The notes beneath the pieces are model-generated. The model saw only the letters and a program-made list of their open reading frames with translations. It was not told the DNA's origin and ran no database searches. A program made the translations under genes and the position numbers. Source: Stramenopiles sp. TOSAG23-2 (lineage: Eukaryota). From it: a stretch of DNA of 39,521 nucleotides. Where the stretch lies: positions 1 through 39,521 of the forward strand of contig LT649312.1 in NCBI GenBank assembly GCA_900128395.1. The letters are read 5' to 3'. This document shows, piece after piece, positions 1 to 39,521 of this stretch (positions are counted from its first letter, which is position 1; every line of letters begins with the position of its first letter).

Positions 1-2322
1 CGTAATAATGGTAAAAATAATAATAATATGACATTGAAAGGATACGTGAATCAAGTCGGTAAAGATAGTTATGGTGAGACATATAGTACACCTTTAGAAA
101 TAGCAACAGACCAAGCCATTATTGATTATCTATTCTCCATTCTATTAGATGGAGAAGTAATAGATGGAGATAGTTATTATAGTTATTATAGTTTGTATAA
201 GGAAGCATTTCCACGCGGTACACCATTAGCATGTGCATGTGAAAAAGGACGTTTGGATGATGTGAAATTATTGATTACAAGCCATGATGTGAATGGTAGT
301 AAAATGACATTGAAAGAATACATAAATCAAAAAGGTAAAAGTAGCAATGGCGAAGAATGTACACCTTTAATAATAGCTGCACAGACAGTAGCAAAGTATT
401 TCATCGAGATCATATATCCAGATGCATCTAAATTAGAAAAGAAGTATTATGCAGAATTTCGACAAGGTACACCATTAGTATGTGCATGTCAAGAAGGACG
501 TTTACAGGATGTGAAATTATTGATTACAGGCCATCGGGTGAATCAAGAAGGTAAAAATAGTTCTGGTATAAGATGTACACCTTTACAGATAGCAACAGAC
601 CAAGCCATTATTGATTATCTATTCTCCATTCATTTAGATGGAGTAACACTTAATACAAATACATTGACTGGTGTATATAAAAACGAATTTCCGCGTGGTA
701 CGCCATTAGTATGTGCATGTGAAAAAGGACGTTTTGAGGATGTGAAATTATTGATTATAGGCCATGATGTGAATGGTAGTAATGGTAATAATAATAATAA
801 TATGACATTGAAAGAATACGTGAATCAAGTCGGTAAAACTAGTCGTGGTAATGATTATACACCTTTACTGATAGCTGCAGAGAACAAACATTTCCAAATA
901 GTTAAATATTTAGTTGAGATCATTTATCCTCATGCATCTAAAGTAGAAAAGAAATATTATGCAGAATCTCCAAAAGGTACGCCAATAGTATGTGCATGTG
1001 AAAAAGGACGTTTTGAGGATGTGAAATTATTGATTACAGGCCATGATGTGAATGGTAGTAATGGTAATAATAATATGACATTGAAAGAATACGTGAAGAA
1101 AGTCGGTCAATGTAGTGATGGTTATGACTATACACCTTTAAAAATAGCTGCAGAGAATAAACATCAAGACATATTAGACTATTTGGTAGATGCTGCATAT
1201 GCTGATGAAACTGAGATAGTAAGGAAATATAAAAAAGAATTTCCAGACGGTATGCCATTGGTATGTGCATGTGAAAAAGGACGTTTGGAAGATGTGAAAT
1301 TATTGATTACAGGCCATGATGTAAGAACAAGTGGTATGACATTGAAAGAAATGATAAATCAACCAGGTACAACTGGTGAAGGTGTTCGTACACCTTTAAG
1401 AGCAGCTGCAGAGAACAACCACCTAGAAATTATTGAATATATTGTAGATAGTGTATATGCTGATGAAACTGAGTTATTTCGAAAGTATAAGAAAGAATTT
1501 CAAGGTAATGTATTAGTATGTTTATGTGAGAAAGGACGTTTGGATGATGTGAAATTATTGATTGAAGACCATGATATGAATGGTAGTACAGATATTGGTA
1601 ATAGTATGACATTGAAAGAATATGCAAATCAAGTTGGTATAACTAGTAGAGATTGTTCTGAGCAAACACTAACACCTTTAGAAGCAGCTGCAAAAAACAA
1701 ACATTTTCACATAGTAGATTATTTAGTTGATATTATATATGAAATAAGAGATTTAAATTTGTTGGTCAAAAAATATATGAAAGAATTTCCAGAAGGTACG
1801 CCATTAGTATGTGCATGTGAAGAAGGACGTTTTGATGATGTGAAATTATTGATAACATGCTATGATGTGAATGGTAGTGATGGTAACAATATGGCATTGA
1901 AAGAAATGGTGAATCAAAAAGGTAAAAACAGTTGGGGTGGTGAATGTAAACCTTTGAGAATAGCTGCAGAGAAAGAACATTTTAAAATAACAAAGTATTT
2001 AGTCGAGATTGTTTACCCAGATGCAACTAAATTAGAAAAGAATTATTATATATATTATGGTGGCACGCCTTTGGTATGTGCATGTGAAAAAGGACGTTTG
2101 GATGATGTGAAATTATTGATTGAAGACCATGAGGAGAATGGTAGTAATGGTAATAATAATAATATGACATTGAAAGAATACGTGAATCAAGTCGGTATAG
2201 ATAGTGAAGGTGATGAACATACACCTTTAAGTGCAGCTGCAAATAATGAACATTTCCAAATAGTTAAATATTTGATTGAACAATGTGAAGCTGATCCTAA
2301 TATACGTGAATCAAGTCGGTAA
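1..2322 (+). CDS. 5' part of giant ANK-kinase-WWE-PARP/Nudix gene: tandem array of paired ankyrin-repeat units (5'-truncated by window edge)
   Basis: Frame is open from base 1. It has 8 near-constant repeats (TPLVCACEKGRL/FEDVKLLI) alternating with variable repeats (VNQVG-x-TPLxxAA). A 124-bp imperfect duplication (2178-2301 / 2302-2427) shifts the frame into the next ORF. Confidence 0.85.
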   Translation, partial: RNNGKNNNNMTLKGYVNQVGKDSYGETYSTPLEIATDQAIIDYLFSILLDGEVIDGDSYYSYYSLYKEAFPRGTPLACACEKGRLDDVKLLITSHDVNGSKMTLKEYINQKGKSSNGEECTPLIIAAQTVAKYFIEIIYPDASKLEKKYYAEFRQGTPLVCACQEGRLQDVKLLITGHRVNQEGKNSSGIRCTPLQIATDQAIIDYLFSIHLDGVTLNTNTLTGVYKNEFPRGTPLVCACEKGRFEDVKLLIIGHDVNGSNGNNNNNMTLKEYVNQVGKTSRGNDYTPLLIAAENKHFQIVKYLVEIIYPHASKVEKKYYAESPKGTPIVCACEKGRFEDVKLLITGHDVNGSNGNNNMTLKEYVKKVGQCSDGYDYTPLKIAAENKHQDILDYLVDAAYADETEIVRKYKKEFPDGMPLVCACEKGRLEDVKLLITGHDVRTSGMTLKEMINQPGTTGEGVRTPLRAAAENNHLEIIEYIVDSVYADETELFRKYKKEFQGNVLVCLCEKGRLDDVKLLIEDHDMNGSTDIGNSMTLKEYANQVGITSRDCSEQTLTPLEAAAKNKHFHIVDYLVDIIYEIRDLNLLVKKYMKEFPEGTPLVCACEEGRFDDVKLLITCYDVNGSDGNNMALKEMVNQKGKNSWGGECKPLRIAAEKEHFKITKYLVEIVYPDATKLEKNYYIYYGGTPLVCACEKGRLDDVKLLIEDHEENGSNGNNNNMTLKEYVNQVGIDSEGDEHTPLSAAANNEHFQIVKYLIEQCEADPNIRESSR

Positions 2323-5137
2323 AACTAGTGATGGTTGGCCATGTACACCTTTAACGATAGCTGCATGGTTCGAACATTTCCAAATAGTTAAATATTTGAT
2401 TGAACAATGTGAAGCTGATCCTAATATTGCAGATAGTGATGGATGGAATGCATTACATCATGCAGCAGGTCATAACAAAACAAATACTGATGTGATTAAA
2501 CTATTATTAATTCATATGACTTTTGTTAGTATTGTGAGTGAAACCCGAGACGGGGGATCATACAGTCCCACATACTGTTGTTTTGAATATAATTTCAGCC
2601 CAATTCGAGAAGCAATTATTGCACTTATAGATAATTGTGAAATCAACGGATATATTGATAATGATATTCACCCTGAACGATATGTATATATAGCCTGTTC
2701 AAAAAATCCAAAAGAATATATCAGTTTATACAATGGTTTACCAAATGATCATCAAAAATTAATCAAGAAAAATCTTCACTCTCTTATACCATCCGTAAAT
2801 TGTTATGCTAATTTATTGCAACAAACATTAAAGGATAATGTTGATGTTAAATTTCACATTTCACCATCACAAATAAACATAGAAGTTAGGAAAATGGAAA
2901 TACAATATGAAAAAGTTGTTGAATTGCAAAAGCAATATTATGAGCTAAATAGCAATATTAATATTGATAACTGTAATGATAATGCTTCAATTATTGAACG
3001 AAACAAGGCTAGAGAAAAATATCACAAACATGCCAATGCATACATAAATATTATGAACAATAATTCATTTGCTGAAGCATATATTAATTATCTTAGCCAG
3101 GCATATAGAACACTTACAATTGTTAATGATATTATGAAAACAAACTTTTATTTTTTTGGACCAAATACATTATCAGATAAACACAAAGAGAAACTCAAAA
3201 AATGTATCATAGAAGCAGGTCTAGATGATAACGACGACGGCAACGACATCGATGATGATGAAAGCGCTTTACCAATGAAAATTAAAATGGAAATGTTGGA
3301 TGCAATAAAAAAAGACAATATTGACAATTTTCAAAACTTAATAACTGAATATTCAACCCGTTTATCCAATGATTATGTAATTAATGAATTGAAAGAAGAA
3401 GCAAAAGCGGCCAATAACACACCTGCTATAGAGTTAATCCAGGAATGGTGTAATGAATTTATGGATGTAAATGCAGATATGGCATCAAGTGACAATAATA
3501 ATGATCAAGAAGCCAGTATTGAAAATATTACGTTAGATATTAGTACCGACAAGGATGGAGCAGACAATGTAGGTAGCGCCACAAACATATTAGACTATAA
3601 TTGTTTACACGAGAGATTTCACCATTTTCAAAGCAATTTTACTAGTTTATTTGCAAAAATTAGCAAAGACTCAACCAACGACATAACAGTAGAATTCATG
3701 GGAAATTTGTTAATGAAAGTGAACAAATTAATTATATATGCAACGGTATTCATGGATGAGATAAAATCATCTATCGATATAATAAAAGTATTATTAGATG
3801 AATTTGATGTATGCAAATTGAAGTATGAACAATGGAAGGAAATAGTAACGAAATTTGCTATTGTAGATGACAACAGCAATGCAACCTTCAATTGGGAATA
3901 CGTATATGAGTTTAATTGGGACCAAGTATATCAGGAGTTTAAAGAAAAAAAAAAACAATTTAAGAAATTATTGAAAATGTTAAAACATGCAAAACTAAAT
4001 ATGGATGACCGTGACGAAGATGATGACGAGCAAGAATTAGAAAATAATTTAAACAAAGCCAGGGACGACGTGAAGAAAGCATCAGACGAATTAAACAAAC
4101 AATCATTGGAACTTTTAAAAATTGGACGAGAACATTTTAGGGAAATAATACTACAATTTGGCAAGAAGATAGCCCTTGGAGGATTTAATGATGTAGGAAC
4201 TGTTTGGAAAGCAATTTATCATAAAGATTTGTTTGAGAAAGATGCAGCCCCGAAGAATCATCTCCAATCATTAAATGTGGTAGAGTTTGTTAAATTCAAA
4301 AATAAAAGTTATGTGCTAAAAAAATATAATTTGATAGATGACAAAACACGAAGAGGGTTTCGTCGAGAAATAAGAACTCTGTTGAGATTAAATCATCCAA
4401 ATGTTGTGTCTGTAAATGCAGCATTTCAACAAGTTGAAAAAGAAAAATTTTCAGGTGGGACACTCGAAAAATATTCTGGTTTCATACTCATGCCACGTTA
4501 TCAGAATGGTGATCTATTGCAATGGTTAGATGATAAACGGCCGAGTGTTTATCAAGTACGTGTTGTGCTTCAAGACGCACTTCGTGGTATTGCCGCGTTG
4601 CATAAGGAAAATATCATACATTGCGATATAAAACCAAAAAATATATTTGTTGATGCAAATGAGAATGGTTACATTGGTGATTTTGATGTAAGTCTAGATA
4701 AAAAAAGTAGAACAATGGCATCAAAATTGCGAAGTACGTCCATGGCAACAGGATTTAAAGGTGGTACCTGGGAATACATGGCACCAGAAATAAAGCAAGA
4801 AACAAACGCTTCTAATGCAACCTATTTTTCCGATATGTATTCTTTTGGAAAGTCTCTAAAAGAAACGTTACAAATTGCAAGTAAGATGGAAGTAAACGAG
4901 AAGAAATCGGACATGGATTCACAAAATCCTCAGACAACAACAAATGATAATGAAGAAGATCAAAGTCAAAAAAATATTTTAAAATTTGTAAAAGCACAGC
5001 GAGAAAAATTGGACGAAGCAAGAAATGATTTAATACTCAAATTGATGGATAAAGAGCCGGAAAAGCGAGGGAATGCAAATGATGCGTTAAATCATCCATA
5101 TTTTGGAAAAGCTGTAGCCGAACATCAAAACAAACAG
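2276..5137 (+). CDS. Middle part of giant gene: final ankyrin repeats, helical/coiled-coil region and Ser/Thr-type protein kinase domain (about 4270-5105)
   Basis: ANK motifs TPLTIAA and GWNALHHAA. Kinase motifs VLKKY, RRE helix C, HCDIKPKN, GDFD (DFG variant), GTWEYMAPE, SDMYSFG, HPYF. Ends at splice donor 5138. Confidence 0.85.
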
Positions 5138-5209
5138 GTATGTAATATTTATATATAAACCAATTTTATTAATACTAACATGTTTATTTTTGCATAATCA
5201 TATATACAG
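5138..5209 (+). other. 72-nt spliceosomal intron, phase 0, joining the kinase ORF to the PARP ORF
   Basis: CAG|GTATGT donor at 5138, TACTAAC branch point at 5173-5179, CAG| acceptor at 5209. Splicing is in frame (HQNKQ|DKELEKS) and removes the stop at 5156-5158. Confidence 0.9.
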
Positions 5210-7473
5210 GATAAGGAATTGGAAAAGAGTATAACGCACATTTTAAGCCTTCGCCAAGCCGAAGCAGATCGTTTAAGTGAATTTGTGCAATGGGGATATA
5301 CAAACCAAAATACTAAGTTTATTAAGTTGAACCATCAACATAATTACATTGTTGAAGAATCGTATCGGAAATGGAGAAGGTCGGGTAATGTTGCTACGGT
5401 TGATCTGGATGAAAATTCAATTGATAAAACATTTTATAATTATAAAACTAGAGACATTGATACTATGAATCACCGACGTTTGTATTCTATTTTTTTTGAG
5501 AAACATAAGCAGGCTTCAAACAATGGCGCAAACTTTTCTTGTAGTGGACATTGTTTTGAAAACAACAATAGTTTGATTCAAACGTTTGTGAGAAAAGATA
5601 CTGTTGCTGAATTACGATTTAGTTTAAAAGAAAAGGAAGAAGAAATTGCTGCACTCAAGGCAAAAATAGGTAGACTAGAGGCAGAGCTTGCAAAGACTAA
5701 ATCGTTATTAAAAAATACGCAAAAGGAATTGAAGGACAAAGATCGTCTTTTGAAAAAAACGCAAAGGGAATTGAAGGACTGTTACAATGAACTTCAAAAA
5801 AAAGAAGAAAAACTGAATTTACAAAAGAAACTCTATAAGAACAAAGATCGTCTTCTAAAAAAAGCACGTTCGCAAATGCGAGGGGATAGAAGGAAATTAC
5901 GCCCATTTGCTATGCCACCATATTGGAGGACGCATTTATTAGGTGAAACAAAGCCAAAACATTACAATACTGAATTTATGAAGAAAAAAATGGAAGAGTT
6001 GATACGAAAAACAAGTGTATTTAAAACAACAGATAAAGCTAAAGTGATAAAAGTTGAACGAGTGGAATATCCAGCATTATGGGCTAGTTACTGTGGCATG
6101 GCCGAGCAAACGCGTAAACGTCATGCAAAGGTATTGAAAAAAAATGAACATAGTTTGAAAATGAAGATGGGACAGAAACCTATAACATATAGACTTCCAA
6201 AAGATCGAGGAGGTAGAAGGGCTCCCTTATATACTATAACAACAACTAATATACGTAGTAATTATGATCGATCAAAAGTCTCTAAGACTTATAAAGGTGC
6301 TGGTATTCTCCCATATGCAATCGATAAAAATGGCACAATAAAAGTTCTATTAGGTCGAATAAATTATGGGATTATGGAACCATATGCCGACTTTGGTGGC
6401 CTGCGTGATCCTGGTGAAGATAGTACAAAATTTACTGCATCACGTGAGTTTACAGAAGAAACACAAGAGTTATTTAAGCACAATCAAGCAGAGACAATAG
6501 CTATGTTAGAGAACGAGAATACGAACAATGTTGTGAGGATACATAATGAATCTGCCCATTATGTTATGTATATGCTAAAGGTCGACTTTAATAAGTATCC
6601 TAAACATTATAAACAAGCACTGGAAACACCATCAAAATTGAAACATAAAATAGAATTATCAGAAATGAAATGGATTCCGTTAAAAGATATCATTAAAGCA
6701 GTCAAACAAGCCAAAAATAAAGGGCACTGTTACGATGTTGCCGTGAACAATGATAAGGAAATTATTTTAAGGAAAGAATTAGTTGACACATTGATTATTG
6801 CATATGACGGAGGTATTTTGGATAAAATAGTGAAAAAATCTTACTCTAGTATATCCAGGAAAAAAATATCTGCATCTATACAATATCCATTGTTTCAACT
6901 TGATACGCGTATTAATGAATTTTATTTATGGCATGGAACGAGTGCAGAGTCTGCTAAAATTTTGACCAGCACAGGCCTGCCAACAGAACACCTTGCTGGT
7001 TCAAACTCTGGTGCATTATATGGCAATGGAATGTATTTTGCTGAAAATTCTTCAAAATCCGATCAATATACACAGCCAGGTCGTCAAGGTCGTCGCGTTT
7101 TATTACTATGCCGTGTGGCACTGGGGAAAATATTTTACACGCCAAAAGCGTTGATAGGATTAAAACATCCTGGCCCTGGATGCAGTAACAAGTTTAAAAA
7201 CTTAAAGTCGACGCAAGGTGCTAAAAAGTTAGGTAGTGCTCTATTTGACTCCATTGTAGCAGATGGAAAAACGAATCGTTTTGGTGCAAAACAGATACAC
7301 CGAGAATTTGTAATATTTGATGCACAAAGATGTTATCCTGAATTCATAGTTTTGACTCCATTGTAGCAGATGGAAAAACGAATCGTTTTGGTGCAAAACA
7401 GATACACCGAGAATTTGTAATATTTGATGCACAAAGATGTTATCCTGAATTCATAGTATGGTACAAACACTAA
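5210..7473 (+). CDS. 3' exon: WWE-like domain, coiled coil, tankyrase-like PARP catalytic domain with inserted Nudix hydrolase
   Basis: WWE-like QWGY..IVEESY..YSIFFEKHKQ (about 5280-5530). PARP motifs PPYW, KVERVEYPALWASY, NEFYLWHGT, GMYFAENSSKSDQY, LLLCRVALG, HREFVIFD, YPEFIV. Nudix box GGLRDPGEDSTKFTASREFTEET at 6395-6463. As assembled it stops at 7366; collapsing the 107-bp duplication gives YPEFIVWYKH* ending at 7473. Confidence 0.85.
7244..7457. repeat. Exact 107-bp tandem duplication (7244-7350 / 7351-7457)
   Basis: Two identical copies read directly; it disrupts the PARP C-terminus. Confidence 0.95.
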
Positions 7474-7499
7474 ACACACTAAACACTAAACATGCATAG

Positions 7500-7943
7500 G
7501 TGTATTATTTATGGCATGGAACGAAGGCAGTGTTTGCTAAGATTTTGACAAGTACAGGTCTGCCAACAGAATACCTGGCTAGTTTAGGTTCACTATATGG
7601 CTTGGGAATGTATTTTGCTGAAAATGCTTCGAAATCGGATGAGTATGCAATATCTAAACAACCTGGACCAGGTCATGGAGTACTCTTGTTATGCCGTGTC
7701 GCATTAGGCAAAATATTTTACACGCCCGCAGGATTAAAAGGTTTAAAACATCCTGGCCCTGGATGTGGCTCTATGTTTGAAAAATTGGAGTCAACACAAG
7801 GTGGCAAAAAATTAGGCAGTGTTCTTTTTGACTCAATTGTAGCAGACAGAAAAAGTAGGGGCAGGTCACAGCATCATTGAGAGTTTGTTATATTTGATGC
7901 ACAAAGGTGTTATCCTGAATTCATTGTGACGTACAAACGCTAA
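7500..7943 (+). pseudogene. Second PARP catalytic core copy with in-frame TGA just before the catalytic Glu
   Basis: YYLWHGT..GMYFAENASKSDEY..LLLCRVALG..QHH*EFVIFDAQRCYPEFIVTYKR*. TGA 7878-7880 aligns with CGA (Arg) 7301-7303 of the first copy. No ATG or N-terminal PARP part. Confidence 0.8.
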
Positions 7944-8142
7944 AGACACGTTTTTTAGAATATCGTTATTTTTAGAATATCGTTAATCATATAACGCTTC
8001 GTATGTTCTATTCAATATCTAACTGTCTTACACTGGACATTATTTGCAATGTCTGGTTGTCTGCTTATTTATTATCGGAGGAGATGATGGTAATGTTGGT
8101 AGTGGCAATAATTCCGAGAATGTACGAGTAGAATATTATTGT

Positions 8143-8352
8143 TGAAATATATATGTTTGATCCAAGTCGATTTTATTTGTTTTGAAAAGCATACATGTGT
8201 GGGGAGTTTATGAATTCGGAATTCGGTGTGGAGAAGAATCTAAAATCTGAAATATATATGTTTGATCCAAGTCGATTTTATTTGTTTTGAAAAGCATACA
8301 TGTGTGGGGAGTTTATGAATTCGGAATTCGGTGTGGAGAAGAATCTAAAATC
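8143..8352. repeat. Exact 105-bp tandem duplication (8143-8247 / 8248-8352)
   Basis: Two identical non-coding copies. Confidence 0.95.
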
Positions 8353-8611
8353 TAAAATCTAGTACGTATACGTATATGTGGTTAAAATCTAAAAGTTATG
8401 AGTGAGTTACTGAACCTGGTGGACAGGCGTATGACGGTGCTAAATTGACCTAGTAAAAAAGTAGTGTAAGAAAAAATTAAGTATAAACCATCCCCGAAAT
8501 CTTCACGTTTGAAAGTTAGCGAATATAGTATTATGCTGAGCACATGAGCACATGAGCAATGAGCACATGCGCTCACTGATTCTATAGCGATTAGTATACT
8601 ACAGCTCTTAT

Positions 8612-9748
8612 TCAAAATATAAAACTATTAATAAGTATAATAATCATATTTGTATCAAATTATATATCGGATATTTATTATAATAATTTTAAAGTGATAA
8701 AATACTGGAATTTTGGGCATGAAATCAATTTGATGAAAAATGAAAATCCGAGAATCATGATTTCATACCCAAAATTCCAGTATTTTATCACTTTAAAATT
8801 ATTATAATAAATATCCGATATACAATTTGATACAAATATATGATTATATAGTTATTAATACTATTATATTTTGACTATATAATTCCATAATTAAAAAACC
8901 AAGGTATACGACATAACAATACTGGAATTTTGGGCATGAAATCATGATTCTCGGATTTTCATTTTTCATCAAATTGATTTCATGCCCAAAATTCCAGTAT
9001 TTTATCACTTTAAAATTATTATAATAAATATCCGATATACAATTTGATACAAATATATGATTATTATAGTTATTAATACTATTATATTTTGACTATATAA
9101 TTCCATAATTAAAAAACCAAGGTATAGAAATAATGCATTTACTTACGGAAAATATTTTCACCTGAAATCTTGTTTTTAGTGCTATGTAGTGCTAAAGCCC
9201 TGGGCTGGCCCAGTCTGTGCATTAATTACTTACGGAAAATTTAGCACTACATAGCATTAAAAACAAGATTTCAGGTGAAAATATTTATCGTAAGTAAATG
9301 CATTATTTCTATACCTTGGTTTTTTAATTATGGAATTATATAGTCAAAATATAATAGTATTAATAACTATAATAATCATATATTTGTATCAAATTGTATA
9401 TCGGATATTTATTATAATAATTTTAAAGTGATAAAATACTGGAATTTTGGGCATGAAATCAATTTGATGAAAAATGAAAATCCGAGAATCATGATTTCAT
9501 ACCCAAAATTCCAGTATTTTATCACTTTAAAATTATTATAATAAATATCCGATACATAATTTGATACAAATATATTATTATTATAGTTATTAATAATATT
9601 ATATTTTGACTATATAATTCCATAATTAAAAAACCAAGGTATAGAAATAATGCATTTACTTACGGAAAATATTTTCACCTGAAATCTTGTTTTTAGTGCT
9701 ATGTAGTGCTAAATTTTCCGTAAGTAATTAATGGACAGACTGGGCTAG
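8612..9748. repeat. Nested inverted-repeat (foldback/MITE-like) complex: one 544-bp palindrome and two partial copies
   Basis: 9205-9748 is a near-perfect palindrome centred on a 32-bp spacer (9461-9492). 8918-9196 is the reverse complement of about 9240-9520. About 8612-8908 is a further partial hairpin around the same spacer (8727-8758). Confidence 0.9.
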
Positions 9749-10686
9749 TGTAGCTAGCTGGGCTAGCTAGCCACGATTGATTTTTAATTTTTTGTCGCGT
9801 TTTTTAGAAAATTATTATTCTAATTATATGCACATCAAAAAACCTTTTTAGATGAGTTCTGGGAGTTACAAAATCCCATTCTTGCTGATTTCAAACCATG
9901 AAATAAATATCCGATTATTTAAAATAAATTACAAGAAACAATTAAAAAGATTGTAAGATAATCCAAAATAATTACATGAAGGGAGGAGTAATTGATTAAA
10001 TATAATTGATTATTATTGATATATATATTTTGGATATCATAATATTTCATATTTCTCATACGTGTAAAACGATCCTTCCAGTAGTAGTGTATAAGTTGAA
10101 ATAAAAATGATTATTAAAATTCCAAATAGCATTTTTAGCATTGCACAGCACAGGAAATCACCACCACCACCATCATCAAACAGCAATCTGGCAATCCAGC
10201 AATCACGATCCCAATAATAAAACTTAAAAAAAAATGTATTATTTTTTATATTATTTTATTGCATGCTGGATTGCAGTTGCTATTTGCTATAATATTAATA
10301 TTAAAATATCTATGAGGATGAGGGATCTTCTCGTGTGTGCACATAATAGTTTGCACTGGTTTTCATGACATATTAAGCCAGGTCTTAGACTTTTCAAGGA
10401 AAATAAAAATATACGTATATTCTCTTTGAATATTATTTATTTCTTTGTTTTATTAAAACGATAGTAAATTCTTTTTGTATACATATAATCGAAATAATTA
10501 TTTATATAAAAGAAATATTTAATATTTAGTATTAATAAATTTATATTTTGTTTATATCTATAATCGTTGGCTATTATAGGGTATACTTATAAGAAAACGA
10601 ATTTGTATCAATAAAGATATAATAGTATAATAAACGTTGCTATTTTTAAACTATCTAAAATATCTTTTTTTTTTACATTTGCGAAT

Positions 10687-13600
10687 ATGGCTGAAGTTAT
10701 AAATCCTGGACAAAAAGGTGGACAGGAAGATAGCTCAAAGCCCATCATTTGCTTAGCAGGTTGGTTTTATACTGATGAAAGCAGAACTTGGAAATCCTTT
10801 ATTAAACACCCAGATCTCGAAAATATACTAGAAAAATATGGTATAACAGTGAATAATCGCGTCCCAAAAAAAAAAAAAGAGTGTGACTTTTTATTAGTAA
10901 GTGAAGGGAATCCAGAAGATGAAAGAAAGGACAGCAAGGGAAAAAAATATTATTATAGGAATATAGCGCGAATAAAAATAAAAAGTAGCGAAACCAATCC
11001 TCAACAAAGTGATGAAAAACAAATTTGGATAGATGGATCGGATAAGTATGAAGCTGCAAAAAAATTAGGCATCGAAATAAAACACGACAAGGATGCACGT
11101 GCATACATTCAAGAATTGTTGAGTAATTCATATGAGATACATGAGTTAACAAAGGAGGGAACAGATGATGTGTGGCAAATAAGAAGATATGGACAATTTT
11201 TAATACACCTTTGGAAGCACAAGAAGCATACAATTATCCGTGGAATCGTTGCATTTGATAATGCAAAGAAGAAGATGGACGAGCTTGTCAAAGAAAAACG
11301 AAAAGAAGGATATGATGATATTGATAAAAACGAAAACTCGGAGTTCATAGGTCCCTCAAAACCATTCAAGTGCTCATCATTTCCACAAATAACGCCATTT
11401 TTATCTACTAAACAGAAAAATGAAAGAATTAAAGTATTTATACAAGATATTAAAGATTGCACGAAAAATAATTTTAAATTCAATATTATCATGAGTGATC
11501 TTGGGATGTTTGTAGAAATATTTTTACTGGAATTAAAGAAGTGTAAAAATAATAAGAAACTACAACGTATAAAAAATGGCATCAAAGAACAATTCAATCG
11601 TTTAGTGGAAGTTGCGAAGGAAAAAAAAAATACAGAAAAAGAAGGCAAAGATTGGTATTTTCTTTTAATACTTTTTCCTATGATCATAGCAATGGACGAA
11701 AACGAAAAAAACTATATACTTCAAAGGGATATGAAACGCATTGAGAACCAATATTACAACAGAAAATCTAAAACAGAGTCTAAAAAGGACAAATCACGTC
11801 AGGTTCCTAAGGAGCCTACTCATGACGATATGTATAAAACACATATACTTTCATGTAACCAACAAGAAAAGTTTAAAGAGCTACAACAGAAATTCAAAAA
11901 CTCAAAATCTATAGACAAAGTAGAAATAAAAAATTTTCATAAAGCTATTCGTGAGTCCATATCCCTAAAAACACTACAGAAAATGATTAAGTATATGAAG
12001 ATTAAAACGGACATAGCCGACATAGCCGAAATCCATAGCAATGAAGATGCGAAAAAAACAGAAATTACTGAAGACATAGTTGGTTTTGAATCAATCGATC
12101 CAGACGGTGGTTTGTTCACCAAAGCACCAATGGAAACTTCTAACAGTGGTGTCAACAACTTTTGCGCAGCATTCAGCTGCTGCTTTACAAGTCAAAAAAA
12201 CAATTATGTAAATTTTGTTCGCATTGGTATACTTATTCTCGAAGCAATTCCACAAATATTCAGGTTTGCTTTTGTGCACCGATGGAACAATTTATACCCG
12301 CATTTCGAGTTTAAAATAAAGCAAGCAGAAAGTGGGCGTCGATTAGTTGATGGGGGGGATGTAATTCGTAGGGCATCTAATGAAAAGTGGACAATTAGTA
12401 GGATTCAGCAGCATCAGGTAAAAAAGAGGTTTTATACATGTATCATGAGTGAGGATCTCAAAACAGAACTCACGGGCCGTATACAAAACTTAAAAAGAGG
12501 CGATGGTGAAGTATGCCTGGTTTTTCATGATACAGATAATTTCAAATATTTAAAAGCGCAGCATATTATAAAGATAGAAGAGAAAGAAAACCTCATTAAT
12601 TCCAATGATAAGACACTGAAATTTGAGTATAAATTCACATCAATTATTCTTATGACCTTCAACGATTTAATCGTTAATAAAATATTTGAAAATACGTATG
12701 TAACTAAAAAAAAAGAAAAAGAATATGAAAAAACGTACCTATGTGAAAAATTGCTTTTGGAAAATCTTTTGAAAACCACGCTTGAAAAATCCAGTGAGCA
12801 AGTTGACATTGTACATCGTATACCTGGACCAAATTGGGACAAAATTAAAGGTAAAACCATTGATGAAAATAGTAAACATCTTTTCGAAAACGCCATGATT
12901 GATGACTTAGATGTCACATGCATGAATGCCATTTTTAAAAATATAGGGGGCCTTTGTGACATGAAATCAGATCAATTCAACAAAGGGGAAAAGGAGAGAA
13001 AAAAATTGTACAAAAACAAGAACATTACGACTTTTGAAGCTTGGATAGATAAGGTTGGTGAATCAAACATTTCACCAGAAGTTATTCTTAATGAATTAAA
13101 ATTTATACGCAATAAAAAATTAGCACATCGTCATAGTACTAAGGTGCCTGACAAAGAATGGCGATATTGCAAAGAACTGTTTTTATATTTTTTGGGTATA
13201 TTGATAGAAAACAAATGGCTCAGCAAAGAGGAGGTCACAAAATTAAAAAAAAAAGTTAAAGAGGCAGAGGCTGTTAATATGAGCGACGGTATGAATACCG
13301 TGGAAAACATCCAAAGTAGAATGGAAACATTATTTTCAAATATTGACACGCAAGTAAAGGAATTTGAAAAAAACGTATCAAAGGTAAAGAAGGACGCACA
13401 ACAATTTGGAGACATAGTATCAAAGGCAGGTGATGATACACAGAGATTGGGAAAAGTTGTAACGAAGTTTGAAAAATTCGCAAGTTGCTTCGAAGATATG
13501 ATAAAAGTGTTGAATCTCAACAGTAATAATGATATAATAAAAAATGAAGAACGAAAAAATGACATGCAGAAACCTGTGAGTGATAAGATTAATTATAGCA

Positions 13601-16600
13601 ATGATTCTGGTGAAATAATTCATATAATAGTGGCCCAATTATTACTTTTAACTAAGCTAGCCGAAGGAGACAATGTTAGTAGAGAAAAACAATCCGATTT
13701 GGCCAGGAATCTAAAAAGGGCTTTGAACCAAGTGATGGATATAAGGAAAGATGTATCTTCTGGATGGTACCGCGCTTTAGACCTTCCTTCCATATTAGCT
13801 CCAATGAAAACATTAGCATTAAAATTAAATGCTATCTCATTGACAAATCCCGGAATGAATACAACATCATCACCAACAACAACAATATCATCAGATTCTA
13901 TATCCTCTGTTACAGGGCTTATTTATTTATGCATACCAAATATTGAAAAAGATAAATATGAAAATGTTAATATTCAATTTTTATTAGAAGCACAACATAT
14001 ACAACAATTTACAGGTGCAAAACTTTATCAAGGGAATTATGAAACGTTTTTAGAAACAATTGACTCACATGAAAATCAATCTATCAAATGGATACATTTT
14101 ATTGGACATGGTGGTAAAAATACATTTGGACGTGATTTAGGACTTGTATTAGCCGATGATAAAGGAAATTTAGAACATATTGAAGATGAACGTTTAATAA
14201 AAACATTGCGTACACGTACAACGCAACTCGAATTAGTAACATTTAATGCATGTTCTACAAGTAAATTAGTGGCCGCAATAACAAAACAAAATGGAGTGAA
14301 ACATTCATGGGGATGGTCAACAAAATGCCATGGTTATGCTGCAGCTATTATTGGAAAATGGTTTTATTATCATCATATAGTATTAAAGAAGTCCGTATTG
14401 GATGCATTTGAATGTGCAAAAAGTTATGTTGATGTAAAAACAAAAGTGATTGGAAAAGGTGTTGATAATGTTCTCATTTCAGAGGAACAATTTGTATTTG
14501 GTGATCCATCGAAAAAAACAAAAATTGATAACATGGATGTAGCTGGTATACCATTATTACTAAATAACAAATGGCAAGATAAATTTCCATATGCCTGGTA
14601 TGCACTTTCATATAAAAAAACATGGTCGAAGAAAATTCATAATAATAAATTTAATGAAGTGTTATATTATGTTTGTAGCAATGAAAATGAAATTTGCACT
14701 GTAACGGGCATACGTGGATGTGGTGGTGCAGGTAAAACTGTACTTTGTTTACAATTGGCTCAAGATCCGTTGATCTATTCGACATTTAAACACGGTGTTG
14801 TATATATCAAAGCAGGACAAGAAGCAAGACCGCTTAATATATTAAAACAATGTTTTAAACAATTGAAAGAGGACAAGAAATTAATTAAATTAAATATAAA
14901 GGATGAAAAAGATTATGAAATATATCTTGATGGAGAGAAAACGTTTGGGGTTGACGATGAAACAATGACGCGAAATTGGGTCAATGATAAAAAGTTAAAG
15001 TGGTTAGTTGAAAAATTACAGCAATATTTGCAAGGCATAGATTTACATGCTGTTGTTATTATTGATGATGTTTGGTCCGACAAGTGTTTTGATCACTTAA
15101 CTTCAATAATACAAGCAAAGGCATGCAATTCGCGTATTGTTATATCAACAAGAAATAGTACCATATTGGAAGGTAAAGATAAAAAAGAATTTTGTTTAGA
15201 TACATTAAATGAGACGGATGCCATTGATTTTTTCAAGGGGCAAACAAATGATAATGATAGTAATTGGAACGAAAACGACTTAAAAGATATTGTTAACAAG
15301 ACTGGCAAACTTGTCCTTTTTCTCTCCATATTAGCAAAAAAAGTTAACTTTAAAAACTACGAAGATGGTGGTTTAAATCGTATACTAAAAGCATTAGATC
15401 CTAATCGATCGACATTAAGAAACACTTCAATTGGATTAAAAAAAATCTTCAATAAAGCAGAAGATGATGTAGCATATGGAAAATCTGCATTAGCTTGCTT
15501 ATCAATTGGTGTTGATTTTATTGAAGATGATATTCAAGATGATCAAGGTAAAGAGGTACAAAATAAATATATCATGTTGGGTATATTTCCTGAAGATAGT
15601 GAAATATCATATGAAGCATTAAAGGTATTATGGAATTTTGATGATATAAATTATGTCGAAGAACATGTTGAATATTTTTCTAATCAATCTCTTTTAGTTA
15701 ATAATCGAACAGGTAAATATATTAAAATGCATAATTTACAGTGTAGATATGTGATTGAACGTTTGAAGGAAGATAATGATGGTATTGAAATTGATCAATT
15801 ACTTAAAATTATAGCAAGTACCATGGTTGAATTTCCAAATGCTTTTAAGGATTGTGTTGAAACGACCAACATTATTTGTTCATCGATTATATGTGCATGC
15901 GAGAGAGGGCGTTTGGAAGATCTCAACATATTGCTTGAAGCTAAGGATAGTGTTAATAAATTCGGCAAAAGCATTCGTGGTCATGAATGTACACCTTTAA
16001 TGGCAGCATGTGTATGTGGGCATTTAAAAATCGTAGAATTGCTATTGAGTAAAGGTGCTGATGTTTTACAAGCAGAAAGTCGATTTGGTTGGACTGCTTT
16101 GCATTGGACTATATTATGTGAACCAAAACCAGACGAATATATCCAGATAATAAATAAGCTTTTGGAGGTAAAAGCAGAAGCATTAGTAAATCAAAGAACA
16201 CGGCAAGGGGAAACTGCGTTAGATTGTGCAAGTAACAGACTTGATTCTGTTGAATTTTGTGAATTATTGAAAATGAAAGGGGGGAAACGAAGGGTCGAAT
16301 TAGAAGAATATACGAGGAAAGCTGAGCGGATAAATTACTTGTTTGAGGCGGTAAAAGATGATGATATGATAAGCATTTACATAGGTGAGCTAACTAATGG
16401 TGATGAAAATAGTGTACTAGAACATTATGTGGATGATAATGGCAATAATCTGCTTCATCATGCTGCAATGCATAGTAAAAATGCCGATACAATGAAATTA
16501 TTATTACAACACACGTTGTTAGAGGAAGCTGTATTTAAAAACGAAATCACAAAAAAGACACCATTAGATGTTGCAAAGGAACGTAAGAAAAAAAACGACG

Positions 16601-17031
16601 AAACAGAGATTAAAAACAAAATTACTAAAAAGGCGCCATCGGAAATTGAAGTTATGATTGCATTGTTAATGAAAACCAAATACGTAAAAGATTTATATGC
16701 AGCTGTTAAAAATGATAACCAGGCTTCAATAATAGAATGCATAAAGCAGCTCGATAGTCTAGCTTTAATACTGTATGGCAAGGGTGAAAAGATTATACTA
16801 GGGCATTATTTGAATGATGCTTGCAATAATCTGCTTCATCATGCTGCAATGCATAGTAAAAAGGCCAGTACAATGAAATTATTATTACAATACATGTTGT
16901 TAGAGGATGCTGTATTTGAAAACAAAATCACGAAAAAGACACCATTACAGGTCGCAGAGGAACGGAAGAAAGAAAACGACGGAACAGAGATTAAAGAGAT
17001 AATTACATTGTTAAAGATGAAATTTGAGTAG
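10687..17031 (+). CDS. STAND NB-ARC (APAF-1-like) NLR-type protein: BRCT - WGR-like - HEPN - coiled coil - CHAT protease - NB-ARC - ankyrin repeats
   Basis: BRCT: IICLAGWF..LENILEKYG..GSDKYEAAKKLGI. WGR-like: RRYG..AKKKMDELVKEKRKEGY. HEPN: NFVRIGILIL..FRFAFVHRW, DLDVT, RNKKLAH (13108-13128). CHAT: HFIGHG (His 14107), FNACS (Cys 14251). Walker A GCGGAGKT (14716-14739), Walker B VVIIDDVW, sensor ISTRN, MHN (15727). ANK: TPLMAACVCGH, GWTALHW, GETALD, NLLHHAA twice. Confidence 0.88.
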   Translation: MAEVINPGQKGGQEDSSKPIICLAGWFYTDESRTWKSFIKHPDLENILEKYGITVNNRVPKKKKECDFLLVSEGNPEDERKDSKGKKYYYRNIARIKIKSSETNPQQSDEKQIWIDGSDKYEAAKKLGIEIKHDKDARAYIQELLSNSYEIHELTKEGTDDVWQIRRYGQFLIHLWKHKKHTIIRGIVAFDNAKKKMDELVKEKRKEGYDDIDKNENSEFIGPSKPFKCSSFPQITPFLSTKQKNERIKVFIQDIKDCTKNNFKFNIIMSDLGMFVEIFLLELKKCKNNKKLQRIKNGIKEQFNRLVEVAKEKKNTEKEGKDWYFLLILFPMIIAMDENEKNYILQRDMKRIENQYYNRKSKTESKKDKSRQVPKEPTHDDMYKTHILSCNQQEKFKELQQKFKNSKSIDKVEIKNFHKAIRESISLKTLQKMIKYMKIKTDIADIAEIHSNEDAKKTEITEDIVGFESIDPDGGLFTKAPMETSNSGVNNFCAAFSCCFTSQKNNYVNFVRIGILILEAIPQIFRFAFVHRWNNLYPHFEFKIKQAESGRRLVDGGDVIRRASNEKWTISRIQQHQVKKRFYTCIMSEDLKTELTGRIQNLKRGDGEVCLVFHDTDNFKYLKAQHIIKIEEKENLINSNDKTLKFEYKFTSIILMTFNDLIVNKIFENTYVTKKKEKEYEKTYLCEKLLLENLLKTTLEKSSEQVDIVHRIPGPNWDKIKGKTIDENSKHLFENAMIDDLDVTCMNAIFKNIGGLCDMKSDQFNKGEKERKKLYKNKNITTFEAWIDKVGESNISPEVILNELKFIRNKKLAHRHSTKVPDKEWRYCKELFLYFLGILIENKWLSKEEVTKLKKKVKEAEAVNMSDGMNTVENIQSRMETLFSNIDTQVKEFEKNVSKVKKDAQQFGDIVSKAGDDTQRLGKVVTKFEKFASCFEDMIKVLNLNSNNDIIKNEERKNDMQKPVSDKINYSNDSGEIIHIIVAQLLLLTKLAEGDNVSREKQSDLARNLKRALNQVMDIRKDVSSGWYRALDLPSILAPMKTLALKLNAISLTNPGMNTTSSPTTTISSDSISSVTGLIYLCIPNIEKDKYENVNIQFLLEAQHIQQFTGAKLYQGNYETFLETIDSHENQSIKWIHFIGHGGKNTFGRDLGLVLADDKGNLEHIEDERLIKTLRTRTTQLELVTFNACSTSKLVAAITKQNGVKHSWGWSTKCHGYAAAIIGKWFYYHHIVLKKSVLDAFECAKSYVDVKTKVIGKGVDNVLISEEQFVFGDPSKKTKIDNMDVAGIPLLLNNKWQDKFPYAWYALSYKKTWSKKIHNNKFNEVLYYVCSNENEICTVTGIRGCGGAGKTVLCLQLAQDPLIYSTFKHGVVYIKAGQEARPLNILKQCFKQLKEDKKLIKLNIKDEKDYEIYLDGEKTFGVDDETMTRNWVNDKKLKWLVEKLQQYLQGIDLHAVVIIDDVWSDKCFDHLTSIIQAKACNSRIVISTRNSTILEGKDKKEFCLDTLNETDAIDFFKGQTNDNDSNWNENDLKDIVNKTGKLVLFLSILAKKVNFKNYEDGGLNRILKALDPNRSTLRNTSIGLKKIFNKAEDDVAYGKSALACLSIGVDFIEDDIQDDQGKEVQNKYIMLGIFPEDSEISYEALKVLWNFDDINYVEEHVEYFSNQSLLVNNRTGKYIKMHNLQCRYVIERLKEDNDGIEIDQLLKIIASTMVEFPNAFKDCVETTNIICSSIICACERGRLEDLNILLEAKDSVNKFGKSIRGHECTPLMAACVCGHLKIVELLLSKGADVLQAESRFGWTALHWTILCEPKPDEYIQIINKLLEVKAEALVNQRTRQGETALDCASNRLDSVEFCELLKMKGGKRRVELEEYTRKAERINYLFEAVKDDDMISIYIGELTNGDENSVLEHYVDDNGNNLLHHAAMHSKNADTMKLLLQHTLLEEAVFKNEITKKTPLDVAKERKKKNDETEIKNKITKKAPSEIEVMIALLMKTKYVKDLYAAVKNDNQASIIECIKQLDSLALILYGKGEKIILGHYLNDACNNLLHHAAMHSKKASTMKLLLQYMLLEDAVFENKITKKTPLQVAEERKKENDGTEIKEIITLLKMKFE
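16420..16997 (+). repeat. Internal duplication of a C-terminal ankyrin unit (about 16420-16615 and about 16803-16997)
   Basis: HY(V/L)..NNLLHHAAMHSK.A.TMKLLLQ..LLE.AVF.N.ITKKTPL.VA.ERKK.ND.TEIK occurs twice with high DNA identity. Confidence 0.85.
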
Positions 17032-17099
17032 ACTCCAGGTTCGAAAGAATTCAGGGAGCGAAGAATCAGCATAAAGCCAAGGCTAGGAAAGACAATTAT

Positions 17100-17404
17100 G
17101 CCAATGGCCAATACTTTTTGTACATCAGTAATATATTATTATTATCTCTAGGTCCAATTCCGTTAATGTATTGTTAGTTTTTAACAATTCACCAATAGCT
17201 AATACATCCTCATCTGTAAGACTCCTGTAACGCAAACCCACACTTCCCTCACGAAAATCTACCCCATAACAATCCCTCAACCCATCCACAATACCTTCAT
17301 TTTTATCATTTAAATCGACCACCTTTTTCTAATAAATATTCGACCACATCCATTTTACCATAAAATGCACTTAAATATAGTACGAGCGTATGATACACAA
17401 ACAT
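17100..17404 (-). pseudogene. Frameshifted ANK-LRR chimeric gene remnant
   Basis: MFVYHTLVLYLSAFYGKMDVVEYLLEKGG, +1 frameshift, then DLNDKNEGIVDGLRDCYGVDF..DEDVLAIGELLKTNNTLTELDL. The first half matches the 30588 ANK gene and the second half matches the 37834 LRR gene. It decays after one LRR. Confidence 0.8.
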
Positions 17405-17937
17405 TTTTACAATTTACAATTACCTATCTCTACACTCTCTTTTCCTTTTTCCTTCTTTGTCGCACTTCCCCCCTCACTAGTGTAGTAAACGGGTTTATTT
17501 TATTGCATCAAAATTTAATAAAATGTCAAAATTGAAAAAAGATATAAAATATAATGGCACACTATTGTATTTTTTAATGTAAAAATGAACAAATAAAATC
17601 ACATAAAATCTACATAGAATATTATACTTATTAGTATATAAACACACGAATGAACTAAAAAAAAAGAGAGGGGCACGCTGCAGCTGCAGGCCCGAAGGCA
17701 GGGAGAAGACGGATTTTGAGATGTTAATCGATGTAAGCTGGTAAGGTTTTCGGCATGATTTTTGAGATCGGCAATATAACCAGGGAGATTAAGATATAAC
17801 TTTCACGTAAGCTGGAAATCTCAGCTGGGAAGACTCTGCGCTTGCCAGAGTAACTTTCCCGTTCTTCCCGTTTTCCCGGTTTTACACACTCTCCCTCAAC
17901 GGAAATGTTACTGGAAATATTACTGGTAATGCGACCT

Positions 17938-20900
17938 CTAAAACGGACTAGTCGGGCTCACTCCAGCACCACCTAAATCAATATACTCCTGTTTCAATCG
18001 ATTTGTCTCTGCTTCATACTTGTGATCATCATATACTTTAAAAAATGCACGGCGATCTAATCGTGGTATGGTAGTATTCATATCTGCTTCTTCATCTTGT
18101 TCAAGTAAACGTCGATCACTTTCTGATAATTGTTGCAATAATTGACCTAATTCTTCAAGTTTTAATGTATTTCTTGGATCGTCAACGTCATCAATAAATG
18201 TATTTGGATCTGCATGTTGGTCGTATTTTGGACTAACAGGACCACGTTGATACCGTTCAAATGGTGTTTCCACGGAATGATCTTCTTCAAAATAATCCAA
18301 TGGCTCAGTATATTGTGTTTTACCTGGTCTATTATTCATATTTTTCTTTCGTCGATGATTATTATCTTTATTCTTTGGAGATAATAAATTAGATAATTTC
18401 GTGTTAATACGTAATGGCGTGCCATTGTAATGATCTTGCTCATATGCACTTCTTCCAGTATCATTGTCGATTATATTCCATGGTAAATCAGATGGAAAAC
18501 TTGTTTTGGCACCTGTAAAATTTGTATCATTTCTATTTCGACGTTTTGGATAATCTTTACGTTGTAAATGGCAATCTGTTCGTGATTTTACATGCGACCA
18601 ATCTAATTTTTTACCTATTCTACGTCGATTGTTTTTCTTAGTTTTCTTTGCAAAAGTTGTTTCTTTATCATCAATATTTTTGTTATTATCATCATCCTTT
18701 ATTGCTGTGGTAGTACTAATATCGGGCATCGTATTTTCACCACCACCACCATTTGAAGAAGCAGTATTATTCATTGATCCTATCATCCCACCTTCTTTCT
18801 TTCCCGCCATCATCGTTCGTTTTTTCTTTTTCTTACTCGCAGAATGATTTCTTCTTCCAAGACTTGGATTACCATGTGCCAATCCACCCTCAACAGCTTT
18901 AGCTGGTTCAAACTCCATCAATTTCATTCGTAAACGGATTGTACCACGAACAATATCTTTATTCATTTTATTTTCCAATATTTTTGTCACATCACATTTT
19001 TCAACATCAGTATCTAATATTATTGTATTATCTCCGTTATTATTGGCATTTTCACGTTCGTTACTTGGCATTAATGTATCTAATGGTATAGAAACCATTC
19101 CTAAAAAAATCTGTTTATTAAATCGATCGTTATCTCTTACTTCAATATCTAATACAAAATCATGAATCATAGCACTATCTCCCATTTCATTTAAATTTAA
19201 TTTAAATAAAAACATTGTATTGAATGTTGGATCCAATGTGCGCTTTTGCTCTTTTGTTTTTCGACATAAATATGGCATATTTTTTCGCTTCAACGTTAGT
19301 ATAGCATATGGATCACGATTTTGTGCCCTTTCTTTGTATATATGCGATGCGACGGTTAAATTTTGTGCAGATACAATTTCAATACCAAATGAATTCGGTA
19401 CTTTCGTACCATTATTGGTGTTTAGTAAAGGTGGTGAATTGAATGCTTCTTTTAACCATAATTTTGATGTTTGCTCCGTTTCCTCTTCATTGTCTTTAAT
19501 TGGACTTTTCAACATATTCGACGAATTATCATTATCATCACCATTATTTTTATTCCCACGTTTCAAAAATTTGTTCTTTCCCTCTTCCATTTTTTCATTA
19601 TTACTATTATTATTATTATTATTATTACCATCCATTGTCGCCCCTTCATCACGGCTATTGTTTTTCTTCGTCGATGGTGTGATAGCACCACCACTACTAC
19701 TATTAGTATTAGATGCCTTATTACTATTAATTCGTTCCTGTTTCAATTTTAAATTATATGCCTTCATTCGCTCCCTTGCTTTTGCACCTAATTTTACAAC
19801 ACGAGAAGAACGTTTTGAGACTTGTACGTTATTATTATTTCGACCACCACGTGGAGATGTACCTTGTTGTGAAGTATGAATCAACATTTTTTCTCGATTT
19901 TCACGTACTTTTCTTAATTCCGTACCTATCCCATTGCGCTTAACTTCTTTTAAATGCAAATAAAATTCTTTTTTTTGAGTTACTAATTGTTTATGTATAC
20001 TTGTATATAAAGGATCGCTTGTTCCCAACTCTTTTAAGATATTATTACTATCCTGTATTGTTTTAATTAGTGTGACCGATCGTGGTAATTTATACAATGT
20101 TAAGCGTACAATATATCCTTTAACAATTGCTTTTAATATTCTATACGAAATATTTAACTTTTTTTGTTGAATTCGTCTATGATCTTCAGGTGTCATAACT
20201 GTTTCCAATATTTCTTCAACTTTTTTATCATTACTATTATTGACATCTACTTTTAATTCCTCCATCTCCTTGTCATTACCATCAAATTTGTTTATATTAT
20301 TATTATTATTCTCATTCTTTGGCGTATGAGAAGGGGATGAAGATGCACTTTCCAATTCTTTCAATTGTTTATTGAACTTTTCTTTCAATTTTTGTTGCTG
20401 TAATAATCTAATTGATGGCATGATTCTTATCTTCCACCATCTTTGCAATATACCTGCAGCATGTAAACGTTTCTGCTTTTCTTTGTGTCGTTGTACAGCT
20501 CGTAACTTGATAGAATTTAACTGTTTTGCCTTTGTTTTATTTTTAGCTAATTGTTGTTCTTTGTATTTGTTTGATAATTGTATAGCTTGTTCTTTATATG
20601 ATAGCAATGATTTGCCATAATTTTCTTTCTTTTCTTTCTTTTCTTCTTGTATGGTATTACTACTACTAGTAGAAATTATATTTAATGGTATAGTAGCAGG
20701 GCTGTCCATATCGTCATTATCATTTTTAAACATATTTGATTGTAAAAATTCATCAAATGATTTCATTGGTGTATATTTTGCTTCTACTTGTTGAATCAAA
20801 GATGCTGCATTTTCAACAGCAACATTTTTTACTTGATTATTTACTGGCGTTTTAATATTATATTTATTATTATTACTTCTATCATCACCATCATTATTAT

Positions 20901-23646
20901 TATTACTTATTGCTGAATCCATGAATACATCACCATCTTCTACTACTTTTGCTGATTCTTTCAATTTTTTCAACAACTTTCGTTTTTTCTCTTTCTTCTT
21001 ATGTTTTTTCATTTTTCGTTTTTCTTTTAAATATTTTAAATATTTACGACTATGATATTTCTTTCGTTTCTTCTTCTTTTTCTTGTTTTTTTTCCTTTTA
21101 CTACTACTACTGCTGCTTTTTTTTCTTCCTTTACTTTTTTTCTTACTATGTTTTTTGCCTCGAAGATTATTATCATCATCATCATCATCACTTTCAGAGT
21201 CCTCGTCATCTGTATCTGTACTTGATGAACTGCTGCTGCTGCTGCTACTACTACTACTACTACTAATGCTGCTGTCTGTGCTACTACTATCCATGCTGCT
21301 ACTATAAAAACGATCACTAGGTATTGCTTTTCTATCATGTTGCTCTTCTTCTTCTTCTTCTTCTGTTTCTGTGGATTCATCATCATCGTCAATAACATAA
21401 TTATTAATATTATTAATAGACTTATTTGTAACTATGTTATTATTATTTCTATCAACTACCTCCATTGTATTATCTGGAACATTTTGGTAATTATTATCCT
21501 GGTTTGTATTTTTCTGATAATTTATTTCATTTGCTAATTGAATCTCGCCTTCTGCGCGTTCCAATGCATCTTCTGCTTCTTGTAACGCTAATGCTTGTAT
21601 TTTCATTCTACGTTTCCATGTATCAACAGCGTCATTGTCATTATTATTACTGACATTTGAAATCATTGGTGTATTCAATATAATATTATTTTTACTATCT
21701 TCATCATCCGATGCTTCCTCGTCCGTTGCATCATCATCATCATCATCATTATCACTCACAATACCATCTTCTCTTTCGTTTTTACTTGGTGAAATCGTAT
21801 CGACAACGATGTCAGTGGCAATATTATCAGTAGTGGTTCCCGTTTTTGCATCTATAATTTCATCAATCAACGTATTTGTTATGGTTTCTTTTGGTGGTAA
21901 TGTTATACCATCATGTGATGCATTTTTGCGACTACCAACATTATTTAGAATCTCATCAATTGCAGTTGTATCATTATTTATATTTGTATTTACAAATTTA
22001 TTTGCACGTTTTGCTAATTGTGCGATAGCATCATTAACGATACTTTCAGAAGATTCTTCCTGGATAACATGGTCATTCGTTTGAAGATTACTAGATCGTC
22101 CATCTATGGTAGTCGTTGTATTCATATTCATAGATGATACACTCGATGTTGTTGTTGCTGTTGTTGCTTTTGGTTCTAGTAAACGTTGTTCAACAACATC
22201 CAATTGAGGTGATAATGGGTTGTTTTTTAATGTTGTTGGATAATTGTTGATATTATTATTATTATTATTGCTAAAATTATTCAAAGAAGGTGGTGAAAAT
22301 GGTGGAGGTACTAAACCTTCCGAACCAGTACTATTTAATAATCTATCTGTCTCCGTATCATTACTTGTATAACTACTATCAATATTTCCACCACTAGATT
22401 CAATAAAATCATCTTGATCATCATCATTGATCGTATCTTGTTTTATAACATCCATTTCCTGTTTTGCACGTTTTAATAAATCTAACATCGGATCTTTTTC
22501 TGTTTCTAAATCATCATCAACATTTTCAAACGTTGTATTATTTATAATCGTTGCTTTTGCAGGTGGTGGTGGTAAGGATGGTGAATTGAAATTATCGTCT
22601 TCTTCTAATGATGTAACATGGATCGTTTCTGATTTTCTACGTCGTTCTCGTAATATATTCTTCAATTCATCATTTGCACCTTTATAATACGGACTATCAG
22701 TGTTGTTGTTGTTGTTGTTGTTGCTATTACTAGTATTGTCTCCTCTTTTTTTTGTAATTGTACTATTAGTAGATGAATGTAAAAACATGTTTGCAAAGGA
22801 TGTATGTAATATATCACGTTCATCTCTTCGTTTTTTATCATGTGTTGCATATAATTGATCATGTATATATTGTTCTCTATCTACTGTATTCATACGTTGT
22901 CTTTGTTTGAAATATGTTGCTGTATCCATTCGTGTACGCGTAGGTGGTAATTCATGTTCATCAGCTTGTTGTTGTTGTTGTTGTTCCTCAACACTACTTC
23001 CTTGGCGTAATGATGAGGAAGAAAAAACTTTATCATGTTGCATATTAATATATGTTTTTGGTGATATATTATCATTATTATTATTATCATTAAAGTTGTT
23101 GTTATTTATTCTTGTTGGTGATTTGTAATTTTTTTTAATTAATTCATCTTTTAATTTCTTTTCTTGAAATTTTAAATCTTGTTGTTCTAAATTTTTCAAT
23201 TTCATTACTAAATCATCTACTTGTTGTTCTGCTAATTCTGTTGATAATTGTGACAATGTTATATCTTGTTGTTGTTGAATATTGTTATTATTCGTTCCAT
23301 CACTATTATTATTATTATTATTATTATTATAATTATTATTATTACTCCCACCTTGTCGTGCATTTAAAATATTTTGTACCTGACCCTTATCATTAATACC
23401 AACATCATTTAACCATCGATTGTAACTATTATCATTACCATCATTACTACCATCACCATTTCCTCCTGTATTACTTGTAATGGCATTGACAGTCTCTAAA
23501 TATTTTTGACGTGCTAACATTTGTTGTTGTTGTATTTCATTTACTTGTTTAATATTGATATCAATACTATTATGATCTCCTTCCTCTTGATATAAATCAT
23601 CATTATGACTAGTTGCCAATTCTTCCAATGAAAATAAGCTCGACAT
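17938..23646 (-). CDS. Large low-complexity protein with IQ-like motifs and a C2 domain
   Basis: First ATG at 23646 (MSSLFS). IQ-like AAGILQRWWKIR and ILKAIVKGYIVR. C2 motifs IEIVSAQNL, RDPYAIL, KRTLDPTFN, IEVRDNDRFNKQIFLGMVSIPL (about 18920-19400). Poly-N/S/K/D tracts. Confidence 0.75.
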   Translation of the reverse strand: MSSLFSLEELATSHNDDLYQEEGDHNSIDINIKQVNEIQQQQMLARQKYLETVNAITSNTGGNGDGSNDGNDNSYNRWLNDVGINDKGQVQNILNARQGGSNNNNYNNNNNNNNSDGTNNNNIQQQQDITLSQLSTELAEQQVDDLVMKLKNLEQQDLKFQEKKLKDELIKKNYKSPTRINNNNFNDNNNNDNISPKTYINMQHDKVFSSSSLRQGSSVEEQQQQQQADEHELPPTRTRMDTATYFKQRQRMNTVDREQYIHDQLYATHDKKRRDERDILHTSFANMFLHSSTNSTITKKRGDNTSNSNNNNNNNTDSPYYKGANDELKNILRERRRKSETIHVTSLEEDDNFNSPSLPPPPAKATIINNTTFENVDDDLETEKDPMLDLLKRAKQEMDVIKQDTINDDDQDDFIESSGGNIDSSYTSNDTETDRLLNSTGSEGLVPPPFSPPSLNNFSNNNNNNINNYPTTLKNNPLSPQLDVVEQRLLEPKATTATTTSSVSSMNMNTTTTIDGRSSNLQTNDHVIQEESSESIVNDAIAQLAKRANKFVNTNINNDTTAIDEILNNVGSRKNASHDGITLPPKETITNTLIDEIIDAKTGTTTDNIATDIVVDTISPSKNEREDGIVSDNDDDDDDATDEEASDDEDSKNNIILNTPMISNVSNNNDNDAVDTWKRRMKIQALALQEAEDALERAEGEIQLANEINYQKNTNQDNNYQNVPDNTMEVVDRNNNNIVTNKSINNINNYVIDDDDESTETEEEEEEEQHDRKAIPSDRFYSSSMDSSSTDSSISSSSSSSSSSSSSSSTDTDDEDSESDDDDDDNNLRGKKHSKKKSKGRKKSSSSSSKRKKNKKKKKKRKKYHSRKYLKYLKEKRKMKKHKKKEKKRKLLKKLKESAKVVEDGDVFMDSAISNNNNDGDDRSNNNKYNIKTPVNNQVKNVAVENAASLIQQVEAKYTPMKSFDEFLQSNMFKNDNDDMDSPATIPLNIISTSSSNTIQEEKKEKKENYGKSLLSYKEQAIQLSNKYKEQQLAKNKTKAKQLNSIKLRAVQRHKEKQKRLHAAGILQRWWKIRIMPSIRLLQQQKLKEKFNKQLKELESASSSPSHTPKNENNNNNINKFDGNDKEMEELKVDVNNSNDKKVEEILETVMTPEDHRRIQQKKLNISYRILKAIVKGYIVRLTLYKLPRSVTLIKTIQDSNNILKELGTSDPLYTSIHKQLVTQKKEFYLHLKEVKRNGIGTELRKVRENREKMLIHTSQQGTSPRGGRNNNNVQVSKRSSRVVKLGAKARERMKAYNLKLKQERINSNKASNTNSSSGGAITPSTKKNNSRDEGATMDGNNNNNNNSNNEKMEEGKNKFLKRGNKNNGDDNDNSSNMLKSPIKDNEEETEQTSKLWLKEAFNSPPLLNTNNGTKVPNSFGIEIVSAQNLTVASHIYKERAQNRDPYAILTLKRKNMPYLCRKTKEQKRTLDPTFNTMFLFKLNLNEMGDSAMIHDFVLDIEVRDNDRFNKQIFLGMVSIPLDTLMPSNERENANNNGDNTIILDTDVEKCDVTKILENKMNKDIVRGTIRLRMKLMEFEPAKAVEGGLAHGNPSLGRRNHSASKKKKKRTMMAGKKEGGMIGSMNNTASSNGGGGENTMPDISTTTAIKDDDNNKNIDDKETTFAKKTKKNNRRRIGKKLDWSHVKSRTDCHLQRKDYPKRRNRNDTNFTGAKTSFPSDLPWNIIDNDTGRSAYEQDHYNGTPLRINTKLSNLLSPKNKDNNHRRKKNMNNRPGKTQYTEPLDYFEEDHSVETPFERYQRGPVSPKYDQHADPNTFIDDVDDPRNTLKLEELGQLLQQLSESDRRLLEQDEEADMNTTIPRLDRRAFFKVYDDHKYEAETNRLKQEYIDLGGAGVSPTSPF

Positions 23647-24656
23647 GTTGTATATTATAAACGTACACACACACAGCGTATATATATATATGTGGTAAGT
23701 TATTGACTGACGACTACACTATCGTAGAATAAAGGTAGAGGTAATATGTTTGAACTTCTATTCTCACTACATCTACATCTACATCTACATCTACATCTTC
23801 TGCAATCATCATCAAAATACACAATATATATATATATATATTAATTTAAAATCATAAAATCCCATTGTTAGTAGTGTTAAAATTGTTGCAAAATTGGAAA
23901 ATAATTTTCAAAAAATTAAAATTTGCCAAATGGATTAGAATGGAGGAGGGATTTTATTAGTATTTTTACGTCCTTTGAGACTTTTATTTAGTATACATAC
24001 AGCATCAATAAATTTGAAACCAATTATCCGCTTTTGTCATTTCAAAATATTAATATATTTACATAGTATTCCATGTGGTATTATATGTAATATTGTACGA
24101 AATTCATTCATCTTTTTTATTATTACTACTATACTACTACAGGTACTTTTTTTTTTTCAGTTATAAAAAAACAAAGCACCTTAACCTGCCAAACAATAGC
24201 AACAACAATAAAAGTAAGCTGTAAGCTACAAGAAACAAGATACAAGATATACAAGATACAAGATAAAAGATAAGAAACATACTGCAACTATTATACTCTC
24301 CATTCACGCTATATAGAACTTCTGTAGGGGTTGTATACATTGTTTTTTACCTTTTGGTGTGGTTTTTATTCCTTTGGTCAACAATATTGAAGATCGTGCC
24401 AACAAAAATATCCCGAAAAAGTATTTTAATATAGATATAAGTAAACTACATATATAAAAGTTTATTGCAAAGGAATTGCTATCGGTTTTGGTAGGACTCC
24501 GTTTGGTAGGTATAGATACGAAAGATATTTCATTCACGTTTTATTCCTTCTTTTAAAGCTGTATACAGTATACAGGTGGATTGCTTTTGTCTCGACGGAG
24601 CTGCTTCTTTGGTTATAGTCAGAGTGGTTAGTTATTACTTAATCTGTAGGTTAAAT

Positions 24657-26852
24657 ATGAAGCTGTTTATTTTTAGTCTATGTCTGTCAATGGCTGTTGC
24701 TGCAGAGAGGTTGGATCAAAGAGAACTGGATGCATGGCAGAAGGTATGGGACCATTGGGATCTTGGTAATAAAACAATGTCTTATAATGACTATGTTGAT
24801 CAATATATAATAGATGTTGACAAACAATTCACAATGGATAAAACTTGTCGTAATGACCCGTGTAAAAGTGAATTGTGTTCGCGAATAAGCGATATAGAAA
24901 CTATCGGATTTAATTCTTTTACGTGGCGAGGAGTCGGGGTATATTGTACCTCAACAGCATCTCCAACAATTATTACTATATTATCGATCTCTGGGGCTCA
25001 ATTGTCAGGTCAGATACCTCCACAGGTAGGCAACCTCACCAATTTGGAAGGTTTGGCAATTTATAATAATCGTCTATCCGGCAAAATACCACCAGAAATA
25101 GGCAGACTTACGAGGCTGAAACGTTTGAATTTGTGGGGAAATAGATTATCCGGCGAAATACCACCCGAGATAGGTAAACTGACTAAACTCACGGATTTGT
25201 ATTTAGACTCCAATGGCATATCAGGTTTAGTCCCGCCAGAGTTAGGGAATCTAAATGACCTACGATTTCTTAGTCTTGCTAACACTTCATTAACGGAAGA
25301 TCTTCCCATTGAATTGACACAGTTGAACAATATGATATCTATGACGATTGGAATGAATAGATTCAATTACCCGCAACCGATAGAGATCCAACAGTTTTGC
25401 AAAGAACGGGGAAGGTCGTGTTTCGGTACACCGCCGATGGGTTGTTCTGCTTATGGGAAGGAATATCAACAAGCATTGAATTTCCAGACATGTACCAGAT
25501 GTACGTATCCACTTTGGTTGCGCATTGTACTGTGTATATTGCTAGCATTTTTTCTGTATGCCGCAATGCGTTTATATGTCAAGTTTACTTTATCTCACAC
25601 AAATGCAATTTCTGAAGTCGTGGCATCTATTACCATTATATCTGATCATGGTCAAATATCAAGTATTTTAACAAACTTGAATCTTGTTTATCCTAATTCT
25701 ATAATGGAAACTAGGGCATATCTAAAAGGGTTTTCGTTGGATATACTTGCAATGGTAAATGTACAATGTTTTGGGCGACATGCCGATAAGGGAAATTTCG
25801 ATTCACATGATACAGGTGCTTACGAAGGCATAACACTTTTGGTTAGTATATTTATCATCGGATTATGCATCCCATTAATAAAATGTTGGGCAAATTTTTA
25901 TCGGCGGTGTTTCGATTCCACATTGCGTCGAGATGAACTACTTGATCGTTTCTATAGTATTTTTTCAATATTGATATCATTTATACTTGTTCAAATGGTG
26001 AGTGCTTTGATTAACTATATGTCGAATTTTTATTTCGTATTTTTTATACTTGTTTTATTGAGCTTTCCATTATTGATAATCTACTGGATTATGCTTAAAT
26101 ATTTTCGCGAAATTCGAGTATATCAAGGAAAATGGGATGGTGCAATGTGTCGTTGTTGTTGCCCAAAAAAATTTCCCAGTATGTGCTGCATATGCTGTTG
26201 CTTTTTTAAGCCATTAAACCTTAGCAAACAGCGTTTAAAGAAACGGTTGCATTTTTTTGTAAGTAGGTTTTCAAATCGTGCTCCTTACTGGCAATTTGTT
26301 TTATGGATAAGGCAAATAGCTATTGTTTTTATTGCTTTATTTTTTGCAACCGAACCGATAATAATGATAGTTCTTGCTACGATTGCATGTATAGTTTTTT
26401 TAGTATGGCATTTACGTGTCCAACCTTTTGTACACAAGTTTCAAAACAATGTAGAAAGTGTACTATTAGCATCGAGTATTGTTTTACTGATATTATGTGG
26501 CATTTATAGTGAATTAACTCGTAAAAAAATCATGCTCGTAGATTCTGCTATTAGTATTGTGTTTTCCATCGTGATTTTCTTGATTTTATTTGGATCACTG
26601 ATAGGAGGAGTCTATTACTTGAAATTATGGACAAAGATGAAAGAATCTTTCATAGCTATGTTGAAAGAAACTGATGAAAAGGATAAAATTCGAATGGCAG
26701 GAGGGGTAGAAATAGTAAATCACAGAAAAAGTGTTTCAAACCTTGCAAAACAAGTGAATTGTTCTGTAGAAGATTTAGAAGGTCATATAGAAGATGGAAA
26801 TAGAAGATTGTCTATTGTAACAAATCCCTTATATGTAAAAAATGACTCATAA
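24657..26852 (+). CDS. Cell-surface receptor-like protein: signal peptide, plant-specific-type LRR ectodomain, multi-pass (about 7-8 TM) C-terminal region
   Basis: MKLFIFSLCLSMAVAA signal peptide from ATG 24657. WRGV..C cap, 24-aa LRRs (LxxLxLxxNxLSGxIPPEIG), Cys-rich linker, several hydrophobic segments, YWQFVLWIRQ and VQPF..QNNVE motifs. Confidence 0.8.
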   Translation: MKLFIFSLCLSMAVAAERLDQRELDAWQKVWDHWDLGNKTMSYNDYVDQYIIDVDKQFTMDKTCRNDPCKSELCSRISDIETIGFNSFTWRGVGVYCTSTASPTIITILSISGAQLSGQIPPQVGNLTNLEGLAIYNNRLSGKIPPEIGRLTRLKRLNLWGNRLSGEIPPEIGKLTKLTDLYLDSNGISGLVPPELGNLNDLRFLSLANTSLTEDLPIELTQLNNMISMTIGMNRFNYPQPIEIQQFCKERGRSCFGTPPMGCSAYGKEYQQALNFQTCTRCTYPLWLRIVLCILLAFFLYAAMRLYVKFTLSHTNAISEVVASITIISDHGQISSILTNLNLVYPNSIMETRAYLKGFSLDILAMVNVQCFGRHADKGNFDSHDTGAYEGITLLVSIFIIGLCIPLIKCWANFYRRCFDSTLRRDELLDRFYSIFSILISFILVQMVSALINYMSNFYFVFFILVLLSFPLLIIYWIMLKYFREIRVYQGKWDGAMCRCCCPKKFPSMCCICCCFFKPLNLSKQRLKKRLHFFVSRFSNRAPYWQFVLWIRQIAIVFIALFFATEPIIMIVLATIACIVFLVWHLRVQPFVHKFQNNVESVLLASSIVLLILCGIYSELTRKKIMLVDSAISIVFSIVIFLILFGSLIGGVYYLKLWTKMKESFIAMLKETDEKDKIRMAGGVEIVNHRKSVSNLAKQVNCSVEDLEGHIEDGNRRLSIVTNPLYVKNDS

Positions 26853-26953
26853 GGAATAATTTAGAGTAGACACAATCATATTACACTTTATGTAGGAAAT
26901 TGAAAAACGACACTATATAAATAGATATCTTTTCTTCCAAATGAACTACACCA

Positions 26954-27400
26954 ATGAACATTTTAAAAGAGAATGACCATTGGGGTACACCGAAATATGC
27001 GCGTGGAAATCTCTCCAGCATCTCATTCTCTAGAAAAGACATGAAAGCGGTATCTCCAACTAATAATATAGTCCATGATAAAGAAATCGATTTCTTCCAT
27101 CATTCCGTGAAGTATGATTGGATTTTAACCAATCCTCCTTTCTCAAAGGCTCGATGCATTTTAAAGAGACTCAAACAAACAGAAAAGCCATTTATAATAT
27201 TGCTGCCTATACCCCTCGCATCAAAATACGCAGTATTTTTATTGAATTATTTAGAAACGATAATATAATCTTCAGCTGGTGATTATTCCTCCTTCGAGGA
27301 TTCATTTTATGTCTCTCAACAGCTTCTTTAATCCCAATGATATATCCATTGTTTTTTTTTCCAATGCTATGTCTATGTCAATTTGTCACGCGTAATTTTC
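26954..27400 (+). pseudogene. Decayed DNA N6-adenine methyltransferase-like gene of viral type
   Basis: DHWGTPK, IDFF, ILTNPPFSK (NPPF motif IV), LKRLKQTEKPFIILLP. Continues out of frame as LQLVIIPPSRIHF. The SAM-binding motif I region is not recognisable. Confidence 0.6.
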
Positions 27401-28012
27401 CATTGTTACGACGGAAAAAGTAGAGCTAAATTTATGACAAAAGTACCTTCTTTATGTAATAACATATTATACAAAATATACATTATTTTAAAATGACAAA
27501 AGCGGGTAATTGATATAAACATAGTAGATACTGTGTGTATACTAAATATTGCAATCAAATGGCATAAAAATAAATAAGGAGAGTGATGATGATTATTATA
27601 TTTTTGGATCTTTTGCTTTTGCCAATCCACAGGCAATAGCACGTTGCAATAATAAAAAAAAAATAGTAAATTATTTTACTCGTTTCTCTTCTAATTAAGG
27701 ATAATAGTTTGTACCAACTCCACCAAACTTTTAGAAGAGAGAGAAGAGTATGGAACCATAGTATAATTGATGCCTTGATTAAAATGTTGTTCTTAAACAT
27801 TTAATTCAAACTCCTTAAACAAATAGGTAAATATTATTTATTCATTCTAATTTAATTGAATAATTGCTATAAGTGGAGAAGGAAAGAGGTATTTATATAG
27901 ACGAAAGTGCGAAGAAAGGGAAAGAAGCAATTATATATTATAAGAAACAACAAGAAATAATCATTTATTTTACGACACAAACAACAACAACAACAACAAC
28001 AAGAAAAAAGCA

Positions 28013-30037
28013 ATGCCGGAACCACAAATTGGGGATCGTGTACGTGTCATAGGACGTAATGCAATACATGAAGGTACATGCAAATATTTTGGGACCACAT
28101 TATTTCGTGAAGGATATTGGGTTGGTGTTGCATTAGACTATCCAAATGGTAAAAATGATGGTTGTGTAGAAGGTACCAGGTATTTCAATTGTAGACCTAA
28201 TTATGGTTTATTTGCTAGGGTGCAAGTTGTTGAAATATTACAAACAAGGCAACAAATTCAACAACGACAAGTGCAGCAGCAGCAACAGCAGCAACAGCAA
28301 CAACCACTAGCACAAATGCAACAACAACAACAACAACAATCACGACAAAACAATGGTTTATCAACAACCTCATCCTCCCCACCACTACGTATTAAATCAT
28401 TAGGTGGACAACTACGAGTAAAATCAAATATATTTCGATTTGAAAAGGTTCGAAATGAATGGTCAGAAATTGGAGATGGGTATGTTAATTTATATGTTGC
28501 AATGAGTGAAAGAAATGTTCCACGTGTTACACTTCAAGGTGCACGTAATAATCTTGGAATTGTTAATCATTATATTGAAATTGAGACAAAACTTGAACCA
28601 AATGTTGGTAGTGATCGTGCTTGGGTATTTCGTGCAAAAACATTACAAGATGATAAAGGGGAAGTATTAGCTTTGCAATTTCAAACACCAAAAGATGCAA
28701 TGGATTTCTCATCACATTTTGCTCGTTCTTGTCAAACAGTTCGACAATACAGAACAAAAGGTAGCAATAGTAATAATAATAGTATCAATAATAATAATAT
28801 CAATAATAATAATAATAATAATAATAATGCAGCACCACCACCAGCTCCACAATCTAATAATAATAATAATAACAATAATAGTAATGGTCAAATGGCACCA
28901 CCACCACCACCACCACCACCACCAGAAGAAGAAGAAGAAGAAGAGGAGGAGGTGAGACAACGGAATAATTATAATAATGCAAATGGTGGTTTTACTACTA
29001 CTAATAGTAATGGTAACCTTTCGAAAAAAATTCAAAAACAACGAAGACGTTTAAGTATTGCTGGAAACGATGCACGTGCAGATGGTGTAGTACATCGTTC
29101 TTCCACAACAAATCCAAATGGAAATAAAATGGATACAAGGAAAAAAGGTGCAAATTTAAATGGTCAATTTCAAGCTACATCAAGCAACACTATTGTTAAA
29201 AGTTACATTGGTATGTCAAAAAAAGGATATGCACCATATAATATTAAAAAAGAAAACCAAGATGCATGTTTTATGCATGAGGATCCAATTACACAATCTA
29301 TTTTATTAGGTGTATTTGATGGACATGGTGAGCATGGACATCGTGTATCCCGTTACATAGAGCGCAATGTACCACCAGCCATTTTTAAGCATCCTAGCTG
29401 GAAAAGTACACCAAAAACGGCAATGACAACTGCATTATTATCCAAGGAGAAAGAAATATTGCAAAATCGATCGATCAATACATCGTTAAGTGGGACAACA
29501 GCAGTAGTTGCAACTGTACGTAAAAATATATTAACCGTAGCAAATATTGGAGATTCCAGATTGATATTAGCATTGAGAAATAATAAAAATCGTTTAAAAC
29601 CATGTAGTGTGACGGAGGATCATAAACCAGATTTACCAACGGAACAAAAAAGAATTGAACGAGCTGGTGGACGTGTATGGGCAATGACATATGATGATGG
29701 TGTAGATGGCCCTGCAAGAGTATGGTTAAAAGATCAAGAATTACCAGGCCTTGCCATGTCACGTAGTATTGGTGATGAAGTTGCAAAACGTGCTGGGGTT
29801 ATCTCCAATCCAGAAATATTTGAATATGAAGTACCAGAACAAGCTGCATTTTTATGTATGGCAACTGATGGTTTATGGGAATTCATGTCGGATGATGATG
29901 TAGTTCATATCATTGAACAAGCAAATGGGAATGGTAAATTAGCAATACAAACATTGATGAAAGAATCAGAACGAAGATGGAAAAACGAAGAGCCTGTAGT
30001 GGACGATACGACGGTAGTCATTGCATATTTTGAGTAA
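28013..30037 (+). CDS. CAP-Gly + RanBP1-like (RanBD/PH-fold) + PP2C protein phosphatase
   Basis: CAP-Gly WVGVALDYPNGKNDGCVEGTRYF. RanBD-like IFRF..EWSEIGDG..NHYI..LEPNVGSDRAWVF. PP2C NQDA, VFDGHG, SGTT, NIGDSR, DHKP, GLAMSRSIGD, ATDGLWE, DDTT. Confidence 0.88.
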   Translation: MPEPQIGDRVRVIGRNAIHEGTCKYFGTTLFREGYWVGVALDYPNGKNDGCVEGTRYFNCRPNYGLFARVQVVEILQTRQQIQQRQVQQQQQQQQQQPLAQMQQQQQQQSRQNNGLSTTSSSPPLRIKSLGGQLRVKSNIFRFEKVRNEWSEIGDGYVNLYVAMSERNVPRVTLQGARNNLGIVNHYIEIETKLEPNVGSDRAWVFRAKTLQDDKGEVLALQFQTPKDAMDFSSHFARSCQTVRQYRTKGSNSNNNSINNNNINNNNNNNNNAAPPPAPQSNNNNNNNNSNGQMAPPPPPPPPPEEEEEEEEEVRQRNNYNNANGGFTTTNSNGNLSKKIQKQRRRLSIAGNDARADGVVHRSSTTNPNGNKMDTRKKGANLNGQFQATSSNTIVKSYIGMSKKGYAPYNIKKENQDACFMHEDPITQSILLGVFDGHGEHGHRVSRYIERNVPPAIFKHPSWKSTPKTAMTTALLSKEKEILQNRSINTSLSGTTAVVATVRKNILTVANIGDSRLILALRNNKNRLKPCSVTEDHKPDLPTEQKRIERAGGRVWAMTYDDGVDGPARVWLKDQELPGLAMSRSIGDEVAKRAGVISNPEIFEYEVPEQAAFLCMATDGLWEFMSDDDVVHIIEQANGNGKLAIQTLMKESERRWKNEEPVVDDTTVVIAYFE

Positions 30038-30587
30038 CTGTACTATGTATTGTTGTCGTATGTGTGGTGTTGTTTGTTGTTTGTTGTTGATGTCATTTTT
30101 TATTTAATATATTAAAACAAGATAATATATAAAGCTTCAAGACCTGTGGGAGGATATGACGAAGTAAAAAAAAGACGCGCAAAAAGGAAGTATATTGAGA
30201 GAGAGATGGAAAAGAGGTAAAGAAGAGTGTATTATATTGATATTTTTTGTTGTGTGCAAAAAGAAGAGTGTTGAGATTAAAAAAAAATATTTTTTTTACT
30301 TCTACTTCAGTGTAATTATAATAAGTGTTTTGTTGTGTTGTTGTTATAGTTATTCCTCATCATTCAATTTCCAATTCAATTCAATTTGAATGTAAATTGG
30401 TTTATCATGTAGAAAGTAATAGATAGATAGAACAACGACGGTTTACAATTACTGTTATAATTGTATTTTGGATACATCGAATAATACTTATACATATATA
30501 CATACGTTGTATTAATATATATATATATACTATTATTAAAGGTAAAATAATTAAAATAATTAAATTATAAAATTATAAATATAAAAA

Positions 30588-31814
30588 ATGAATATGAATA
30601 CTACCGAAGTCACAGTGAATGGCATTCTATCCACTGGCCTTGATGATAAGTCAAAATTACATGCATTGGAGCGACTAAGGGCCAGGGTAAACTTTGAGAT
30701 TACAAAAATACGCAAACATCGCCTACAAAATTATGATTTTTCAACATTACCTGGTATTGATGATATTTGCGTGAAAACAATCATACCATATCTTTGTAAT
30801 GATACTCAAGCATTAGTAAATATGTTTGCAAGAACCACTAAACGTTTTCTTAATGTATCAACAGTACAAGTTGCTTATTATAAAATAGTTTTACCGAGAA
30901 AATATGTTTGTATTCCAGGAAATGAATTGATTCATGGAAGCAAATGTGGTACATTAACACTAAAAGATGCATCGATATTAGTGAATACGTTAAACCATTC
31001 AATCCGGCTGTTTGAAAATAATGATTCAATGTTGCATTGTTTGCACTATGCAGGACTTAATGGCCATTTATCGATTGTGCAGTTTTTGGTAGAGGAATTT
31101 GACATGGATATACATGTAAAGGATGGAGAGGGTAATTGTGTTACGTATTTAAGTGCCTTACATGGGAACATGGGTGTAGCAGACTATTTAGTAGCAAAAG
31201 GCGGTGATTTGCATAACAAAAACAAAGGGGTGTTGGATAGGTTAACAGCACATTATAAGAAAGAATTTCCACGCATTTCGCCATTAGTGTGTTTATGTAA
31301 AAAAGGACGTTTAGAGGATGTGCAATTATTGATTAAAGCAGTCCATGATGTGAATAGTAGTAATGGCAATGGTATGGCAGTGAAAGAATACGTGAATAAA
31401 GCCGGTAGAACCAGTACAGCCAGTAGAAGTCGGGAAGTTACACCTTTAATGGCAGCTGCAGGGGGCGAACATTTCCAAGTAGTTAAATATTTAATTGAAC
31501 AATGTGAAGCTGATCCTAATATTGCAGATAGTTATGGACAGAATGCATTACATTGGGCAGTAGGTACTAAGAGAACGGATACTGGTGTGATTCAGCTCTT
31601 GTTGAATAATATGTCTCTTGATAGTATTAATAAGAAGAGCAGGTGGGGATACACTCCCCTGGACAGGGCATATCAATATAATAATAGACTATTATTTAAT
31701 AATAGTCCAATTCGCTACCAAGAGATCATTAGGCTTATACGTTCAAAAGGTGGAAAAGCAAATGTTCATGATGAAAATGGTAGAGGTTTAATAAAAAATT
31801 CATGCATTTATTAA
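30588..31814 (+). CDS. F-box-like + ankyrin-repeat protein
   Basis: F-box-like FSTLPGIDDICVKTIIPYL..NMFARTTKRF (about 30738-30858). ANK repeats CLHYAGLNGH, YLSALHGN, SPLVCLCKKG, TPLMAAA, NALHWA, YTPLDRA. The last units are near-identical in DNA to those at 2372-2437. Confidence 0.8.
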   Translation: MNMNTTEVTVNGILSTGLDDKSKLHALERLRARVNFEITKIRKHRLQNYDFSTLPGIDDICVKTIIPYLCNDTQALVNMFARTTKRFLNVSTVQVAYYKIVLPRKYVCIPGNELIHGSKCGTLTLKDASILVNTLNHSIRLFENNDSMLHCLHYAGLNGHLSIVQFLVEEFDMDIHVKDGEGNCVTYLSALHGNMGVADYLVAKGGDLHNKNKGVLDRLTAHYKKEFPRISPLVCLCKKGRLEDVQLLIKAVHDVNSSNGNGMAVKEYVNKAGRTSTASRSREVTPLMAAAGGEHFQVVKYLIEQCEADPNIADSYGQNALHWAVGTKRTDTGVIQLLLNNMSLDSINKKSRWGYTPLDRAYQYNNRLLFNNSPIRYQEIIRLIRSKGGKANVHDENGRGLIKNSCIY

Positions 31815-32147
31815 AATATTAAATACATCTCGTACCAAAAACTAAAAATATATGACAATACAAAAGTAAAAGAAAAGAAAGAGAAGAAAAAAAAGAGGAA
31901 AGAGAGGAGGAAAAAGAGGGAGCGAGAAAAATTTTTTTTTTTATTTATTTTTTAAAAAATAATAATTTTTTAACGATTTTTATAAAGGCGAGTCTTAAAT
32001 CCAAAAAATTTTCGGCAGATTTTTTTTCTAAGAGGTACCCCTTTGGCGTTCATGAAAAATTAAGTTGTCCACCCTGTAATTTTGTTTTATTTTCCGGAAA
32101 CCGGAAAGCCCCTCTCCCCTCTCCACCCTCTTCAAATTCTCTAAAAA

Positions 32148-34868
32148 CTAAAAACGATATCGACCCCTTGCCATTCCACCAAAACCATTGCTTGGATTAT
32201 GACTAGTATTACTATTCCATCGATTGAAATTCTTATTTTTAAATCCATGGCTTGATGGTGGATTCCGTAATGCATGGCTTGATGGTGGCGCACGAATACC
32301 AAACCCAGCAGTGCCAAAACCAGCTGTACCTCTACGGATACCATGTGAGCTTCTCAATCCATGGGAGGAACCGACTAAACGCCCACCTACATTACGACCA
32401 GAACTAGATGGTGGTTGCCTACCATGACTAGATGGTGGACCTTTGAAAGAAAAACGATCAGATTGTTGACCATAACCAGATGATCGTTGTCCATAACCTG
32501 AACTATTCACATTGCTATAATTATTTTTCTTGGAATTAAAACCAGACGGTTGATAATAATTCATCGATGTACGTTTATTATGCGAATCATCACGAGAGCT
32601 ATGCGTTCCTCTAGAACTATGCGTTCCATTTCTACCATGACTACTATAACTATGATGATGATTGTGATAGCTGTTATTATTACCATTGCTATTGCTATTA
32701 CTGCTACTATCTACTTCACCAAATTTAAATTCATATGGAACACCACCAGAATCTTTTTCACGAACTAATTTTTCTCTACCAATACGTTGATCATTATTAT
32801 TAATAATATTTTGCCGATTATGATGATCATTACTATTTGTAACATCTTTTGGACCACCACGATGATTACCATTACTACTACTACTACTACTGCTACTATT
32901 ACTATCTTGTTGTTGATGATGATCTGATTTAGTATTATTACCATATCTACTACCAATTAAAAATGATGCATTTGCTTCTTTCACACCACGTTTTGGAATC
33001 GAAGGTCGATATTTATCTTTATTATAACGTCTTGATCTACCACCATGTATTTTTCGTATACCATTTCCTTGATTTTCATCATCTAATCTTAAATTTGGAA
33101 ATGCTACTAAACGTTTTGCTTTAGGAGTCGATGCGCGTAAACCTGGATCATTTTGATGATAATGATGATAATTATTATTATCATTTTCATTATTGTAGAG
33201 ATTATTATTATTGCTACGTTCAATTGGTTTATCATATTGATTTTTTTTATTAATATGTTCACGACTATCTATACCGACCATGCTACTATTTGAACTTTTA
33301 ACATTGACAACGTTGTTTTTACTACCTTCATGATCATCATATTTAGACGAAGCATTATAATCTTGTTGTTGTTGATGTGATGGTGGTGTCATCGCACGGT
33401 TGTTGCCATTGCTATTGCTATTATTATTATTATTATTATTATTAGTAGTAGTAGTATTGCTTTGATTGACATTTGGTAAATGTGAAGAAGATGTTTGTAT
33501 TTTACTTTCTAATTGATCTATTGCATCTTTATGTACTTCTTCTTCAAAACGTTCTAATGATCGATCACGATGTCGTTTTTCCCTACGTTCCCGTCTATCA
33601 ATACTACGATCTCTATCACGTCTACTATCTTTACTACGATTTCTACCACGTTCCCTACGTCGTTCTCGTCTTTCTTCACGTTCAATCGATTTATTATCTC
33701 TACGATTATGATTATTACTATTATTATTATTATTATTTTCCTCATCGATTAATGAACTACTTCGTCTTTCTCTACTTCTACCACGACTTCGATCCCTATC
33801 ATTGTTTCTTCGTTCTCTACTCCTTTCCCTGCTACTTTCACGGCTTCCACGTTTTTCCCTACTTCTACCACGGCTTTCATCACGATTACGTTGTCTACCC
33901 CGATCACGTTTTTTACTACGTTTACGTTTCATTGCAAATTCACTATCATCTAATGCTAAACTAGCTTTAAATTCATCTTTAAAATCATTTGCAAATGTTT
34001 CAAAATGTTCACAACGCATTAATTCCGTACATGTCGCACGTCGGTCTGGATCATAATCTAAACATAAACTCATTGCTTCTAATTGGGATTTATTTATATT
34101 TGCAAATCGTTTTTCAAGTGTTTCCAATTCATTATCTGTAACTTCTGGTATTTTCACACCAACAAATAATGGATTTTGATGGAAAAATTTCATTTGTTGA
34201 TCTGTTAATTTACCAAAACATCGTATGATATGAAACAATTGATCAATATCGGATTCACCTGGGAATAATGGCAAGCCATTTGTAATTTCAGCAAACATGC
34301 AACCAATTGCCCATACATCTACACCTTTCCCATAGGATGTATCCCCAACTAATAATTCCGGGGAACGATACCAACGTGTACTAACATAATCTGTATATTT
34401 TGCTTTTGGACCAGCTAATGTACGTGCAAAACCAAAATCACATATTTTTAATATACCATTTTTCGATACTAATAAATTTTCTGGTTTAATATCACGGTGT
34501 ATTACATTGTGTGCATGGCAAAATTCCAATGCACGGCATAGTTGCCACATGATTTTTTTCACTGCATTTTTACTTAAACCATCTGGATGTTTTTCTAAAT
34601 CTTCTAATATTGTACGATCTACATATTCAAAGACTAAATATAATTTACCTTTTCTACGAAAGACTTCTATTAAGTTGACGATATTTTCATGTTTCAATTG
34701 TTTCAATATACGCACTTCCCGCAATGCTGTTTTACGTACTTGTTCATCTTCATCCGATTCTTTAAATTTTTTAATTGCAACAATTTGTCCAGTTTCTTTA
34801 TGTCGACATTTTAATACAACACCATATGTACCTTCCCCAATTGTACCTAAATTTTCATAATTTTCCAT
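32148..34868 (-). CDS. CDKL: Cyclin-dependent kinase-like (CDKL family) protein kinase with long low-complexity tail
   Basis: GEGTYGVV, VAIKKFKES, RKTALRE, HRDIKPEN, CDFGFAR, TDY activation loop, TRWYRSPELLVGD, PLFPGESDIDQL. Tail is RS/RE-rich with PPSSHG repeats. Subfamily not assigned. Confidence 0.92.
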   Translation of the reverse strand: MENYENLGTIGEGTYGVVLKCRHKETGQIVAIKKFKESDEDEQVRKTALREVRILKQLKHENIVNLIEVFRRKGKLYLVFEYVDRTILEDLEKHPDGLSKNAVKKIMWQLCRALEFCHAHNVIHRDIKPENLLVSKNGILKICDFGFARTLAGPKAKYTDYVSTRWYRSPELLVGDTSYGKGVDVWAIGCMFAEITNGLPLFPGESDIDQLFHIIRCFGKLTDQQMKFFHQNPLFVGVKIPEVTDNELETLEKRFANINKSQLEAMSLCLDYDPDRRATCTELMRCEHFETFANDFKDEFKASLALDDSEFAMKRKRSKKRDRGRQRNRDESRGRSREKRGSRESSRERSRERRNNDRDRSRGRSRERRSSSLIDEENNNNNNSNNHNRRDNKSIEREERRERRRERGRNRSKDSRRDRDRSIDRRERREKRHRDRSLERFEEEVHKDAIDQLESKIQTSSSHLPNVNQSNTTTTNNNNNNNNSNSNGNNRAMTPPSHQQQQDYNASSKYDDHEGSKNNVVNVKSSNSSMVGIDSREHINKKNQYDKPIERSNNNNLYNNENDNNNYHHYHQNDPGLRASTPKAKRLVAFPNLRLDDENQGNGIRKIHGGRSRRYNKDKYRPSIPKRGVKEANASFLIGSRYGNNTKSDHHQQQDSNSSSSSSSSNGNHRGGPKDVTNSNDHHNRQNIINNNDQRIGREKLVREKDSGGVPYEFKFGEVDSSSNSNSNGNNNSYHNHHHSYSSHGRNGTHSSRGTHSSRDDSHNKRTSMNYYQPSGFNSKKNNYSNVNSSGYGQRSSGYGQQSDRFSFKGPPSSHGRQPPSSSGRNVGGRLVGSSHGLRSSHGIRRGTAGFGTAGFGIRAPPSSHALRNPPSSHGFKNKNFNRWNSNTSHNPSNGFGGMARGRYRF

Positions 34869-36236
34869 GATTATTAGGTATGAAAAGGATTATTGTTTAC
34901 TATATGTCTGTCAATATATATATATATATATATATGTATGTATACACAGACACACACACACACGGCACACTTTTAATGTATCTAATCTGTTTTGATCCAA
35001 GAGCTAGCCGATAAGAATGAATACGCAATGTATATATATATATATCACTTTACACCTTGTAGAAATATATATATAATATTTTGTTTGACTTTGTTTTTTG
35101 AAGTGAAAAATTAAAAAAAAAAAAATAAAAAATGTGAGATTGTGATAGCCGTGTTTTTTTGTATACTAAGCGATAGTAGTGACATAGAATGAAATCATGT
35201 TAATATATTTATACTTAGTATTTTGATGTATAAATTCTATTCCTTCTTCATTTTCTTTTTGTAAATATTTTTTTAGTAAAAATAAATAAATTGAAAGAAA
35301 CCTTTATTATCGGGGTACTTTTTTATATTGGAAAATAATGAATAAAATAATATTCATAAAGTAATATAATTATATATTATGTGATTTATTAATTTCTAAT
35401 AATATAAATATAACAATTGCGGATATTACAGCAATGAAATGTAATTTATGATATTAGGACGAAGTATAACAGTTAATCTGGTTCAGGTTTTCAAAATAAC
35501 GATATGTTTTGGAGTCTACCTGGTATTTACCTGCTAGAATAGATTTACAGGTAAATAGCACCGTGAAATGGTAGGGTTACGGTTAGGGTCCAAATAGGTG
35601 TATATTAACATGTAAATAGTAGTCGGAACACACGACATGTAAATAGCATTGTTATAATGGTTTTGGTGGTGGGTTTTTTTTTGTTTTTTTTGTTGCTGAG
35701 GTCCCAGAGCAACCCAGAGGTATAAAAGGTGCAAAGGTTACTTTTTGGGAAAGGTCACATAGGTAGAGAGGAATCCTCTCTCTAGTTTCTAAGGTTAAAG
35801 GTGCAAAATGCAAAAGCAGTGTGTGATGATTTCCGTCTATATATACATATATAACATATATTTAATTTACGCATAATTTAATGTTTTAATTTTTACTCAA
35901 ATTCAAATGATATAATTCCTACTTCCTACTCTTCAAAAGAATACAATAACTGAAATAATTAATATATATTTACACATTTAATCTATTTTAGGTTTTAAGC
36001 TCTCCAATGATCACACATATTTACACCATTTGCATATCCGACCATTGCTATATATACATCTCGCTACATCGCACAACAATATATGGACATTTATACTAAT
36101 TGAGATTCGATTTTTGAGTATGATAGTACAAAAGTACGGATGCACTGGAAAGAAAAGCATGTCTACTTTCGCGTATAATTACAAGTAATTAAATATAGAT
36201 CTCCCATGATCTTACAAGTACATATTTTCTCTAAAT

Positions 36237-37499
36237 CTACTCCTCCTCCCCATCACCTTTTTTATGTCGTAATAAATAACTTGCAATAAAATGACATGGA
36301 TCGATTTCAACTGGTTTATAATTTTCAAATGGTGTATTTATTTTTTTCTCTTCCAATTTCTCACGTCGTTTTAATAATGCAACTAATGATTCTTGTAAAT
36401 CAGGTAAAATATATTTTTCTAAATATTGTTTTGCATTTAATTTTGCATCATCAACAACTGCATATTTACTTGTTTTACGATTATTTAAATTTAAATCAAC
36501 AATAGGTAAATTGCGTACAATGGATACTAATGATTCATCTAATAATAACGATTCGTCATCTTCCATGTTGTTGTTATTATCATTCGATAATAATAACAAT
36601 TCTTGATAATCATATGGTAATTTGTTTTCATTATTTTTTATATTTTGTTTTGATCCTTTATTAATTAAATAATGACCTATTGCTTCATGACCCATCATAA
36701 AACATAAATGTAATGCAGTATCGCCATCTTTATTTTGTATATTTAACTCATTTATATCTTGAATATTATTACATAAATATTCTACAACCTCCATATGACC
36801 TTCTTTACATGCAACCATTAATGAGGTTTCATTATTATTATTTAATACATTCACGAATTGTTGATGTTGTGATGATGATGCATTATTGTTATTATTATTA
36901 CTGTTCGATATAGTTAATAACATTTTACATGATTCTTTTAAACCACACATAGATGCAATGTGTAAAGCTGTATTTCCAGATGGTATTTGTTTTTCCATAA
37001 TACCTAATGTTTCTCCAACAATACTATTCTGTTTCTCCATTGTATTAATATTATCATCATCCGACATTGTACTGTAAATTGATTCTATTAATTCTTTTAA
37101 TATTTTTGGTTGTCGACATGCATGAAAAATTGGTAAATTATTTTTTCTATCTGTTTTTTTTAATATTAATGATAACCAATTTGGTTTATGTTTTACAATA
37201 TGTGTACATAATATGTATACGCATTCATACGATTGTTTTTCAATTGCTAAATGCAATGGCATACGCCCTTGTGCATCTTCCATTATAATATCACCACCTA
37301 ATTTATTTTCTAATAATATTTTTAATGCATTTGAATTATTTACGGATATAGATAAATGTAAAAACGTAGATGAATTATTTGTTTTTTGTTGCGTTGATAA
37401 TTGTTTTTTTAATGTTACATTTGTATTTGCATTTTCAATTAATTCCAATAACAATGCATCGTCTCGATTGTATATAGCATTTGTAATCTTAGATGACAT
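36237..37499 (-). CDS. Ankyrin-repeat protein with C-terminal Dpy-30/RIIa-like docking motif
   Basis: ATG at 37499 (MSSK). ANK motifs TFLHLS, GRMPLHLA, GNTALHIA, ETSLMVAC, GDTALHLC. C-terminal QYLEKYILPDLQESLVALL..DPCHFIASYLLRH. Confidence 0.8.
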   Translation of the reverse strand: MSSKITNAIYNRDDALLLELIENANTNVTLKKQLSTQQKTNNSSTFLHLSISVNNSNALKILLENKLGGDIIMEDAQGRMPLHLAIEKQSYECVYILCTHIVKHKPNWLSLILKKTDRKNNLPIFHACRQPKILKELIESIYSTMSDDDNINTMEKQNSIVGETLGIMEKQIPSGNTALHIASMCGLKESCKMLLTISNSNNNNNNASSSQHQQFVNVLNNNNETSLMVACKEGHMEVVEYLCNNIQDINELNIQNKDGDTALHLCFMMGHEAIGHYLINKGSKQNIKNNENKLPYDYQELLLLSNDNNNNMEDDESLLLDESLVSIVRNLPIVDLNLNNRKTSKYAVVDDAKLNAKQYLEKYILPDLQESLVALLKRREKLEEKKINTPFENYKPVEIDPCHFIASYLLRHKKGDGEEE

Positions 37500-37649
37500 G
37501 TTGGATTTGATTGTAATCAAAGTAGTAGTAGTAATGTTTGTCCAATTAATTCCAATAACAATGCATCGTCTCGATTGTATATAGCATTTGTAATCTTAGA
37601 TGACATGTTGGATTTGATTGTAATCAAAGTAGTAGTAGTAATGTTTGTC
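37436..37649. repeat. Exact 107-bp tandem duplication (37436-37542 / 37543-37649)
   Basis: Two identical copies spanning the start codon of the ANK/Dpy-30 gene. Confidence 0.95.
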
Positions 37650-37833
37650 TAGATCTTTTGTCTTTTCCATTGTATTCTTCAAGATTGATATATATATCCT
37701 ATTTGTTTTCTATTATTATGTTTTAAATAAGTAAATATATATAACGGACAGACTTTGTTGTATTTAGTGGTGTGTTATTATATATTAATTTATATAGGGA
37801 TATTGTAGTTGATAGTATATAAATAGATATATA

Positions 37834-39521
37834 TTAATTATTATGTAGGAATATCTCCATCCTTTTCACTTGTTGATACCCGTTTGATCCAGCTTGTTTA
37901 TATTGTTGTATAGCTTTTAATTGTGATTTCATATTAGAACTAAGTTGATTATTAACTAGGCGCAATCTCCATAATGTATTGTTTGTTTTTAATCCATCAA
38001 TAATACTTTGTACATCAGTAATATTATTATTATATAGGCGCAAGAACTCTAATGTCTTGTTTGTTTTTAATCCTTCACCAATACTTTGTACATCAGTAAT
38101 ATTATTACCATATAGGTACAAGTGCGTTAATGTATTGTTTGTTTTTAATCCATCACCAATACTTTGTACATCAGTAATATTATTATCATCTAGGAGCAAT
38201 ATCGTTAATGTCTTGTTTGTTTTTAATCCTTCACCAATACTTTGTACATCAGTAATATTATTACCATATAGGTACAAGTGCGTTAATGTATTGTTTGTTT
38301 TTAATCCATCACCAATACTTTGTACATCAGTAATATTATTACCATATAGGTACAAGTGCGTTAATGTATTGTTTGTTTTTAATCCATCACCAATACTTTG
38401 TACATCAGTAATATTATTATTACCTAGGTCCAATCTCGTTAATGTATTGTTTGTTTTTAATCCATCACCAATACTTTGTATTCCACCATCATCAGTAATA
38501 TTATTATTATATAGGTTCAATACTCTTAATGTATTGTTTGTTTTTAATGCTTCGCCAATACTTTGTACATCAGTAATATTATTATCATGTAGGAGCAATA
38601 CCTGTAATGTATTGTTTGTTTTTAATCCTTCACCGATACTTTGTACATCAGTAATATTATTATTACGTAGGTACAATGTCTCTAATGTATTATTTGTTTT
38701 TAATCCTTCGCCAATAATTTGTACATCAGTAATATTATTATTAGATAGGGACAATTTCATTAATGTATTGTTTGATTTTAATCCTTCACCAATACTTTGT
38801 ACATCAGTAATAGTATTATTATTTAGGTACAATTCCGTTAATGTATTGTTTGTATTTAATGCTTCACCAATACTTTGTACATCAGTAATATTATTACCAG
38901 ATAGATACAATTCCTTTAATGTATTGTTTGTTTTTAATGCTTCACCAATACTTTGTACATCAGTAATATTATTATTACGTAGGACCAATGTCTCTAATGT
39001 ATTGTTTGTTTTTAACCCTTCACCAATACTTTGTACATCAGTAATATTATTATTACGCAGGTACAATGTCTCTAATGTATTGTTTGTTTTCAACAATTCA
39101 CCAATACTTTGTACATCAGTAATATTATTATTATCTAGGTCCAAGTTCGTTAACGTATAGTTCGTTAATGTATTGTTTGTTTTTAATGCATCACCAATAC
39201 TTTGTACATCAGTAATAGTATTATTATTTAGGTACAACCTCGTTAATGTATTGTTTGTTTTTAATGCATCACCAATACTTTGTACATCAGTAATATTATT
39301 ATTACGTAGGGCCAAGTACATCAATGTATTGTTTGTTTTTAACACTTCACCAATACTTTGTACATCCTCATCACGGATGTTCTTTCCATCCAAATTTACA
39401 TTACTGTCAGCAAAATTGACTCCATATTTTTTTGTTAATACAACTCTAAAATAATAACAACGCAAAGGATCATATTCAAGAAATTTTTTACATGTTTTCG
39501 CAAACATATTTATCATTGCAA
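37834..39521 (-). CDS. Probable F-box + LRR protein with 18 tandem 26-aa RI-like LRRs (probably 5'-truncated by window edge)
   Basis: 78-bp unit DVQSIG(E/D)xLKTNNTLxxLxLxxNNIT, 18 copies. N-terminal INMFAKTCKKFL..YYFRVVLTKKY aligns with the end of the F-box-like region of the 30588 gene (VNMFARTTKRFL..YYKIVLPRKY). Confidence 0.88.
   Translation of the reverse strand, partial: AMINMFAKTCKKFLEYDPLRCYYFRVVLTKKYGVNFADSNVNLDGKNIRDEDVQSIGEVLKTNNTLMYLALRNNNITDVQSIGDALKTNNTLTRLYLNNNTITDVQSIGDALKTNNTLTNYTLTNLDLDNNNITDVQSIGELLKTNNTLETLYLRNNNITDVQSIGEGLKTNNTLETLVLRNNNITDVQSIGEALKTNNTLKELYLSGNNITDVQSIGEALNTNNTLTELYLNNNTITDVQSIGEGLKSNNTLMKLSLSNNNITDVQIIGEGLKTNNTLETLYLRNNNITDVQSIGEGLKTNNTLQVLLLHDNNITDVQSIGEALKTNNTLRVLNLYNNNITDDGGIQSIGDGLKTNNTLTRLDLGNNNITDVQSIGDGLKTNNTLTHLYLYGNNITDVQSIGDGLKTNNTLTHLYLYGNNITDVQSIGEGLKTNKTLTILLLDDNNITDVQSIGDGLKTNNTLTHLYLYGNNITDVQSIGEGLKTNKTLEFLRLYNNNITDVQSIIDGLKTNNTLWRLRLVNNQLSSNMKSQLKAIQQYKQAGSNGYQQVKRMEIFLHNN

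What the first reader, a model, noticed from the sequence alone, without database searches (positions are those of the whole stretch)
1..39521. Candidate modular protist immune system: shared hypervariable ANK/LRR sensors attached to PARP, NLR and F-box effectors
Seen: one distinctive ankyrin module (CACExGRLEDxxxL..VNxxG-variable-TPL) occurs in three unrelated architectures: the kinase/PARP giant, the NB-ARC protein (about 15880-16030) and the F-box-like protein. 2372-2437 and 31468-31533 differ at only 2 of 66 nt. The same F-box-like head also carries a hypervariable LRR array. Known: variable repeat sensors on STAND proteins with swappable effectors occur in fungal NLRs, and F-box families evolve fast in nematodes and plants. 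Inference: a common pool of recognition repeats is being routed to ADP-ribosylation, RNase/protease and ubiquitin outputs, plausibly antiviral.
Basis: partly seen in the sequence, partly recalled or inferred. Interest (0 to 1): 0.88.

Follow-up and report, generated by a model that had tools for sequence, protein, structure and literature searches.

The report
Variable ankyrin/LRR sensor genes in protist
A marine protist locus carries several genes that reuse one fast-varying ankyrin binding module (and a similar leucine-rich repeat) on different enzymes, including a cell-death-type NLR, which looks like an innate-immune toolkit but is not proven to be one.

Summary
The observation mostly holds. 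A lineage-specific three-repeat ankyrin (ANK) module occurs in an ANK array next to a kinase-NUDIX-PARP gene, in a 408-aa "head"+ANK protein, and as a more distant copy at the C-terminus of a 2114-aa NB-ARC protein. The quoted 66-nt near-identity is real, off by one base. The 78-nt LRR array varies almost only on its predicted binding face.

Three corrections apply:
- The "F-box" is unproven. No Pfam F-box match was found in 0 of 22 head proteins, and the only support is a weak language-model lead.
- The "giant" is broken in the window by a 124-nt out-of-register piece and an exact 107-nt duplication. An independent contig lacks the 107-nt copy. The ANK-to-kinase join could not be verified.
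- The 66-nt identity is the conserved scaffold, not a demonstrable exchanged cassette.

The NB-ARC protein carries a CHAT protease domain and a probable DZIP3-like HEPN domain, and an independent contig confirms its junction with ANK. An immune or conflict role is plausible by analogy with fungal NLRs and marine-invertebrate expansions, but it is inferred. I rate it a new variant of a known kind, of moderate interest.

The parts
1..2303 (+). ANK array, open at the window start. It has 8 full units of about 83-97 aa (starts 217, 466, 697, 976, 1249, 1504, 1795, 2062) plus a partial first unit. Each unit holds two ANK repeats, with a variable loop before T-P-L.
   Evidence: Ank_2 E=5e-68; period 273, 5.8 copies, 70% matches
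2180..2427 (+). Two out-of-register 124-nt pieces (2180-2303 and 2304-2427). Their ends are identical and their middles differ, and together they break the reading frame at 2304. Dropping either one restores a single frame.
   Evidence: (D5, D6 spacing 124)
2304..2657 (+). Last ANK module and cap, in frame with the kinase ORF. It contains the 65-nt core 2373-2437.
   Evidence: 136.9 bits
4295..5104 (+). Ser/Thr protein kinase domain (aa 674-943 of ORF 2276-5158).
   Evidence: (Pkinase E=1.2e-31)
5138..5209 (+). 72-nt intron (GT..TACTAAC..AG) joining the kinase exon to the NUDIX/PARP exon in frame.
   Evidence: read-through
6392..6712 (+). NUDIX-like domain (borderline Pfam score).
   Evidence: NUDIX E=2.7e-4, 21.4 bits against cut-off 21.1
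6905..7472 (+). PARP catalytic domain. In the window it is interrupted by the duplicated 107 nt; with one copy the frame runs to a stop.
   Evidence: PARP E=5.6e-20; PARP15/14 E about 2e-7
7244..7457 (.). Exact 107-nt tandem duplication (2.0 copies, 100%). It is absent from an independent contig of run X1, so it is most likely an assembly artefact.
   Evidence: joint 7243->7351, record 4
7500..7927 (+). Second, degenerate copy of the PARP catalytic exon, with an internal stop.
   Evidence: PARP E=1.3e-13; D17 77%, D20 86%
10687..17031 (+). 2114-aa STAND protein: orphan N-terminus, HEPN-like region, CHAT, NB-ARC, winged helix, ANK.
   Evidence: contiguous in X1 contig record 5 (9719-16451, 0 differences)
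12889..13266 (+). Probable DZIP3-like HEPN domain; the R-x5-H motif is at aa 808-814 (nt 13108-13128).
   Evidence: HEPN_DZIP3 E=0.037; HEPN_AbiU2 E=0.049; score 0.90, 171-174 shared features
13960..14262 (+). CHAT (caspase-like) protease core, with a His (aa about 1137-1141) and a Cys (aa 1189).
   Evidence: CHAT 25.8 bits against cut-off 24; 8tl0 CHAT E=0.0084
14683..15747 (+). NB-ARC NTPase plus APAF-1-like winged helix. P-loop at aa 1344, Walker B at aa 1458, MHD-like K-M-H-N-L at aa 1680.
   Evidence: NB-ARC E=7.5e-14; ADR1, Sr35
15883..17028 (+). C-terminal ANK region. The first part is a distant copy of the family module (aa 1733-1869), followed by an internal duplication (16404-16625 and 16785-17006, 87%).
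   Evidence: 80.2 bits; D12, D14
17125..17413 (-). Gene remnant: an ANK-like stretch followed by one LRR unit of the 78-nt family.
   Evidence: (D2, copy at 17149-17208)
30588..31814 (+). 408-aa protein: conserved head (aa 29-102, nt 30672-30893), two ordinary ANK repeats, then the family ANK module (aa 226-399).
37834..39521 (-). LRR protein whose N-terminus runs off the window. It has the last 26 residues of the head, then 18 LRR units (16 of exactly 26 aa), with variation at the x positions of LxxLxLxx.

Best explanation
The window comes from an AT-rich marine protist. It carries members of two multi-copy, lineage-specific repeat families. One is a three-repeat ANK module. The other is a 26-residue LRR of the type I recall as cysteine-containing (FBXL-like). 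Both have a conserved scaffold and concentrate variation on the predicted ligand-binding face.

Domain shuffling has placed these binders on different outputs:
- an NB-ARC STAND protein with a CHAT protease and a probable HEPN RNase;
- probably a kinase-NUDIX-PARP enzyme;
- a conserved 75-aa head of unknown, possibly F-box-like, fold.

The most likely working model is intracellular non-self or conflict surveillance. In the NB-ARC protein, a ligand bound by the ANK face would release NB-ARC oligomerisation, which would activate the protease and RNase and kill or arrest the cell. The head proteins would act as adaptors that bring bound targets to a partner complex. The kinase-NUDIX-PARP protein would modify what its ANK array binds.

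Shown: the domains, the shared family, the variable faces and the NB-ARC-ANK continuity. Inferred: ligand sensing, oligomerisation, cell death and any antiviral role. The sharing is explained by common ancestry and family expansion; ongoing cassette exchange is not shown.
For: Family membership was tested with an HMM built from non-window sequences.

The family is large:
- 396 proteins at E<=1e-3 among 4174 near-length candidates.
- 233 contigs of run X1 and 1015 of run X2 lie on 17.1 kb, with depth in ANK bins far above the unique bins.

Variation sits on the binding face:
- Across 165 module copies, the highest-entropy positions are the hairpin and first-helix positions of three successive repeats.
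- LRR concave positions have dN 0.94 and dS 0.143. The rest have dN 0.043 and dS 0.088. The top five columns by dN are the five a-priori columns.

NB-ARC protein:
- NB-ARC E=7.5e-14. The P-loop, Walker B and MHD-like motifs are present.
- CHAT scores above the Pfam cut-off when scanned alone.
- For HEPN, two Pfam models give weak hits on the R-x5-H stretch, and the nearest atlas clusters carry HEPN_DZIP3.
- An independent X1 contig spans 9719-16451 with no difference.

Other architectures:
- PARP E=5.6e-20. His and Tyr align to PARP15 and the Glu aligns to tankyrase-2.
- Head+ANK recurs in 18 of 22 head-bearing proteins, counting the window's own.
- Relatives fuse the module to RING (1 protein) and zf-MYND (2 proteins).

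The analogous logic is in print for fungal NLRs (PMC4986451, abstract read) and for HEPN/PARP/ANK expansions in marine invertebrates (PMC8195603, passages read).
Against: - There is no functional, infection or population data.
- ANK surface dN/dS is only about 1.25 against 0.84 elsewhere, which relaxed constraint would also give.
- The unit-to-unit comparisons are within one protein, so they are not allelic tests.
- HEPN is below the Pfam threshold (14.3 against 27 bits).
- The first 1050 aa of the NB-ARC protein have only 4 short fragment matches among 1.84 billion representatives.
- The head gives no F-box profile hit in 0 of 22 proteins.
- No relative with the module joined to a kinase, PARP or NB-ARC was found among 62 long hits.
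- The ANK-to-kinase join is not bridged by contigs of X1 or X2; both stop matching at 2658.
- The repeat genes are interspersed with ordinary genes (C2, PP2C, CDK-like kinase), so this is not a dedicated island.
- No PADLOC defence model matches the CHAT/NB-ARC or HEPN-like segments. The NUDIX/PARP segment gave only a marginal LmuB hit at E=0.0063.
Confidence: 0.5

Rival explanations
1. Ordinary lineage-specific expansion. The ANK module and the LRR are general protein-interaction scaffolds used in housekeeping signalling and protein turnover. Their variability reflects relaxed constraint plus concerted evolution of repeats, with no role in immunity.
For: ANK dN/dS is near 1 everywhere (0.84 and 1.25). 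Relatives fuse the module to RING and MYND domains, which are common regulatory domains. The genes sit among ordinary genes. No defence model matches the CHAT/NB-ARC or HEPN-like segments.
Against: LRR concave positions have dN about 6.6 times dS while the scaffold is conserved, which relaxation alone does not give. The NB-ARC+CHAT+HEPN-like combination is typical of death and conflict proteins in the literature read (PMC8195603 passages).
Confidence: 0.25
2. The 'kinase/PARP giant' is an assembly product. The ANK array (1-2657) and the kinase-NUDIX-PARP gene (2658-7472) belong to different loci, joined through family repeats. On this reading no ANK sensor feeds a PARP.
For: - The window holds three exact 105-107-nt tandem duplications. 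An independent contig of the likely source run lacks two of them.
- There is a non-biological-looking junction at 2304.
- Region 1-2657 is fragmented, and the contigs of X1 (record 4) and X2 (record 15) both lose the match exactly at 2658, with 82 and 32 unmatched letters before it.
- No homologue with module plus kinase or PARP was found.
Against: The frame stays open for 127 codons upstream of 2658, through an ANK cap whose end differs from the family consensus. Dropping either 124-nt piece gives one 2389-aa frame. Short-word contigs are expected to break at the edge of a repeat family.
Confidence: 0.3
3. Self/non-self recognition between conspecific cells (allorecognition, mating or fusion control), or regulated cell death for other reasons, rather than defence against viruses.
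For: Fungal NLRs with variable ANK/TPR/WD repeats control heterokaryon incompatibility (PMC4986451 abstract; PMC12222747 listing). The same architecture logic is seen here.
Against: Nothing here separates this reading from pathogen sensing. No partner polymorphic locus was seen.
Confidence: 0.1

Closest known systems
Fungal NOD-like receptors with ANK/TPR/WD repeats (Dyrka et al. 2014, PMC4986451, abstract read)
   Same: A STAND NTPase sits between a variable N-terminal effector and C-terminal superstructure-forming repeats. Domains are reassorted combinatorially. The repeats have a conserved scaffold and variable positions.
   Different: The organism is a marine protist. The effectors are CHAT plus a probable HEPN domain. 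The NB-ARC protein carries only one diverged family module, not a highly homogenised array. The strongly hypervariable array (LRR) is not on the NLR. Fungal NLRs lack LRRs.
Lineage-specific expansions of Death/TRADD-N proteins in marine invertebrates with HEPN, PARP, STAND and ANK modules (Kaur et al. 2021, PMC8195603, passages read)
   Same: The same domain vocabulary (HEPN RNase, PARP, STAND, ankyrins, kinases) appears in fast-evolving, variable architectures of marine organisms. The nearest atlas clusters for the HEPN-like region are molluscan and cnidarian.
   Different: No Death-fold or TRADD-N domain was found here. The organism is unicellular.
F-box/LRR (FBXL-type) substrate adaptors of SCF ubiquitin ligases (recalled knowledge)
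   Same: A short N-terminal helical head beginning L-P is followed by 26-residue LRRs with an I-T-D motif or by ANK repeats.
   Different: The head fails every F-box profile test done. Skp1 binding is untested. The consensus cysteine of the LRR is asparagine here.
Macro-PARPs PARP14/PARP15 (closest solved catalytic domains)
   Same: PARP catalytic fold, with His and Tyr aligned.
   Different: There is no macro domain. A glutamate occupies the third catalytic position. The domain is fused to NUDIX and a kinase, and probably to an ANK array.
Plant CNL/ADR1 and Apaf-1-type NB-ARC proteins (Pfam NB-ARC and APAF-1-like WHD)
   Same: NB-ARC NTPase with P-loop, Walker B and an MHD-like motif.
   Different: It has ANK instead of LRR/WD40, and a CHAT/HEPN-like N-terminal part instead of CC/TIR/CARD.

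Membership tests
NB-ARC STAND (NLR-like) | NB-ARC profile match with P-loop and Walker B | tested here: met
   Pfam NB-ARC E=7.5e-14, 52 bits against cut-off 23.5. G-x-G-G-x-G-K-T at aa 1344 and hhhDD at aa 1458.
NB-ARC STAND (NLR-like) | Winged helix with MHD-type motif | tested here: inconclusive
   APAF-1-like WHD scores 21.8 bits, below the cut-off of 27. K-M-H-N-L at aa 1680.
NB-ARC STAND (NLR-like) | C-terminal repeat sensor and N-terminal effector in one polypeptide | tested here: met
   CHAT, NB-ARC and ANK lie in one ORF. An independent X1 contig spans 9719-16451.
NB-ARC STAND (NLR-like) | Ligand-triggered oligomerisation and effector activation | not testable with these tools
   Needs biochemistry.
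F-box | Match to the F-box / F-box-like profiles | tested here: not met
   No family at E<=10 for the head alone. 0 of 22 head-bearing sequences hit an F-box model. None of 22 proteins carries a precomputed F-box domain. phmmer against PDB finds no F-box protein.
F-box | About 45-aa three-helix fold after an L-P start | tested here: inconclusive
   The AlphaFold model has three helices after L-P-G, but mean pLDDT is 52.6. Foldseek gives 0 matches. The first atlas hit is an F-box cluster at 0.88 with 115 shared features, which is a lead only.
F-box | Binding to Skp1 | not tested
HEPN (DZIP3-like) | R-x4-6-H motif | tested here: met
   R-N-K-K-L-A-H at aa 808-814. It is the only such motif in the first 1100 aa under the pattern used.
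HEPN (DZIP3-like) | Profile match above threshold | tested here: not met
   HEPN_DZIP3 scores 14.3 bits (E=0.037) against cut-off 27; HEPN_AbiU2 E=0.049. Atlas clusters with HEPN_DZIP3 on 34-38% of members score 0.90.
HEPN (DZIP3-like) | All-alpha helical bundle | tested here: inconclusive
   The single-sequence model is all helical but has pLDDT 55.2. There is no Foldseek match at E<=0.001.
CHAT / caspase-like protease | Profile match and His/Cys dyad | tested here: met
   CHAT scores 25.8 bits against cut-off 24 when aa 1072-1338 are scanned alone. G-H-G is at aa about 1140 and N-A-C at aa 1187-1189.
PARP catalytic domain | Profile match and H-Y-E triad | tested here: met
   PARP E=5.6e-20. 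H and Y align with PARP15. E aligns with the tankyrase-2 A-E-Y-V-I-Y stretch, a short match at E=0.59. That this E is the catalytic one is recalled.
Repeats of high internal conservation with hypervariable sites (fungal NLR type) | Near-identical units whose variation sits at predicted binding positions | tested here: met
   LRR units match at 87%, and 3 units are identical at DNA level. The top five dN columns are the concave x positions. ANK units match at only 70%.
Repeats of high internal conservation with hypervariable sites (fungal NLR type) | Repeat-number and sequence polymorphism between individuals | not tested
   Only contigs, not reads, were available, and one laying call.

The most novel reading that the evidence does not exclude
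A unicellular marine eukaryote runs an NLR-style innate immune repertoire built on interchangeable hypervariable ANK and LRR sensors. The same sensor families would feed a death switch (NB-ARC with CHAT protease and HEPN RNase), a kinase-NUDIX-PARP modifier and an E3-adaptor-like head. It would be aimed at the giant viruses and other parasites of plankton, and would be an independent protist counterpart of fungal, plant and animal NLR systems.
Probability: 0.3. Interest if true: 0.8.

Novelty: new variant of a known kind. Interest (0 to 1): 0.55.

Why it matters
Defence systems of single-celled eukaryotes against viruses are described as largely unknown (PMC10945749, significance text seen in the search listing). 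My literature searches found this logic described for fungi, animals, plants and bacteria. They found no paper describing an ANK-module family shared between an NB-ARC/CHAT/HEPN protein, a PARP enzyme and small adaptor proteins in a marine protist. If real, the locus gives concrete, testable candidates for protist immunity: one NLR, one PARP enzyme and two adaptor families. It would also be a case of repeat hypervariability outside the classical lineages.

Tried and rejected
- The whole genome of the window is not held, so no genome-wide census was possible.
- Structure of the head: AlphaFold pLDDT 52.6 and Foldseek against PDB gave 0 matches. Uninformative.
- Structure of the HEPN-like segment: pLDDT 55.2, best Foldseek E=1.4. 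Uninformative.
- Search of the NB-ARC N-terminal 1050 aa against 1.84 billion representatives gave only 4 short fragments, so no alignment could be built.
- Viral contig scans with the 408-aa protein and with P0124 found no family member. The only hit was one generic ANK match in a giant-virus bin.
- The metagenome scan with the kinase part found 2 weak kinase matches only, so there was no independent check of the architecture.
- PADLOC gave no match for the CHAT/NB-ARC and HEPN-like segments, and only a marginal LmuB hit (E=0.0063) for the NUDIX/PARP segment.
- Cluster look-up gave no organism names.
- A gene-conversion reading of the 66-nt core was rejected as unsupported (p=0.36).
- WGR at the NB-ARC N-terminus was rejected (E=0.27).
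- Parts of 1-2657 without bridging contigs, and RNA-library contigs lying on 5217-7526 and 15934-16084 in run X16, are noted only as hints. The library may hold DNA, and contigs cannot show transcription.
- Supplementary files of papers were not consulted.

Full report
**What the window is.** The 39.5-kb window is AT-rich (GC 0.27-0.36 per 2 kb) and has no tRNA genes. Its long ORFs are rich in polyN/polyQ. A 72-nt GT..TACTAAC..AG intron lies at 5138-5209. Ordinary eukaryotic genes are present: a C2-domain protein, a CAP-Gly/RanBD/PP2C protein, a CDK-like kinase and a plant-type LRR membrane protein. Homologues of the repeat proteins come from ocean metagenomes and a protist protein collection. 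The DNA is found in seawater and marine runs. No whole genome is held for it. I read it as a marine protist; the name of the organism was not available.

**The ANK module.**
- ORF 1-2322 holds eight full units and a partial one, each opening with the C-x-C-[EQK]-x-G helix and containing a variable loop before T-P-L.
- The same unit occurs once in the 408-aa ORF 30588-31814 and once at aa 1733-1869 of the 2114-aa NB-ARC ORF.
- I built an HMM from 165 module copies found in 119 non-window homologues and scored the window proteins and controls:

| Protein | Best-domain score (bits) |
|---|---|
| 408-aa protein | 266.7 |
| ORF 2276-5158 | 136.9 |
| ORF 1-2322 (nine domains) | 126.9 |
| NB-ARC protein (nearly the whole model) | 80.2 |
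| 56 generic ANK proteins, best | 55.8 |
| Generic ANK/Dpy-30 gene of the same window | 37.8 |

- The NB-ARC copy therefore belongs to the family but is old and diverged.
- The quoted 66-nt identity is real, with a one-base offset (2 mismatches in 65), and lies inside a 215-nt match of 80%. It encodes the most conserved scaffold peptide.
- Synonymous differences are 1 of 20 same-residue codons in the core and 4 of 24 outside it (p=0.36). I see no evidence for a recently exchanged tract.

**Variability.**
- Across the 165 family copies, the highest-entropy columns are the hairpin and first-helix positions of three successive repeats. This is the usual ANK binding face (the structural assignment is recalled).
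- Among the window's units, a-priori surface codons give dN 0.775 and dS 0.62, against 0.313 and 0.374 for the rest. That is elevated but not decisive.
- The LRR array is much clearer. It has 18 units, 16 of exactly 26 aa, and three units are identical at DNA level.
- At the five x positions of LxxLxLxx, dN is 0.94 and dS 0.143. Elsewhere dN is 0.043 and dS 0.088. The five columns with the highest dN are exactly those five.
- These are comparisons between units of one protein, not between alleles.

**The NB-ARC protein.**
- Pfam gives NB-ARC (E=7.5e-14), an APAF-1-like winged helix below threshold, and ANK. CHAT passes its cut-off when the segment is scanned alone (25.8 against 24 bits).
- The P-loop, Walker B, an MHD-like motif and a His/Cys pair are present. 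The closest solved relatives are plant ADR1 and Sr35 and a CHAT protein, all weak matches.
- The first 1050 aa are almost orphan: 4 short fragment hits among 1.84 billion representatives.
- Inside that region, aa 735-860 carries an R-x5-H motif. It draws weak hits from two HEPN models (E=0.037 and 0.049). Its nearest language-model clusters carry HEPN_DZIP3 on 34-38% of members (score 0.90, 171-174 shared features).
- I take HEPN as probable, not shown. Structure prediction did not help.

**The "giant".**
- The kinase ORF and the NUDIX/PARP ORF are joined in frame by the intron.
- The PARP domain is closest to PARP15/14 and has a glutamate aligned to the tankyrase-2 A-E-Y motif.
- In the window the PARP end is broken by an exact 107-nt tandem duplication. 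Two more exact duplications of 105-107 nt exist.
- A contig assembled independently from the likely source run covers 2658-8487 and skips the second copies at 7244-7350 and 8143-8247. These are therefore most likely assembly artefacts.
- At 2304 the frame breaks where two 124-nt pieces with identical ends and different middles follow each other. Dropping either one, with the intron and one 107-nt copy, yields one 2389-aa frame.
- Region 1-2657 is fragmented in all runs. Contigs of two runs stop matching exactly at 2658, the end of the ANK cap. The kinase-NUDIX-PARP part is solid, but its link to the ANK array is unverified.
- A scan of metagenome contigs found no relative to settle it. None of the 62 long hits joins the module to a kinase, PARP or NB-ARC; the family-level ones carry RING or zf-MYND.

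**The head.**
- A 75-aa segment beginning L-P-G is conserved in 22 proteins, 18 of which also carry ANK.
- A head HMM from 20 non-window sequences finds the first 26 residues of the LRR ORF, which is cut by the window end. The score is 14.2 bits (E=5e-4 among 353 six-frame segments; the next best is 4.6 bits). The shared head on ANK and LRR proteins is therefore likely real.
- Its identification as an F-box fails every profile test. It rests only on a three-helix low-confidence model and a sub-threshold atlas lead.
- The 26-residue LRR with an I-T-D motif resembles the type found in FBXL proteins (recalled), which keeps the idea alive.
- A remnant on the minus strand at 17125-17413 combines an ANK-like stretch with one LRR unit. 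This is further evidence of shuffling.

**Interpretation.**
- The domain vocabulary and the pattern of conserved scaffold with a variable face match fungal NLR repertoires (PMC4986451, abstract). They also match the HEPN/PARP/STAND/ANK expansions of marine invertebrates (PMC8195603, passages).
- That makes a conflict-sensing role the best single reading. It is inferred, and the ubiquitin and ADP-ribosylation arms are the weakest parts.
- Contigs from a polyA RNA library lie on the PARP gene and on the NB-ARC ANK unit. This cannot prove transcription.
- Overall this is a new variant of a known kind, of moderate interest.

Noticed in passing
7244-7457, 8143-8358, 37436-37649: Three exact or near-exact two-copy tandem duplications of 105-107 nt. 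An independent contig of run X1 lacks the first two, so they are probably assembly artefacts. The third lies in the 5' part of the ANK/Dpy-30 gene and was not checked.
   Followed up: partly
8646-9748: A nest of inverted repeats (arms up to 279 nt, 96-100% complementary) lies between the PARP remnant and the NB-ARC gene. Depth in an independent seawater run is very high here (about 500-840, against single digits in most of the unique bins of the stretch). This suggests a multi-copy foldback or MITE-like element.
   Followed up: no
7500-7927: A degenerate second copy of the PARP catalytic exon (77-86% DNA identity to 6922-7271) with an internal stop. It is a local duplication remnant.
   Followed up: partly
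17125-17413 (minus strand): A gene remnant pairing an ANK-like stretch, similar to the one after the head in the 408-aa protein, with one LRR unit of the 78-nt family.
   Followed up: partly
16404-16625 and 16785-17006: Internal duplication (87% identity) in the C-terminal ANK region of the NB-ARC protein. The independent X1 contig ends at 16451, inside it.
   Followed up: no
26954-27268: A small ORF with an N-P-P-F motif and weak hits to N6-adenine DNA methyltransferase models (EcoRI_methylase E=0.0025, MTS E=0.0027). It may be a fragment.
   Followed up: partly
28013-30037: An unusual single ORF combining CAP-Gly, RanBP1 and PP2C domains.
   Followed up: no
P0124 (relative, not in the window): A 960-aa ANK-module plus RING protein comes from a 0.22-0.45 micrometre ocean size fraction according to its source name, which hints at a viral or very small carrier. 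A scan of viral contigs found no family member.
   Followed up: partly

Follow-up and report, generated by a model that had tools for sequence, protein, structure and literature searches.

Ankyrin repeats, a protein kinase and a PARP domain with a nested Nudix insert in a probable single gene of a marine stramenopile

Three long open reading frames in DNA from Stramenopiles sp. TOSAG23-2, an AT-rich, intron-poor marine eukaryote, raise the question of whether an ankyrin array, a protein kinase, and a PARP domain are encoded by a single gene. The stretch analysed (the window) is 39,521 nt long (GCA_900128395.1 LT649312.1:1-39521), and the frames were found on its plus strand where a first-pass annotation had placed them: ORF1 at 1-2322 (frame 1, 5' open), ORF2 at 2276-5158 (frame 2, protein P0002), and ORF3 at 5198-7366 (frame 2, protein P0003). 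Removing one copy (either one) of a 124-nt duplication, an intron, and one copy of a 107-nt duplication yields a single frame of 2389 amino acids plus a stop, with no internal stops. The visible product is therefore shorter than the more than 2400 residues first proposed, with the frame still open at its 5' end. Its domains are, from the N to the C terminus, an ankyrin array, a helical region of ~495 residues, a Ser/Thr-type kinase, a linker of ~130 residues, a coiled coil, and a PARP domain with a nested Nudix domain. We consider it probable that these form one gene and one product in this order. Taken as a whole, the earlier observation is partly confirmed, and its interpretation is partly supported.

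The ankyrin array occupies positions 1 to 2304 (plus strand, frame 1) and is open at the 5' end of the window. ORF1 matches the Ank_2 profile in nine stretches (Pfam, 6.3e-68). The array is built of units of ~273 nt with two ankyrin repeats each, and repeat families D1-D7 are spaced at 255-291 nt. Contigs of sequencing run X1 match it exactly over 249-617 and 1545-2100. A terminal ankyrin module follows in frame 2 (2305-2657, plus strand; Ank_2 at residues 3-79 of P0002, 1.7e-11), with 53% identity to a paralogous module. The ankyrin region is high-copy and prone to misassembly.

An imperfect tandem duplication (2181-2428, plus strand) spans the junction of array and module, and alignment of its two 124-nt copies (2181-2304 and 2305-2428) finds 102 of 124 positions identical. 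The copies agree exactly over their initial 17 nt and their final ~57 nt. It shifts the frame by +1, leading to a stop at 2320-2322. Dropping one copy does join the array in frame, as had been claimed, although the copies are imperfect. The 22 differences are unlike a simple exact-copy artefact. As to the claim that the array lies in the same protein, the frame can be restored, and no Met of ORF2 precedes nt 2516, leaving its ankyrin tail without a start codon; the break at 2304/2305, for its part, is present in the sequence as assembled. None of the listed contigs spans 2100-2658, and an X1 contig departs from the window over its first 82 letters, which lie upstream of 2658. A paralogue at 30585-31811 carries the duplicated ankyrin module once, in a single frame. 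From the sequence, it is plausible but unproven that the array belongs to the kinase-PARP protein.

If the frameshift is real, the array would be decoupled (as a truncated product or none), and only a helical-kinase-PARP(Nudix) protein would be made, for example from the ATG at 2516. This is unlikely, though it has points in its favor: the break stands between copies that have diverged, the N termini of family relatives are helical and lack ankyrin repeats, and there are other real duplications at the locus (7500-7943). Against it, 80 ankyrin-coding codons of ORF2 upstream of any ATG stay open, the 773-codon ankyrin ORF is intact up to the break, the same assembly holds a 107-nt duplication missing from an independent contig, and this high-copy region is prone to misassembly. 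We infer that the +1 break and the 107-nt duplication are assembly flaws or very recent lesions rather than working gene structure.

The 107-nt duplication is an exact tandem repeat (7244-7350 and 7351-7457, plus strand) that shifts the last codons. As assembled, the stop falls at 7364-7366; with one copy dropped, it falls at 7471-7473, and the protein ends like its homologue P0005, whose C terminus reads EFIVWYKH. A 5700-nt contig of run X1 lacks the second copy, which places the assembled 3' end in doubt. Just downstream, at 7500-7943 (plus strand), is a decayed partial copy of the C-terminal half of the PARP domain (77-86% nucleotide identity at a spacing of 583 nt; PARP at 1.5e-13 in Pfam) with an in-frame TGA at 7878-7880, indicating that the locus does undergo real duplications.

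These features could also mark the whole locus as a decaying pseudogene of an expanded family, given the frameshift in the ankyrin array, the altered C terminus as assembled, and the neighboring dead half-copy. This is very improbable: the frame stays open on either side of the intron (954 and 718 codons), kinase, PARP, and Nudix have all retained their catalytic motifs, and the X1 contig does not carry the 107-nt lesion. Contigs from two RNA studies (polyA, oligo-dT), all short and assembled and possibly including DNA, match the exons with 0-2 differences; those of X20 cover 5981-6239 and those of X6 cover 5217-5364, 6262-6450, 6496-6646, and 7376-7526. Further, one relative's DNA contig (X2, 4454-5305) has a 12-nt deletion and one +1/-1 pair 5 nt apart, with the frame preserved throughout, and these frame-preserving indels argue for selection on the reading frame.

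The kinase and PARP frames are separated by a putative spliceosomal intron of 72 nt in phase 0 (5138-5209, plus strand; GTATGT..TACTAAC..CAG) that holds two in-frame stops. Its GC content is 16.7%, compared with 33% in both flanks, and it is the window's only candidate of the form GTA[TA]GT..branch..AG that lies between two long open frames. An RNA contig of X6 (record 24) follows the window over 4994-5138 and stops at the donor, apart from 5 loose letters. Among these short assembled contigs, none covers 5139-5216 and none is shown bridging the intron. A further comparison comes from the homologue P0007, an uninterrupted single ORF of 955 aa that is collinear with both frames (33% identity to P0002 residues 602-945, 4e-46; 31% identity to P0003 residues 159-717, 1e-82) and continuous across the point equivalent to the intron. 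In line with the proposed in-frame intron, it is well supported by this collinearity and by the intron signals that the two frames belong to one gene, from which the 72 nt would be spliced out. That the window instead holds three separate genes (ankyrin, a kinase ending in VCNIYI and a stop, and a PARP starting at Met 90 of ORF3) with an intergenic spacer in place of the intron is scarcely credible, since, although each ORF is long by itself and no RNA contig is shown across 5138-5209, the spacer is only 72 nt with full splice signals, the two ORFs share a phase, the first Met of ORF3 is residue 90 (nt 5465), at a cost of 89 open residues, and the fusion is seen in P0007 and in five further kinase-PARP proteins, one of them an MMETSP transcript.

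Between the terminal ankyrin module and the kinase, AlphaFold2 (AF2) models an all-helical region of ~495 aa (2658-4141, plus strand) with helices over residues 9-495. Confidence is mostly at pLDDT 40-70, with residues 423-495 at 84-88. No relatives of this region were found by the Atlas or by a word-based search; its last helical hairpin, which leads into the kinase, is conserved across the family, and P0002 residues 602-640 align with the N terminus of P0007. The kinase domain (4142-5137, plus strand) was identified by Pfam, fold match, and motifs. Pkinase matches residues 673-942 of ORF2 (1.2e-31; 110.6 bits against a cut-off of 31.7), and the fold matches RIPK and IRAK4 (Z 24.3). HCDIKPKN and APE are kept, DFDVS replaces DFG, and the alignment to P0007 shows VLK, the alpha-C Glu, and APE. 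The same alignment shows a glycine-poor ATP loop in which the usual glycines are missing, a point on which the window's kinase differs from its kinase-PARP relatives. Profile, fold, and catalytic residues together mark it as a eukaryotic protein kinase domain (PF00069).

The linker that follows (5210-5602, plus strand) had been described as a WWE-like reader of ADP-ribose, and we find nothing to sustain this. Pfam gives no hit, WWE (PF02825) included, at E<=10 in 5210-5605 or in the P0007 linker, the Atlas gave nothing, and hhalign against the WWE-bearing P0078 returns a probability of 0.2. BLASTP between this linker and that of P0007 returns an E value of 3.3. The AF2 model of the linker has a pLDDT below 50 over residues 32-133, too low for a fold search. 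Next comes a long helix of ~98 aa (5603-5896, plus strand; model residues 132-229, pLDDT 81-94), predicted to be a coiled coil. Two copies are predicted to form a parallel in-register dimer with a score of 0.60, against 0.00 for the best of three controls. Of 30 solved homo-pairs, 21 come up to the score mark, compared with none of 23 single chains (for eukaryotes, 17 of 29 and none of 30). The pLDDT of the dimer is at least 87, and the runs agree in at least 96% of contacts.

The PARP domain is in two parts, both on the plus strand: an N-terminal part located by structural alignment (5912-6145; PPYW ... VERVEYPALW ...) and a C-terminal part (6887-7473) that holds the Pfam PARP match (PF00644 in ORF3, 5.7e-20; 72.1 bits against a cut-off of 26.7). 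Structural matches to TNKS2 (Z 20.3, rmsd 2.2, 178 residues aligned) and to PARP15 (Z 19.4, rmsd 2.9, 182 of 192 residues, model residues 235-714) span both parts, and the N-terminal stretch aligns to PARP15 residues 57-82. The AF2 model of the PARP part has a pLDDT of ~90. The H-Y-E triad is present as had been proposed: His 6932 (CAT, in LWHGT), Tyr 7034 (TAT, in GMYFA), and Glu 7304 (GAA, in REFV). Across 45 aligned rows, these columns are conserved in 42, 43, and 41, respectively. The domain thus has the ART fold and NAD+ site and belongs to PF00644. Reading the triad as a sign of chain formation goes too far. PARP3 and PARP4 have H-Y-E and yet make mono-ADP-ribose only, as stated in PMC9189837, and by sequence the domain is nearest PARP15 and PARP14; H-Y-E is insufficient as proof of chain formation.

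Between the two PARP parts, the models place a Nudix-fold domain (6263-6877, plus strand; Nudix box at 6398-6469). The NUDIX profile (PF00293) scores 20.5 bits in the whole of ORF3 (5.1e-4), just under the cut-off of 21.1, and 23.1 bits on the Nudix stretch alone. Nudix structures match model residues 352-556 at Z 9-11.2, led by RenU (Z 11.2; 134 residues aligned, model residues 356-545) and DCP2 (Z 11.1), with ~30 further Nudix entries at Z of at least 9; NrtR and the ADPRase domain of NadM are at Z 10.2. Because these values are tied within ~1, they single out no substrate class. The Nudix box consensus is G-x5-E-x7-R-E-U-x-E-E-x-G-U. That of the window reads G-x5-E-x8-REFTEETQE, keeping the catalytic RE..EE with one extra loop residue and Q for the late G. 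The Nudix domain reported with the PARP is thus real, and its placement, in a confident model, is that of an insert within the PARP fold, a rare arrangement. P0005 has the same box and P0007 has lost it, so hydrolysis would not be constant in the family.

From the properties of these domain families, the ankyrin array may recruit partner proteins, as in tankyrase, while the coiled coil would pair two chains. Kinase and PARP might then place their marks on these partners or on one another, the former through phosphorylation and the latter through NAD+-dependent ADP-ribosylation. With its REFTEE catalytic core kept, the Nudix insert could cut the pyrophosphate of free or protein-bound ADP-ribose and so trim or convert the mark. 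A more specific and improbable reading makes the PARP and its nested Nudix a two-step writer in one dimeric protein with the kinase and an ankyrin arm. The PARP would attach ADP-ribose and the Nudix would cut the pyrophosphate, leaving a phosphoribose mark and AMP; the ankyrin repeats would be the target-recognition arm, and the protein might serve a marine protist as an effector of a conflict or immune type. Legionella SidE, with its ART-plus-phosphodiesterase logic, would offer a chemical parallel.

The architecture was at first not recognised. Its kinase-PARP core does recur in public protist data: of 92 scanned relatives, 6 (P0007, P0056, P0083, P0087, P0090, and P0114) have both Pkinase and PARP above the Pfam cut-offs, and P0110 is a partial case. 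P0007 (Pkinase at 58-309, PARP at 807-954) belongs to a cluster of six that includes proteins of 955 and 968 aa encoded on metagenome contigs 5.5-8.5 kb long; P0083 is an MMETSP transcript, P0056 a Paulinella micropora gene model, and P0090 and P0087 metagenome ORFs. We found no publication on this little-studied protist family, to which the window gene would belong given the inferred splicing of 5138-5209. The relatives follow the domain order of the window gene, from a helical region through a kinase (D[FL]D-x-S replacing DFG) and a coiled coil to a PARP domain that starts with P-x-Y-W ... VERVEN..LW and ends with H-Y-E. D[FL]D-x-S is common to the six full-length members and the fragment P0114, and the kinases group together, the six fused ones (counting P0002) being set apart from 13 other kinases by a 98/96 branch. 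P0007 also has an insert in its PARP domain, whereas most relatives lack the Nudix insert and have ~40 aa at that loop. Unlike in the window gene, no ankyrin array was found in them, and none of the 92 scanned relatives combines ankyrin, kinase, and PARP.

Among solved structures, the best sequence matches of the PARP domain are PARP15 (1.2e-7) and PARP14 (5e-7). Human PARP15, PARP14, and PARP10 (clade 3 mono-ARTs) share its N-terminal strand-helix element but have H-Y-I or H-Y-L where it keeps Glu. There are no macrodomains here, and the human domains come without a kinase or a nested Nudix. Tankyrase (ankyrin-SAM-PARP, clade 4) has an ankyrin array N-terminal to an H-Y-E PARP, as the window gene may have, and TNKS2 is the top fold match, tied with PARP15. 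It also has a self-association element between ankyrin and PARP, whose counterpart in the window gene would be the coiled coil. The analogy drawn earlier is nevertheless loose: Pfam finds no SAM family at E<=0.1 in ORF1, ORF2, or ORF3, the sequence match falls below that to PARP15 (9e-5, versus 1e-7), and tankyrase lacks the kinase, helical region, and Nudix that the window gene has. Ankyrin-PARP combinations in Naegleria gruberi, Monosiga, and Dictyostelium are mentioned in PMC4245714; no nested Nudix is described for such ankyrin-bearing PARPs. Nudix enzymes, according to PMC4680915, can cut protein-conjugated ADP-ribose down to phosphoribose. The insert shares its predicted fold with NUDT16 and RppH (protein-bound ADP-ribose), ADPR pyrophosphatases, and the ADPR-binding NrtR, and it keeps the REFTEE core; the Nudix ADP-ribose enzymes are free enzymes, whereas that of the window sits inside a PARP domain.

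The region 1-7473, of about 30-38% GC, contains three long open reading frames on the forward strand. ORF1 (1-2322, frame 1), whose 5' end is open at the window edge, is an ankyrin array (Pfam Ank_2, 6.3e-68 over nine stretches). ORF2 (2276-5158, + strand, frame 2) has an ANK module at its start (residues 3-79, 1.7e-11) and a protein kinase at its end (residues 673-942, 1.2e-31). ORF3 (5198-7366, + strand, frame 2) carries a PARP catalytic domain scoring 72.1 bits against a Pfam cut-off of 26.7, together with a NUDIX match that is borderline in the whole ORF (20.5 bits, cut-off 21.1) and reaches 23.1 bits when the Nudix stretch is scanned alone. The His 6932, Tyr 7034, and Glu 7304 codons sit at the positions assigned to them in the first-pass annotation. 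The window DNA and matching polyA RNA contigs recur across marine metagenomes and metatranscriptomes. This is a real gene whose core (kinase, coiled coil, and PARP) belongs to a little-studied protist family.

Neighboring genes are of ordinary eukaryotic type, encoding a CHAT/NB-ARC/ANK protein, an LRR membrane protein, a CAP-Gly/RanBD/PP2C protein, a CDK-like kinase, and a C2-domain protein; no tRNA genes were found in the window. The 2,114-aa product of 10687-17028 combines a weak CHAT match with NB-ARC, an APAF-1-type winged helix, and ANK repeats; judged by this domain set, it is an NLR-like STAND protein, and the ANK repeats in it are built on a "CACE(K/R)GRLED" module shared with the array of the gene under study. 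At 37834-39519 (- strand), an ORF of at least 561 aa, open at the window end, consists of some 20 near-identical "NNITDVQSIGEGLKTNNTL" leucine-rich repeats (LRR_4, 7.3e-49). Downstream of the gene under study, two tandem 105-nt units of 93% identity occupy 8126-8335 in an AT-rich spacer.

At the junction of ORF2 and ORF3, the 72 nt from 5138 to 5209 form a predicted phase 0 intron of the pattern GTATGT ... TACTAAC ... CAG, with a GC content of 16.7% versus 33% in each flank and two in-frame stops. When both strands of the whole window were scanned for GTA[TA]GT, a branch-like site, and AG, bordered on either side by 60 or more open codons, this was the sole site returned, with 954 and 718 open codons around it. 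The first Met of ORF3 is residue 90. An exhaustive HMMER search with ORF3 returned 2644 proteins at E<=1e-3; the second-ranked, P0007, is a single ORF of 955 aa carrying a Pkinase (58-309) and a PARP (807-954) domain. It represents a cluster of six sequences, among them proteins of 955 and 968 aa encoded on metagenome contigs 5.5-8.5 kb long. P0007 aligns to the end of ORF2 (602-945; 33% identity, 4e-46) and to ORF3 (159-717; 31% identity, 1e-82) in the same order as ORF2 to ORF3, and this comparison between sequences is the strongest support for the kinase-PARP join.

Read evidence on the join is weak; the four runs consist of assembled contigs. In two studies, RNA contigs agree with stretches of the exons to within 0-2 differences. 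One RNA contig matches 4994-5138 and then continues with five unmatched letters, as expected of a spliced read because base 5138 is the same as base 5210. No contig is shown to bridge the intron. RNA contigs were also not found for 5139-5216 or for much of 2671-4806, a gap that counts neither way. A DNA contig from a related strain (4454-5305) retains the intron and otherwise departs from the window by a deletion of 12 nt and by +1/-1 indels spaced 5 nt from each other, all of which preserve the frame. The first-pass reading of the three ORFs as one protein is well supported for the kinase-PARP join, through collinearity with P0007 and the intron signals, whereas the ANK link is probable, the frame being broken as assembled.

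The ANK break coincides with tandem units at 2181-2304 and 2305-2428 that are identical at 102 of 124 positions, exactly so over the first 17 nt and the last ~57 nt, and whose length moves the frame by +1. Removing either 124-nt copy, the intron, and one copy of a 107-nt repeat at the 3' end gives a single open frame of 2,389 aa plus stop. ORF2 starts with 80 ANK-coding codons and has its first ATG at 2516; a paralogous ORF at 30585-31811 has a single copy of the terminal module (53% identity, 1e-31), in unbroken frame with the ANK unit before it. The restorable frame, the ATG-less ANK start of ORF2, and the single-copy module of the paralogue indicate that array and kinase formed one reading frame, at least ancestrally. 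No canonical intron that would mend the break was found: of the GT..AG pairs here, 125 leave the frame open, none of them with the signals of 5138-5209, and an exact 124-nt GT..AG excision does not exist. An intron at 2306-2432 (GTGAAT..CAG, 127 nt) is speculation. A programmed +1 frameshift at CGG-UAA-A is judged unlikely.

Every run examined has the ANK module at high copy. In DNA run X1, the listed exact contigs within the array cover only 249-617 and 1545-2100, and the match of a 5,700-nt contig begins at 2658. The terminal module of the array (…EHFQ.VKYLIEQCEADPNIADS…) recurs at 30585-31811, and the summed X1 contig depth of the module family (30585-31811; 1-2657) is in the thousands versus 237 for the unique part.

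The 5,700-nt contig also skips, unbroken, an exact 107-nt tandem duplication at 7244-7350 and 7351-7457. This duplication alters the last residues from ...EFIVWYKH to ...EFIVLTPL, and the closest homologue of ORF3, P0005, ends in ...EFIVWYKH, the frame obtained with one copy removed. The 107-nt duplication is probably an assembly artefact; given its absence from the contig and the WYKH-type homologue end, we trust the assembly less at short repeats. The parallel with the 124-nt units is imperfect, because those copies are not identical. Real duplications also occur at the locus, as indicated by a decayed copy of the C-terminal half of the PARP at 7500-7943 (77-86% nucleotide identity, 583-nt spacing), with an in-frame TGA at 7878-7880 where the first copy has CGA. 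An RNA contig from run X6 passes from 7376 to 7526, entering this copy. We rejected the copy as an alternative 3' exon: by eye, it is out of phase with GTATTA, the sole donor close by, and it carries the TGA.

We modeled the translation of 5210-7351 with AF2 from a 45-row alignment, yielding a mean pLDDT of 72.7 and values of ~90 across the PARP and Nudix parts. In a structural search against representatives, PARP domains align over model residues 235 to 714, led by TNKS2 (Z 20.3, rmsd 2.2, 178 residues aligned), PARP15 (Z 19.4, 182 of 192 aligned), and PARP10 (Z 18.6). Residues 352-556 instead match Nudix enzymes: RenU (Z 11.2), DCP2 (11.1), CoA pyrophosphatase (10.6), and NrtR and the NadM ADPRase domain (10.2 each), matches that are tied and therefore name no substrate. 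Together, these alignments indicate a catalytic domain in two parts, 235-312 and ~560-714, separated by a ~200-aa Nudix insert and its linkers; where relatives lack the insert, ~40 residues occupy the same PARP loop. The Nudix box of the window protein and P0005 reads G-x5-E-x8-REFTEETQE, with the RE..EE core intact, one extra loop residue, and the late G replaced by Q, while P0007 has lost the box. A Nudix domain inside the PARP catalytic domain occurs here in three sequence clusters only, those of the window protein, P0005, and the degenerate P0007. This nested domain and a probable long ANK arm are the distinctive features of the gene.

Upstream of the PARP, a single long helix spans model residues 132-229 (pLDDT 81-94). 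Two copies of 5582-5914 are predicted to dimerize in parallel and in register, their contacts falling at heptad spacing; the score is 0.60 versus 0.00 for the best of three controls, with partner pLDDT of at least 87 and at least 96% of contacts agreeing between runs. Of 30 solved homo-pairs, 21 passed the mark for pairing, against 0 of 23 single chains; for eukaryotes, the counts were 17 of 29 and 0 of 30. The prediction supports a coiled coil that would pair two chains, although coiled coils may also pass through likeness to solved structures.

The linker preceding this helix had been read as a WWE-like reader, for which we find nothing in support, though it is not disproved. Pfam finds nothing at E<=10 in 5210-5605 or the equivalent P0007 linker, hhalign of the two linkers against the one WWE-bearing relative gives a probability of 0.2, and model residues 32-133 have pLDDT below 50. 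The two linkers show no significant similarity to each other (E 3.3), and neither the linker (5210-5602) nor the helical region of ORF2 gives a usable ESM Atlas hit. That 495-aa region, upstream of the kinase, is predicted to be all-helical at modest AF2 confidence; no relatives were detected in the Atlas or by word-based search, and a structural search with it and the kinase together returned a list filled by kinases. The kinase fold is standard, with a RIPK and IRAK4 matching at Z 24.3 and many other structures level with them. The Lys, Glu, HCD, DFD, and APE positions are kept, but the usual glycines are absent from the ATP loop.

Pfam scans covered 92 of the 150 best ORF3 hits (37 + 55), mostly longer ones, leaving out P0005 and the shortest hits except the Nudix-only P0065. 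Pkinase and PARP both exceed the cut-off in six of the 92: P0007, P0056 (a Paulinella micropora gene model), P0083 (an MMETSP transcript ORF), P0087, P0090, and P0114; in P0110, the kinase end falls below it. D[FL]D-x-S replaces DFG in six full-length members and the fragment P0114, versus D[FL]G in 7 of 7 generic kinases checked. A maximum-likelihood tree places six PARP-fused kinases, including that of the window, on one side of a branch (98/96) against 13 other kinases, with P0176 dropped (no HxD motif), a small outgroup, and P0056 and P0083 on long branches. Named relatives include Amoebophrya and Symbiodinium. A kinase-PARP family is confirmed in several protist lineages.

Other partners of the PARP clade among the 92 include HEAT, EF-hand, TSP1, LCCL, CCCH fingers, an IIGP GTPase, and a PIF1 helicase, with ANK in P0086 and WWE in one (P0078). 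Fusions to an interferon-inducible-type GTPase (IIGP; P0068) and to the PIF1 helicase (P0138) recall antiviral PARPs. Wider searches gave no related loci among 105 pattern matches in a metagenome scan with the helical region and kinase, none among 17 in a viral-contig scan with ORF3, and, in a further metagenome scan (query A1), only L001 and L002, distant PARP loci of 30-38% identity on contigs of 1.5-2 kb. Word-based protein searches gave 2 hits among 7997 candidates for ORF3 in the "near" set, none in the "longer" set, which is weak evidence, and 17 for ORF2 residues 125-959, all confined to the kinase.

PARP domains combine with many sensor and reader modules. Neither a phrase search, which does not reach subscription journals or supplements and is not proof of absence, nor broader searches by title or abstract found a paper on a kinase-PARP fusion. 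Such a fusion goes unmentioned in the "kinase" passages of two broad PARP surveys (PMC2964712, PMC4245714), and the term "Nudix" is absent from both texts. Passages of these surveys place ANK with PARP in Naegleria, Monosiga, and Dictyostelium (PMC4245714) and confine true tankyrases to animals (PMC2964712). Poly-ADP-ribose synthesis, previously deduced from the H-Y-E triad, is unsupported, since PARP3 and PARP4 are described in a passage of PMC9189837 as mono-ARTs, making H-Y-E insufficient for chain formation. Some Nudix enzymes trim protein-bound ADP-ribose to phosphoribose, according to PMC4680915. The proposed combination of writer, reader, possible eraser, and kinase is reasonable as an inference for writer, possible eraser, and kinase; the WWE reader is unsupported.

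If both enzymes are active, ADP-ribose writing and processing would be joined to phosphorylation in one dimer, offering a compact, testable model of crosstalk between two modifications. The gene adds to a lineage-expanded PARP clade of marine protists fused to GTPases, helicases, zinc fingers, and repeat arrays, and the fusions of this clade resemble the antiviral PARPs of animals.

Follow-up and report, generated by a model that had tools for sequence, protein, structure and literature searches.

Tandem two-ankyrin units with a near-constant scaffold half and a variable display half in a multigene family of a marine eukaryote

How can a tandem repeat protein keep one half of its unit nearly unchanged when the other half differs in every copy? 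The question is raised by the start of a 39,521-nt stretch of DNA (the window) from Stramenopiles sp. TOSAG23-2 (contig LT649312.1), where positions 1–2428 of the forward strand, to which all coordinates below refer, cover the 3′ portion of an array of tandem two-ankyrin (ANK) units. At least ten units of about 91 aa (U0–U9) are present, and this count is a minimum because the window start cuts the array, which continues beyond the 5′ end. U0 (partial) to U8 occupy a frame-1 open reading frame (ORF) that is open at the 5′ end of the window (1–2322, stop TAA at 2320–2322) and matches Pfam Ank_2 (E = 6.3e-68) and Ank (E = 9.7e-56). Tandem Repeats Finder reports a period of 273 across 697–2273 (5.8 copies, 70% matches). 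The account that we consider probable is that of a large family in which a constant scaffold half recombines and a variable display half serves as a recognition surface.

The scaffold half of the unit, near-constant even at synonymous sites, starts with an ANK repeat (GTPLVCACEKGR.xDVKLLI); an Asn run comes next, then MTLKEYVNQxG, of which MTLKEY is a short helix. The display half consists of a hairpin tip that is different in every unit, a second ANK repeat whose helix-1 surface is variable too, and a linker helix that falls into a few old subtypes. In an AF2 model of U3–U5 (pLDDT 85.9, pTM 0.78, with the Asn run at low confidence), the variable segment is predicted as a strand-turn-strand (E46–47/E53–54) directly before helix 1 of the second ANK repeat. 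A Foldseek comparison with the PDB gave ankyrin or DARPin chains throughout, at probability 1.0, among the matches listed (43 of 50 ranked). Among these same matches the TM-scores were only 0.22–0.34, with rmsd about 10–11 Å; the overall solenoid geometry is therefore non-canonical or mis-modelled.

The recurring linkers noted in the preliminary description are present as it reported. Subtype A (ATDQAIIDYLFSI) is found in U0 (1–216; hairpin KDSYGETYS, 61–87), whose constant ANK is lost at the window start, and in U2 (466–696; KNSSGIRC, 553–576), which is without the Asn-run and MTLKEY segment and has helices 100% nucleotide-identical to those of U0. Subtype B (IIYPDASKLEKKYY; YPxAxKxEKxYY) comprises U1 (217–465; KSSNGEEC, 337–360), with a helix region 4 aa shorter, U3 (697–975; KTSRGNDY, 835–858) and U7 (1795–2061; KNSWGGEC, 1924–1947, followed by KPL in place of TPL). 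Subtype C (YADETE..RKYKKEF) comprises U4 (976–1248; QCSDGYDY, 1108–1131), whose constant ANK is 98% identical to that of U3, and U5 (1249–1503; TTGEGVR, 1369–1389). U6 (1504–1794) has a hairpin 3 aa longer (ITSRDCSEQTL, 1639–1671), its own linker type (IIYEIRDLNLLVKKYMKEF) and a degenerate constant ANK (GNVLVCLC). U8 (2062–2304; IDSEGDEH, 2197–2220) carries terminal subtype E (IEQCEADPNI), and U9 (2303–2428) is a partial unit in frame 2 that retains YVNQVG, the hairpin (KTSDGWPC, 2321–2344) and the second ANK. Two more ankyrin repeats (ADSDGWNALHH.. and ..SPIREAIIALIDNCE; 2429–2641) close the module in all family members.

The ten segments between VNQxG and TPL are thus all different, exactly as first listed, and alignment of the units shows that variation is strongly non-uniform rather than evenly spread. 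Per-codon nucleotide difference is 0–0.08 at most immediate-flank columns (for example M, L and K of MTLKE; N, Q and G; T, P and L), against 0.47–0.68 at hairpin columns 47, 52, 54, 55 and 57. Pairwise nucleotide identity within the array is 75–98% for the constant ANK and 56–100% for the Asn run plus MTLKEYVNQxG, and falls to 30–100% for the helices and 33–71% for the hairpin. The earlier description of the flanking DNA as nearly invariant holds only right beside the hairpin and in the constant half; the helices and linker are no less variable than the hairpin itself. Over 150 units, entropy peaks of 3.1–3.8 bits lie at profile positions 46, 48, 50, 51, 52, 60, 65 and 73, most of them (46–52, 60, 65) within the hairpin tip or where the second-ANK helices begin, and the equivalent positions 9 and 10 of the constant ANK reach 1.5 and 2.5 bits.

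The array is one member of a large multigene family, and its host is a marine eukaryote that is AT-rich and poor in introns. A scan with the conserved MTLKEYVNQ DNA pattern retrieved 17 metagenome loci, every one of which has the unit; it is also found in EukProt and other proteins, giving 196 unit matches in total (171 near-complete, 150 unique). Multi-unit arrays with the same subtype mix occur in independent assemblies, with seven units in P0012, five each in P0016, P0021, P0023 and P0026, and three each in L004, L005 and L014. The window itself holds two other ORFs with the unit, at 30588–31814 and in a CHAT/NB-ARC protein at 10687–17031. At position 2408 an alternative base (G for T) appears in 14 contigs of X1 and 28 of X2, which means that numerous distinct but near-identical copies are present. 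Fusion partners of the module are SAP and U-box domains (P0012), MORN and ubiquitin (L004), a kinase (P0042 and P0045, from precomputed Pfam) and CHAT with NB-ARC (the window).

The two halves of the unit have discordant histories. In AU tests within the array, using 8 of the 10 units, each half rejects the tree of the other (p = 0.013 and 7e-5). Identity is mosaic: the MTLKEYVNQ segment is 98–100% identical among U0, U3, U8 and U9, and helices are identical in U0 and U2, yet hairpins reach at most 71% in all pairs. In the repeated stretch shared by U8 and U9, 21 of 22 differences are crowded into 50 nt between identical flanks. Within the array the constant ANK has a synonymous divergence (pS) of 0.147, below the 0.215 and 0.276 of other comparisons and the 0.45–0.69 of the helices. 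For the pair L009–L003, pS is 0.445 in the N-terminal domain against 0.12–0.15 in the ANK module, the loci having been picked because they match 29 nt of the constant half exactly, which biases synonymous conservation there. The ANK module is thus less diverged at synonymous sites than the rest of the gene. The discordant trees, the mosaic identity and the clustered U8/U9 differences support the proposal of shuffling or gene conversion, but the linker types do not form a mosaic of local origin; they mark unit subtypes that occur across the family, in L004, L012, L014, P0012, P0013, P0016 and P0017 (other contigs and a EukProt proteome).

Diversifying selection had also been proposed. Within the array, hairpin pN/pS is only 1.3–1.45, at a pS of 0.35, and the constant half gives about 1.0, a value that suggests neutral decay or copies made very recently. 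Parsimony counting on 31/39 family units yielded an omega of 2.76 for hairpin tip codons 45–52 (N 175.8, S 13.2, p = 2.7e-5) and 0.73 for all non-hypervariable codons. With GY94 maximum likelihood on a fixed tree of 31 family units, framework omega is 0.37, and a class of 13 binding-face codons, its helix-1 set partly picked after the entropies and variability had been seen, gives about 2.0 when the synonymous rate is tied to the framework (LRT 67–78) and 2.5–3.2 when it is free (LRT 10.8–15.8). The hairpin tip alone, with a free synonymous rate, was non-significant (p = 0.066 or worse, one fit no better than the null). A per-site test found beta > alpha in 4 of 80 codons (48, 57, 60 and 61), at nominal p < 0.05 over 80 tests and with some rate estimates numerically unstable; the four are confined to the hairpin and helix 1, with none in the constant ANK. 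In the near-orthologues L009 and L019, the latter with one unit more, the N-terminal domain has a pS of 0.118 and a pN of 0.053, and hairpin plus helix-1 pN is 0.27 versus a pooled pS of 0.11 (Fisher p = 0.025). Diversifying selection is moderately supported at the family level (omega about 1.5–3, model-dependent) rather than within this array alone, all codon tests being custom implementations on a single tree despite evident recombination.

Nine of the ten hairpins lie in frame 1. An out-of-register junction at 2304/2305 (..CCTAATATA joined to CGTGAATCAAG..) marks a 124-nt repeat, whose copy A is the last 124 nt of U8 (2181–2304) and whose copy B is U9. Because 124 nt is not divisible by 3, frame 1 passes into frame 2 here; the frame-1 stop follows just past the junction, and the ten units do not form a single open frame since U9 lies behind it. 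The window copy has been pseudogenised or rearranged, or else is a chimeric join, and as such may not make the protein described. Beyond the junction, a frame-2 ORF (2276–5158) encodes a protein kinase domain (4295–5104; residues 674–943; Pfam Pkinase E = 1.2e-31). Excising a candidate phase-0 spliceosomal intron of 72 nt (5138–5209; GTATGT..TACTAAC..CAG), recognised from sequence only, fuses this ORF in frame with a second one, so that 5210–7366 is probably the 3′ exon of the kinase gene. That segment encodes a coiled-coil, a weak NUDIX match (6392–6712; E = 5.1e-4, 20.5 bits, slightly below the 21.1 cut-off) and a PARP catalytic domain (6905–7351; E = 5.6e-20). A 107-nt tandem copy, 100% identical and out of frame, lies at the end of the PARP ORF (7244–7457), and nested inverted repeats with arms 96–100% complementary occupy 8646–9748.

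Could the variation reflect ordinary repeat-protein evolution, with a framework under purifying selection, an unconstrained surface hairpin (omega about 1) and constant-half codon identity due to recent duplication and codon bias? Hairpin pN levels off at 0.41–0.45 in every comparison, as saturation predicts, and omega above 1 hinges on the synonymous rate chosen (per site, the hairpin has 3.2 synonymous and 8.9 non-synonymous changes, and the helices have 7.0 synonymous ones), in keeping with the non-significant result for the hairpin tip alone; AT-biased codon usage also depresses synonymous change at saturated codons. However, non-preferred codons (GTG, TTG, GGC, CGT) are held identical between units in the constant half, the module pS of L009–L003 is 3–4 times below that of the N-terminal domain in the same gene pair, and the halves give significantly discordant trees. 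The combined binding-face class still exceeds 1 with a free synonymous rate, and binding-face pN exceeds pS in L009/L019, leaving this explanation a tentative one. It is very improbable that a dedicated mechanism, for example a diversity-generating retroelement, targets hypermutation to the hairpin. Copies A and B do differ in a sharply bounded way, with 21 of their 22 differences within 50 nt (nt 18–67 of the copy) between identical flanks of 17 and 56 nt, but a reverse transcriptase was found in none of the 11 large ORFs scanned, the host is a eukaryote, with the candidate intron and a CDKL kinase closest to oomycete proteins, and the same hairpin positions vary between paralogues on unrelated contigs, as germ-line divergence predicts.

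It is also possible, though we think it the less likely case, that the units are real family members assembled or amplified into a mosaic, in which their order, the 2304/2305 junction and/or the array-kinase link is artefactual and corresponds to no single natural locus. The window begins inside the array, genes on other metagenome contigs have 1–3 units only, and a 30-mer spanning the out-of-register junction has no other occurrence among the 19 loci examined; the 107-nt copy and the nested inverted repeats are further odd duplications. In run X1, 2658–6000 lies on one contig of depth 237.4 with 0 differences, and the only exact array-specific contigs (249–617, 1545–1834 and 1806–2100) have depths of 7.35, 9.5 and 13.4, contig depth being a poor ranking measure. 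In a further X1 contig (depth 224.7), seven other letters separate the MTLKEYVNQVGKTS context from the sequence that starts at 2341, so that a different hairpin stands ahead of an identical TPLTIAAWF sequence. Yet the three exact contigs span unit boundaries (U1 to U2, U6 to U7 and U7 to U8), and multi-unit arrays of the same subtype mix were recovered independently. Because the longest exact repeat within the array is 56 nt, longer reads or k-mers could resolve unit order, and the junction, impossible by an in-register graph walk, must have been present in some reads. Independent contigs confirm the order of the units and their connection to the kinase-Nudix-PARP gene only in part.

Several known systems resemble a recombining scaffold with a variable display face. 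PRDM9 zinc-finger minisatellite arrays, encoded by a single gene and binding DNA, combine a conserved backbone, few hypervariable contact positions and unequal exchange; the likeness would be a functional analogy only, as fold and ligand differ and the window array belongs to a large family. DARPin libraries keep the ANK framework constant and randomise positions in the beta-turn and helix 1, and profile positions 48, 50–52, 60 and 61 fall at equivalent places by alignment to the TPL..AA motif. Unlike DARPins, this is a natural family in which every second repeat is constant, the hairpin is 1–4 residues longer, long linkers separate the repeats and the structures superpose poorly overall (TM 0.22–0.34 among the matches listed). 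The closest known kind is the highly internally conserved ANK repeats of fungal NOD-like receptors, which also have TPR and WD repeats of this sort (Dyrka et al. 2014, PMC4986451). Those repeats likewise evolve in tandem and in concert, shuffle within and between family members, differ in number between close relatives, place hypervariable ANK positions in the beta-hairpin and inner helix that form the binding interface, and are combined with varied effector domains (PMC4986451). In the window, a neighbouring gene encodes CHAT and NB-ARC followed by a same-family unit. The present units differ in their two-ANK build, with an extra short helix, a linker helix and one half alone conserved, and whole units are about 57–61% identical between blocks, below the 85% criterion of that study. 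Here the array is joined to kinase, Nudix and PARP with no NOD domain, in a marine protist that is probably stramenopile-like.

In the reading that we favour, the hairpin tip and helix-1 face form a predicted ligand-binding surface, and the constant half would provide 100–135 nt of 75–100% identical DNA as homology for gene conversion and unequal crossing-over, both inside a family member and from one member to another. Such exchange would keep the scaffold uniform, bring display halves into new combinations and alter the number of units, and binding-face codons would evolve unconstrained or under diversifying selection. Since its fusion partners are a varied set of signalling or ubiquitin-related domains (at the window copy, apparently kinase, Nudix and PARP), the module is most likely an interchangeable recognition domain.

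Frame 1 is open from the first base of the window up to a TAA at 2320-2322 and encodes nine copies of a ~91-residue unit, with a tenth, partial copy in frame 2; as the array is truncated by the window start, ten units (U0-U9) are a minimum. Tandem Repeats Finder reports 697-2273 with a period of 273, 5.8 copies and 70% matches. The constant half of each unit comprises an ankyrin repeat (GTPLVCACEKGR.xDVKLLI.GHDVNGS), a stretch of Asn residues whose length varies, and MTLKEYVNQxG; the variable half has the hairpin tip, then TPLxxAA, a pair of helices and a linker drawn from a few types. By profile match the array belongs to the ankyrin repeat proteins: over 1-2319 the scores are 225.8 bits for Pfam Ank_2 and 183 bits for Ank, against curated cut-offs of 27.3 and 21.1, and the frame-2 ORF starting at 2276 likewise lies above the Pfam ankyrin cut-offs. 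An AlphaFold2 model of U3-U5, built from a 16-row alignment, reaches a mean pLDDT of 85.9 and a pTM of 0.78. Within each modelled unit, the two helices of the constant repeat are followed by the Asn run, modelled with low confidence, then by a short helix (TLKEY), a strand-turn-strand with the variable segment at its tip, the two helices of the second ankyrin repeat and a linker helix, so that one hairpin is predicted per unit and none in the constant repeat. All 50 ranked Foldseek matches in the PDB are ankyrin or DARPin chains (probability 1.0), with TM-scores of only 0.22-0.34 and an rmsd of about 10-11 Å; the global geometry of the modelled array is therefore non-canonical or poorly modelled.

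The unit alignment confirms the preliminary description of this DNA, which had listed ten variable segments between conserved flanks: all ten lie between VNQxG and TPL. Nor is the variation evenly spread along the unit. Measured as nucleotide difference per codon, it is 0-0.08 for the M, T, L, K, E, N, Q and G that precede the hairpin and for the T, P and L that follow, and 0.47-0.68 at hairpin columns 47, 52, 54, 55 and 57. That description had overlooked three points: the truncation at the window start, the shifted frame of the tenth unit, and that the helices of the second repeat and the linker vary as much as the hairpin, with pooled pS/pN within the array of 0.68/0.35 for the helices, 0.44/0.46 for the linker and 0.35/0.45 for the hairpin.

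A conserved-DNA-pattern scan of metagenome contigs yielded 17 loci, every one of which encodes the unit; they were ascertained with a 29-nt pattern, and the bias is restricted to a small part of the constant half. Most of these genes carry one unit, three carry two and three carry three, and the same two closing ankyrin repeats follow the units in each. Protein searches place the module in EukProt, ENA, JGI and NCBI records. Run on 78 proteins, the ORFs of the 17 family loci and the window (loci L001-L002 excluded), the unit profile gave 196 matches, 171 of them near-complete and 150 unique; the window frame-1 ORF has the most (9), followed by protein P0012 (7) and four proteins with 5 each. 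The three linker motifs recur in exactly the units first named, but they are family-wide unit subtypes rather than a mosaic local to the array: ATDQAIIDYLFSILLDG.. also occurs in loci L012 and L014 and proteins P0013 and P0016, IIYPHASKVEKKYYAEF is identical in P0017, and YADETE..RKYKKEF is found in L004 and, closely varied as YTDSTELVRKYKKKF, in P0012. The domains fused to the module are SAP and U-box in P0012, MORN and ubiquitin in L004, a kinase in P0042 and P0045 (precomputed Pfam), and CHAT and NB-ARC in the window. An F-box reading of the N-terminus common to loci L003, L009 and L019 was rejected, with no Pfam F-box at E<=0.01, and a metagenome scan with the unique kinase part of the window gene returned no relative. 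Full-text search of the literature found no description of the two-ankyrin family, and in the MAST genomics papers it retrieved the word "ankyrin" occurs 0 times.

The halves of the unit have different histories. Trees were built for eight of the ten units (partial U0 and U9 left out), and in AU tests the left half (138 nt) rejects the tree of the right half (p=0.013) and the right half (156 nt) that of the left (p=7e-5). Nucleotide identity is itself a mosaic: it is 98% between the constant repeats of U3 and U4, 98-100% over the Asn run and MTLKEYVNQxG of U0, U3, U8 and U9, 100% between the helices of U0 and U2, and at most 71% between any pair of hairpins, with the constant half alone attaining 75-98% between units. 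The constant repeat has a pS of 0.147 inside the array, 0.215 in comparisons of the array with other loci and 0.276 among loci; the helices have 0.45-0.69. Between the genes L009 and L003, the N-terminal domain has a pS of 0.445 and the ankyrin module one of 0.12-0.15. Near-orthologues from two metagenome assemblies, L009:3277-4194 (+) and L019:2487-3602 (-), have N-terminal domains ~95% identical at non-synonymous sites; L019 has exactly one 81-aa unit more than L009, and hairpin and helix-1 residues also differ. Tree discordance, mosaic identity and low module pS together speak for concerted evolution and the shuffling of units.

Over the 150 unique units, entropy maxima of 3.1-3.8 bits fall at profile positions 46, 48, 50, 51, 52, 60, 65 and 73, most of them (46-52, 60 and 65) within the hairpin tip or where the second-repeat helices begin; the equivalent helix-1 positions of the constant repeat have 1.5 and 2.5 bits. 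We take the hypervariable positions to correspond to those randomised in DARPins. Codon tests covered 31 of the 39 units with DNA (the eight left out had fewer than 66 of 80 codons); all are our own implementations and assume a single tree although the units recombine, the helix-1 codon set was partly picked post hoc, and codon usage is AT-biased. Parsimony counting gives an omega of 2.76 for the hairpin tip (S 13.2, N 175.8, binomial p=2.7e-5) and 0.73 for all non-hypervariable codons. In a fixed-tree GY94+F3X4 likelihood, which reproduces the IQ-TREE framework lnL of -2542.78, framework omega is 0.37, and that of 13 binding-face codons (hairpin tip and helix 1 of the second repeat) is 2.0 (LRT 67-78) if the synonymous rate is shared with the framework and 2.5-3.2 (LRT 10.8-15.8) if it is free. 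The hairpin tip alone is non-significant under the free rate (p=0.066, or no improvement). Per-site tests find beta>alpha at an uncorrected p<0.05 in 4 of 80 codons (48, 57, 60 and 61), all four in the hairpin or helix 1. Between L009 and L019, pS is 0.118 and pN 0.053 in the N-terminal domain, and pN in the hairpin and helix 1 is 0.27 versus a pooled pS of 0.11 (Fisher p=0.025). The interpretation first placed on the array, shuffling or gene conversion plus diversifying selection, is thus partly supported. Its recombination half is supported. Diversifying selection has moderate support at the level of the family, where omega is 1.5-3.2 according to model, but hardly any in the array alone, where pN/pS is only 1.3-1.45 for the hairpin and about 1.0 for the constant half; codon models favour it for the binding-face class (omega 2.0-3.2) but not for the tip alone under a free rate.

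The array is interrupted by a frame break. At 2304/2305 a terminal-type end of a second ankyrin repeat (..EADPNI) jumps back to ..VNQVG, leaving a first 124-nt copy at 2181-2304 and a second at 2305-2428. The copy length is not divisible by three, so frame 1 ends at its TAA (2320-2322) and reading goes on in frame 2. The copies differ at 22 positions, 21 of them inside nt 18-67, between identical flanks of 17 and 56 nt, and are therefore not a simple duplication. Rescue of the frame by an intron was rejected: a strict scan for GTAWGT..WACTAAY..YAG has no fitting match near 2305, and the GT..AG spans seen there by eye, of 14 and 23 nt, are not 1 mod 3. Across the window the same scan returns only 5138-5209 on the plus strand and one chance-like match on the minus strand (2575-2501). 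The frame-2 ORF (2276-5158, +) encodes two more ankyrin repeats, ~550 residues without Pfam matches and a protein kinase domain. Removing the candidate 72-nt phase-0 intron at 5138-5209 (+; GTATGT..TACTAAC..CAG) would fuse it in frame to a weak-NUDIX and PARP ORF, and the same predicted gene has Pfam matches to kinase, weak NUDIX and PARP catalytic domains downstream of the array. Contigs of the metatranscriptome X20 lie mainly on conserved modules and reach the unique part only as scattered pieces of low depth, such as one of 208 nt at 3553-3760; such cover demonstrates neither transcription nor splicing. The last residues of the PARP ORF are altered by a perfect 107-nt tandem duplication at its 3′ end (7244-7457), whose length is not a multiple of 3, and just 3′ of this duplication, 7500-7880 holds a second, diverged PARP-catalytic fragment in a 126-aa open frame. 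A nested cluster of direct and inverted repeats follows at 8646-9748 (arms of 62-279 nt, 96-100% complementary, spacers mostly 30-133 nt), in a gap of 24-30% GC without long ORFs; the cluster is possibly a foldback element, possibly an artefact of amplification or assembly.

We then placed Logan contigs of four runs on window 1-6000, contig depth being a weak measure. In run X1, a 5700-nt contig of depth 237.4 matches 2658-6000 with 0 differences, and exact contigs at 249-617, 1545-1834 and 1806-2100 (depths 7.35, 9.5 and 13.4) span the boundaries U1/U2, U6/U7 and U7/U8. The stretches 1-248, 618-1544 and 2101-2657 have no exact X1 contig, and position 2339, in the U9 hairpin, is covered by none at >=90% likeness; such holes prove nothing. 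In a further X1 contig, of depth 224.7, the MTLKEYVNQVGKTS context is connected with the sequence from 2341 on by way of seven different letters, giving a different, one-codon-longer hairpin before the TPLTIAAWF of unit 10; the contig touches the window at 850/2341. Its depth is near that of the single-copy kinase contig, and it represents either a paralogue or a variant form of the window locus. Position 2408 carries an alternative base in 14 X1 and 28 X2 contigs, so many near-identical copies exist; summed depths over the conserved modules are 5,000-17,000 versus 237 and are not readable as copy number. The longest exact repeat within the array is 56 nt, so longer reads could in principle resolve unit order. 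Hypervariable arrays of this kind are prime sites of assembly error, and the window copy by itself cannot count as a functional gene.

On balance we think it fairly probable that the window array is an array of recognition modules, in which the constant half would provide both structural scaffold and homology for recombination, the hairpin and helix-1 face would form a diversified binding surface, and the window copy itself would be either rearranged or chimeric. An assembly or amplification mosaic might instead account for the array order and its links. The alternative-hairpin X1 contig before the same downstream sequence points that way, as do the perfect out-of-frame 107-nt copy and near-perfect inverted repeats elsewhere in the window, but exact contigs bridge three unit boundaries, and we hold this account to be appreciably less probable. 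To the same limited degree we suspect that an artefact produced the unit order, the 2304/2305 junction or the link from array to kinase. That the variable segments are unconstrained surface loops without adaptive diversification is a comparably doubtful proposition, and the family-level omega of the binding-face codons speaks against it. Targeted hypermutation of the hairpin seems highly improbable, as none of the 11 large ORFs of the window has a reverse-transcriptase match such as a diversity-generating retroelement would supply.

Recognition modules of this sort could be taken further, to a proposal that we consider speculative and rather unlikely: the constant ankyrin half-unit would be a built-in recombination spacer, by which hypervariable hairpin cassettes would be exchanged among many receptor-like genes of a marine protist, the fusions with kinase-Nudix-PARP, CHAT-NB-ARC, U-box and ubiquitin/MORN among them. 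Even near-identical genomes would then differ in unit number and hairpins (compare L009 with L019, and the alternative-hairpin contig), and the result would be an ankyrin-based repertoire for innate immunity or non-self recognition, arisen independently of the repeats of fungal, plant and animal NLRs.

The family is present more than once within the 39.5-kb window, since a 408-aa ORF at 30588-31814 ends in a single unit and the closing ankyrin repeats. A 2114-aa ORF at 10687-17031, with Pfam matches to CHAT, NB-ARC, an APAF-1-like winged helix and ankyrin repeats, includes one family unit; its predicted architecture is NLR-like (STAND) with a caspase-like effector. Further neighbouring ORFs match C2, LRR and kinase domains (Pfam), and a 674-aa ORF (28013-30037) combines CAP-Gly, RanBP1 and PP2C phosphatase domains, an unusual fusion. 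The best named matches of a CDKL-type kinase (32148-34868) are oomycetes at 65-67% identity, with unnamed relatives at 81-94%; this makes the host a eukaryote and possibly a stramenopile, and marine metagenome runs have partial matches to the window. A giant-virus origin was rejected. The CDKL kinase finds only 29-31% matches in viral contigs, in which the conserved 33-mer is not present; AAAATTGA, a mimivirus-type motif, occurs 4 times in 39.5 kb and 0 times in eight 200-nt upstream stretches; and the spliceosomal-type candidate intron and oomycete-like CDKL kinase favour a eukaryote. A module search of viral contigs flagged 7 stretches as encoding a relative, yet returned 0 loci.

The closest described kind is the highly internally conserved ankyrin, TPR and WD repeats of fungal NLRs, in which high internal conservation goes with concerted evolution, with polymorphism in repeat number and with positive selection on the binding face (PMC4986451). 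Dyrka 2014 asks for repeats more than 85% identical over at least 100 aa, whereas three-unit blocks here reach 57-61%, and for a position C-terminal to a NOD domain (NACHT or NB-ARC), which the array does not have in the part of its gene inside the window; the neighbouring ORF at 10687-17031 does join CHAT, NB-ARC and a family unit. Also named there is concerted evolution, with repeats shuffled inside genes and from gene to gene, and this is found in the two-ankyrin family. Where fungal NLRs show positive selection on the concave face, selection here may be reflected in the model-dependent family omega and barely in the array pN/pS, and their repeat-number polymorphism may have a counterpart in the one-unit difference between L019 and L009, which come from metagenome contigs and may be alleles or species. 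On this comparison the family works like fungal-NLR repeats and differs by its alternating two-ankyrin unit. If real, a design of conserved backbone, hypervariable binding surface and concerted evolution would extend from fungal NLRs to a marine eukaryote of uncultured type, with the alternation of scaffold and display repeats as its new feature. Fused to kinase, PARP, CHAT/NB-ARC and ubiquitin-system domains, the family would then be a concrete candidate receptor family for research on protist immunity and conflict, and one that can be examined in metagenomes.

Follow-up and report, generated by a model that had tools for sequence, protein, structure and literature searches.

A Nudix-fold domain nested within the catalytic domain of a tankyrase-like PARP in a stramenopile signalling protein

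The analysed window, contig LT649312.1 of Stramenopiles sp. TOSAG23-2 in its full length of 39,521 nucleotides, stems from a marine single-celled eukaryote and, as judged by sequence analysis, carries a gene in which a PARP catalytic domain is split into two pieces with a Nudix domain nested between them. PARPs and Nudix hydrolases are familiar enzymes, and one of them nested in the other is a rare layout. We consider it nearly certain that the ART fold runs on past a looped-out Nudix domain, as opposed to a tandem fusion of the two. The most likely role of the nested domain, which we propose only tentatively, is that of a cis-acting pyrophosphatase trimming or consuming the ADP-ribose of the PARP. 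No report of PARP-Nudix nesting or fusion was found in full-text searches covering the main text of papers.

The gene and its locus

The open reading frame at 5219-7366 of the forward strand encodes 715 residues and is open throughout in the ORF list and its translation. It is predicted to be the last exon (5210..7366, + strand, stop codon TAG at 7364-7366) of a larger gene, with an upstream exon (2276..5137, +) joined to it via a putative spliceosomal intron of 72 nt (5138..5209, +; GTATGT ... TACTAAC ... CAG). The intron would be in phase 0, the exons share the frame, and joining them in silico gives one open frame of 1672 codons. The nested homologue P0014 is collinear with the window gene across the predicted intron position and has the same kinase fused upstream in a single ORF (33% identity, E 5e-46; Pfam agrees). 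No RNA-library contig joining across the 72-nt intron was found. One such contig ends at 5138 and another begins at 5217, but as nothing joins them and both come from a single study, these ends are no evidence for the intron.

The upstream exon contains ankyrin repeats (about 2285-2515, +; Pfam Ank_2), a long helical/coiled region, and a Ser/Thr protein kinase domain (about 4295-5104, +; Pfam Pkinase, 110.6 bits). According to the ORF list, translation, and Pfam, the last exon continues with a conserved region of unknown fold, a coiled coil (about 5591-5899, +) between this region and the PARP, and the split PARP with the Nudix domain. The order is thus ankyrin, coiled coil, Ser/Thr kinase, coiled coil, and tankyrase-like PARP catalytic domain, together forming the 3' part of the gene for a large signalling protein. 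A WWE domain at 5210-5560, between kinase and coiled coil, was considered and rejected, as this region had no Pfam match of any kind even at E <= 10 and the comparison with three WWE domains by hhalign gave a probability of about 1% (E 0.055). A 23-nt intron linking ORF 1-2322 to ORF 2276-5158 was also rejected, since no GT-AG pair restored the frame; a one-base frame change in the upstream ankyrin region is more likely. The neighbouring genes encode NB-ARC/CHAT, LRR, kinase, and ankyrin proteins.

At its 3' end, the gene runs into a perfect tandem duplication of 107 bp (7244..7457, +; two copies, 100% in the repeat search), which shifts the frame and leaves all but the last four residues unaltered. 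Beyond it, at 7503..7943 (+; 79% mean column identity; Pfam PARP 51.4 bits), lies a truncated second PARP copy that consists of the C-terminal piece alone. It begins at the YLWHGT strand and contains an in-frame TGA at 7878-7880.

The nesting might in principle be non-functional: an artefact of assembly or annotation, a sign of gene decay, or a segment that splicing removes from the mature mRNA. The duplication at the C-terminus, the truncated second copy with its stop codon, and the ankyrin frame change point in this direction, as does the very small size of the run with the best DNA match, which may be the source of the window itself. We regard this explanation as very improbable. The frame is open over 715 codons, the duplication touches no more than four residues, the insert is conserved at the protein level, and the same layout occurs in the independent metagenomic proteins P0002 and the P0014 cluster. 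Furthermore, RNA-library contigs, which come from four runs in three studies, span 5981-6239, 6124-6274, 6262-6450, and 6496-6927 and cross both insert boundaries, so that the insert is contiguous with both flanks; as these data are contigs, DNA carry-over is possible. Not a single joint skipping the insert was found in the RNA-library contigs. One contig has a loose end of 8 letters at 6262, of low depth and without acceptor-like context; the one place in the window that it matches is no more than chance would give, and it carries no weight here.

A PARP catalytic domain in two pieces

The N-terminal piece of the PARP (residues 231-308; 5909..6142, +) matches positions 2-88 of the family HMM and includes a PPYW motif, a helix, and the first strand and helix of the ART fold. 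It is followed by linker 1 (residues 309-355; 6143..6283, +), whose 47 residues are predicted to be disordered and have a pLDDT below 50 (model residues 85-133), by the nested Nudix-fold domain (residues 356-545; 6284..6853, +), and by the C-terminal piece (residues 546-711; 6854..7351, +) with His572, Tyr606, Tyr617, and Glu696. The two PARP pieces are therefore separated by about 237 residues, made up of the low-confidence linker and the well-folded Nudix domain, and the insert site is a surface loop leading from the first ART helix to the strand of the catalytic His. The element KVIKVERVEYPALWASY (residues 275-291, nt 6041-6091) lies inside the N-terminal piece, and NEFYLWHGT (residues 566-574, nt 6914-6940) inside the C-terminal piece. 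The first-pass annotation had located all motifs correctly apart from ending the N-terminal element at 6092 instead of 6091, and the distance of about 270 residues that it had given between the two elements amounts to 274 residues from Y291 to N566.

The Pfam PARP profile (PF00644) matched residues 563-711 with 72.1 bits (cut-off 26.7), starting only at profile position 45, and in insert-free relatives the match is unbroken and starts at position 14-17. With an HMM built from 24 insert-free relatives, two collinear pieces were recovered in the window protein: positions 2-88 matched residues 231-308 (26.4 bits, E 2.9e-10 in a one-sequence search) and positions 95-242 matched residues 546-711 (165.1 bits). 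Two collinear pieces were likewise obtained with P0002 and P0014. The family profile aligned to the tankyrase-2 crystal sequence in a single piece (E 1.6e-30), such that the N-terminal element falls on the part of tankyrase-2 immediately ahead of its His strand and the PARP Glu column coincides with the catalytic Glu of tankyrase-2. The N-terminal element also aligned to residues 57-82 of PARP15, and AlphaFold2 predicted a strand (278-281) and a helix (285-308) for it with a pLDDT of 82-91. A case against nesting had been defined beforehand, namely that 6041-6092 lies outside the ART fold; the HMM and the PARP15 and tankyrase-2 alignments place this stretch within it, and AlphaFold2 models it with high confidence.

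In the AlphaFold2 model of the fragment, both domains had high pLDDT values, and both linkers, the second of which comprises about 10-17 residues, were below 50. With these low-confidence linkers and a pTM of 0.58, no proximity of the Nudix and PARP active sites can be read from the model. When the N-terminal element and the C-terminal piece were folded as split chains, the score was 0.58 (best of three controls, 0.00), with runs agreeing in at least 68% of the contacts and a partner pLDDT of at least 50. Of 78 solved complexes, 51 pass the mark used here, as do 2 of 108 mismatched pairs; scores of 0.60 or lower include only 5 of the 78 solved complexes and all 4 mismatches that passed. Two halves of one fold can also pass through likeness if the fold has solved relatives. 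The split-chain fold thus lends weak support. In a Foldseek search of the whole model against the PDB, only the C-terminal piece was aligned (150-159 columns for mono-ART PARPs), with PARP15, PARP10, PARP12, PARP14, and PARP4 as matches at E about 1e-10; this search is therefore uninformative on where the N-terminal element packs.

The His572-Tyr606-Glu696 triad is intact, and its columns are nearly invariant in an alignment of 31 sequences. These active-site residues suggest that the domain may be active as a PARP.

The nested Nudix domain, its homologues, and its viral relatives

The assignment of residues 356-545, which include a C-terminal helical extension, as a Nudix-fold domain is based on Pfam, a subfamily HMM, AlphaFold2, and Foldseek. 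Pfam NUDIX (PF00293, cut-off 21.1) gave 23.0 bits with the insert alone, 20.5 with the whole protein, and 21.9 with P0002, and the subfamily HMM gave 289 bits. The insert was modelled by AlphaFold2 with a pLDDT of 91.5 and a pTM of 0.89, and this fold yielded 165 matches with E <= 0.001 in the PDB, those among the matches listed being Nudix enzymes, as well as 121 such matches in the viral structures of BFVD. The characteristic motifs are GAGILPY (6296-6316), DFGG (6389-6400), REFTEET (6443-6463), and EMKWIPL (6662-6682). In the Nudix box (residues 394-418; 6398..6472, +), Arg409, Glu410, Glu413, and Glu414 are nearly invariant, being present in at least 90% of the subfamily alignment rows. 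The Nudix box consensus is GX5EX7REUXEEXGU. The box of the window protein has the G, the first E, and R-E-x-x-E-E, but 8 instead of 7 residues precede RE, a spacing that is also variable among the subfamily members, and Gln replaces the last Gly. The earlier claim of a complete Nudix fold with intact box glutamates thus holds, with these deviations in spacing and in the last Gly.

A Pro about 15-16 residues past the Nudix box is a signature of ADP-ribose pyrophosphatases, and none was present in the 21 residues after the box. The solved fold matches are generic (Ap4A hydrolase, NrtR, Dcp2, NUDT5, NUDT16, and TRPM2; TM 0.34-0.54), and the Nudix sequence profile detected only generic Nudix proteins in the PDB (E >= 0.049; NUDT9 at E 0.96). 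In these fold and sequence matches, no substrate-specific signature of the nested Nudix was seen.

Among 1.84 billion representatives, the same layout was found in only two other protein clusters, both metagenomic: P0002, which stems from one contig, and P0014, whose six members come from three sources. The window protein and P0002 are 67% identical in the Nudix core and 70% in the C-terminal PARP piece, with linker 1 being the least similar of the regions compared (52%), and by sequence the Nudix domain is conserved about as well as the PARP itself. As the insertion is shared with a 38%-identical homologue, it must be old. A search for further nested loci in metagenome contigs gave 104 pattern matches, none of which was confirmed. 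In P0014, the nested domain is entire and sits in the same loop (31% core identity), but the box Arg and both paired Glu are replaced, and there is no Pfam NUDIX match. At least one lineage can thus do without Nudix catalysis, which weakens all readings that need this catalysis everywhere.

The retention of the domain in P0014 despite the loss of three of the four RE..EE residues is what would be expected if the Nudix served as a sensor or regulatory module, in which the binding of a ligand (ADP-ribose, an NAD-derived compound, or a dinucleotide) switches the PARP on or off and hydrolysis, where kept, only resets the switch. Such a role is the main rival of the cis-acting pyrophosphatase, although we consider it somewhat unlikely. 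The Foldseek matches include ADP-ribose-bound Nudix domains, namely NrtR (3gz8, E 1e-5) and TRPM2 (8sr9, 8srd), and an insertion within the fold instead of at its end would be the geometry expected of an allosteric switch. In NrtR and in the NUDT9-H domain of TRPM2, the Nudix fold binds ADP-ribose and controls the attached module. These domains are located terminally on a DNA-binding domain or a channel, however, and no specific sequence relation to the insert was found. Sensing of ADP-ribose by NrtR-type Nudix domains is also described in a passage of PMC9503650. On the other hand, none of the four catalytic residues has been lost from the window protein or P0002, and at least 90% of the subfamily rows have them too, which is the pattern of enzymes, and disordered linkers of 47 and about 10-17 residues would be poor at transmitting a conformational change.

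The best BFVD fold matches were giant-virus Nudix proteins with TM scores of 0.70-0.76 (query-normalised), compared to 0.34-0.54 with solved structures. They extend over nearly the whole domain and include Pandoravirus, Pithovirus, a chlorovirus, Marseillevirus, and others (E down to 2e-12). Relatives are encoded at 48 viral-contig loci, and all 63 sequences scanned, including the 48 viral ORFs, matched the subfamily HMM. The viral ORFs cover HMM positions 5 to about 145 of 194, leaving the C-terminal extension unmatched, and are 25-32% identical to the nested Nudix over the full length and up to 49% in short segments. The nearest ESM Atlas clusters are viral as well, and judging from these comparisons the subfamily otherwise consists mostly of giant-virus and unnamed metagenomic proteins. 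The viral proteins are stand-alone Nudix proteins, whereas the window Nudix sits inside a PARP. A search for stand-alone relatives with the single insert sequence gave 174 candidates, none with E <= 0.001.

Phylogenetically, the nested Nudix copies constitute one group (98/79), consistent with one insertion event. They are placed with the non-viral metagenomic proteins P0066, P0167/8, and P0075 and are excluded from the main viral clade of 30 rows (97/90); the tree has several long branches and, being unrooted, does not indicate in which direction a transfer took place. Of the interpretation given in the first-pass annotation, the structural nesting and, at the family level, the likeness to giant-virus Nudix proteins are borne out, but the idea of a captured viral domain is not supported, as the nested copies are placed among non-viral proteins. 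The functions suggested there, namely a self-limiting PARP, a two-step phosphoribosylation enzyme, an NAD sink, or a decoy, are hypothetical. P0066, a sister of the nested Nudix, has a sub-threshold WWE trace (Pfam E 0.032; BLASTP against one WWE region E 0.072, against a second one no match), which is a weak lead for a link to ADP-ribose.

The relationship to the viral proteins bears on a further explanation, in which the Nudix acts on a substrate unrelated to the PARP, such as mRNA or NAD caps, dinucleoside polyphosphates, or other nucleotide signals, and shares no more than a scaffold with the kinase and the PARP in a multi-enzyme protein of signalling or immunity. Characterised members of the giant-virus family, which is the closest large one, are decapping enzymes according to parts of PMC9503650; the best solved match is an Ap4A hydrolase (1ktg, E 1.5e-6); and the decapping enzymes Dcp2 and X29 are listed among the matches. 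In addition, the loop may be permissive for any cargo. Among 157 family proteins examined, eight have 106-265 extra residues in the loop before the His strand, and in six family members other than those with a nested Nudix the inserts of 106-265 residues in this loop contain no Pfam domain at all. The neighbouring genes for NB-ARC/CHAT, LRR, kinase, and ankyrin proteins would also suit such a multi-enzyme protein. We nevertheless hold this explanation to be improbable. There are three cases of this Nudix inside a PARP, apparently of one origin and retained over a long time, whereas the family proteins examined showed no further enzyme domain that could be recognised in the loop. Cleavage of ADP-ribose-type pyrophosphates is well-known Nudix chemistry, and the WWE trace of P0066 (E 0.032), although weak, points to ADP-ribose.

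A possible writer and processor in one chain

In the mechanism that we tentatively prefer, the PARP part would use NAD+ to place ADP-ribose on itself or on targets recruited through the ankyrin and kinase parts. The Nudix, a single domain tethered to the PARP, would then cleave the pyrophosphate of this ADP-ribose, free or protein-linked, with release of AMP. The ADP-ribose mark would thereby be shortened, converted to phosphoribose, or kept short-lived, so that writer and processor would reside in one chain. According to PMC4680915, the single-domain Nudix enzymes RppH and NUDT16 degrade protein-linked mono- and poly-ADP-ribose to phosphoribose, and dedicated ADP-ribose pyrophosphatases do not. 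PMC9503650 considers that viral Nudix domains might degrade ADP-ribose. NUDT16 (2xsq, 6b09) is among the fold matches of the insert, albeit as a generic one (TM about 0.44, 18-20% identity). Counting against processing are the generic nature of the fold matches, the missing Pro, the altered box, the loss in P0014, and the model, which does not place the two sites together.

A more specific two-step phosphoribosylation, in which the PARP attaches ADP-ribose and the nested Nudix cuts the pyrophosphate so that a phosphoribose mark remains and AMP leaves, is rather unlikely in our view. The ankyrin and kinase modules of this immune-like signalling protein would direct the modification. To our knowledge, phosphoribose as a final mark is known only from bacterial SidE-type effectors. 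In the SidE effectors of Legionella, an mART and a phosphodiesterase carry out ADP-ribosylation and subsequent pyrophosphate cleavage, which results in a phosphoribosyl link and AMP. These proteins differ from the window protein in that the ART clade and the phosphodiesterase fold are unrelated, the domains are arranged in tandem, and the protein is a bacterial effector instead of a eukaryotic signalling protein.

Tankyrases (PARP5a/5b) likewise have ankyrin repeats upstream of a His-Tyr-Glu PARP domain. Among solved structures, the family profile matches those of tankyrase-2 and tankyrase-1 best (E 1.6e-30 onward), in an unbroken alignment covering the N-terminal helix, the strand and helix that come first in the fold, and the catalytic Glu. 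Unlike tankyrases, the window protein has no SAM match (E <= 0.1, either ORF), a kinase and coiled coils between ankyrins and PARP, and a Nudix domain inside the latter. As combinations of Ank and PARP arose several times in protists, as stated in parts of PMC4245714, the match to tankyrase reflects likeness and not orthology.

With single sequences and by fold, the C-terminal piece is most similar to PARP15, PARP14, and PARP10. The macro-domain PARPs (PARP9/14/15) also combine a writer of ADP-ribose with a domain that binds or removes it in one polypeptide, and they lack the catalytic Glu, which is present in the window PARP as Glu696. Their Macro domains are arranged in tandem upstream, whereas the Nudix is found inside the catalytic fold. 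Moreover, Macro domains cut the bond between ribose and protein, whereas cleavage by the Nudix would take place at the pyrophosphate, with phosphoribose remaining.

In this PARP family, whole domains can be accommodated in the loop before the His strand, a property useful for engineering and for the analysis of PARP expansions in protists. If the Nudix processes the product of its own PARP, the protein would be a natural enzyme that is writer and processor at the same time. It could act as an ADP-ribosylation switch that limits itself, or give eukaryotes a route to phosphoribose marks, and it would offer a compact reagent for the mapping of ADP-ribosylation sites.

A PARP fold interrupted by a Nudix domain

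The PARP (ART) fold encoded by the forward-strand ORF at 5219-7366 (715 codons) is split in two by an insert. The first-pass annotation had claimed such a nesting, and all motifs that it quoted were located in the translation where it had placed them: KVIKVERVEYPALWASY of the PARP N element (first strand and helix; residues 275-291, 6041-6091), GAGILPY (6296-6316), DFGG (6389-6400), REFTEET (6443-6463), EMKWIPL (6662-6682), and NEFYLWHGT (residues 566-574, 6914-6940). The PARP His-Tyr-Glu residues are intact.

Five lines of evidence bear out the split of the PARP fold. The Pfam PARP profile matched residues 563-711 (72.1 bits), with the match starting only at profile position 45, and it covered the insert-free homologues P0005, P0007, and P0012 in one stretch from positions 14-17 to 197. 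In a phmmer search against the PDB, residues 562-654 aligned to PARP15, and residues 268-293 aligned weakly to PARP15 residues 57-82, which form a strand and helix about ten residues ahead of the PARP15 His strand. An HMM built from 24 homologues without the insert (248 positions) matched the protein in two collinear pieces, namely positions 2-88 at residues 231-308 (26.4 bits, E 2.9e-10 in a one-sequence search) and positions 95-242 at residues 546-711 (165.1 bits), and the homologues P0002 and P0014 were broken at the same variable loop. A profile of a 31-sequence alignment matched the crystal sequences of tankyrase-2 and tankyrase-1 as a single piece (E 1.6e-30 downward), with the family N element falling on the segment directly before the tankyrase His strand and the conserved Glu of the family on the tankyrase catalytic Glu motif.

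The AlphaFold2 model of residues 225-715 (31 sequences, mean pLDDT 77.1, pTM 0.58) agrees with this arrangement. Strand 278-281 and helix 285-308 were confident (pLDDT 82-91), followed by 49 residues with pLDDT below 50 (309-357), a confident alpha/beta domain (360-539), a second low-pLDDT stretch (549-558), and a confident PARP body (567-714). When the N element and the C piece, the remaining PARP body, were co-folded as two chains, the score was 0.58 as compared to 0.00 for the best of three controls, with contacts agreeing by at least 68% between runs and a partner pLDDT of at least 50. This is weak support. Of the 78 solved complexes, 51 reached this mark, and so did 2 of 108 mismatched pairs; passes at 0.60 or below comprised only 5 of the 78 complexes plus all 4 mismatches that passed. 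A pass can also come about through likeness when the two chains are halves of a fold with solved relatives, and our own alignment was not the input. Foldseek with the whole model aligned the C piece alone (150-159 columns for mono-ART PARPs, E about 1e-10) and therefore adds nothing on the N element.

Identity and relatives of the insert

The insert is a Nudix domain. With a Pfam NUDIX cut-off of 21.1 bits, the insert alone scored 23.0, P0002 21.9, and the whole window protein 20.5. Arg409, Glu410, Glu413, and Glu414 of the Nudix box are present, in agreement with the glutamates noted earlier, and the same columns are nearly invariant in a 14-row subfamily alignment. Relative to the Nudix consensus, the box has one extra residue before Arg-Glu and Gln in place of the last Gly.

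Modelled alone (186 residues, 14 sequences), the insert reached a pLDDT of 91.5 and a pTM of 0.89. In the PDB it resembled many Nudix enzymes without a clear favourite (TM normalised to query 0.34-0.54), with the Ap4A hydrolase 1ktg (E 1.5e-6) followed by NrtR with ADP-ribose, Dcp2, NUDT5, NUDT16, and TRPM2. The Nudix domain could in principle act on unrelated substrates such as caps or ApnA, for which we see a slim chance. Predicted viral structures gave much better matches than the PDB, the top entries being giant-virus Nudix proteins (E down to 2.2e-12, TM 0.70-0.76). In the ESM Atlas, the insert adjoins NUDIX clusters (score 0.96) whose members are 96-100% viral, and relatives occur at 48 viral-contig loci with 25-32% identity in full-length matches and up to 49% in short segments.

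The giant-virus likeness proposed in the first-pass annotation is supported at family level, but the idea of a captured viral domain is not. In a tree of 54 Nudix domains (63 sequences before removal of identical rows), the nested copies and the fragment P0164 formed one group (98/79, not starred), sister to P0066 and then to P0167/8 and P0075, and lay outside the main viral clade, which comprised 30 rows (97/90). Being unrooted and containing long branches, the tree does not allow a donor to be identified. The earlier interpretation is supported in part.

Among the non-nested relatives, P0066 is the closest; in this 573-residue protein, the Nudix domain lies C-terminal to two sub-threshold matches, to the RapZ C-terminal domain (26.4 bits, cut-off 27) and to WWE (E 0.032), which may point weakly to a connection with ADP-ribose reading. 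Several stand-alone members (P0162, P0163, P0166, P0167, P0168, and P0010) start with hydrophobic, signal-peptide-like N-termini, and the source record of one of them names a Paracaedibacteraceae genome. This suggests that they may be secreted Nudix proteins of intracellular bacteria.

Residues 225-715 were run in an exhaustive phmmer search of 1.84 billion representatives, with 2881 matches at E ≤ 0.001. Since both parts of a nested protein would contribute to its score, it is expected within the best 150, of which two aligned unbroken from the N element through to the C-terminus, P0002 (520 aa, 65%) and P0014 (955 aa, 38%); P0066 and P0075 matched the Nudix part alone and the others the PARP part. 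Identity to P0002 is 67% in the Nudix core and 70% in the PARP piece, and to P0014 31% and 51%, respectively. Upstream of these parts, P0014 has a protein kinase and a coiled coil, and its cluster comprises 6 members, all unnamed, from three sources.

The insert-free HMM was also used to scan 160 family proteins, including the 24 that built it. It matched 157, and 140 had at least one contiguous domain. Eight, including the two Nudix-bearing proteins P0002 and P0014, had 106-265 residues between the N and C pieces (P0108, with gaps of 4 residues, was left out). As no Pfam domain was recognised in the inserts of the six others (P0016, P0013, P0018, P0062, P0087, and P0159), the loop before the His strand is an insertion hot spot with Nudix as its sole recognisable cargo; these six inserts may hold further hidden domains.

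Gene model and locus

In the gene model, this ORF constitutes the final exon of a larger gene. A predicted 72-nt intron on the forward strand (5138-5209) starts with GTATGT, contains TACTAAC, and ends with CAG; its removal in silico joins the ORF in one open frame of 1672 codons to the upstream forward-strand ORF at 2276-5158, which lies in register with it and encodes ankyrins, a helical region, and a kinase. Both exons are collinear with P0014 (kinase identity 33%, E 5e-46). Near 2320 (about 2300-2330), the same ankyrin repeat continues from the ORF at 1-2322 into that at 2276-5158, one frame off. No GT-AG interval restoring the frame between them fits, which argues for a frameshift or sequencing error; in the latter case, the gene reaches back to the window start.

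A search of sequencing runs listed 22, of which 20 contain part of the stretch and 6 are recorded as RNA; the best-matching run, small and of DNA (0.99 of words), may be the one from which the window derives. In the RNA libraries (four runs, three studies), contigs cover 4876-5138, 5217-5364, 5859-6274, 6262-6450, 6496-6927, 7043-7193, and 7376-7526. They cross both insert boundaries (5981-6239 and 6124-6274 on one side, 6777-6927 on the other), and no joint skipping the insert was seen among these short, low-depth contigs, whose libraries may contain DNA. That the nesting is an artefact or a sign of decay is very improbable. In one low-depth contig, the 8 letters before 6262 mismatch the window, where no splice-site-like context was seen at 6262.

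A perfect 107-bp tandem duplication (7244-7457) lies across the 3' end of the gene. A length of 107 bp is not divisible by three, and the frame therefore closes with four altered residues and a TAG stop (7364-7366); the second copy would end like P0002. The duplication may have arisen by genuine slippage or in assembly. A truncated copy of the C piece (7503-7943) begins exactly at the YLWHGT strand and has an in-frame TGA (7878-7880). It shares 79% mean column identity with the 3' part of the gene, with indels in multiples of three, and its protein appears by eye nearer to P0002 than to the neighbouring gene. As one RNA-library contig spans 7376-7526, the copy may lie within the 3' untranslated region. 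Intergenic repeats in 8126-8335 and 8646-9713 comprise a 105-bp tandem pair (93% identity) and 202-222-bp units with 517-bp spacing (98% identity).

The window is AT-rich (G+C about 31%), and no tRNA genes were found in it. Its long ORFs encode eukaryotic signalling domains according to Pfam (ankyrin, protein kinase, CHAT and NB-ARC, C2, LRR, CAP-Gly with RanBP1 and PP2C). A 2114-residue protein (10687-17031) combines a CHAT protease, NB-ARC, an APAF-1-like winged helix, and ankyrin repeats; with its LRR, kinase, C2, and ankyrin neighbours, the region looks like a protist gene cluster for immunity or death signalling. A single ORF at 28013-30037 holds the unusual mix of CAP-Gly, RanBP1, and PP2C phosphatase.

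Proposed function

Macro-PARPs join an ADP-ribose writer to an ADP-ribose-handling domain, as the window protein would in one chain, and SidE effectors perform two-step chemistry, which would be a further likeness. By architecture and profile, the protein resembles tankyrase in its ankyrins and His-Tyr-Glu domain, but it lacks a SAM domain and is not a tankyrase; repeated origins of Ank+PARP combinations in protists are described in PMC4245714. The full-text literature searches yielded no description of the nested geometry or of a Nudix partner of PARP.

The Nudix box of P0014 no longer contains its Arg or either paired Glu, which favours the main rival explanation, that the Nudix domain is a sensor or switch like NrtR or TRPM2. 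We consider this rather unlikely, and tentatively prefer a writer and processor of ADP-ribose in one protein. Its Nudix chemistry would have precedent, because RppH and NUDT16 turn mono- and poly-ADP-ribose attached to proteins into phosphoribose, a reaction that dedicated ADP-ribose pyrophosphatases do not carry out (PMC4680915). The insertion point is the start of the His strand, by simple geometry the strand end away from the nicotinamide pocket, and the reach of the Nudix domain would therefore depend on the linkers; flexible tethers, seen as low-pLDDT stretches in the AlphaFold2 model, flank it on both sides. The PARP part would be an active ADP-ribosyltransferase, and the tethered single-domain Nudix would cleave the pyrophosphate of ADP-ribose made beside it, whether free or attached to the enzyme itself or to targets, by which the mark would be limited or converted.

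Follow-up and report, generated by a model that had tools for sequence, protein, structure and literature searches.

The leucine-rich repeat (LRR) array at one end of the 39,521-nt stretch of Stramenopiles sp. TOSAG23-2 DNA analysed here (hereafter the window) raises the question of how the first two bases of a few codons come to vary so freely from unit to unit while the third base of the same codons hardly changes. The initial annotation ascribed this to very strong diversifying selection with homogenisation and shuffling of the repeats, likened it to the variable lymphocyte receptors (VLRs) of lampreys, and kept a targeted mutator in play. Starting from the sequence pattern, the contrast in rates, the architecture of the gene family and the absence of a mutational signature, we propose that this is quite probably a sensor array diversified by selection acting on young, near-identical units, and not by special mutation machinery.

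The array is borne by a minus-strand open reading frame (ORF) at 37834-39516 (560 aa), which contains 18 tandem 26-codon LRR units and is cut at its 5′ side by the window end (Table 1). The frame stays open up to that end, and therefore the true N-terminus lies beyond the window; in the relatives L001, P0016 and P0040 the N-terminus measures about 100-130 aa. We divided the array into 18 units at 37897-39324, near the 37950-39345 of the initial annotation, and TRF finds a 78-bp period at 37972-39166 (15.2 copies, 87% matches), with some overlapping rows besides. The unit has 26 residues (78 bp) in 16 of the 18 cases, with insertions of five codons in unit 3 and three codons in unit 11. At the DNA level, homology with the modules of the other members starts near the N-terminal cap (window about 39395), and unit 18 leads straight into the conserved tail helix of the family. 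Positions 4000-4709 of locus L001 align to window 38480-37774 and positions 1011-1492 of L003 to 38239-37779, so that the shared module reaches past the stop codon. Outside the array, no template-like second copy of the LRR unit occurs elsewhere in the window, and Rfam and tRNA scans of the window gave no match. Six RNA runs contain 0.18-0.27 of the sampled words of 34000-39521, a value for the region as a whole. A separate NB-ARC-ankyrin gene lies in the same window at 10687-17031.

Table 1. Parts of the LRR-module gene and its 3′ flank, in window positions
Feature	Position	Strand	Remarks
LRR-module gene	37834..39521	-	560-aa ORF from internal ATG; frame open to window end
N-terminal cap unit of LRR module (KNIRDEDVQSIGEVLKTNNT)	39325..39384	-	
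17 tandem 78-bp (26-codon) units	37975..39324	-	L-x1-x2-L-x3-L-x4-x5-NNITDVQSIG(E/D)(G/A)LKTNNT
Unit 18, C-terminal cap unit (LWRLRLVNNQLSSNMKSQLKAIQQYK)	37897..37974	-	L-x-x-L-x-L face kept
Conserved family tail (..GSNGYQQVKRMEI..) and stop codon	37834..37896	-	
3′ flank, about 55-60 nt	37774..37833	-	alignable to L001 and L003

The codon pattern on which the initial annotation was built is real. Across the 18 window units, x1 is NNG in 17 (the sole exception being AGA in unit 11), x3 is NNC in 17 (the exception, TAT in unit 6, is synonymous with TAC) and x4 is NNT in all 18, and the codons that had been listed for x3 and x4 are exact. The codon x2 varies at all three bases, and two further sources of variation had been missed, namely a fifth variable codon, x5 (AAT/GGT/GAT), and codons 19-20 (E/D, G/A/L). 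The same pattern is found in 39 units of five genes, the window gene and four independently assembled loci, and the DNA-level evidence given here is wholly that of these 39 units. For comparison, third bases were predicted for the same amino acids from codon usage in 10 other ORFs of the window (9646 codons), wherein C and G make up only 9% and 13% of third bases. Among the 39 units, NNC at x3 was observed 38 times against 5.8 expected (P=5e-32), NNG at x1 34 times against 9.1 (P=6e-20), and NNT at x4 33 times against 21.9 (P=1e-7). At x3, 13 of the 16 possible NNC codons are seen, and rare codons of the framework are likewise frozen (CTA in 38/39 units, TTG in 39/39). The fixed third bases are thus inherited, not preferred. 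The third base does move in more distant family members, where x3 is W, Q or E, residues encoded by NNR only, in 7 of 39 units taken from 26 further proteins. The residue at x1 is K, T, E, R, Q or M in 38 of 39 independent units.

Rates of change were counted on a tree of the 29 unique units among 30 canonical ones (out of 39), a tree that itself rests in large part on the variable sites. Positions 1-2 of x1, x3, x4 and x5 have undergone 6.88 changes per site, whereas the third bases of these codons changed 1.00 times per site, compared with 0.84 in the framework (P=0.47); third-base diversity (pi) is likewise 0.080 in the variable codons versus 0.072 in the framework, where positions 1-2 have a pi of 0.016. 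The third base is therefore not specially fixed, as had been supposed, since it evolves at the rate of any framework third base. Per site, x1-x4 have undergone 6.9 nonsynonymous changes, whereas synonymous sites have undergone 1.37, a pooled ratio of 5.0 (P=3.6e-13), and this excess of the replacement over the silent rate led us to reject relaxed constraint at the variable codons as their explanation. Per-site dN/dS, the check that the initial annotation had called for, gives an omega above 1 at all of x1-x5 on the canonical units: by counting with pooled dS, 5.9 at x3, 5.8 at x4, 4.9 at x2, 3.2 at x1 and 1.4 at x5, versus 0.22 in the framework, and by codon-model fit 5-10 at x1, x3 and x4, with x2 at 24 or more. 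The binomial tests of single codons are each non-significant (best P=0.057, at x4), and significance is reached in the pooled test only. Fitted to the 30 canonical units, a one-omega codon model somewhat overpredicts the third-base changes that alter an amino acid, with 2.7-5.0 expected and 1 seen at x3, 6.2 and 1 at x4, 3.3-3.8 and 0 at x5, and 2.6-4.3 and 3 at x1. This deficit, which is mild and unsure because the tips are not independent and x4 departs from NNT in 6/39 units once the cap units are counted, may reflect residue preferences at each position. Taken together, the rates support a strong diversifying selection of the residues on the strand, or concave face, in units that are otherwise near-identical even at silent sites, and suggest that selection is the cause of the face variation.

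The variable codons fall on what is predicted to be the binding surface of an LRR solenoid. The L-x-x-L-x-L-x-x-N motif is present in 18 units, and Pfam matches lie above the curated cut-offs (LRR_4 at 163 bits with a cut-off of 27, LRR_1 at 100, LRR_8 at 90 and LRR_6 at 89), the E-values for the gene being 6.9e-49 for LRR_4 and 5.5e-26 for LRR_6. In the AF2 model (pLDDT 81.6, pTM 0.82) strand and helix alternate, one pair per unit, and each strand spans x2-L-x3-L-x4, so that the variable positions lie in or beside it; Foldseek matches this model to LRR solenoids at E-values of 1e-15 to 1e-9. By its motif and its modelled solenoid, the array belongs to the LRR superfamily. Its nearest solved relatives are ribonuclease-inhibitor (RI)-like, NOD2 and NLRP LRRs, the best sequence matches being the RI-like protein 9y6s_4e (1.6e-22), NOD2 (5irm, 1.2e-20) and RI (1dfj, 4.4e-17). 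RI, NOD2 and NLRP3 LRRs form the same strand-helix solenoid as the model, but the units of RI and NLR LRRs are not near-identical at the DNA level as they are here. The RI-like subclass has units of 28-29 residues, and despite these best matches the unit here has 26; the NNITD motif presumably resembles the 26-residue cysteine-containing (ITD) and GALA LRR classes.

The module is not confined to the window gene. The units and the tail recur behind unrelated N-termini in ten close proteins, which are 60-73% identical over the module, and in four DNA loci, and the module of the family comprises an N-terminal cap, 2 to 17 or more copies of the 26-residue unit, a C-terminal cap and the conserved tail. 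A Pfam scan of 19 close family proteins found ankyrin repeats in four, the caspase-like Peptidase_C14 in two, and Pkinase, TIR_2, XK-related and biotin-lipoyl domains in one each. Unlike in NLRs, NACHT or NB-ARC was found in none of these 19, the window gene itself being cut off at its N-terminus, while more distant matches (39-47% identity) do bear NACHT in precomputed Pfam annotation. Metagenome loci L005-L008 (27-53% identity) were left out of the analysis, and the five loci found in prokaryote genomes, at 32-46% identity only, were set aside as generic LRRs. Among viral contigs, an exact 29-nt framework word had no match, and a protein-pattern scan gave nine pattern matches, none of which was confirmed. 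No description of the family was found in a non-exhaustive full-text literature search by meaning. The module family occurs in marine, probably stramenopile DNA. The array is likely to serve one member of a large unnamed family as its C-terminal recognition (sensor) domain, and the family may have a recognition or immunity-like function.

The recurrence of whole faces had been cited in favour of homogenisation and shuffling. THLYLYG indeed occurs three times, in units 14 and 16, which match at all 78 nt, and in unit 13, which is 2 nt away from them, and ETLYLRN twice, in units 4 and 9, which are 3 nt apart over the unit. Overall, however, near-identical faces do not recur above chance, as eight pairs with at most two differences compare with 4.6 in column shuffles, 187 of 2000 of which reach eight; homogenisation and shuffling are therefore plausible, but weakly indicated.

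The mutational alternatives can be weighed on the silent sites that are interleaved with the variable bases. Diversity-generating retroelements (DGRs) act on targets whose variable codons, NNC and NNT, retain their third base, and the array shares this look. A codon-phase-aware templated mutator of this kind, in which a template AAG AAA. AAC. AAT AAT has its adenines randomised by an error-prone reverse transcriptase, would produce NNG NNN NNC NNT NNT; all five variable codons formally fit this scheme, even x2 with its three varying bases, and, as in DGR targets, codons of the NNC and NNT type cannot become stops. Such targets are further recognised by adenine-specific differences to a template and a nearby reverse transcriptase, neither of which is seen in the window. 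Changes at the variable bases originate from A in 36, G in 17, C in 8 and T in 8 cases, and thus A is the source of only 36/69 changes, equal to the A content of these sites (50%), whereas in the adenine-rich framework 18 of 30 consensus-A sites are invariant across all 29 unique units. No reverse transcriptase domain is present in the nine large ORFs of the window, nor is there a further ORF over 126 aa in its largest gap; moreover, one template per unit would be required, for many units in many genes, and the host is a eukaryote. The changes from all four bases together with the frozen framework adenines speak against DGR-like mutagenesis, a reading which is already largely refuted and which we hold to be extremely improbable. 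Regional hypermutation (AID-like, RIP-like or transcription-coupled) that strikes the face segment, with purifying selection then preserving the leucines, was in effect raised by the initial annotation and would account for the clustering of the variable bases within a 24-nt segment of each unit. It is contradicted by the interleaved silent sites, because the third bases of x1, x3, x4 and x5, only 1-2 nt from hypervariable bases, are not accelerated, and because within this very segment the TTG codon and the four-fold degenerate CTA codon between x3 and x4 are the frozen ones described above. Transitions and transversions at the variable bases stand at 22:47, with no excess of C-to-T or G-to-A, and all four bases mutate in proportion to composition. 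The mutation spectrum, the other check called for, hence bears no mutator signature, and local hypermutation is very unlikely; the targeted mutator that had been kept in play is not supported.

The remaining alternatives concern the history of the array instead of the mutations in it. One of them holds that the faces are ancient alleles under balancing selection, while gene conversion between units and genes homogenises everything else, third bases included. Several observations agree with it: the framework third-base difference is nearly as low between genes with unrelated N-termini (0.079) as within genes (0.058), the family tail is equally alike (third-base pi 0.052), and homology continues about 60 nt beyond the stop codon. 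In addition, the window gene and L001, which shares its N-terminus but not its flanks, differ at 1/102 nt in the common N-terminal part and at 12/87 nt beyond (P=0.0007), the excess beginning where the module begins (the same contrast in third bases, 1/34 codons versus 4/29, is weak and not relied on), and L001 and L004 have in common the face TYLSLD, 1 nt apart, and the string ACA-GAA-TTG-TAC. Conversion, however, moves contiguous tracts and cannot homogenise a third base yet leave the two adjoining bases old, so that the low third-base pi of the variable codons implies that the face alleles are themselves young, and the chance level of face sharing likewise argues against it. We therefore regard this joint reading as doubtful; exchange between loci, which these similarities suggest, probably happens in addition to recurrent new substitutions and not in their place. 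It is also conceivable, although on balance unlikely, that the 18-unit array is a chimera or a mis-ordered join of units from paralogous genes. The read evidence consists of contigs from four runs, which drop rare variants, and among the 32 of 1289 pieces listed none spans the array, those entirely within it measuring 77-126 nt; the order and number of the 18 units are therefore as assembled. The window contains two exact tandem duplications of 107 bp, at 7244-7457 and 37436-37649, which look like assembly artefacts, and contigs of two runs of different studies and years (X2 and X4) skip the second (joint 37435 to 37543); besides, L001, the closest relative with the same N-terminus, has only seven units. 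Against a chimera stand the frame, unbroken over 560 codons, and the proper caps, and such an error would alter the number or order of units but not the codon pattern, which recurs in the independently assembled loci. Somatic assembly, finally, would make the array one of many products of a pool of unit cassettes, as in lamprey VLRs. The units are highly multi-copy in the source genomes, the summed X2 word depth being 315-6975 over the array and 159 in the flank, which sums over paralogues and is not a copy number, and contigs contain joints between distant units, though paralogues predict these as well. Genomic DNA nevertheless contains the gene as one complete open frame, caps and tail included, and the X2 and X4 contigs have equal length (487) and the same ends, with 17 other letters and seven gaps at 37543-37992, and likewise share an 83-nt piece with eight other letters at 39033-39115, which suggests stable inheritance. 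Nothing in the gene or in these contigs points to cassette assembly, and a somatic origin of the array seems very improbable.

The preferred explanation, selection on young units, could work as follows. All units would come recently from one ancestral unit, or exchange would keep them alike, and either history would leave the framework and the silent sites near-identical (pairwise difference about 6-8%). Five codons would then take up ordinary point mutations of the germline at their first two bases; x2, x3 and x4 are predicted to lie on the exposed side of the β-strand and x1 and x5 to flank it. These mutations would be fixed about 5-10 times faster than silent ones, because they alter an amino acid on the predicted ligand-binding face. 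Changes at third bases mostly leave the amino acid unaltered and would keep the neutral rate, and the combination of the two would yield the NNG / NNN / NNC / NNT / NNT look. Duplication of units, as in units 13, 14 and 16, would alter their number and order, and unequal crossing-over or exchange between genes probably does so too, the window gene having 18 units as assembled and L001 seven.

Compared with known recognition systems, the array combines familiar traits in an unfamiliar setting. The LRRs of plant NLRs and receptors have hypervariable xxLxLxx residues in units that are irregular and old, whereas the units here are young or homogenised, and the codon positions therefore contrast with unusual clarity. 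In lampreys, an incomplete germline VLR gene is completed somatically with cassettes that flank it; VLRs share with the array a conserved LRR framework, a variable concave face and many genomic copies of the unit, but the germline gene here is complete in one reading frame, and the VLR analogy is thus not supported in this respect. As noted in the introduction of a survey of fungal NLRs, diversifying selection in plant NLR and receptor LRRs is concentrated on solvent-exposed strand residues (PMC4986451). In that survey, fungal NLR/HNWD genes (Podospora) are described as having WD, ANK and TPR repeats that are highly internally conserved, vary in number and are under positive diversifying selection at 3-5 positions per repeat on the binding surface, with one repeat module joined to many N-terminal effector domains and with exchange proposed within and between family members, and no LRR is reported among 5,616 fungal NLR candidates (Dyrka et al., 2014; PMC4986451). 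The array resembles that regime in the high identity between its repeats, in the few selected positions per unit, in or beside the strand, and in the joining of the module to differing N-terminal domains; it differs in that the repeat is an LRR and the host a stramenopile-like marine protist, and polymorphism of repeat number and exchange are merely hinted at in the LRR family. By analogy, the closest known regime is that of the fungal NLR repeats, with their internal conservation and positive selection, of which the array appears to be an LRR version.

A bolder form of the proposal, to which we give little credence, takes the cap, units and tail as an exchangeable recognition cassette that is swapped among TIR, caspase, kinase and ankyrin genes, its units being drawn anew from a pool of hundreds of near-identical ones across the genome. 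If true, a unicellular marine stramenopile would possess a combinatorial, NOD-less, LRR-based repertoire of non-self recognition that evolves by unit exchange and selection, and the logic of fungal NLRs or VLRs would have been invented independently in a free-living microbe; in its boldest form, rearrangement would be ongoing (mitotic).

In conclusion, the codon pattern is a very clean natural case for telling selection from hypermutation, as the interleaved silent third bases and leucine codons are built-in neutral reporters and show no raised mutation rate. The analysis indicates that an abundant, uncultured lineage of marine protists has a large unnamed family of proteins joining an effector head (TIR, caspase, kinase or ankyrin) to LRRs, and that the LRR face of these proteins evolves as it does in immune receptors. 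Should the proteins serve in recognition or defence, the strategy of a conserved repeat with a hypervariable surface would extend from the WD, ANK and TPR repeats of fungi to LRRs and to stramenopile-like protists, and the family may help to show how viruses, bacteria or prey are sensed by protists of the sea.

The array gene lies on the minus strand, and its frame stays open up to the window's last base. Its N-terminal sequence in the window (INMFAKT..KFLEYDPLR) is common to the metagenome locus L001 and the related proteins P0016 and P0040, which extend ~100-130 residues further upstream; therefore, the array gene is truncated by the window end. Tandem Repeats Finder reported a 78-bp period (15.2 copies, 87% matches), and Pfam assigned LRR_4 (6.9e-49) together with LRR_1, LRR_6 and LRR_8. 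The unit consensus is L-x1-x2-L-x3-L-x4-x5-N-N-I-T-D-V-Q-S-I-G-(E/D)-(G/A)-L-K-T-N-N-T, with insertions of 5 codons in unit 3 and 3 codons in unit 11, while unit 18 is a cap continuing into the tail.

Features of the window, with strand where assigned
Feature	Position	Strand	Remark
Ankyrin-repeat ORF	1-2322	+	repeat at 697-2273
Ankyrin-kinase protein	2276-5158	+
PARP catalytic-domain protein	5219-7366	+
Tandem duplication, 107 bp	7244-7457		exact (100%)
Tandem duplication, 105 bp	8143-8358		99%
NB-ARC then ankyrin repeats	10687-17031	+	2114 aa; NB-ARC 7.5e-14
Second LRR protein	24576-26852	+	other type (LRR_14)
CAP-Gly-RanBP1-PP2C fusion	28013-30037	+
CDKL-type kinase	32148-34868	-	neighbouring kinase
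Tandem duplication, 107 bp	37436-37649		exact (100%)
LRR-module ORF	37834-39516	-	560 aa counted from internal ATG
18 units of 26 codons, as assembled	37897-39324	-	array divided into units

In a single-sequence AF2 model of good confidence (pLDDT 81.6, pTM 0.82), each unit forms one strand and one helix, and the strand of unit 13 (residues 387-391) is x2-L-x3-L-x4. In standard LRR geometry, side chains alternate along the strand, so that L4 and L6 would point to the core, while x2, x3 and x4 would lie on the solvent-exposed side of the sheet. Replacement changes are also numerous (13 against 2 silent) at codon 20 (G/A/L/I/S/V; e.g. 38307-38309 in unit 13), which sits in the helix, off the strand face. 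Sequence matches among solved structures were RI-like proteins, NOD2, RI and NLRP3, and Foldseek returned LRR solenoids generally, including Roco, internalin, RI and NLRP14. RI-like repeats are 28-29 residues long, whereas the window unit has 26, and its ITD motif presumably recalls the 26-residue cysteine-containing LRR class and GALA repeats.

The initial annotation described variable codons with constant third bases, and the codon table of the 18 window units gives exactly its figures: G at x1 in 17/18 (exception AGA, unit 11), C at x3 in 17/18 (exception TAT, unit 6) and T at x4 in 18/18. The x3 and x4 codons that it listed are likewise those present, and the faces it saw recurring are THLYLYG in units 13, 14 and 16 and ETLYLRN in units 4 and 9, with units 14 and 16 identical over 78 nt. 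Also variable are x2, at all three bases, x5 (AAT/GGT/GAT) and codons 19-20. The comparison was widened to 39 units of five genes (18 from the window and 7, 6, 4 and 4 from the related metagenome loci L001 to L004), across which the framework DNA is nearly alike, with TTG at L4 in 39/39 and CTA, which is rare among Leu codons, at L6 in 38/39. At x3, 13 of the 16 possible NNC codons were seen, and among the exceptions at x1 are ACA, AAA and AGA, synonymous with the G-ending form. Third-base usage in 9646 codons from ten other window ORFs is 9% C and 13% G; measured against the numbers expected from this usage and the amino acids present in the 39 units, the third-base pattern is far from chance.

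Third bases, substitution ratios and residual third-base changes by codon (third-base numbers from 39 units; residual, amino-acid-changing third-base changes expected and observed in 30 canonical units)
Codon	Third base	Expected number	P	Omega (parsimony count)	Residual expected	Residual observed
x1	G 34/39	9.1	6e-20	3.2	2.6-4.3	3
x2	A 24, C 11, G 2, T 2			4.9
x3	C 38/39	5.8	5e-32	5.9	2.7-5.0	1
x4	T 33/39	21.9	1e-7	5.8	6.2	1
x5	T 39/39			1.4	3.3-3.8	0
Framework				0.22

Rates were taken from 30 canonical units, 9 of the 39 being excluded for a DGG/DSG insertion or as cap units. Here pi was 0.072 at the third bases of the 19 framework codons and 0.080 at those of x1, x3, x4 and x5; at positions 1-2 it was 0.016 in the framework and 0.546 in these face codons. 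Changes counted by parsimony on a tree (FastTree, 29 unique units) came to 6.88 per site at positions 1-2 of the same face codons, and their third bases, at 1.00 change per site, are no slower than framework third bases at 0.84 (binomial P=0.47), which does not bear out a specially fixed third base. Therefore, the look of the array comes from a large excess of replacement substitutions where all silent sites are young, and not from a locked third base. The strong diversifying selection proposed initially is supported by a pooled ratio of 5.0 at x1-x4 (P=3.6e-13; counting, 29 unique units). The denominator of this ratio and of the counted omegas is the synonymous rate over all codons (22.2 changes, 16.2 sites), and both are lower bounds, since counting by parsimony misses changes where sites are saturated. 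Omegas of 5-10 for x1, x3 and x4, 3 for x5 and at least 24 for x2 were fitted by a codon Markov model that used a star tree and took framework third bases for calibration.

Under a one-omega model, in which the tips are non-independent, fewer amino-acid-changing third-base changes were seen than expected at x3, x4 and x5. Once cap units are counted, x4 is non-T in 6/39. An independent sample of 39 units, taken from 26 further proteins of the family, has W, Q or E, which require a purine third base, at x3 in 7 units and K/T/E/R/Q/M at x1 in 38; the residues at x4 and x5 are chiefly D/R/H/N/S/Y. This mild deficit may, with some uncertainty, reflect position-specific residue preferences and short time.

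We consider it probable that diversifying selection acts on the face codons of young or homogenised units through ordinary mutation, and the interleaved silent sites (the x-codon third bases, TTG and the four-fold degenerate CTA) provide an internal control for the alternatives. A mutator targeted to the 24-nt face segment, which the initial annotation had entertained, would be blind to codon phase and would also strike these silent sites; as their rate is not raised among the hypervariable bases, such a mutator is not supported. Transitions and transversions at variable bases number 22:47, with no deaminase-like bias. A DGR-like scheme, in which the template AAG AAA. AAC. AAT AAT would yield the variable codons, fits formally, but it is contradicted by the origins of the changes (A 36, G 17, C 8, T 8), which track composition (A 50%), by 18 of 30 framework consensus-A sites being invariant across the 29 unique units, and by the lack of a reverse transcriptase domain among the window's large ORFs and of any ORF >126 aa in its largest gap. 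Assembly like that of variable lymphocyte receptors did not find support either. The interpretation given in the initial annotation is therefore supported in part. The codon pattern itself is accounted for by ordinary selection.

The shuffling and homogenisation proposed alongside are plausible. Framework third bases differ by 0.058 when units of one gene are compared and by 0.079 across genes, and pi in the tail is 0.052 at third bases and higher, 0.148, at first bases. Of the first 102 nt shared by the window and L001, 1 differs, against 12 of the next 87, in which the module begins (P=0.0007); L001 lacks the window's flanks and has 7 units versus 18 in the window, as assembled. L001 and L004, which are from separate assemblies and have unlike N-termini, both carry the face TYLSLD, with 1 nt of difference, and ACA-GAA-TTG-TAC, in which ACA is a rare variant. 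Together, these observations suggest transfer of modules or units from gene to gene, but pairs of near-identical faces show no excess (8 pairs against 4.6 in column shuffles, 187/2000 of which reach 8). Whatever part exchange plays, conversion tracts cannot place old bases 1-2 beside a young third base, and new face substitutions must therefore be recurrent and recent.

Of the 7996 candidates scored in a word-indexed search of proteins, 291 reached E<=1e-10, and none of these is identical to the query; the closest match over the C-terminal part only (60-73% identity), where they have the window-type unit and the conserved tail (NNQLSDNMKSQLKAIQQYKRDGSNGYQQVKGM..), preceded by N-terminal parts that are unrelated. 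When the C-terminal 98 residues served as query, exhaustive HMMER retrieved 2414 representatives at E<=1e-3, of which 352 pass 1e-10 and 22 pass 1e-30; short fragments are numerous among the close ones. Pfam scanning of 19 family proteins placed ankyrin repeats in 4 and a protein kinase in 1, the caspase domain Peptidase_C14 in 2 (P0019 and its locus L004), and TIR_2 (L003), XK-related and biotin-lipoyl domains in 1 each; NACHT or NB-ARC occurred in none of the 19. The TIR_2 domain precedes the LRR module in L003 (1-1431), itself preceded by an apparent kinase-domain end, and the caspase domain precedes it in L004 (5002-6531); the linker KKSAAY.KWEKE.D.K ahead of the N-cap is common to L003, L004 and P0013. 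The modules of L001-L004, from one metagenome scan, are 68-72% identical to the window's, and likeness is limited to the array gene (78/78 blastn rows >=150 nt inside 37774-39521), with alignments beginning at the N-cap (~39395) and continuing 55-60 nt beyond the stop codon in L001 and L003. IMG/VR and the GTDB genomes yielded no close relative.

The window is AT-rich (GC 27-36%), and its long, uninterrupted ORFs carry eukaryote-type domains (ankyrin, kinases, PARP, C2, CAP-Gly-RanBP1-PP2C, Dpy-30 motif), signalling and repeat proteins being abundant throughout. The first ORF contains a higher-order tandem period of 273 bp (5.8 copies, 70% matches), and the NB-ARC-ankyrin ORF, ~20 kb from the array, has an NLR-like STAND architecture of fungal type. 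The sole taxonomic pointer is the CDKL kinase, whose best named relatives are oomycetes (Aphanomyces 70-73%, Phytophthora 68-69%), and to which marine/EukProt sequences are 83-93% identical. Half or more of the sampled words of 34000-39521 occur in each of 8 runs; most of these, like most of the runs with fewer of the words, are labelled marine or seawater metagenome, and 6 RNA runs have smaller shares. The host would thus be a marine, probably stramenopile, protist.

Contigs of four runs were compared with 36000-39521, so rare or somatic variants are invisible in this comparison. Two runs, X2 and X4, depart from the window by 8 letters and 1 gap over ~1.4 kb of the neighbouring ankyrin/Dpy-30 gene, and by 17 letters and 7 gaps at the LRR gene's 3' end (37543-37992); contig pieces wholly within the array measure 77-126 nt among the 32 listed of 1289. 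Summed word depth in X2, a sum and no copy number, is 315-6975 in the array against 159 in the flank, which hints that the repeat unit is highly multi-copy. At 37892, 37896, 37937 and 37938, family letters other than the window's make up 94-100% of contig depth in the four runs, these contigs probably coming from paralogues; the tail (37834-37896, minus strand) reads KQAGSNGY in the window and KRDGSNGY in 4/4 DNA relatives and most proteins. Both contig sets omit one copy of the duplication near the array (joint 37435 to 37543), and the equal length of the two 107-bp duplications, which lie at unrelated places, suggests an assembly or scaffolding artefact. The start of ORF 36237-37520 falls within the duplicated stretch.

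Hypervariable xxLxLxx residues are classical in plant NLRs. PMC4986451 states this in general terms. For fungal NLR/HNWD genes it describes repeats that are highly conserved within a gene, vary in number and are shuffled both inside a gene and among members of the family; 3-5 positions of each repeat, at the binding surface, are under positive selection, and the N-terminal domains are combinatorial. That work covered WD, ANK and TPR repeats, with 0 LRR among 5,616 fungal NLR candidates. The regime of the array matches this description, with shuffling and variation in repeat number hinted at. Here, however, LRRs form the repeat, NOD domains are missing from the close members scanned, and the gene would belong to a marine protist. 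The array is an LRR version, from a stramenopile-like marine protist, of repeat arrays that are conserved internally and hypervariable at surface positions. Neither full-text literature searching nor the names under which five members are deposited gave a description of the family that joins effector domains (TIR, caspase, kinase, ankyrin) to the LRR module; this apparently undescribed family may be a protist recognition repertoire.
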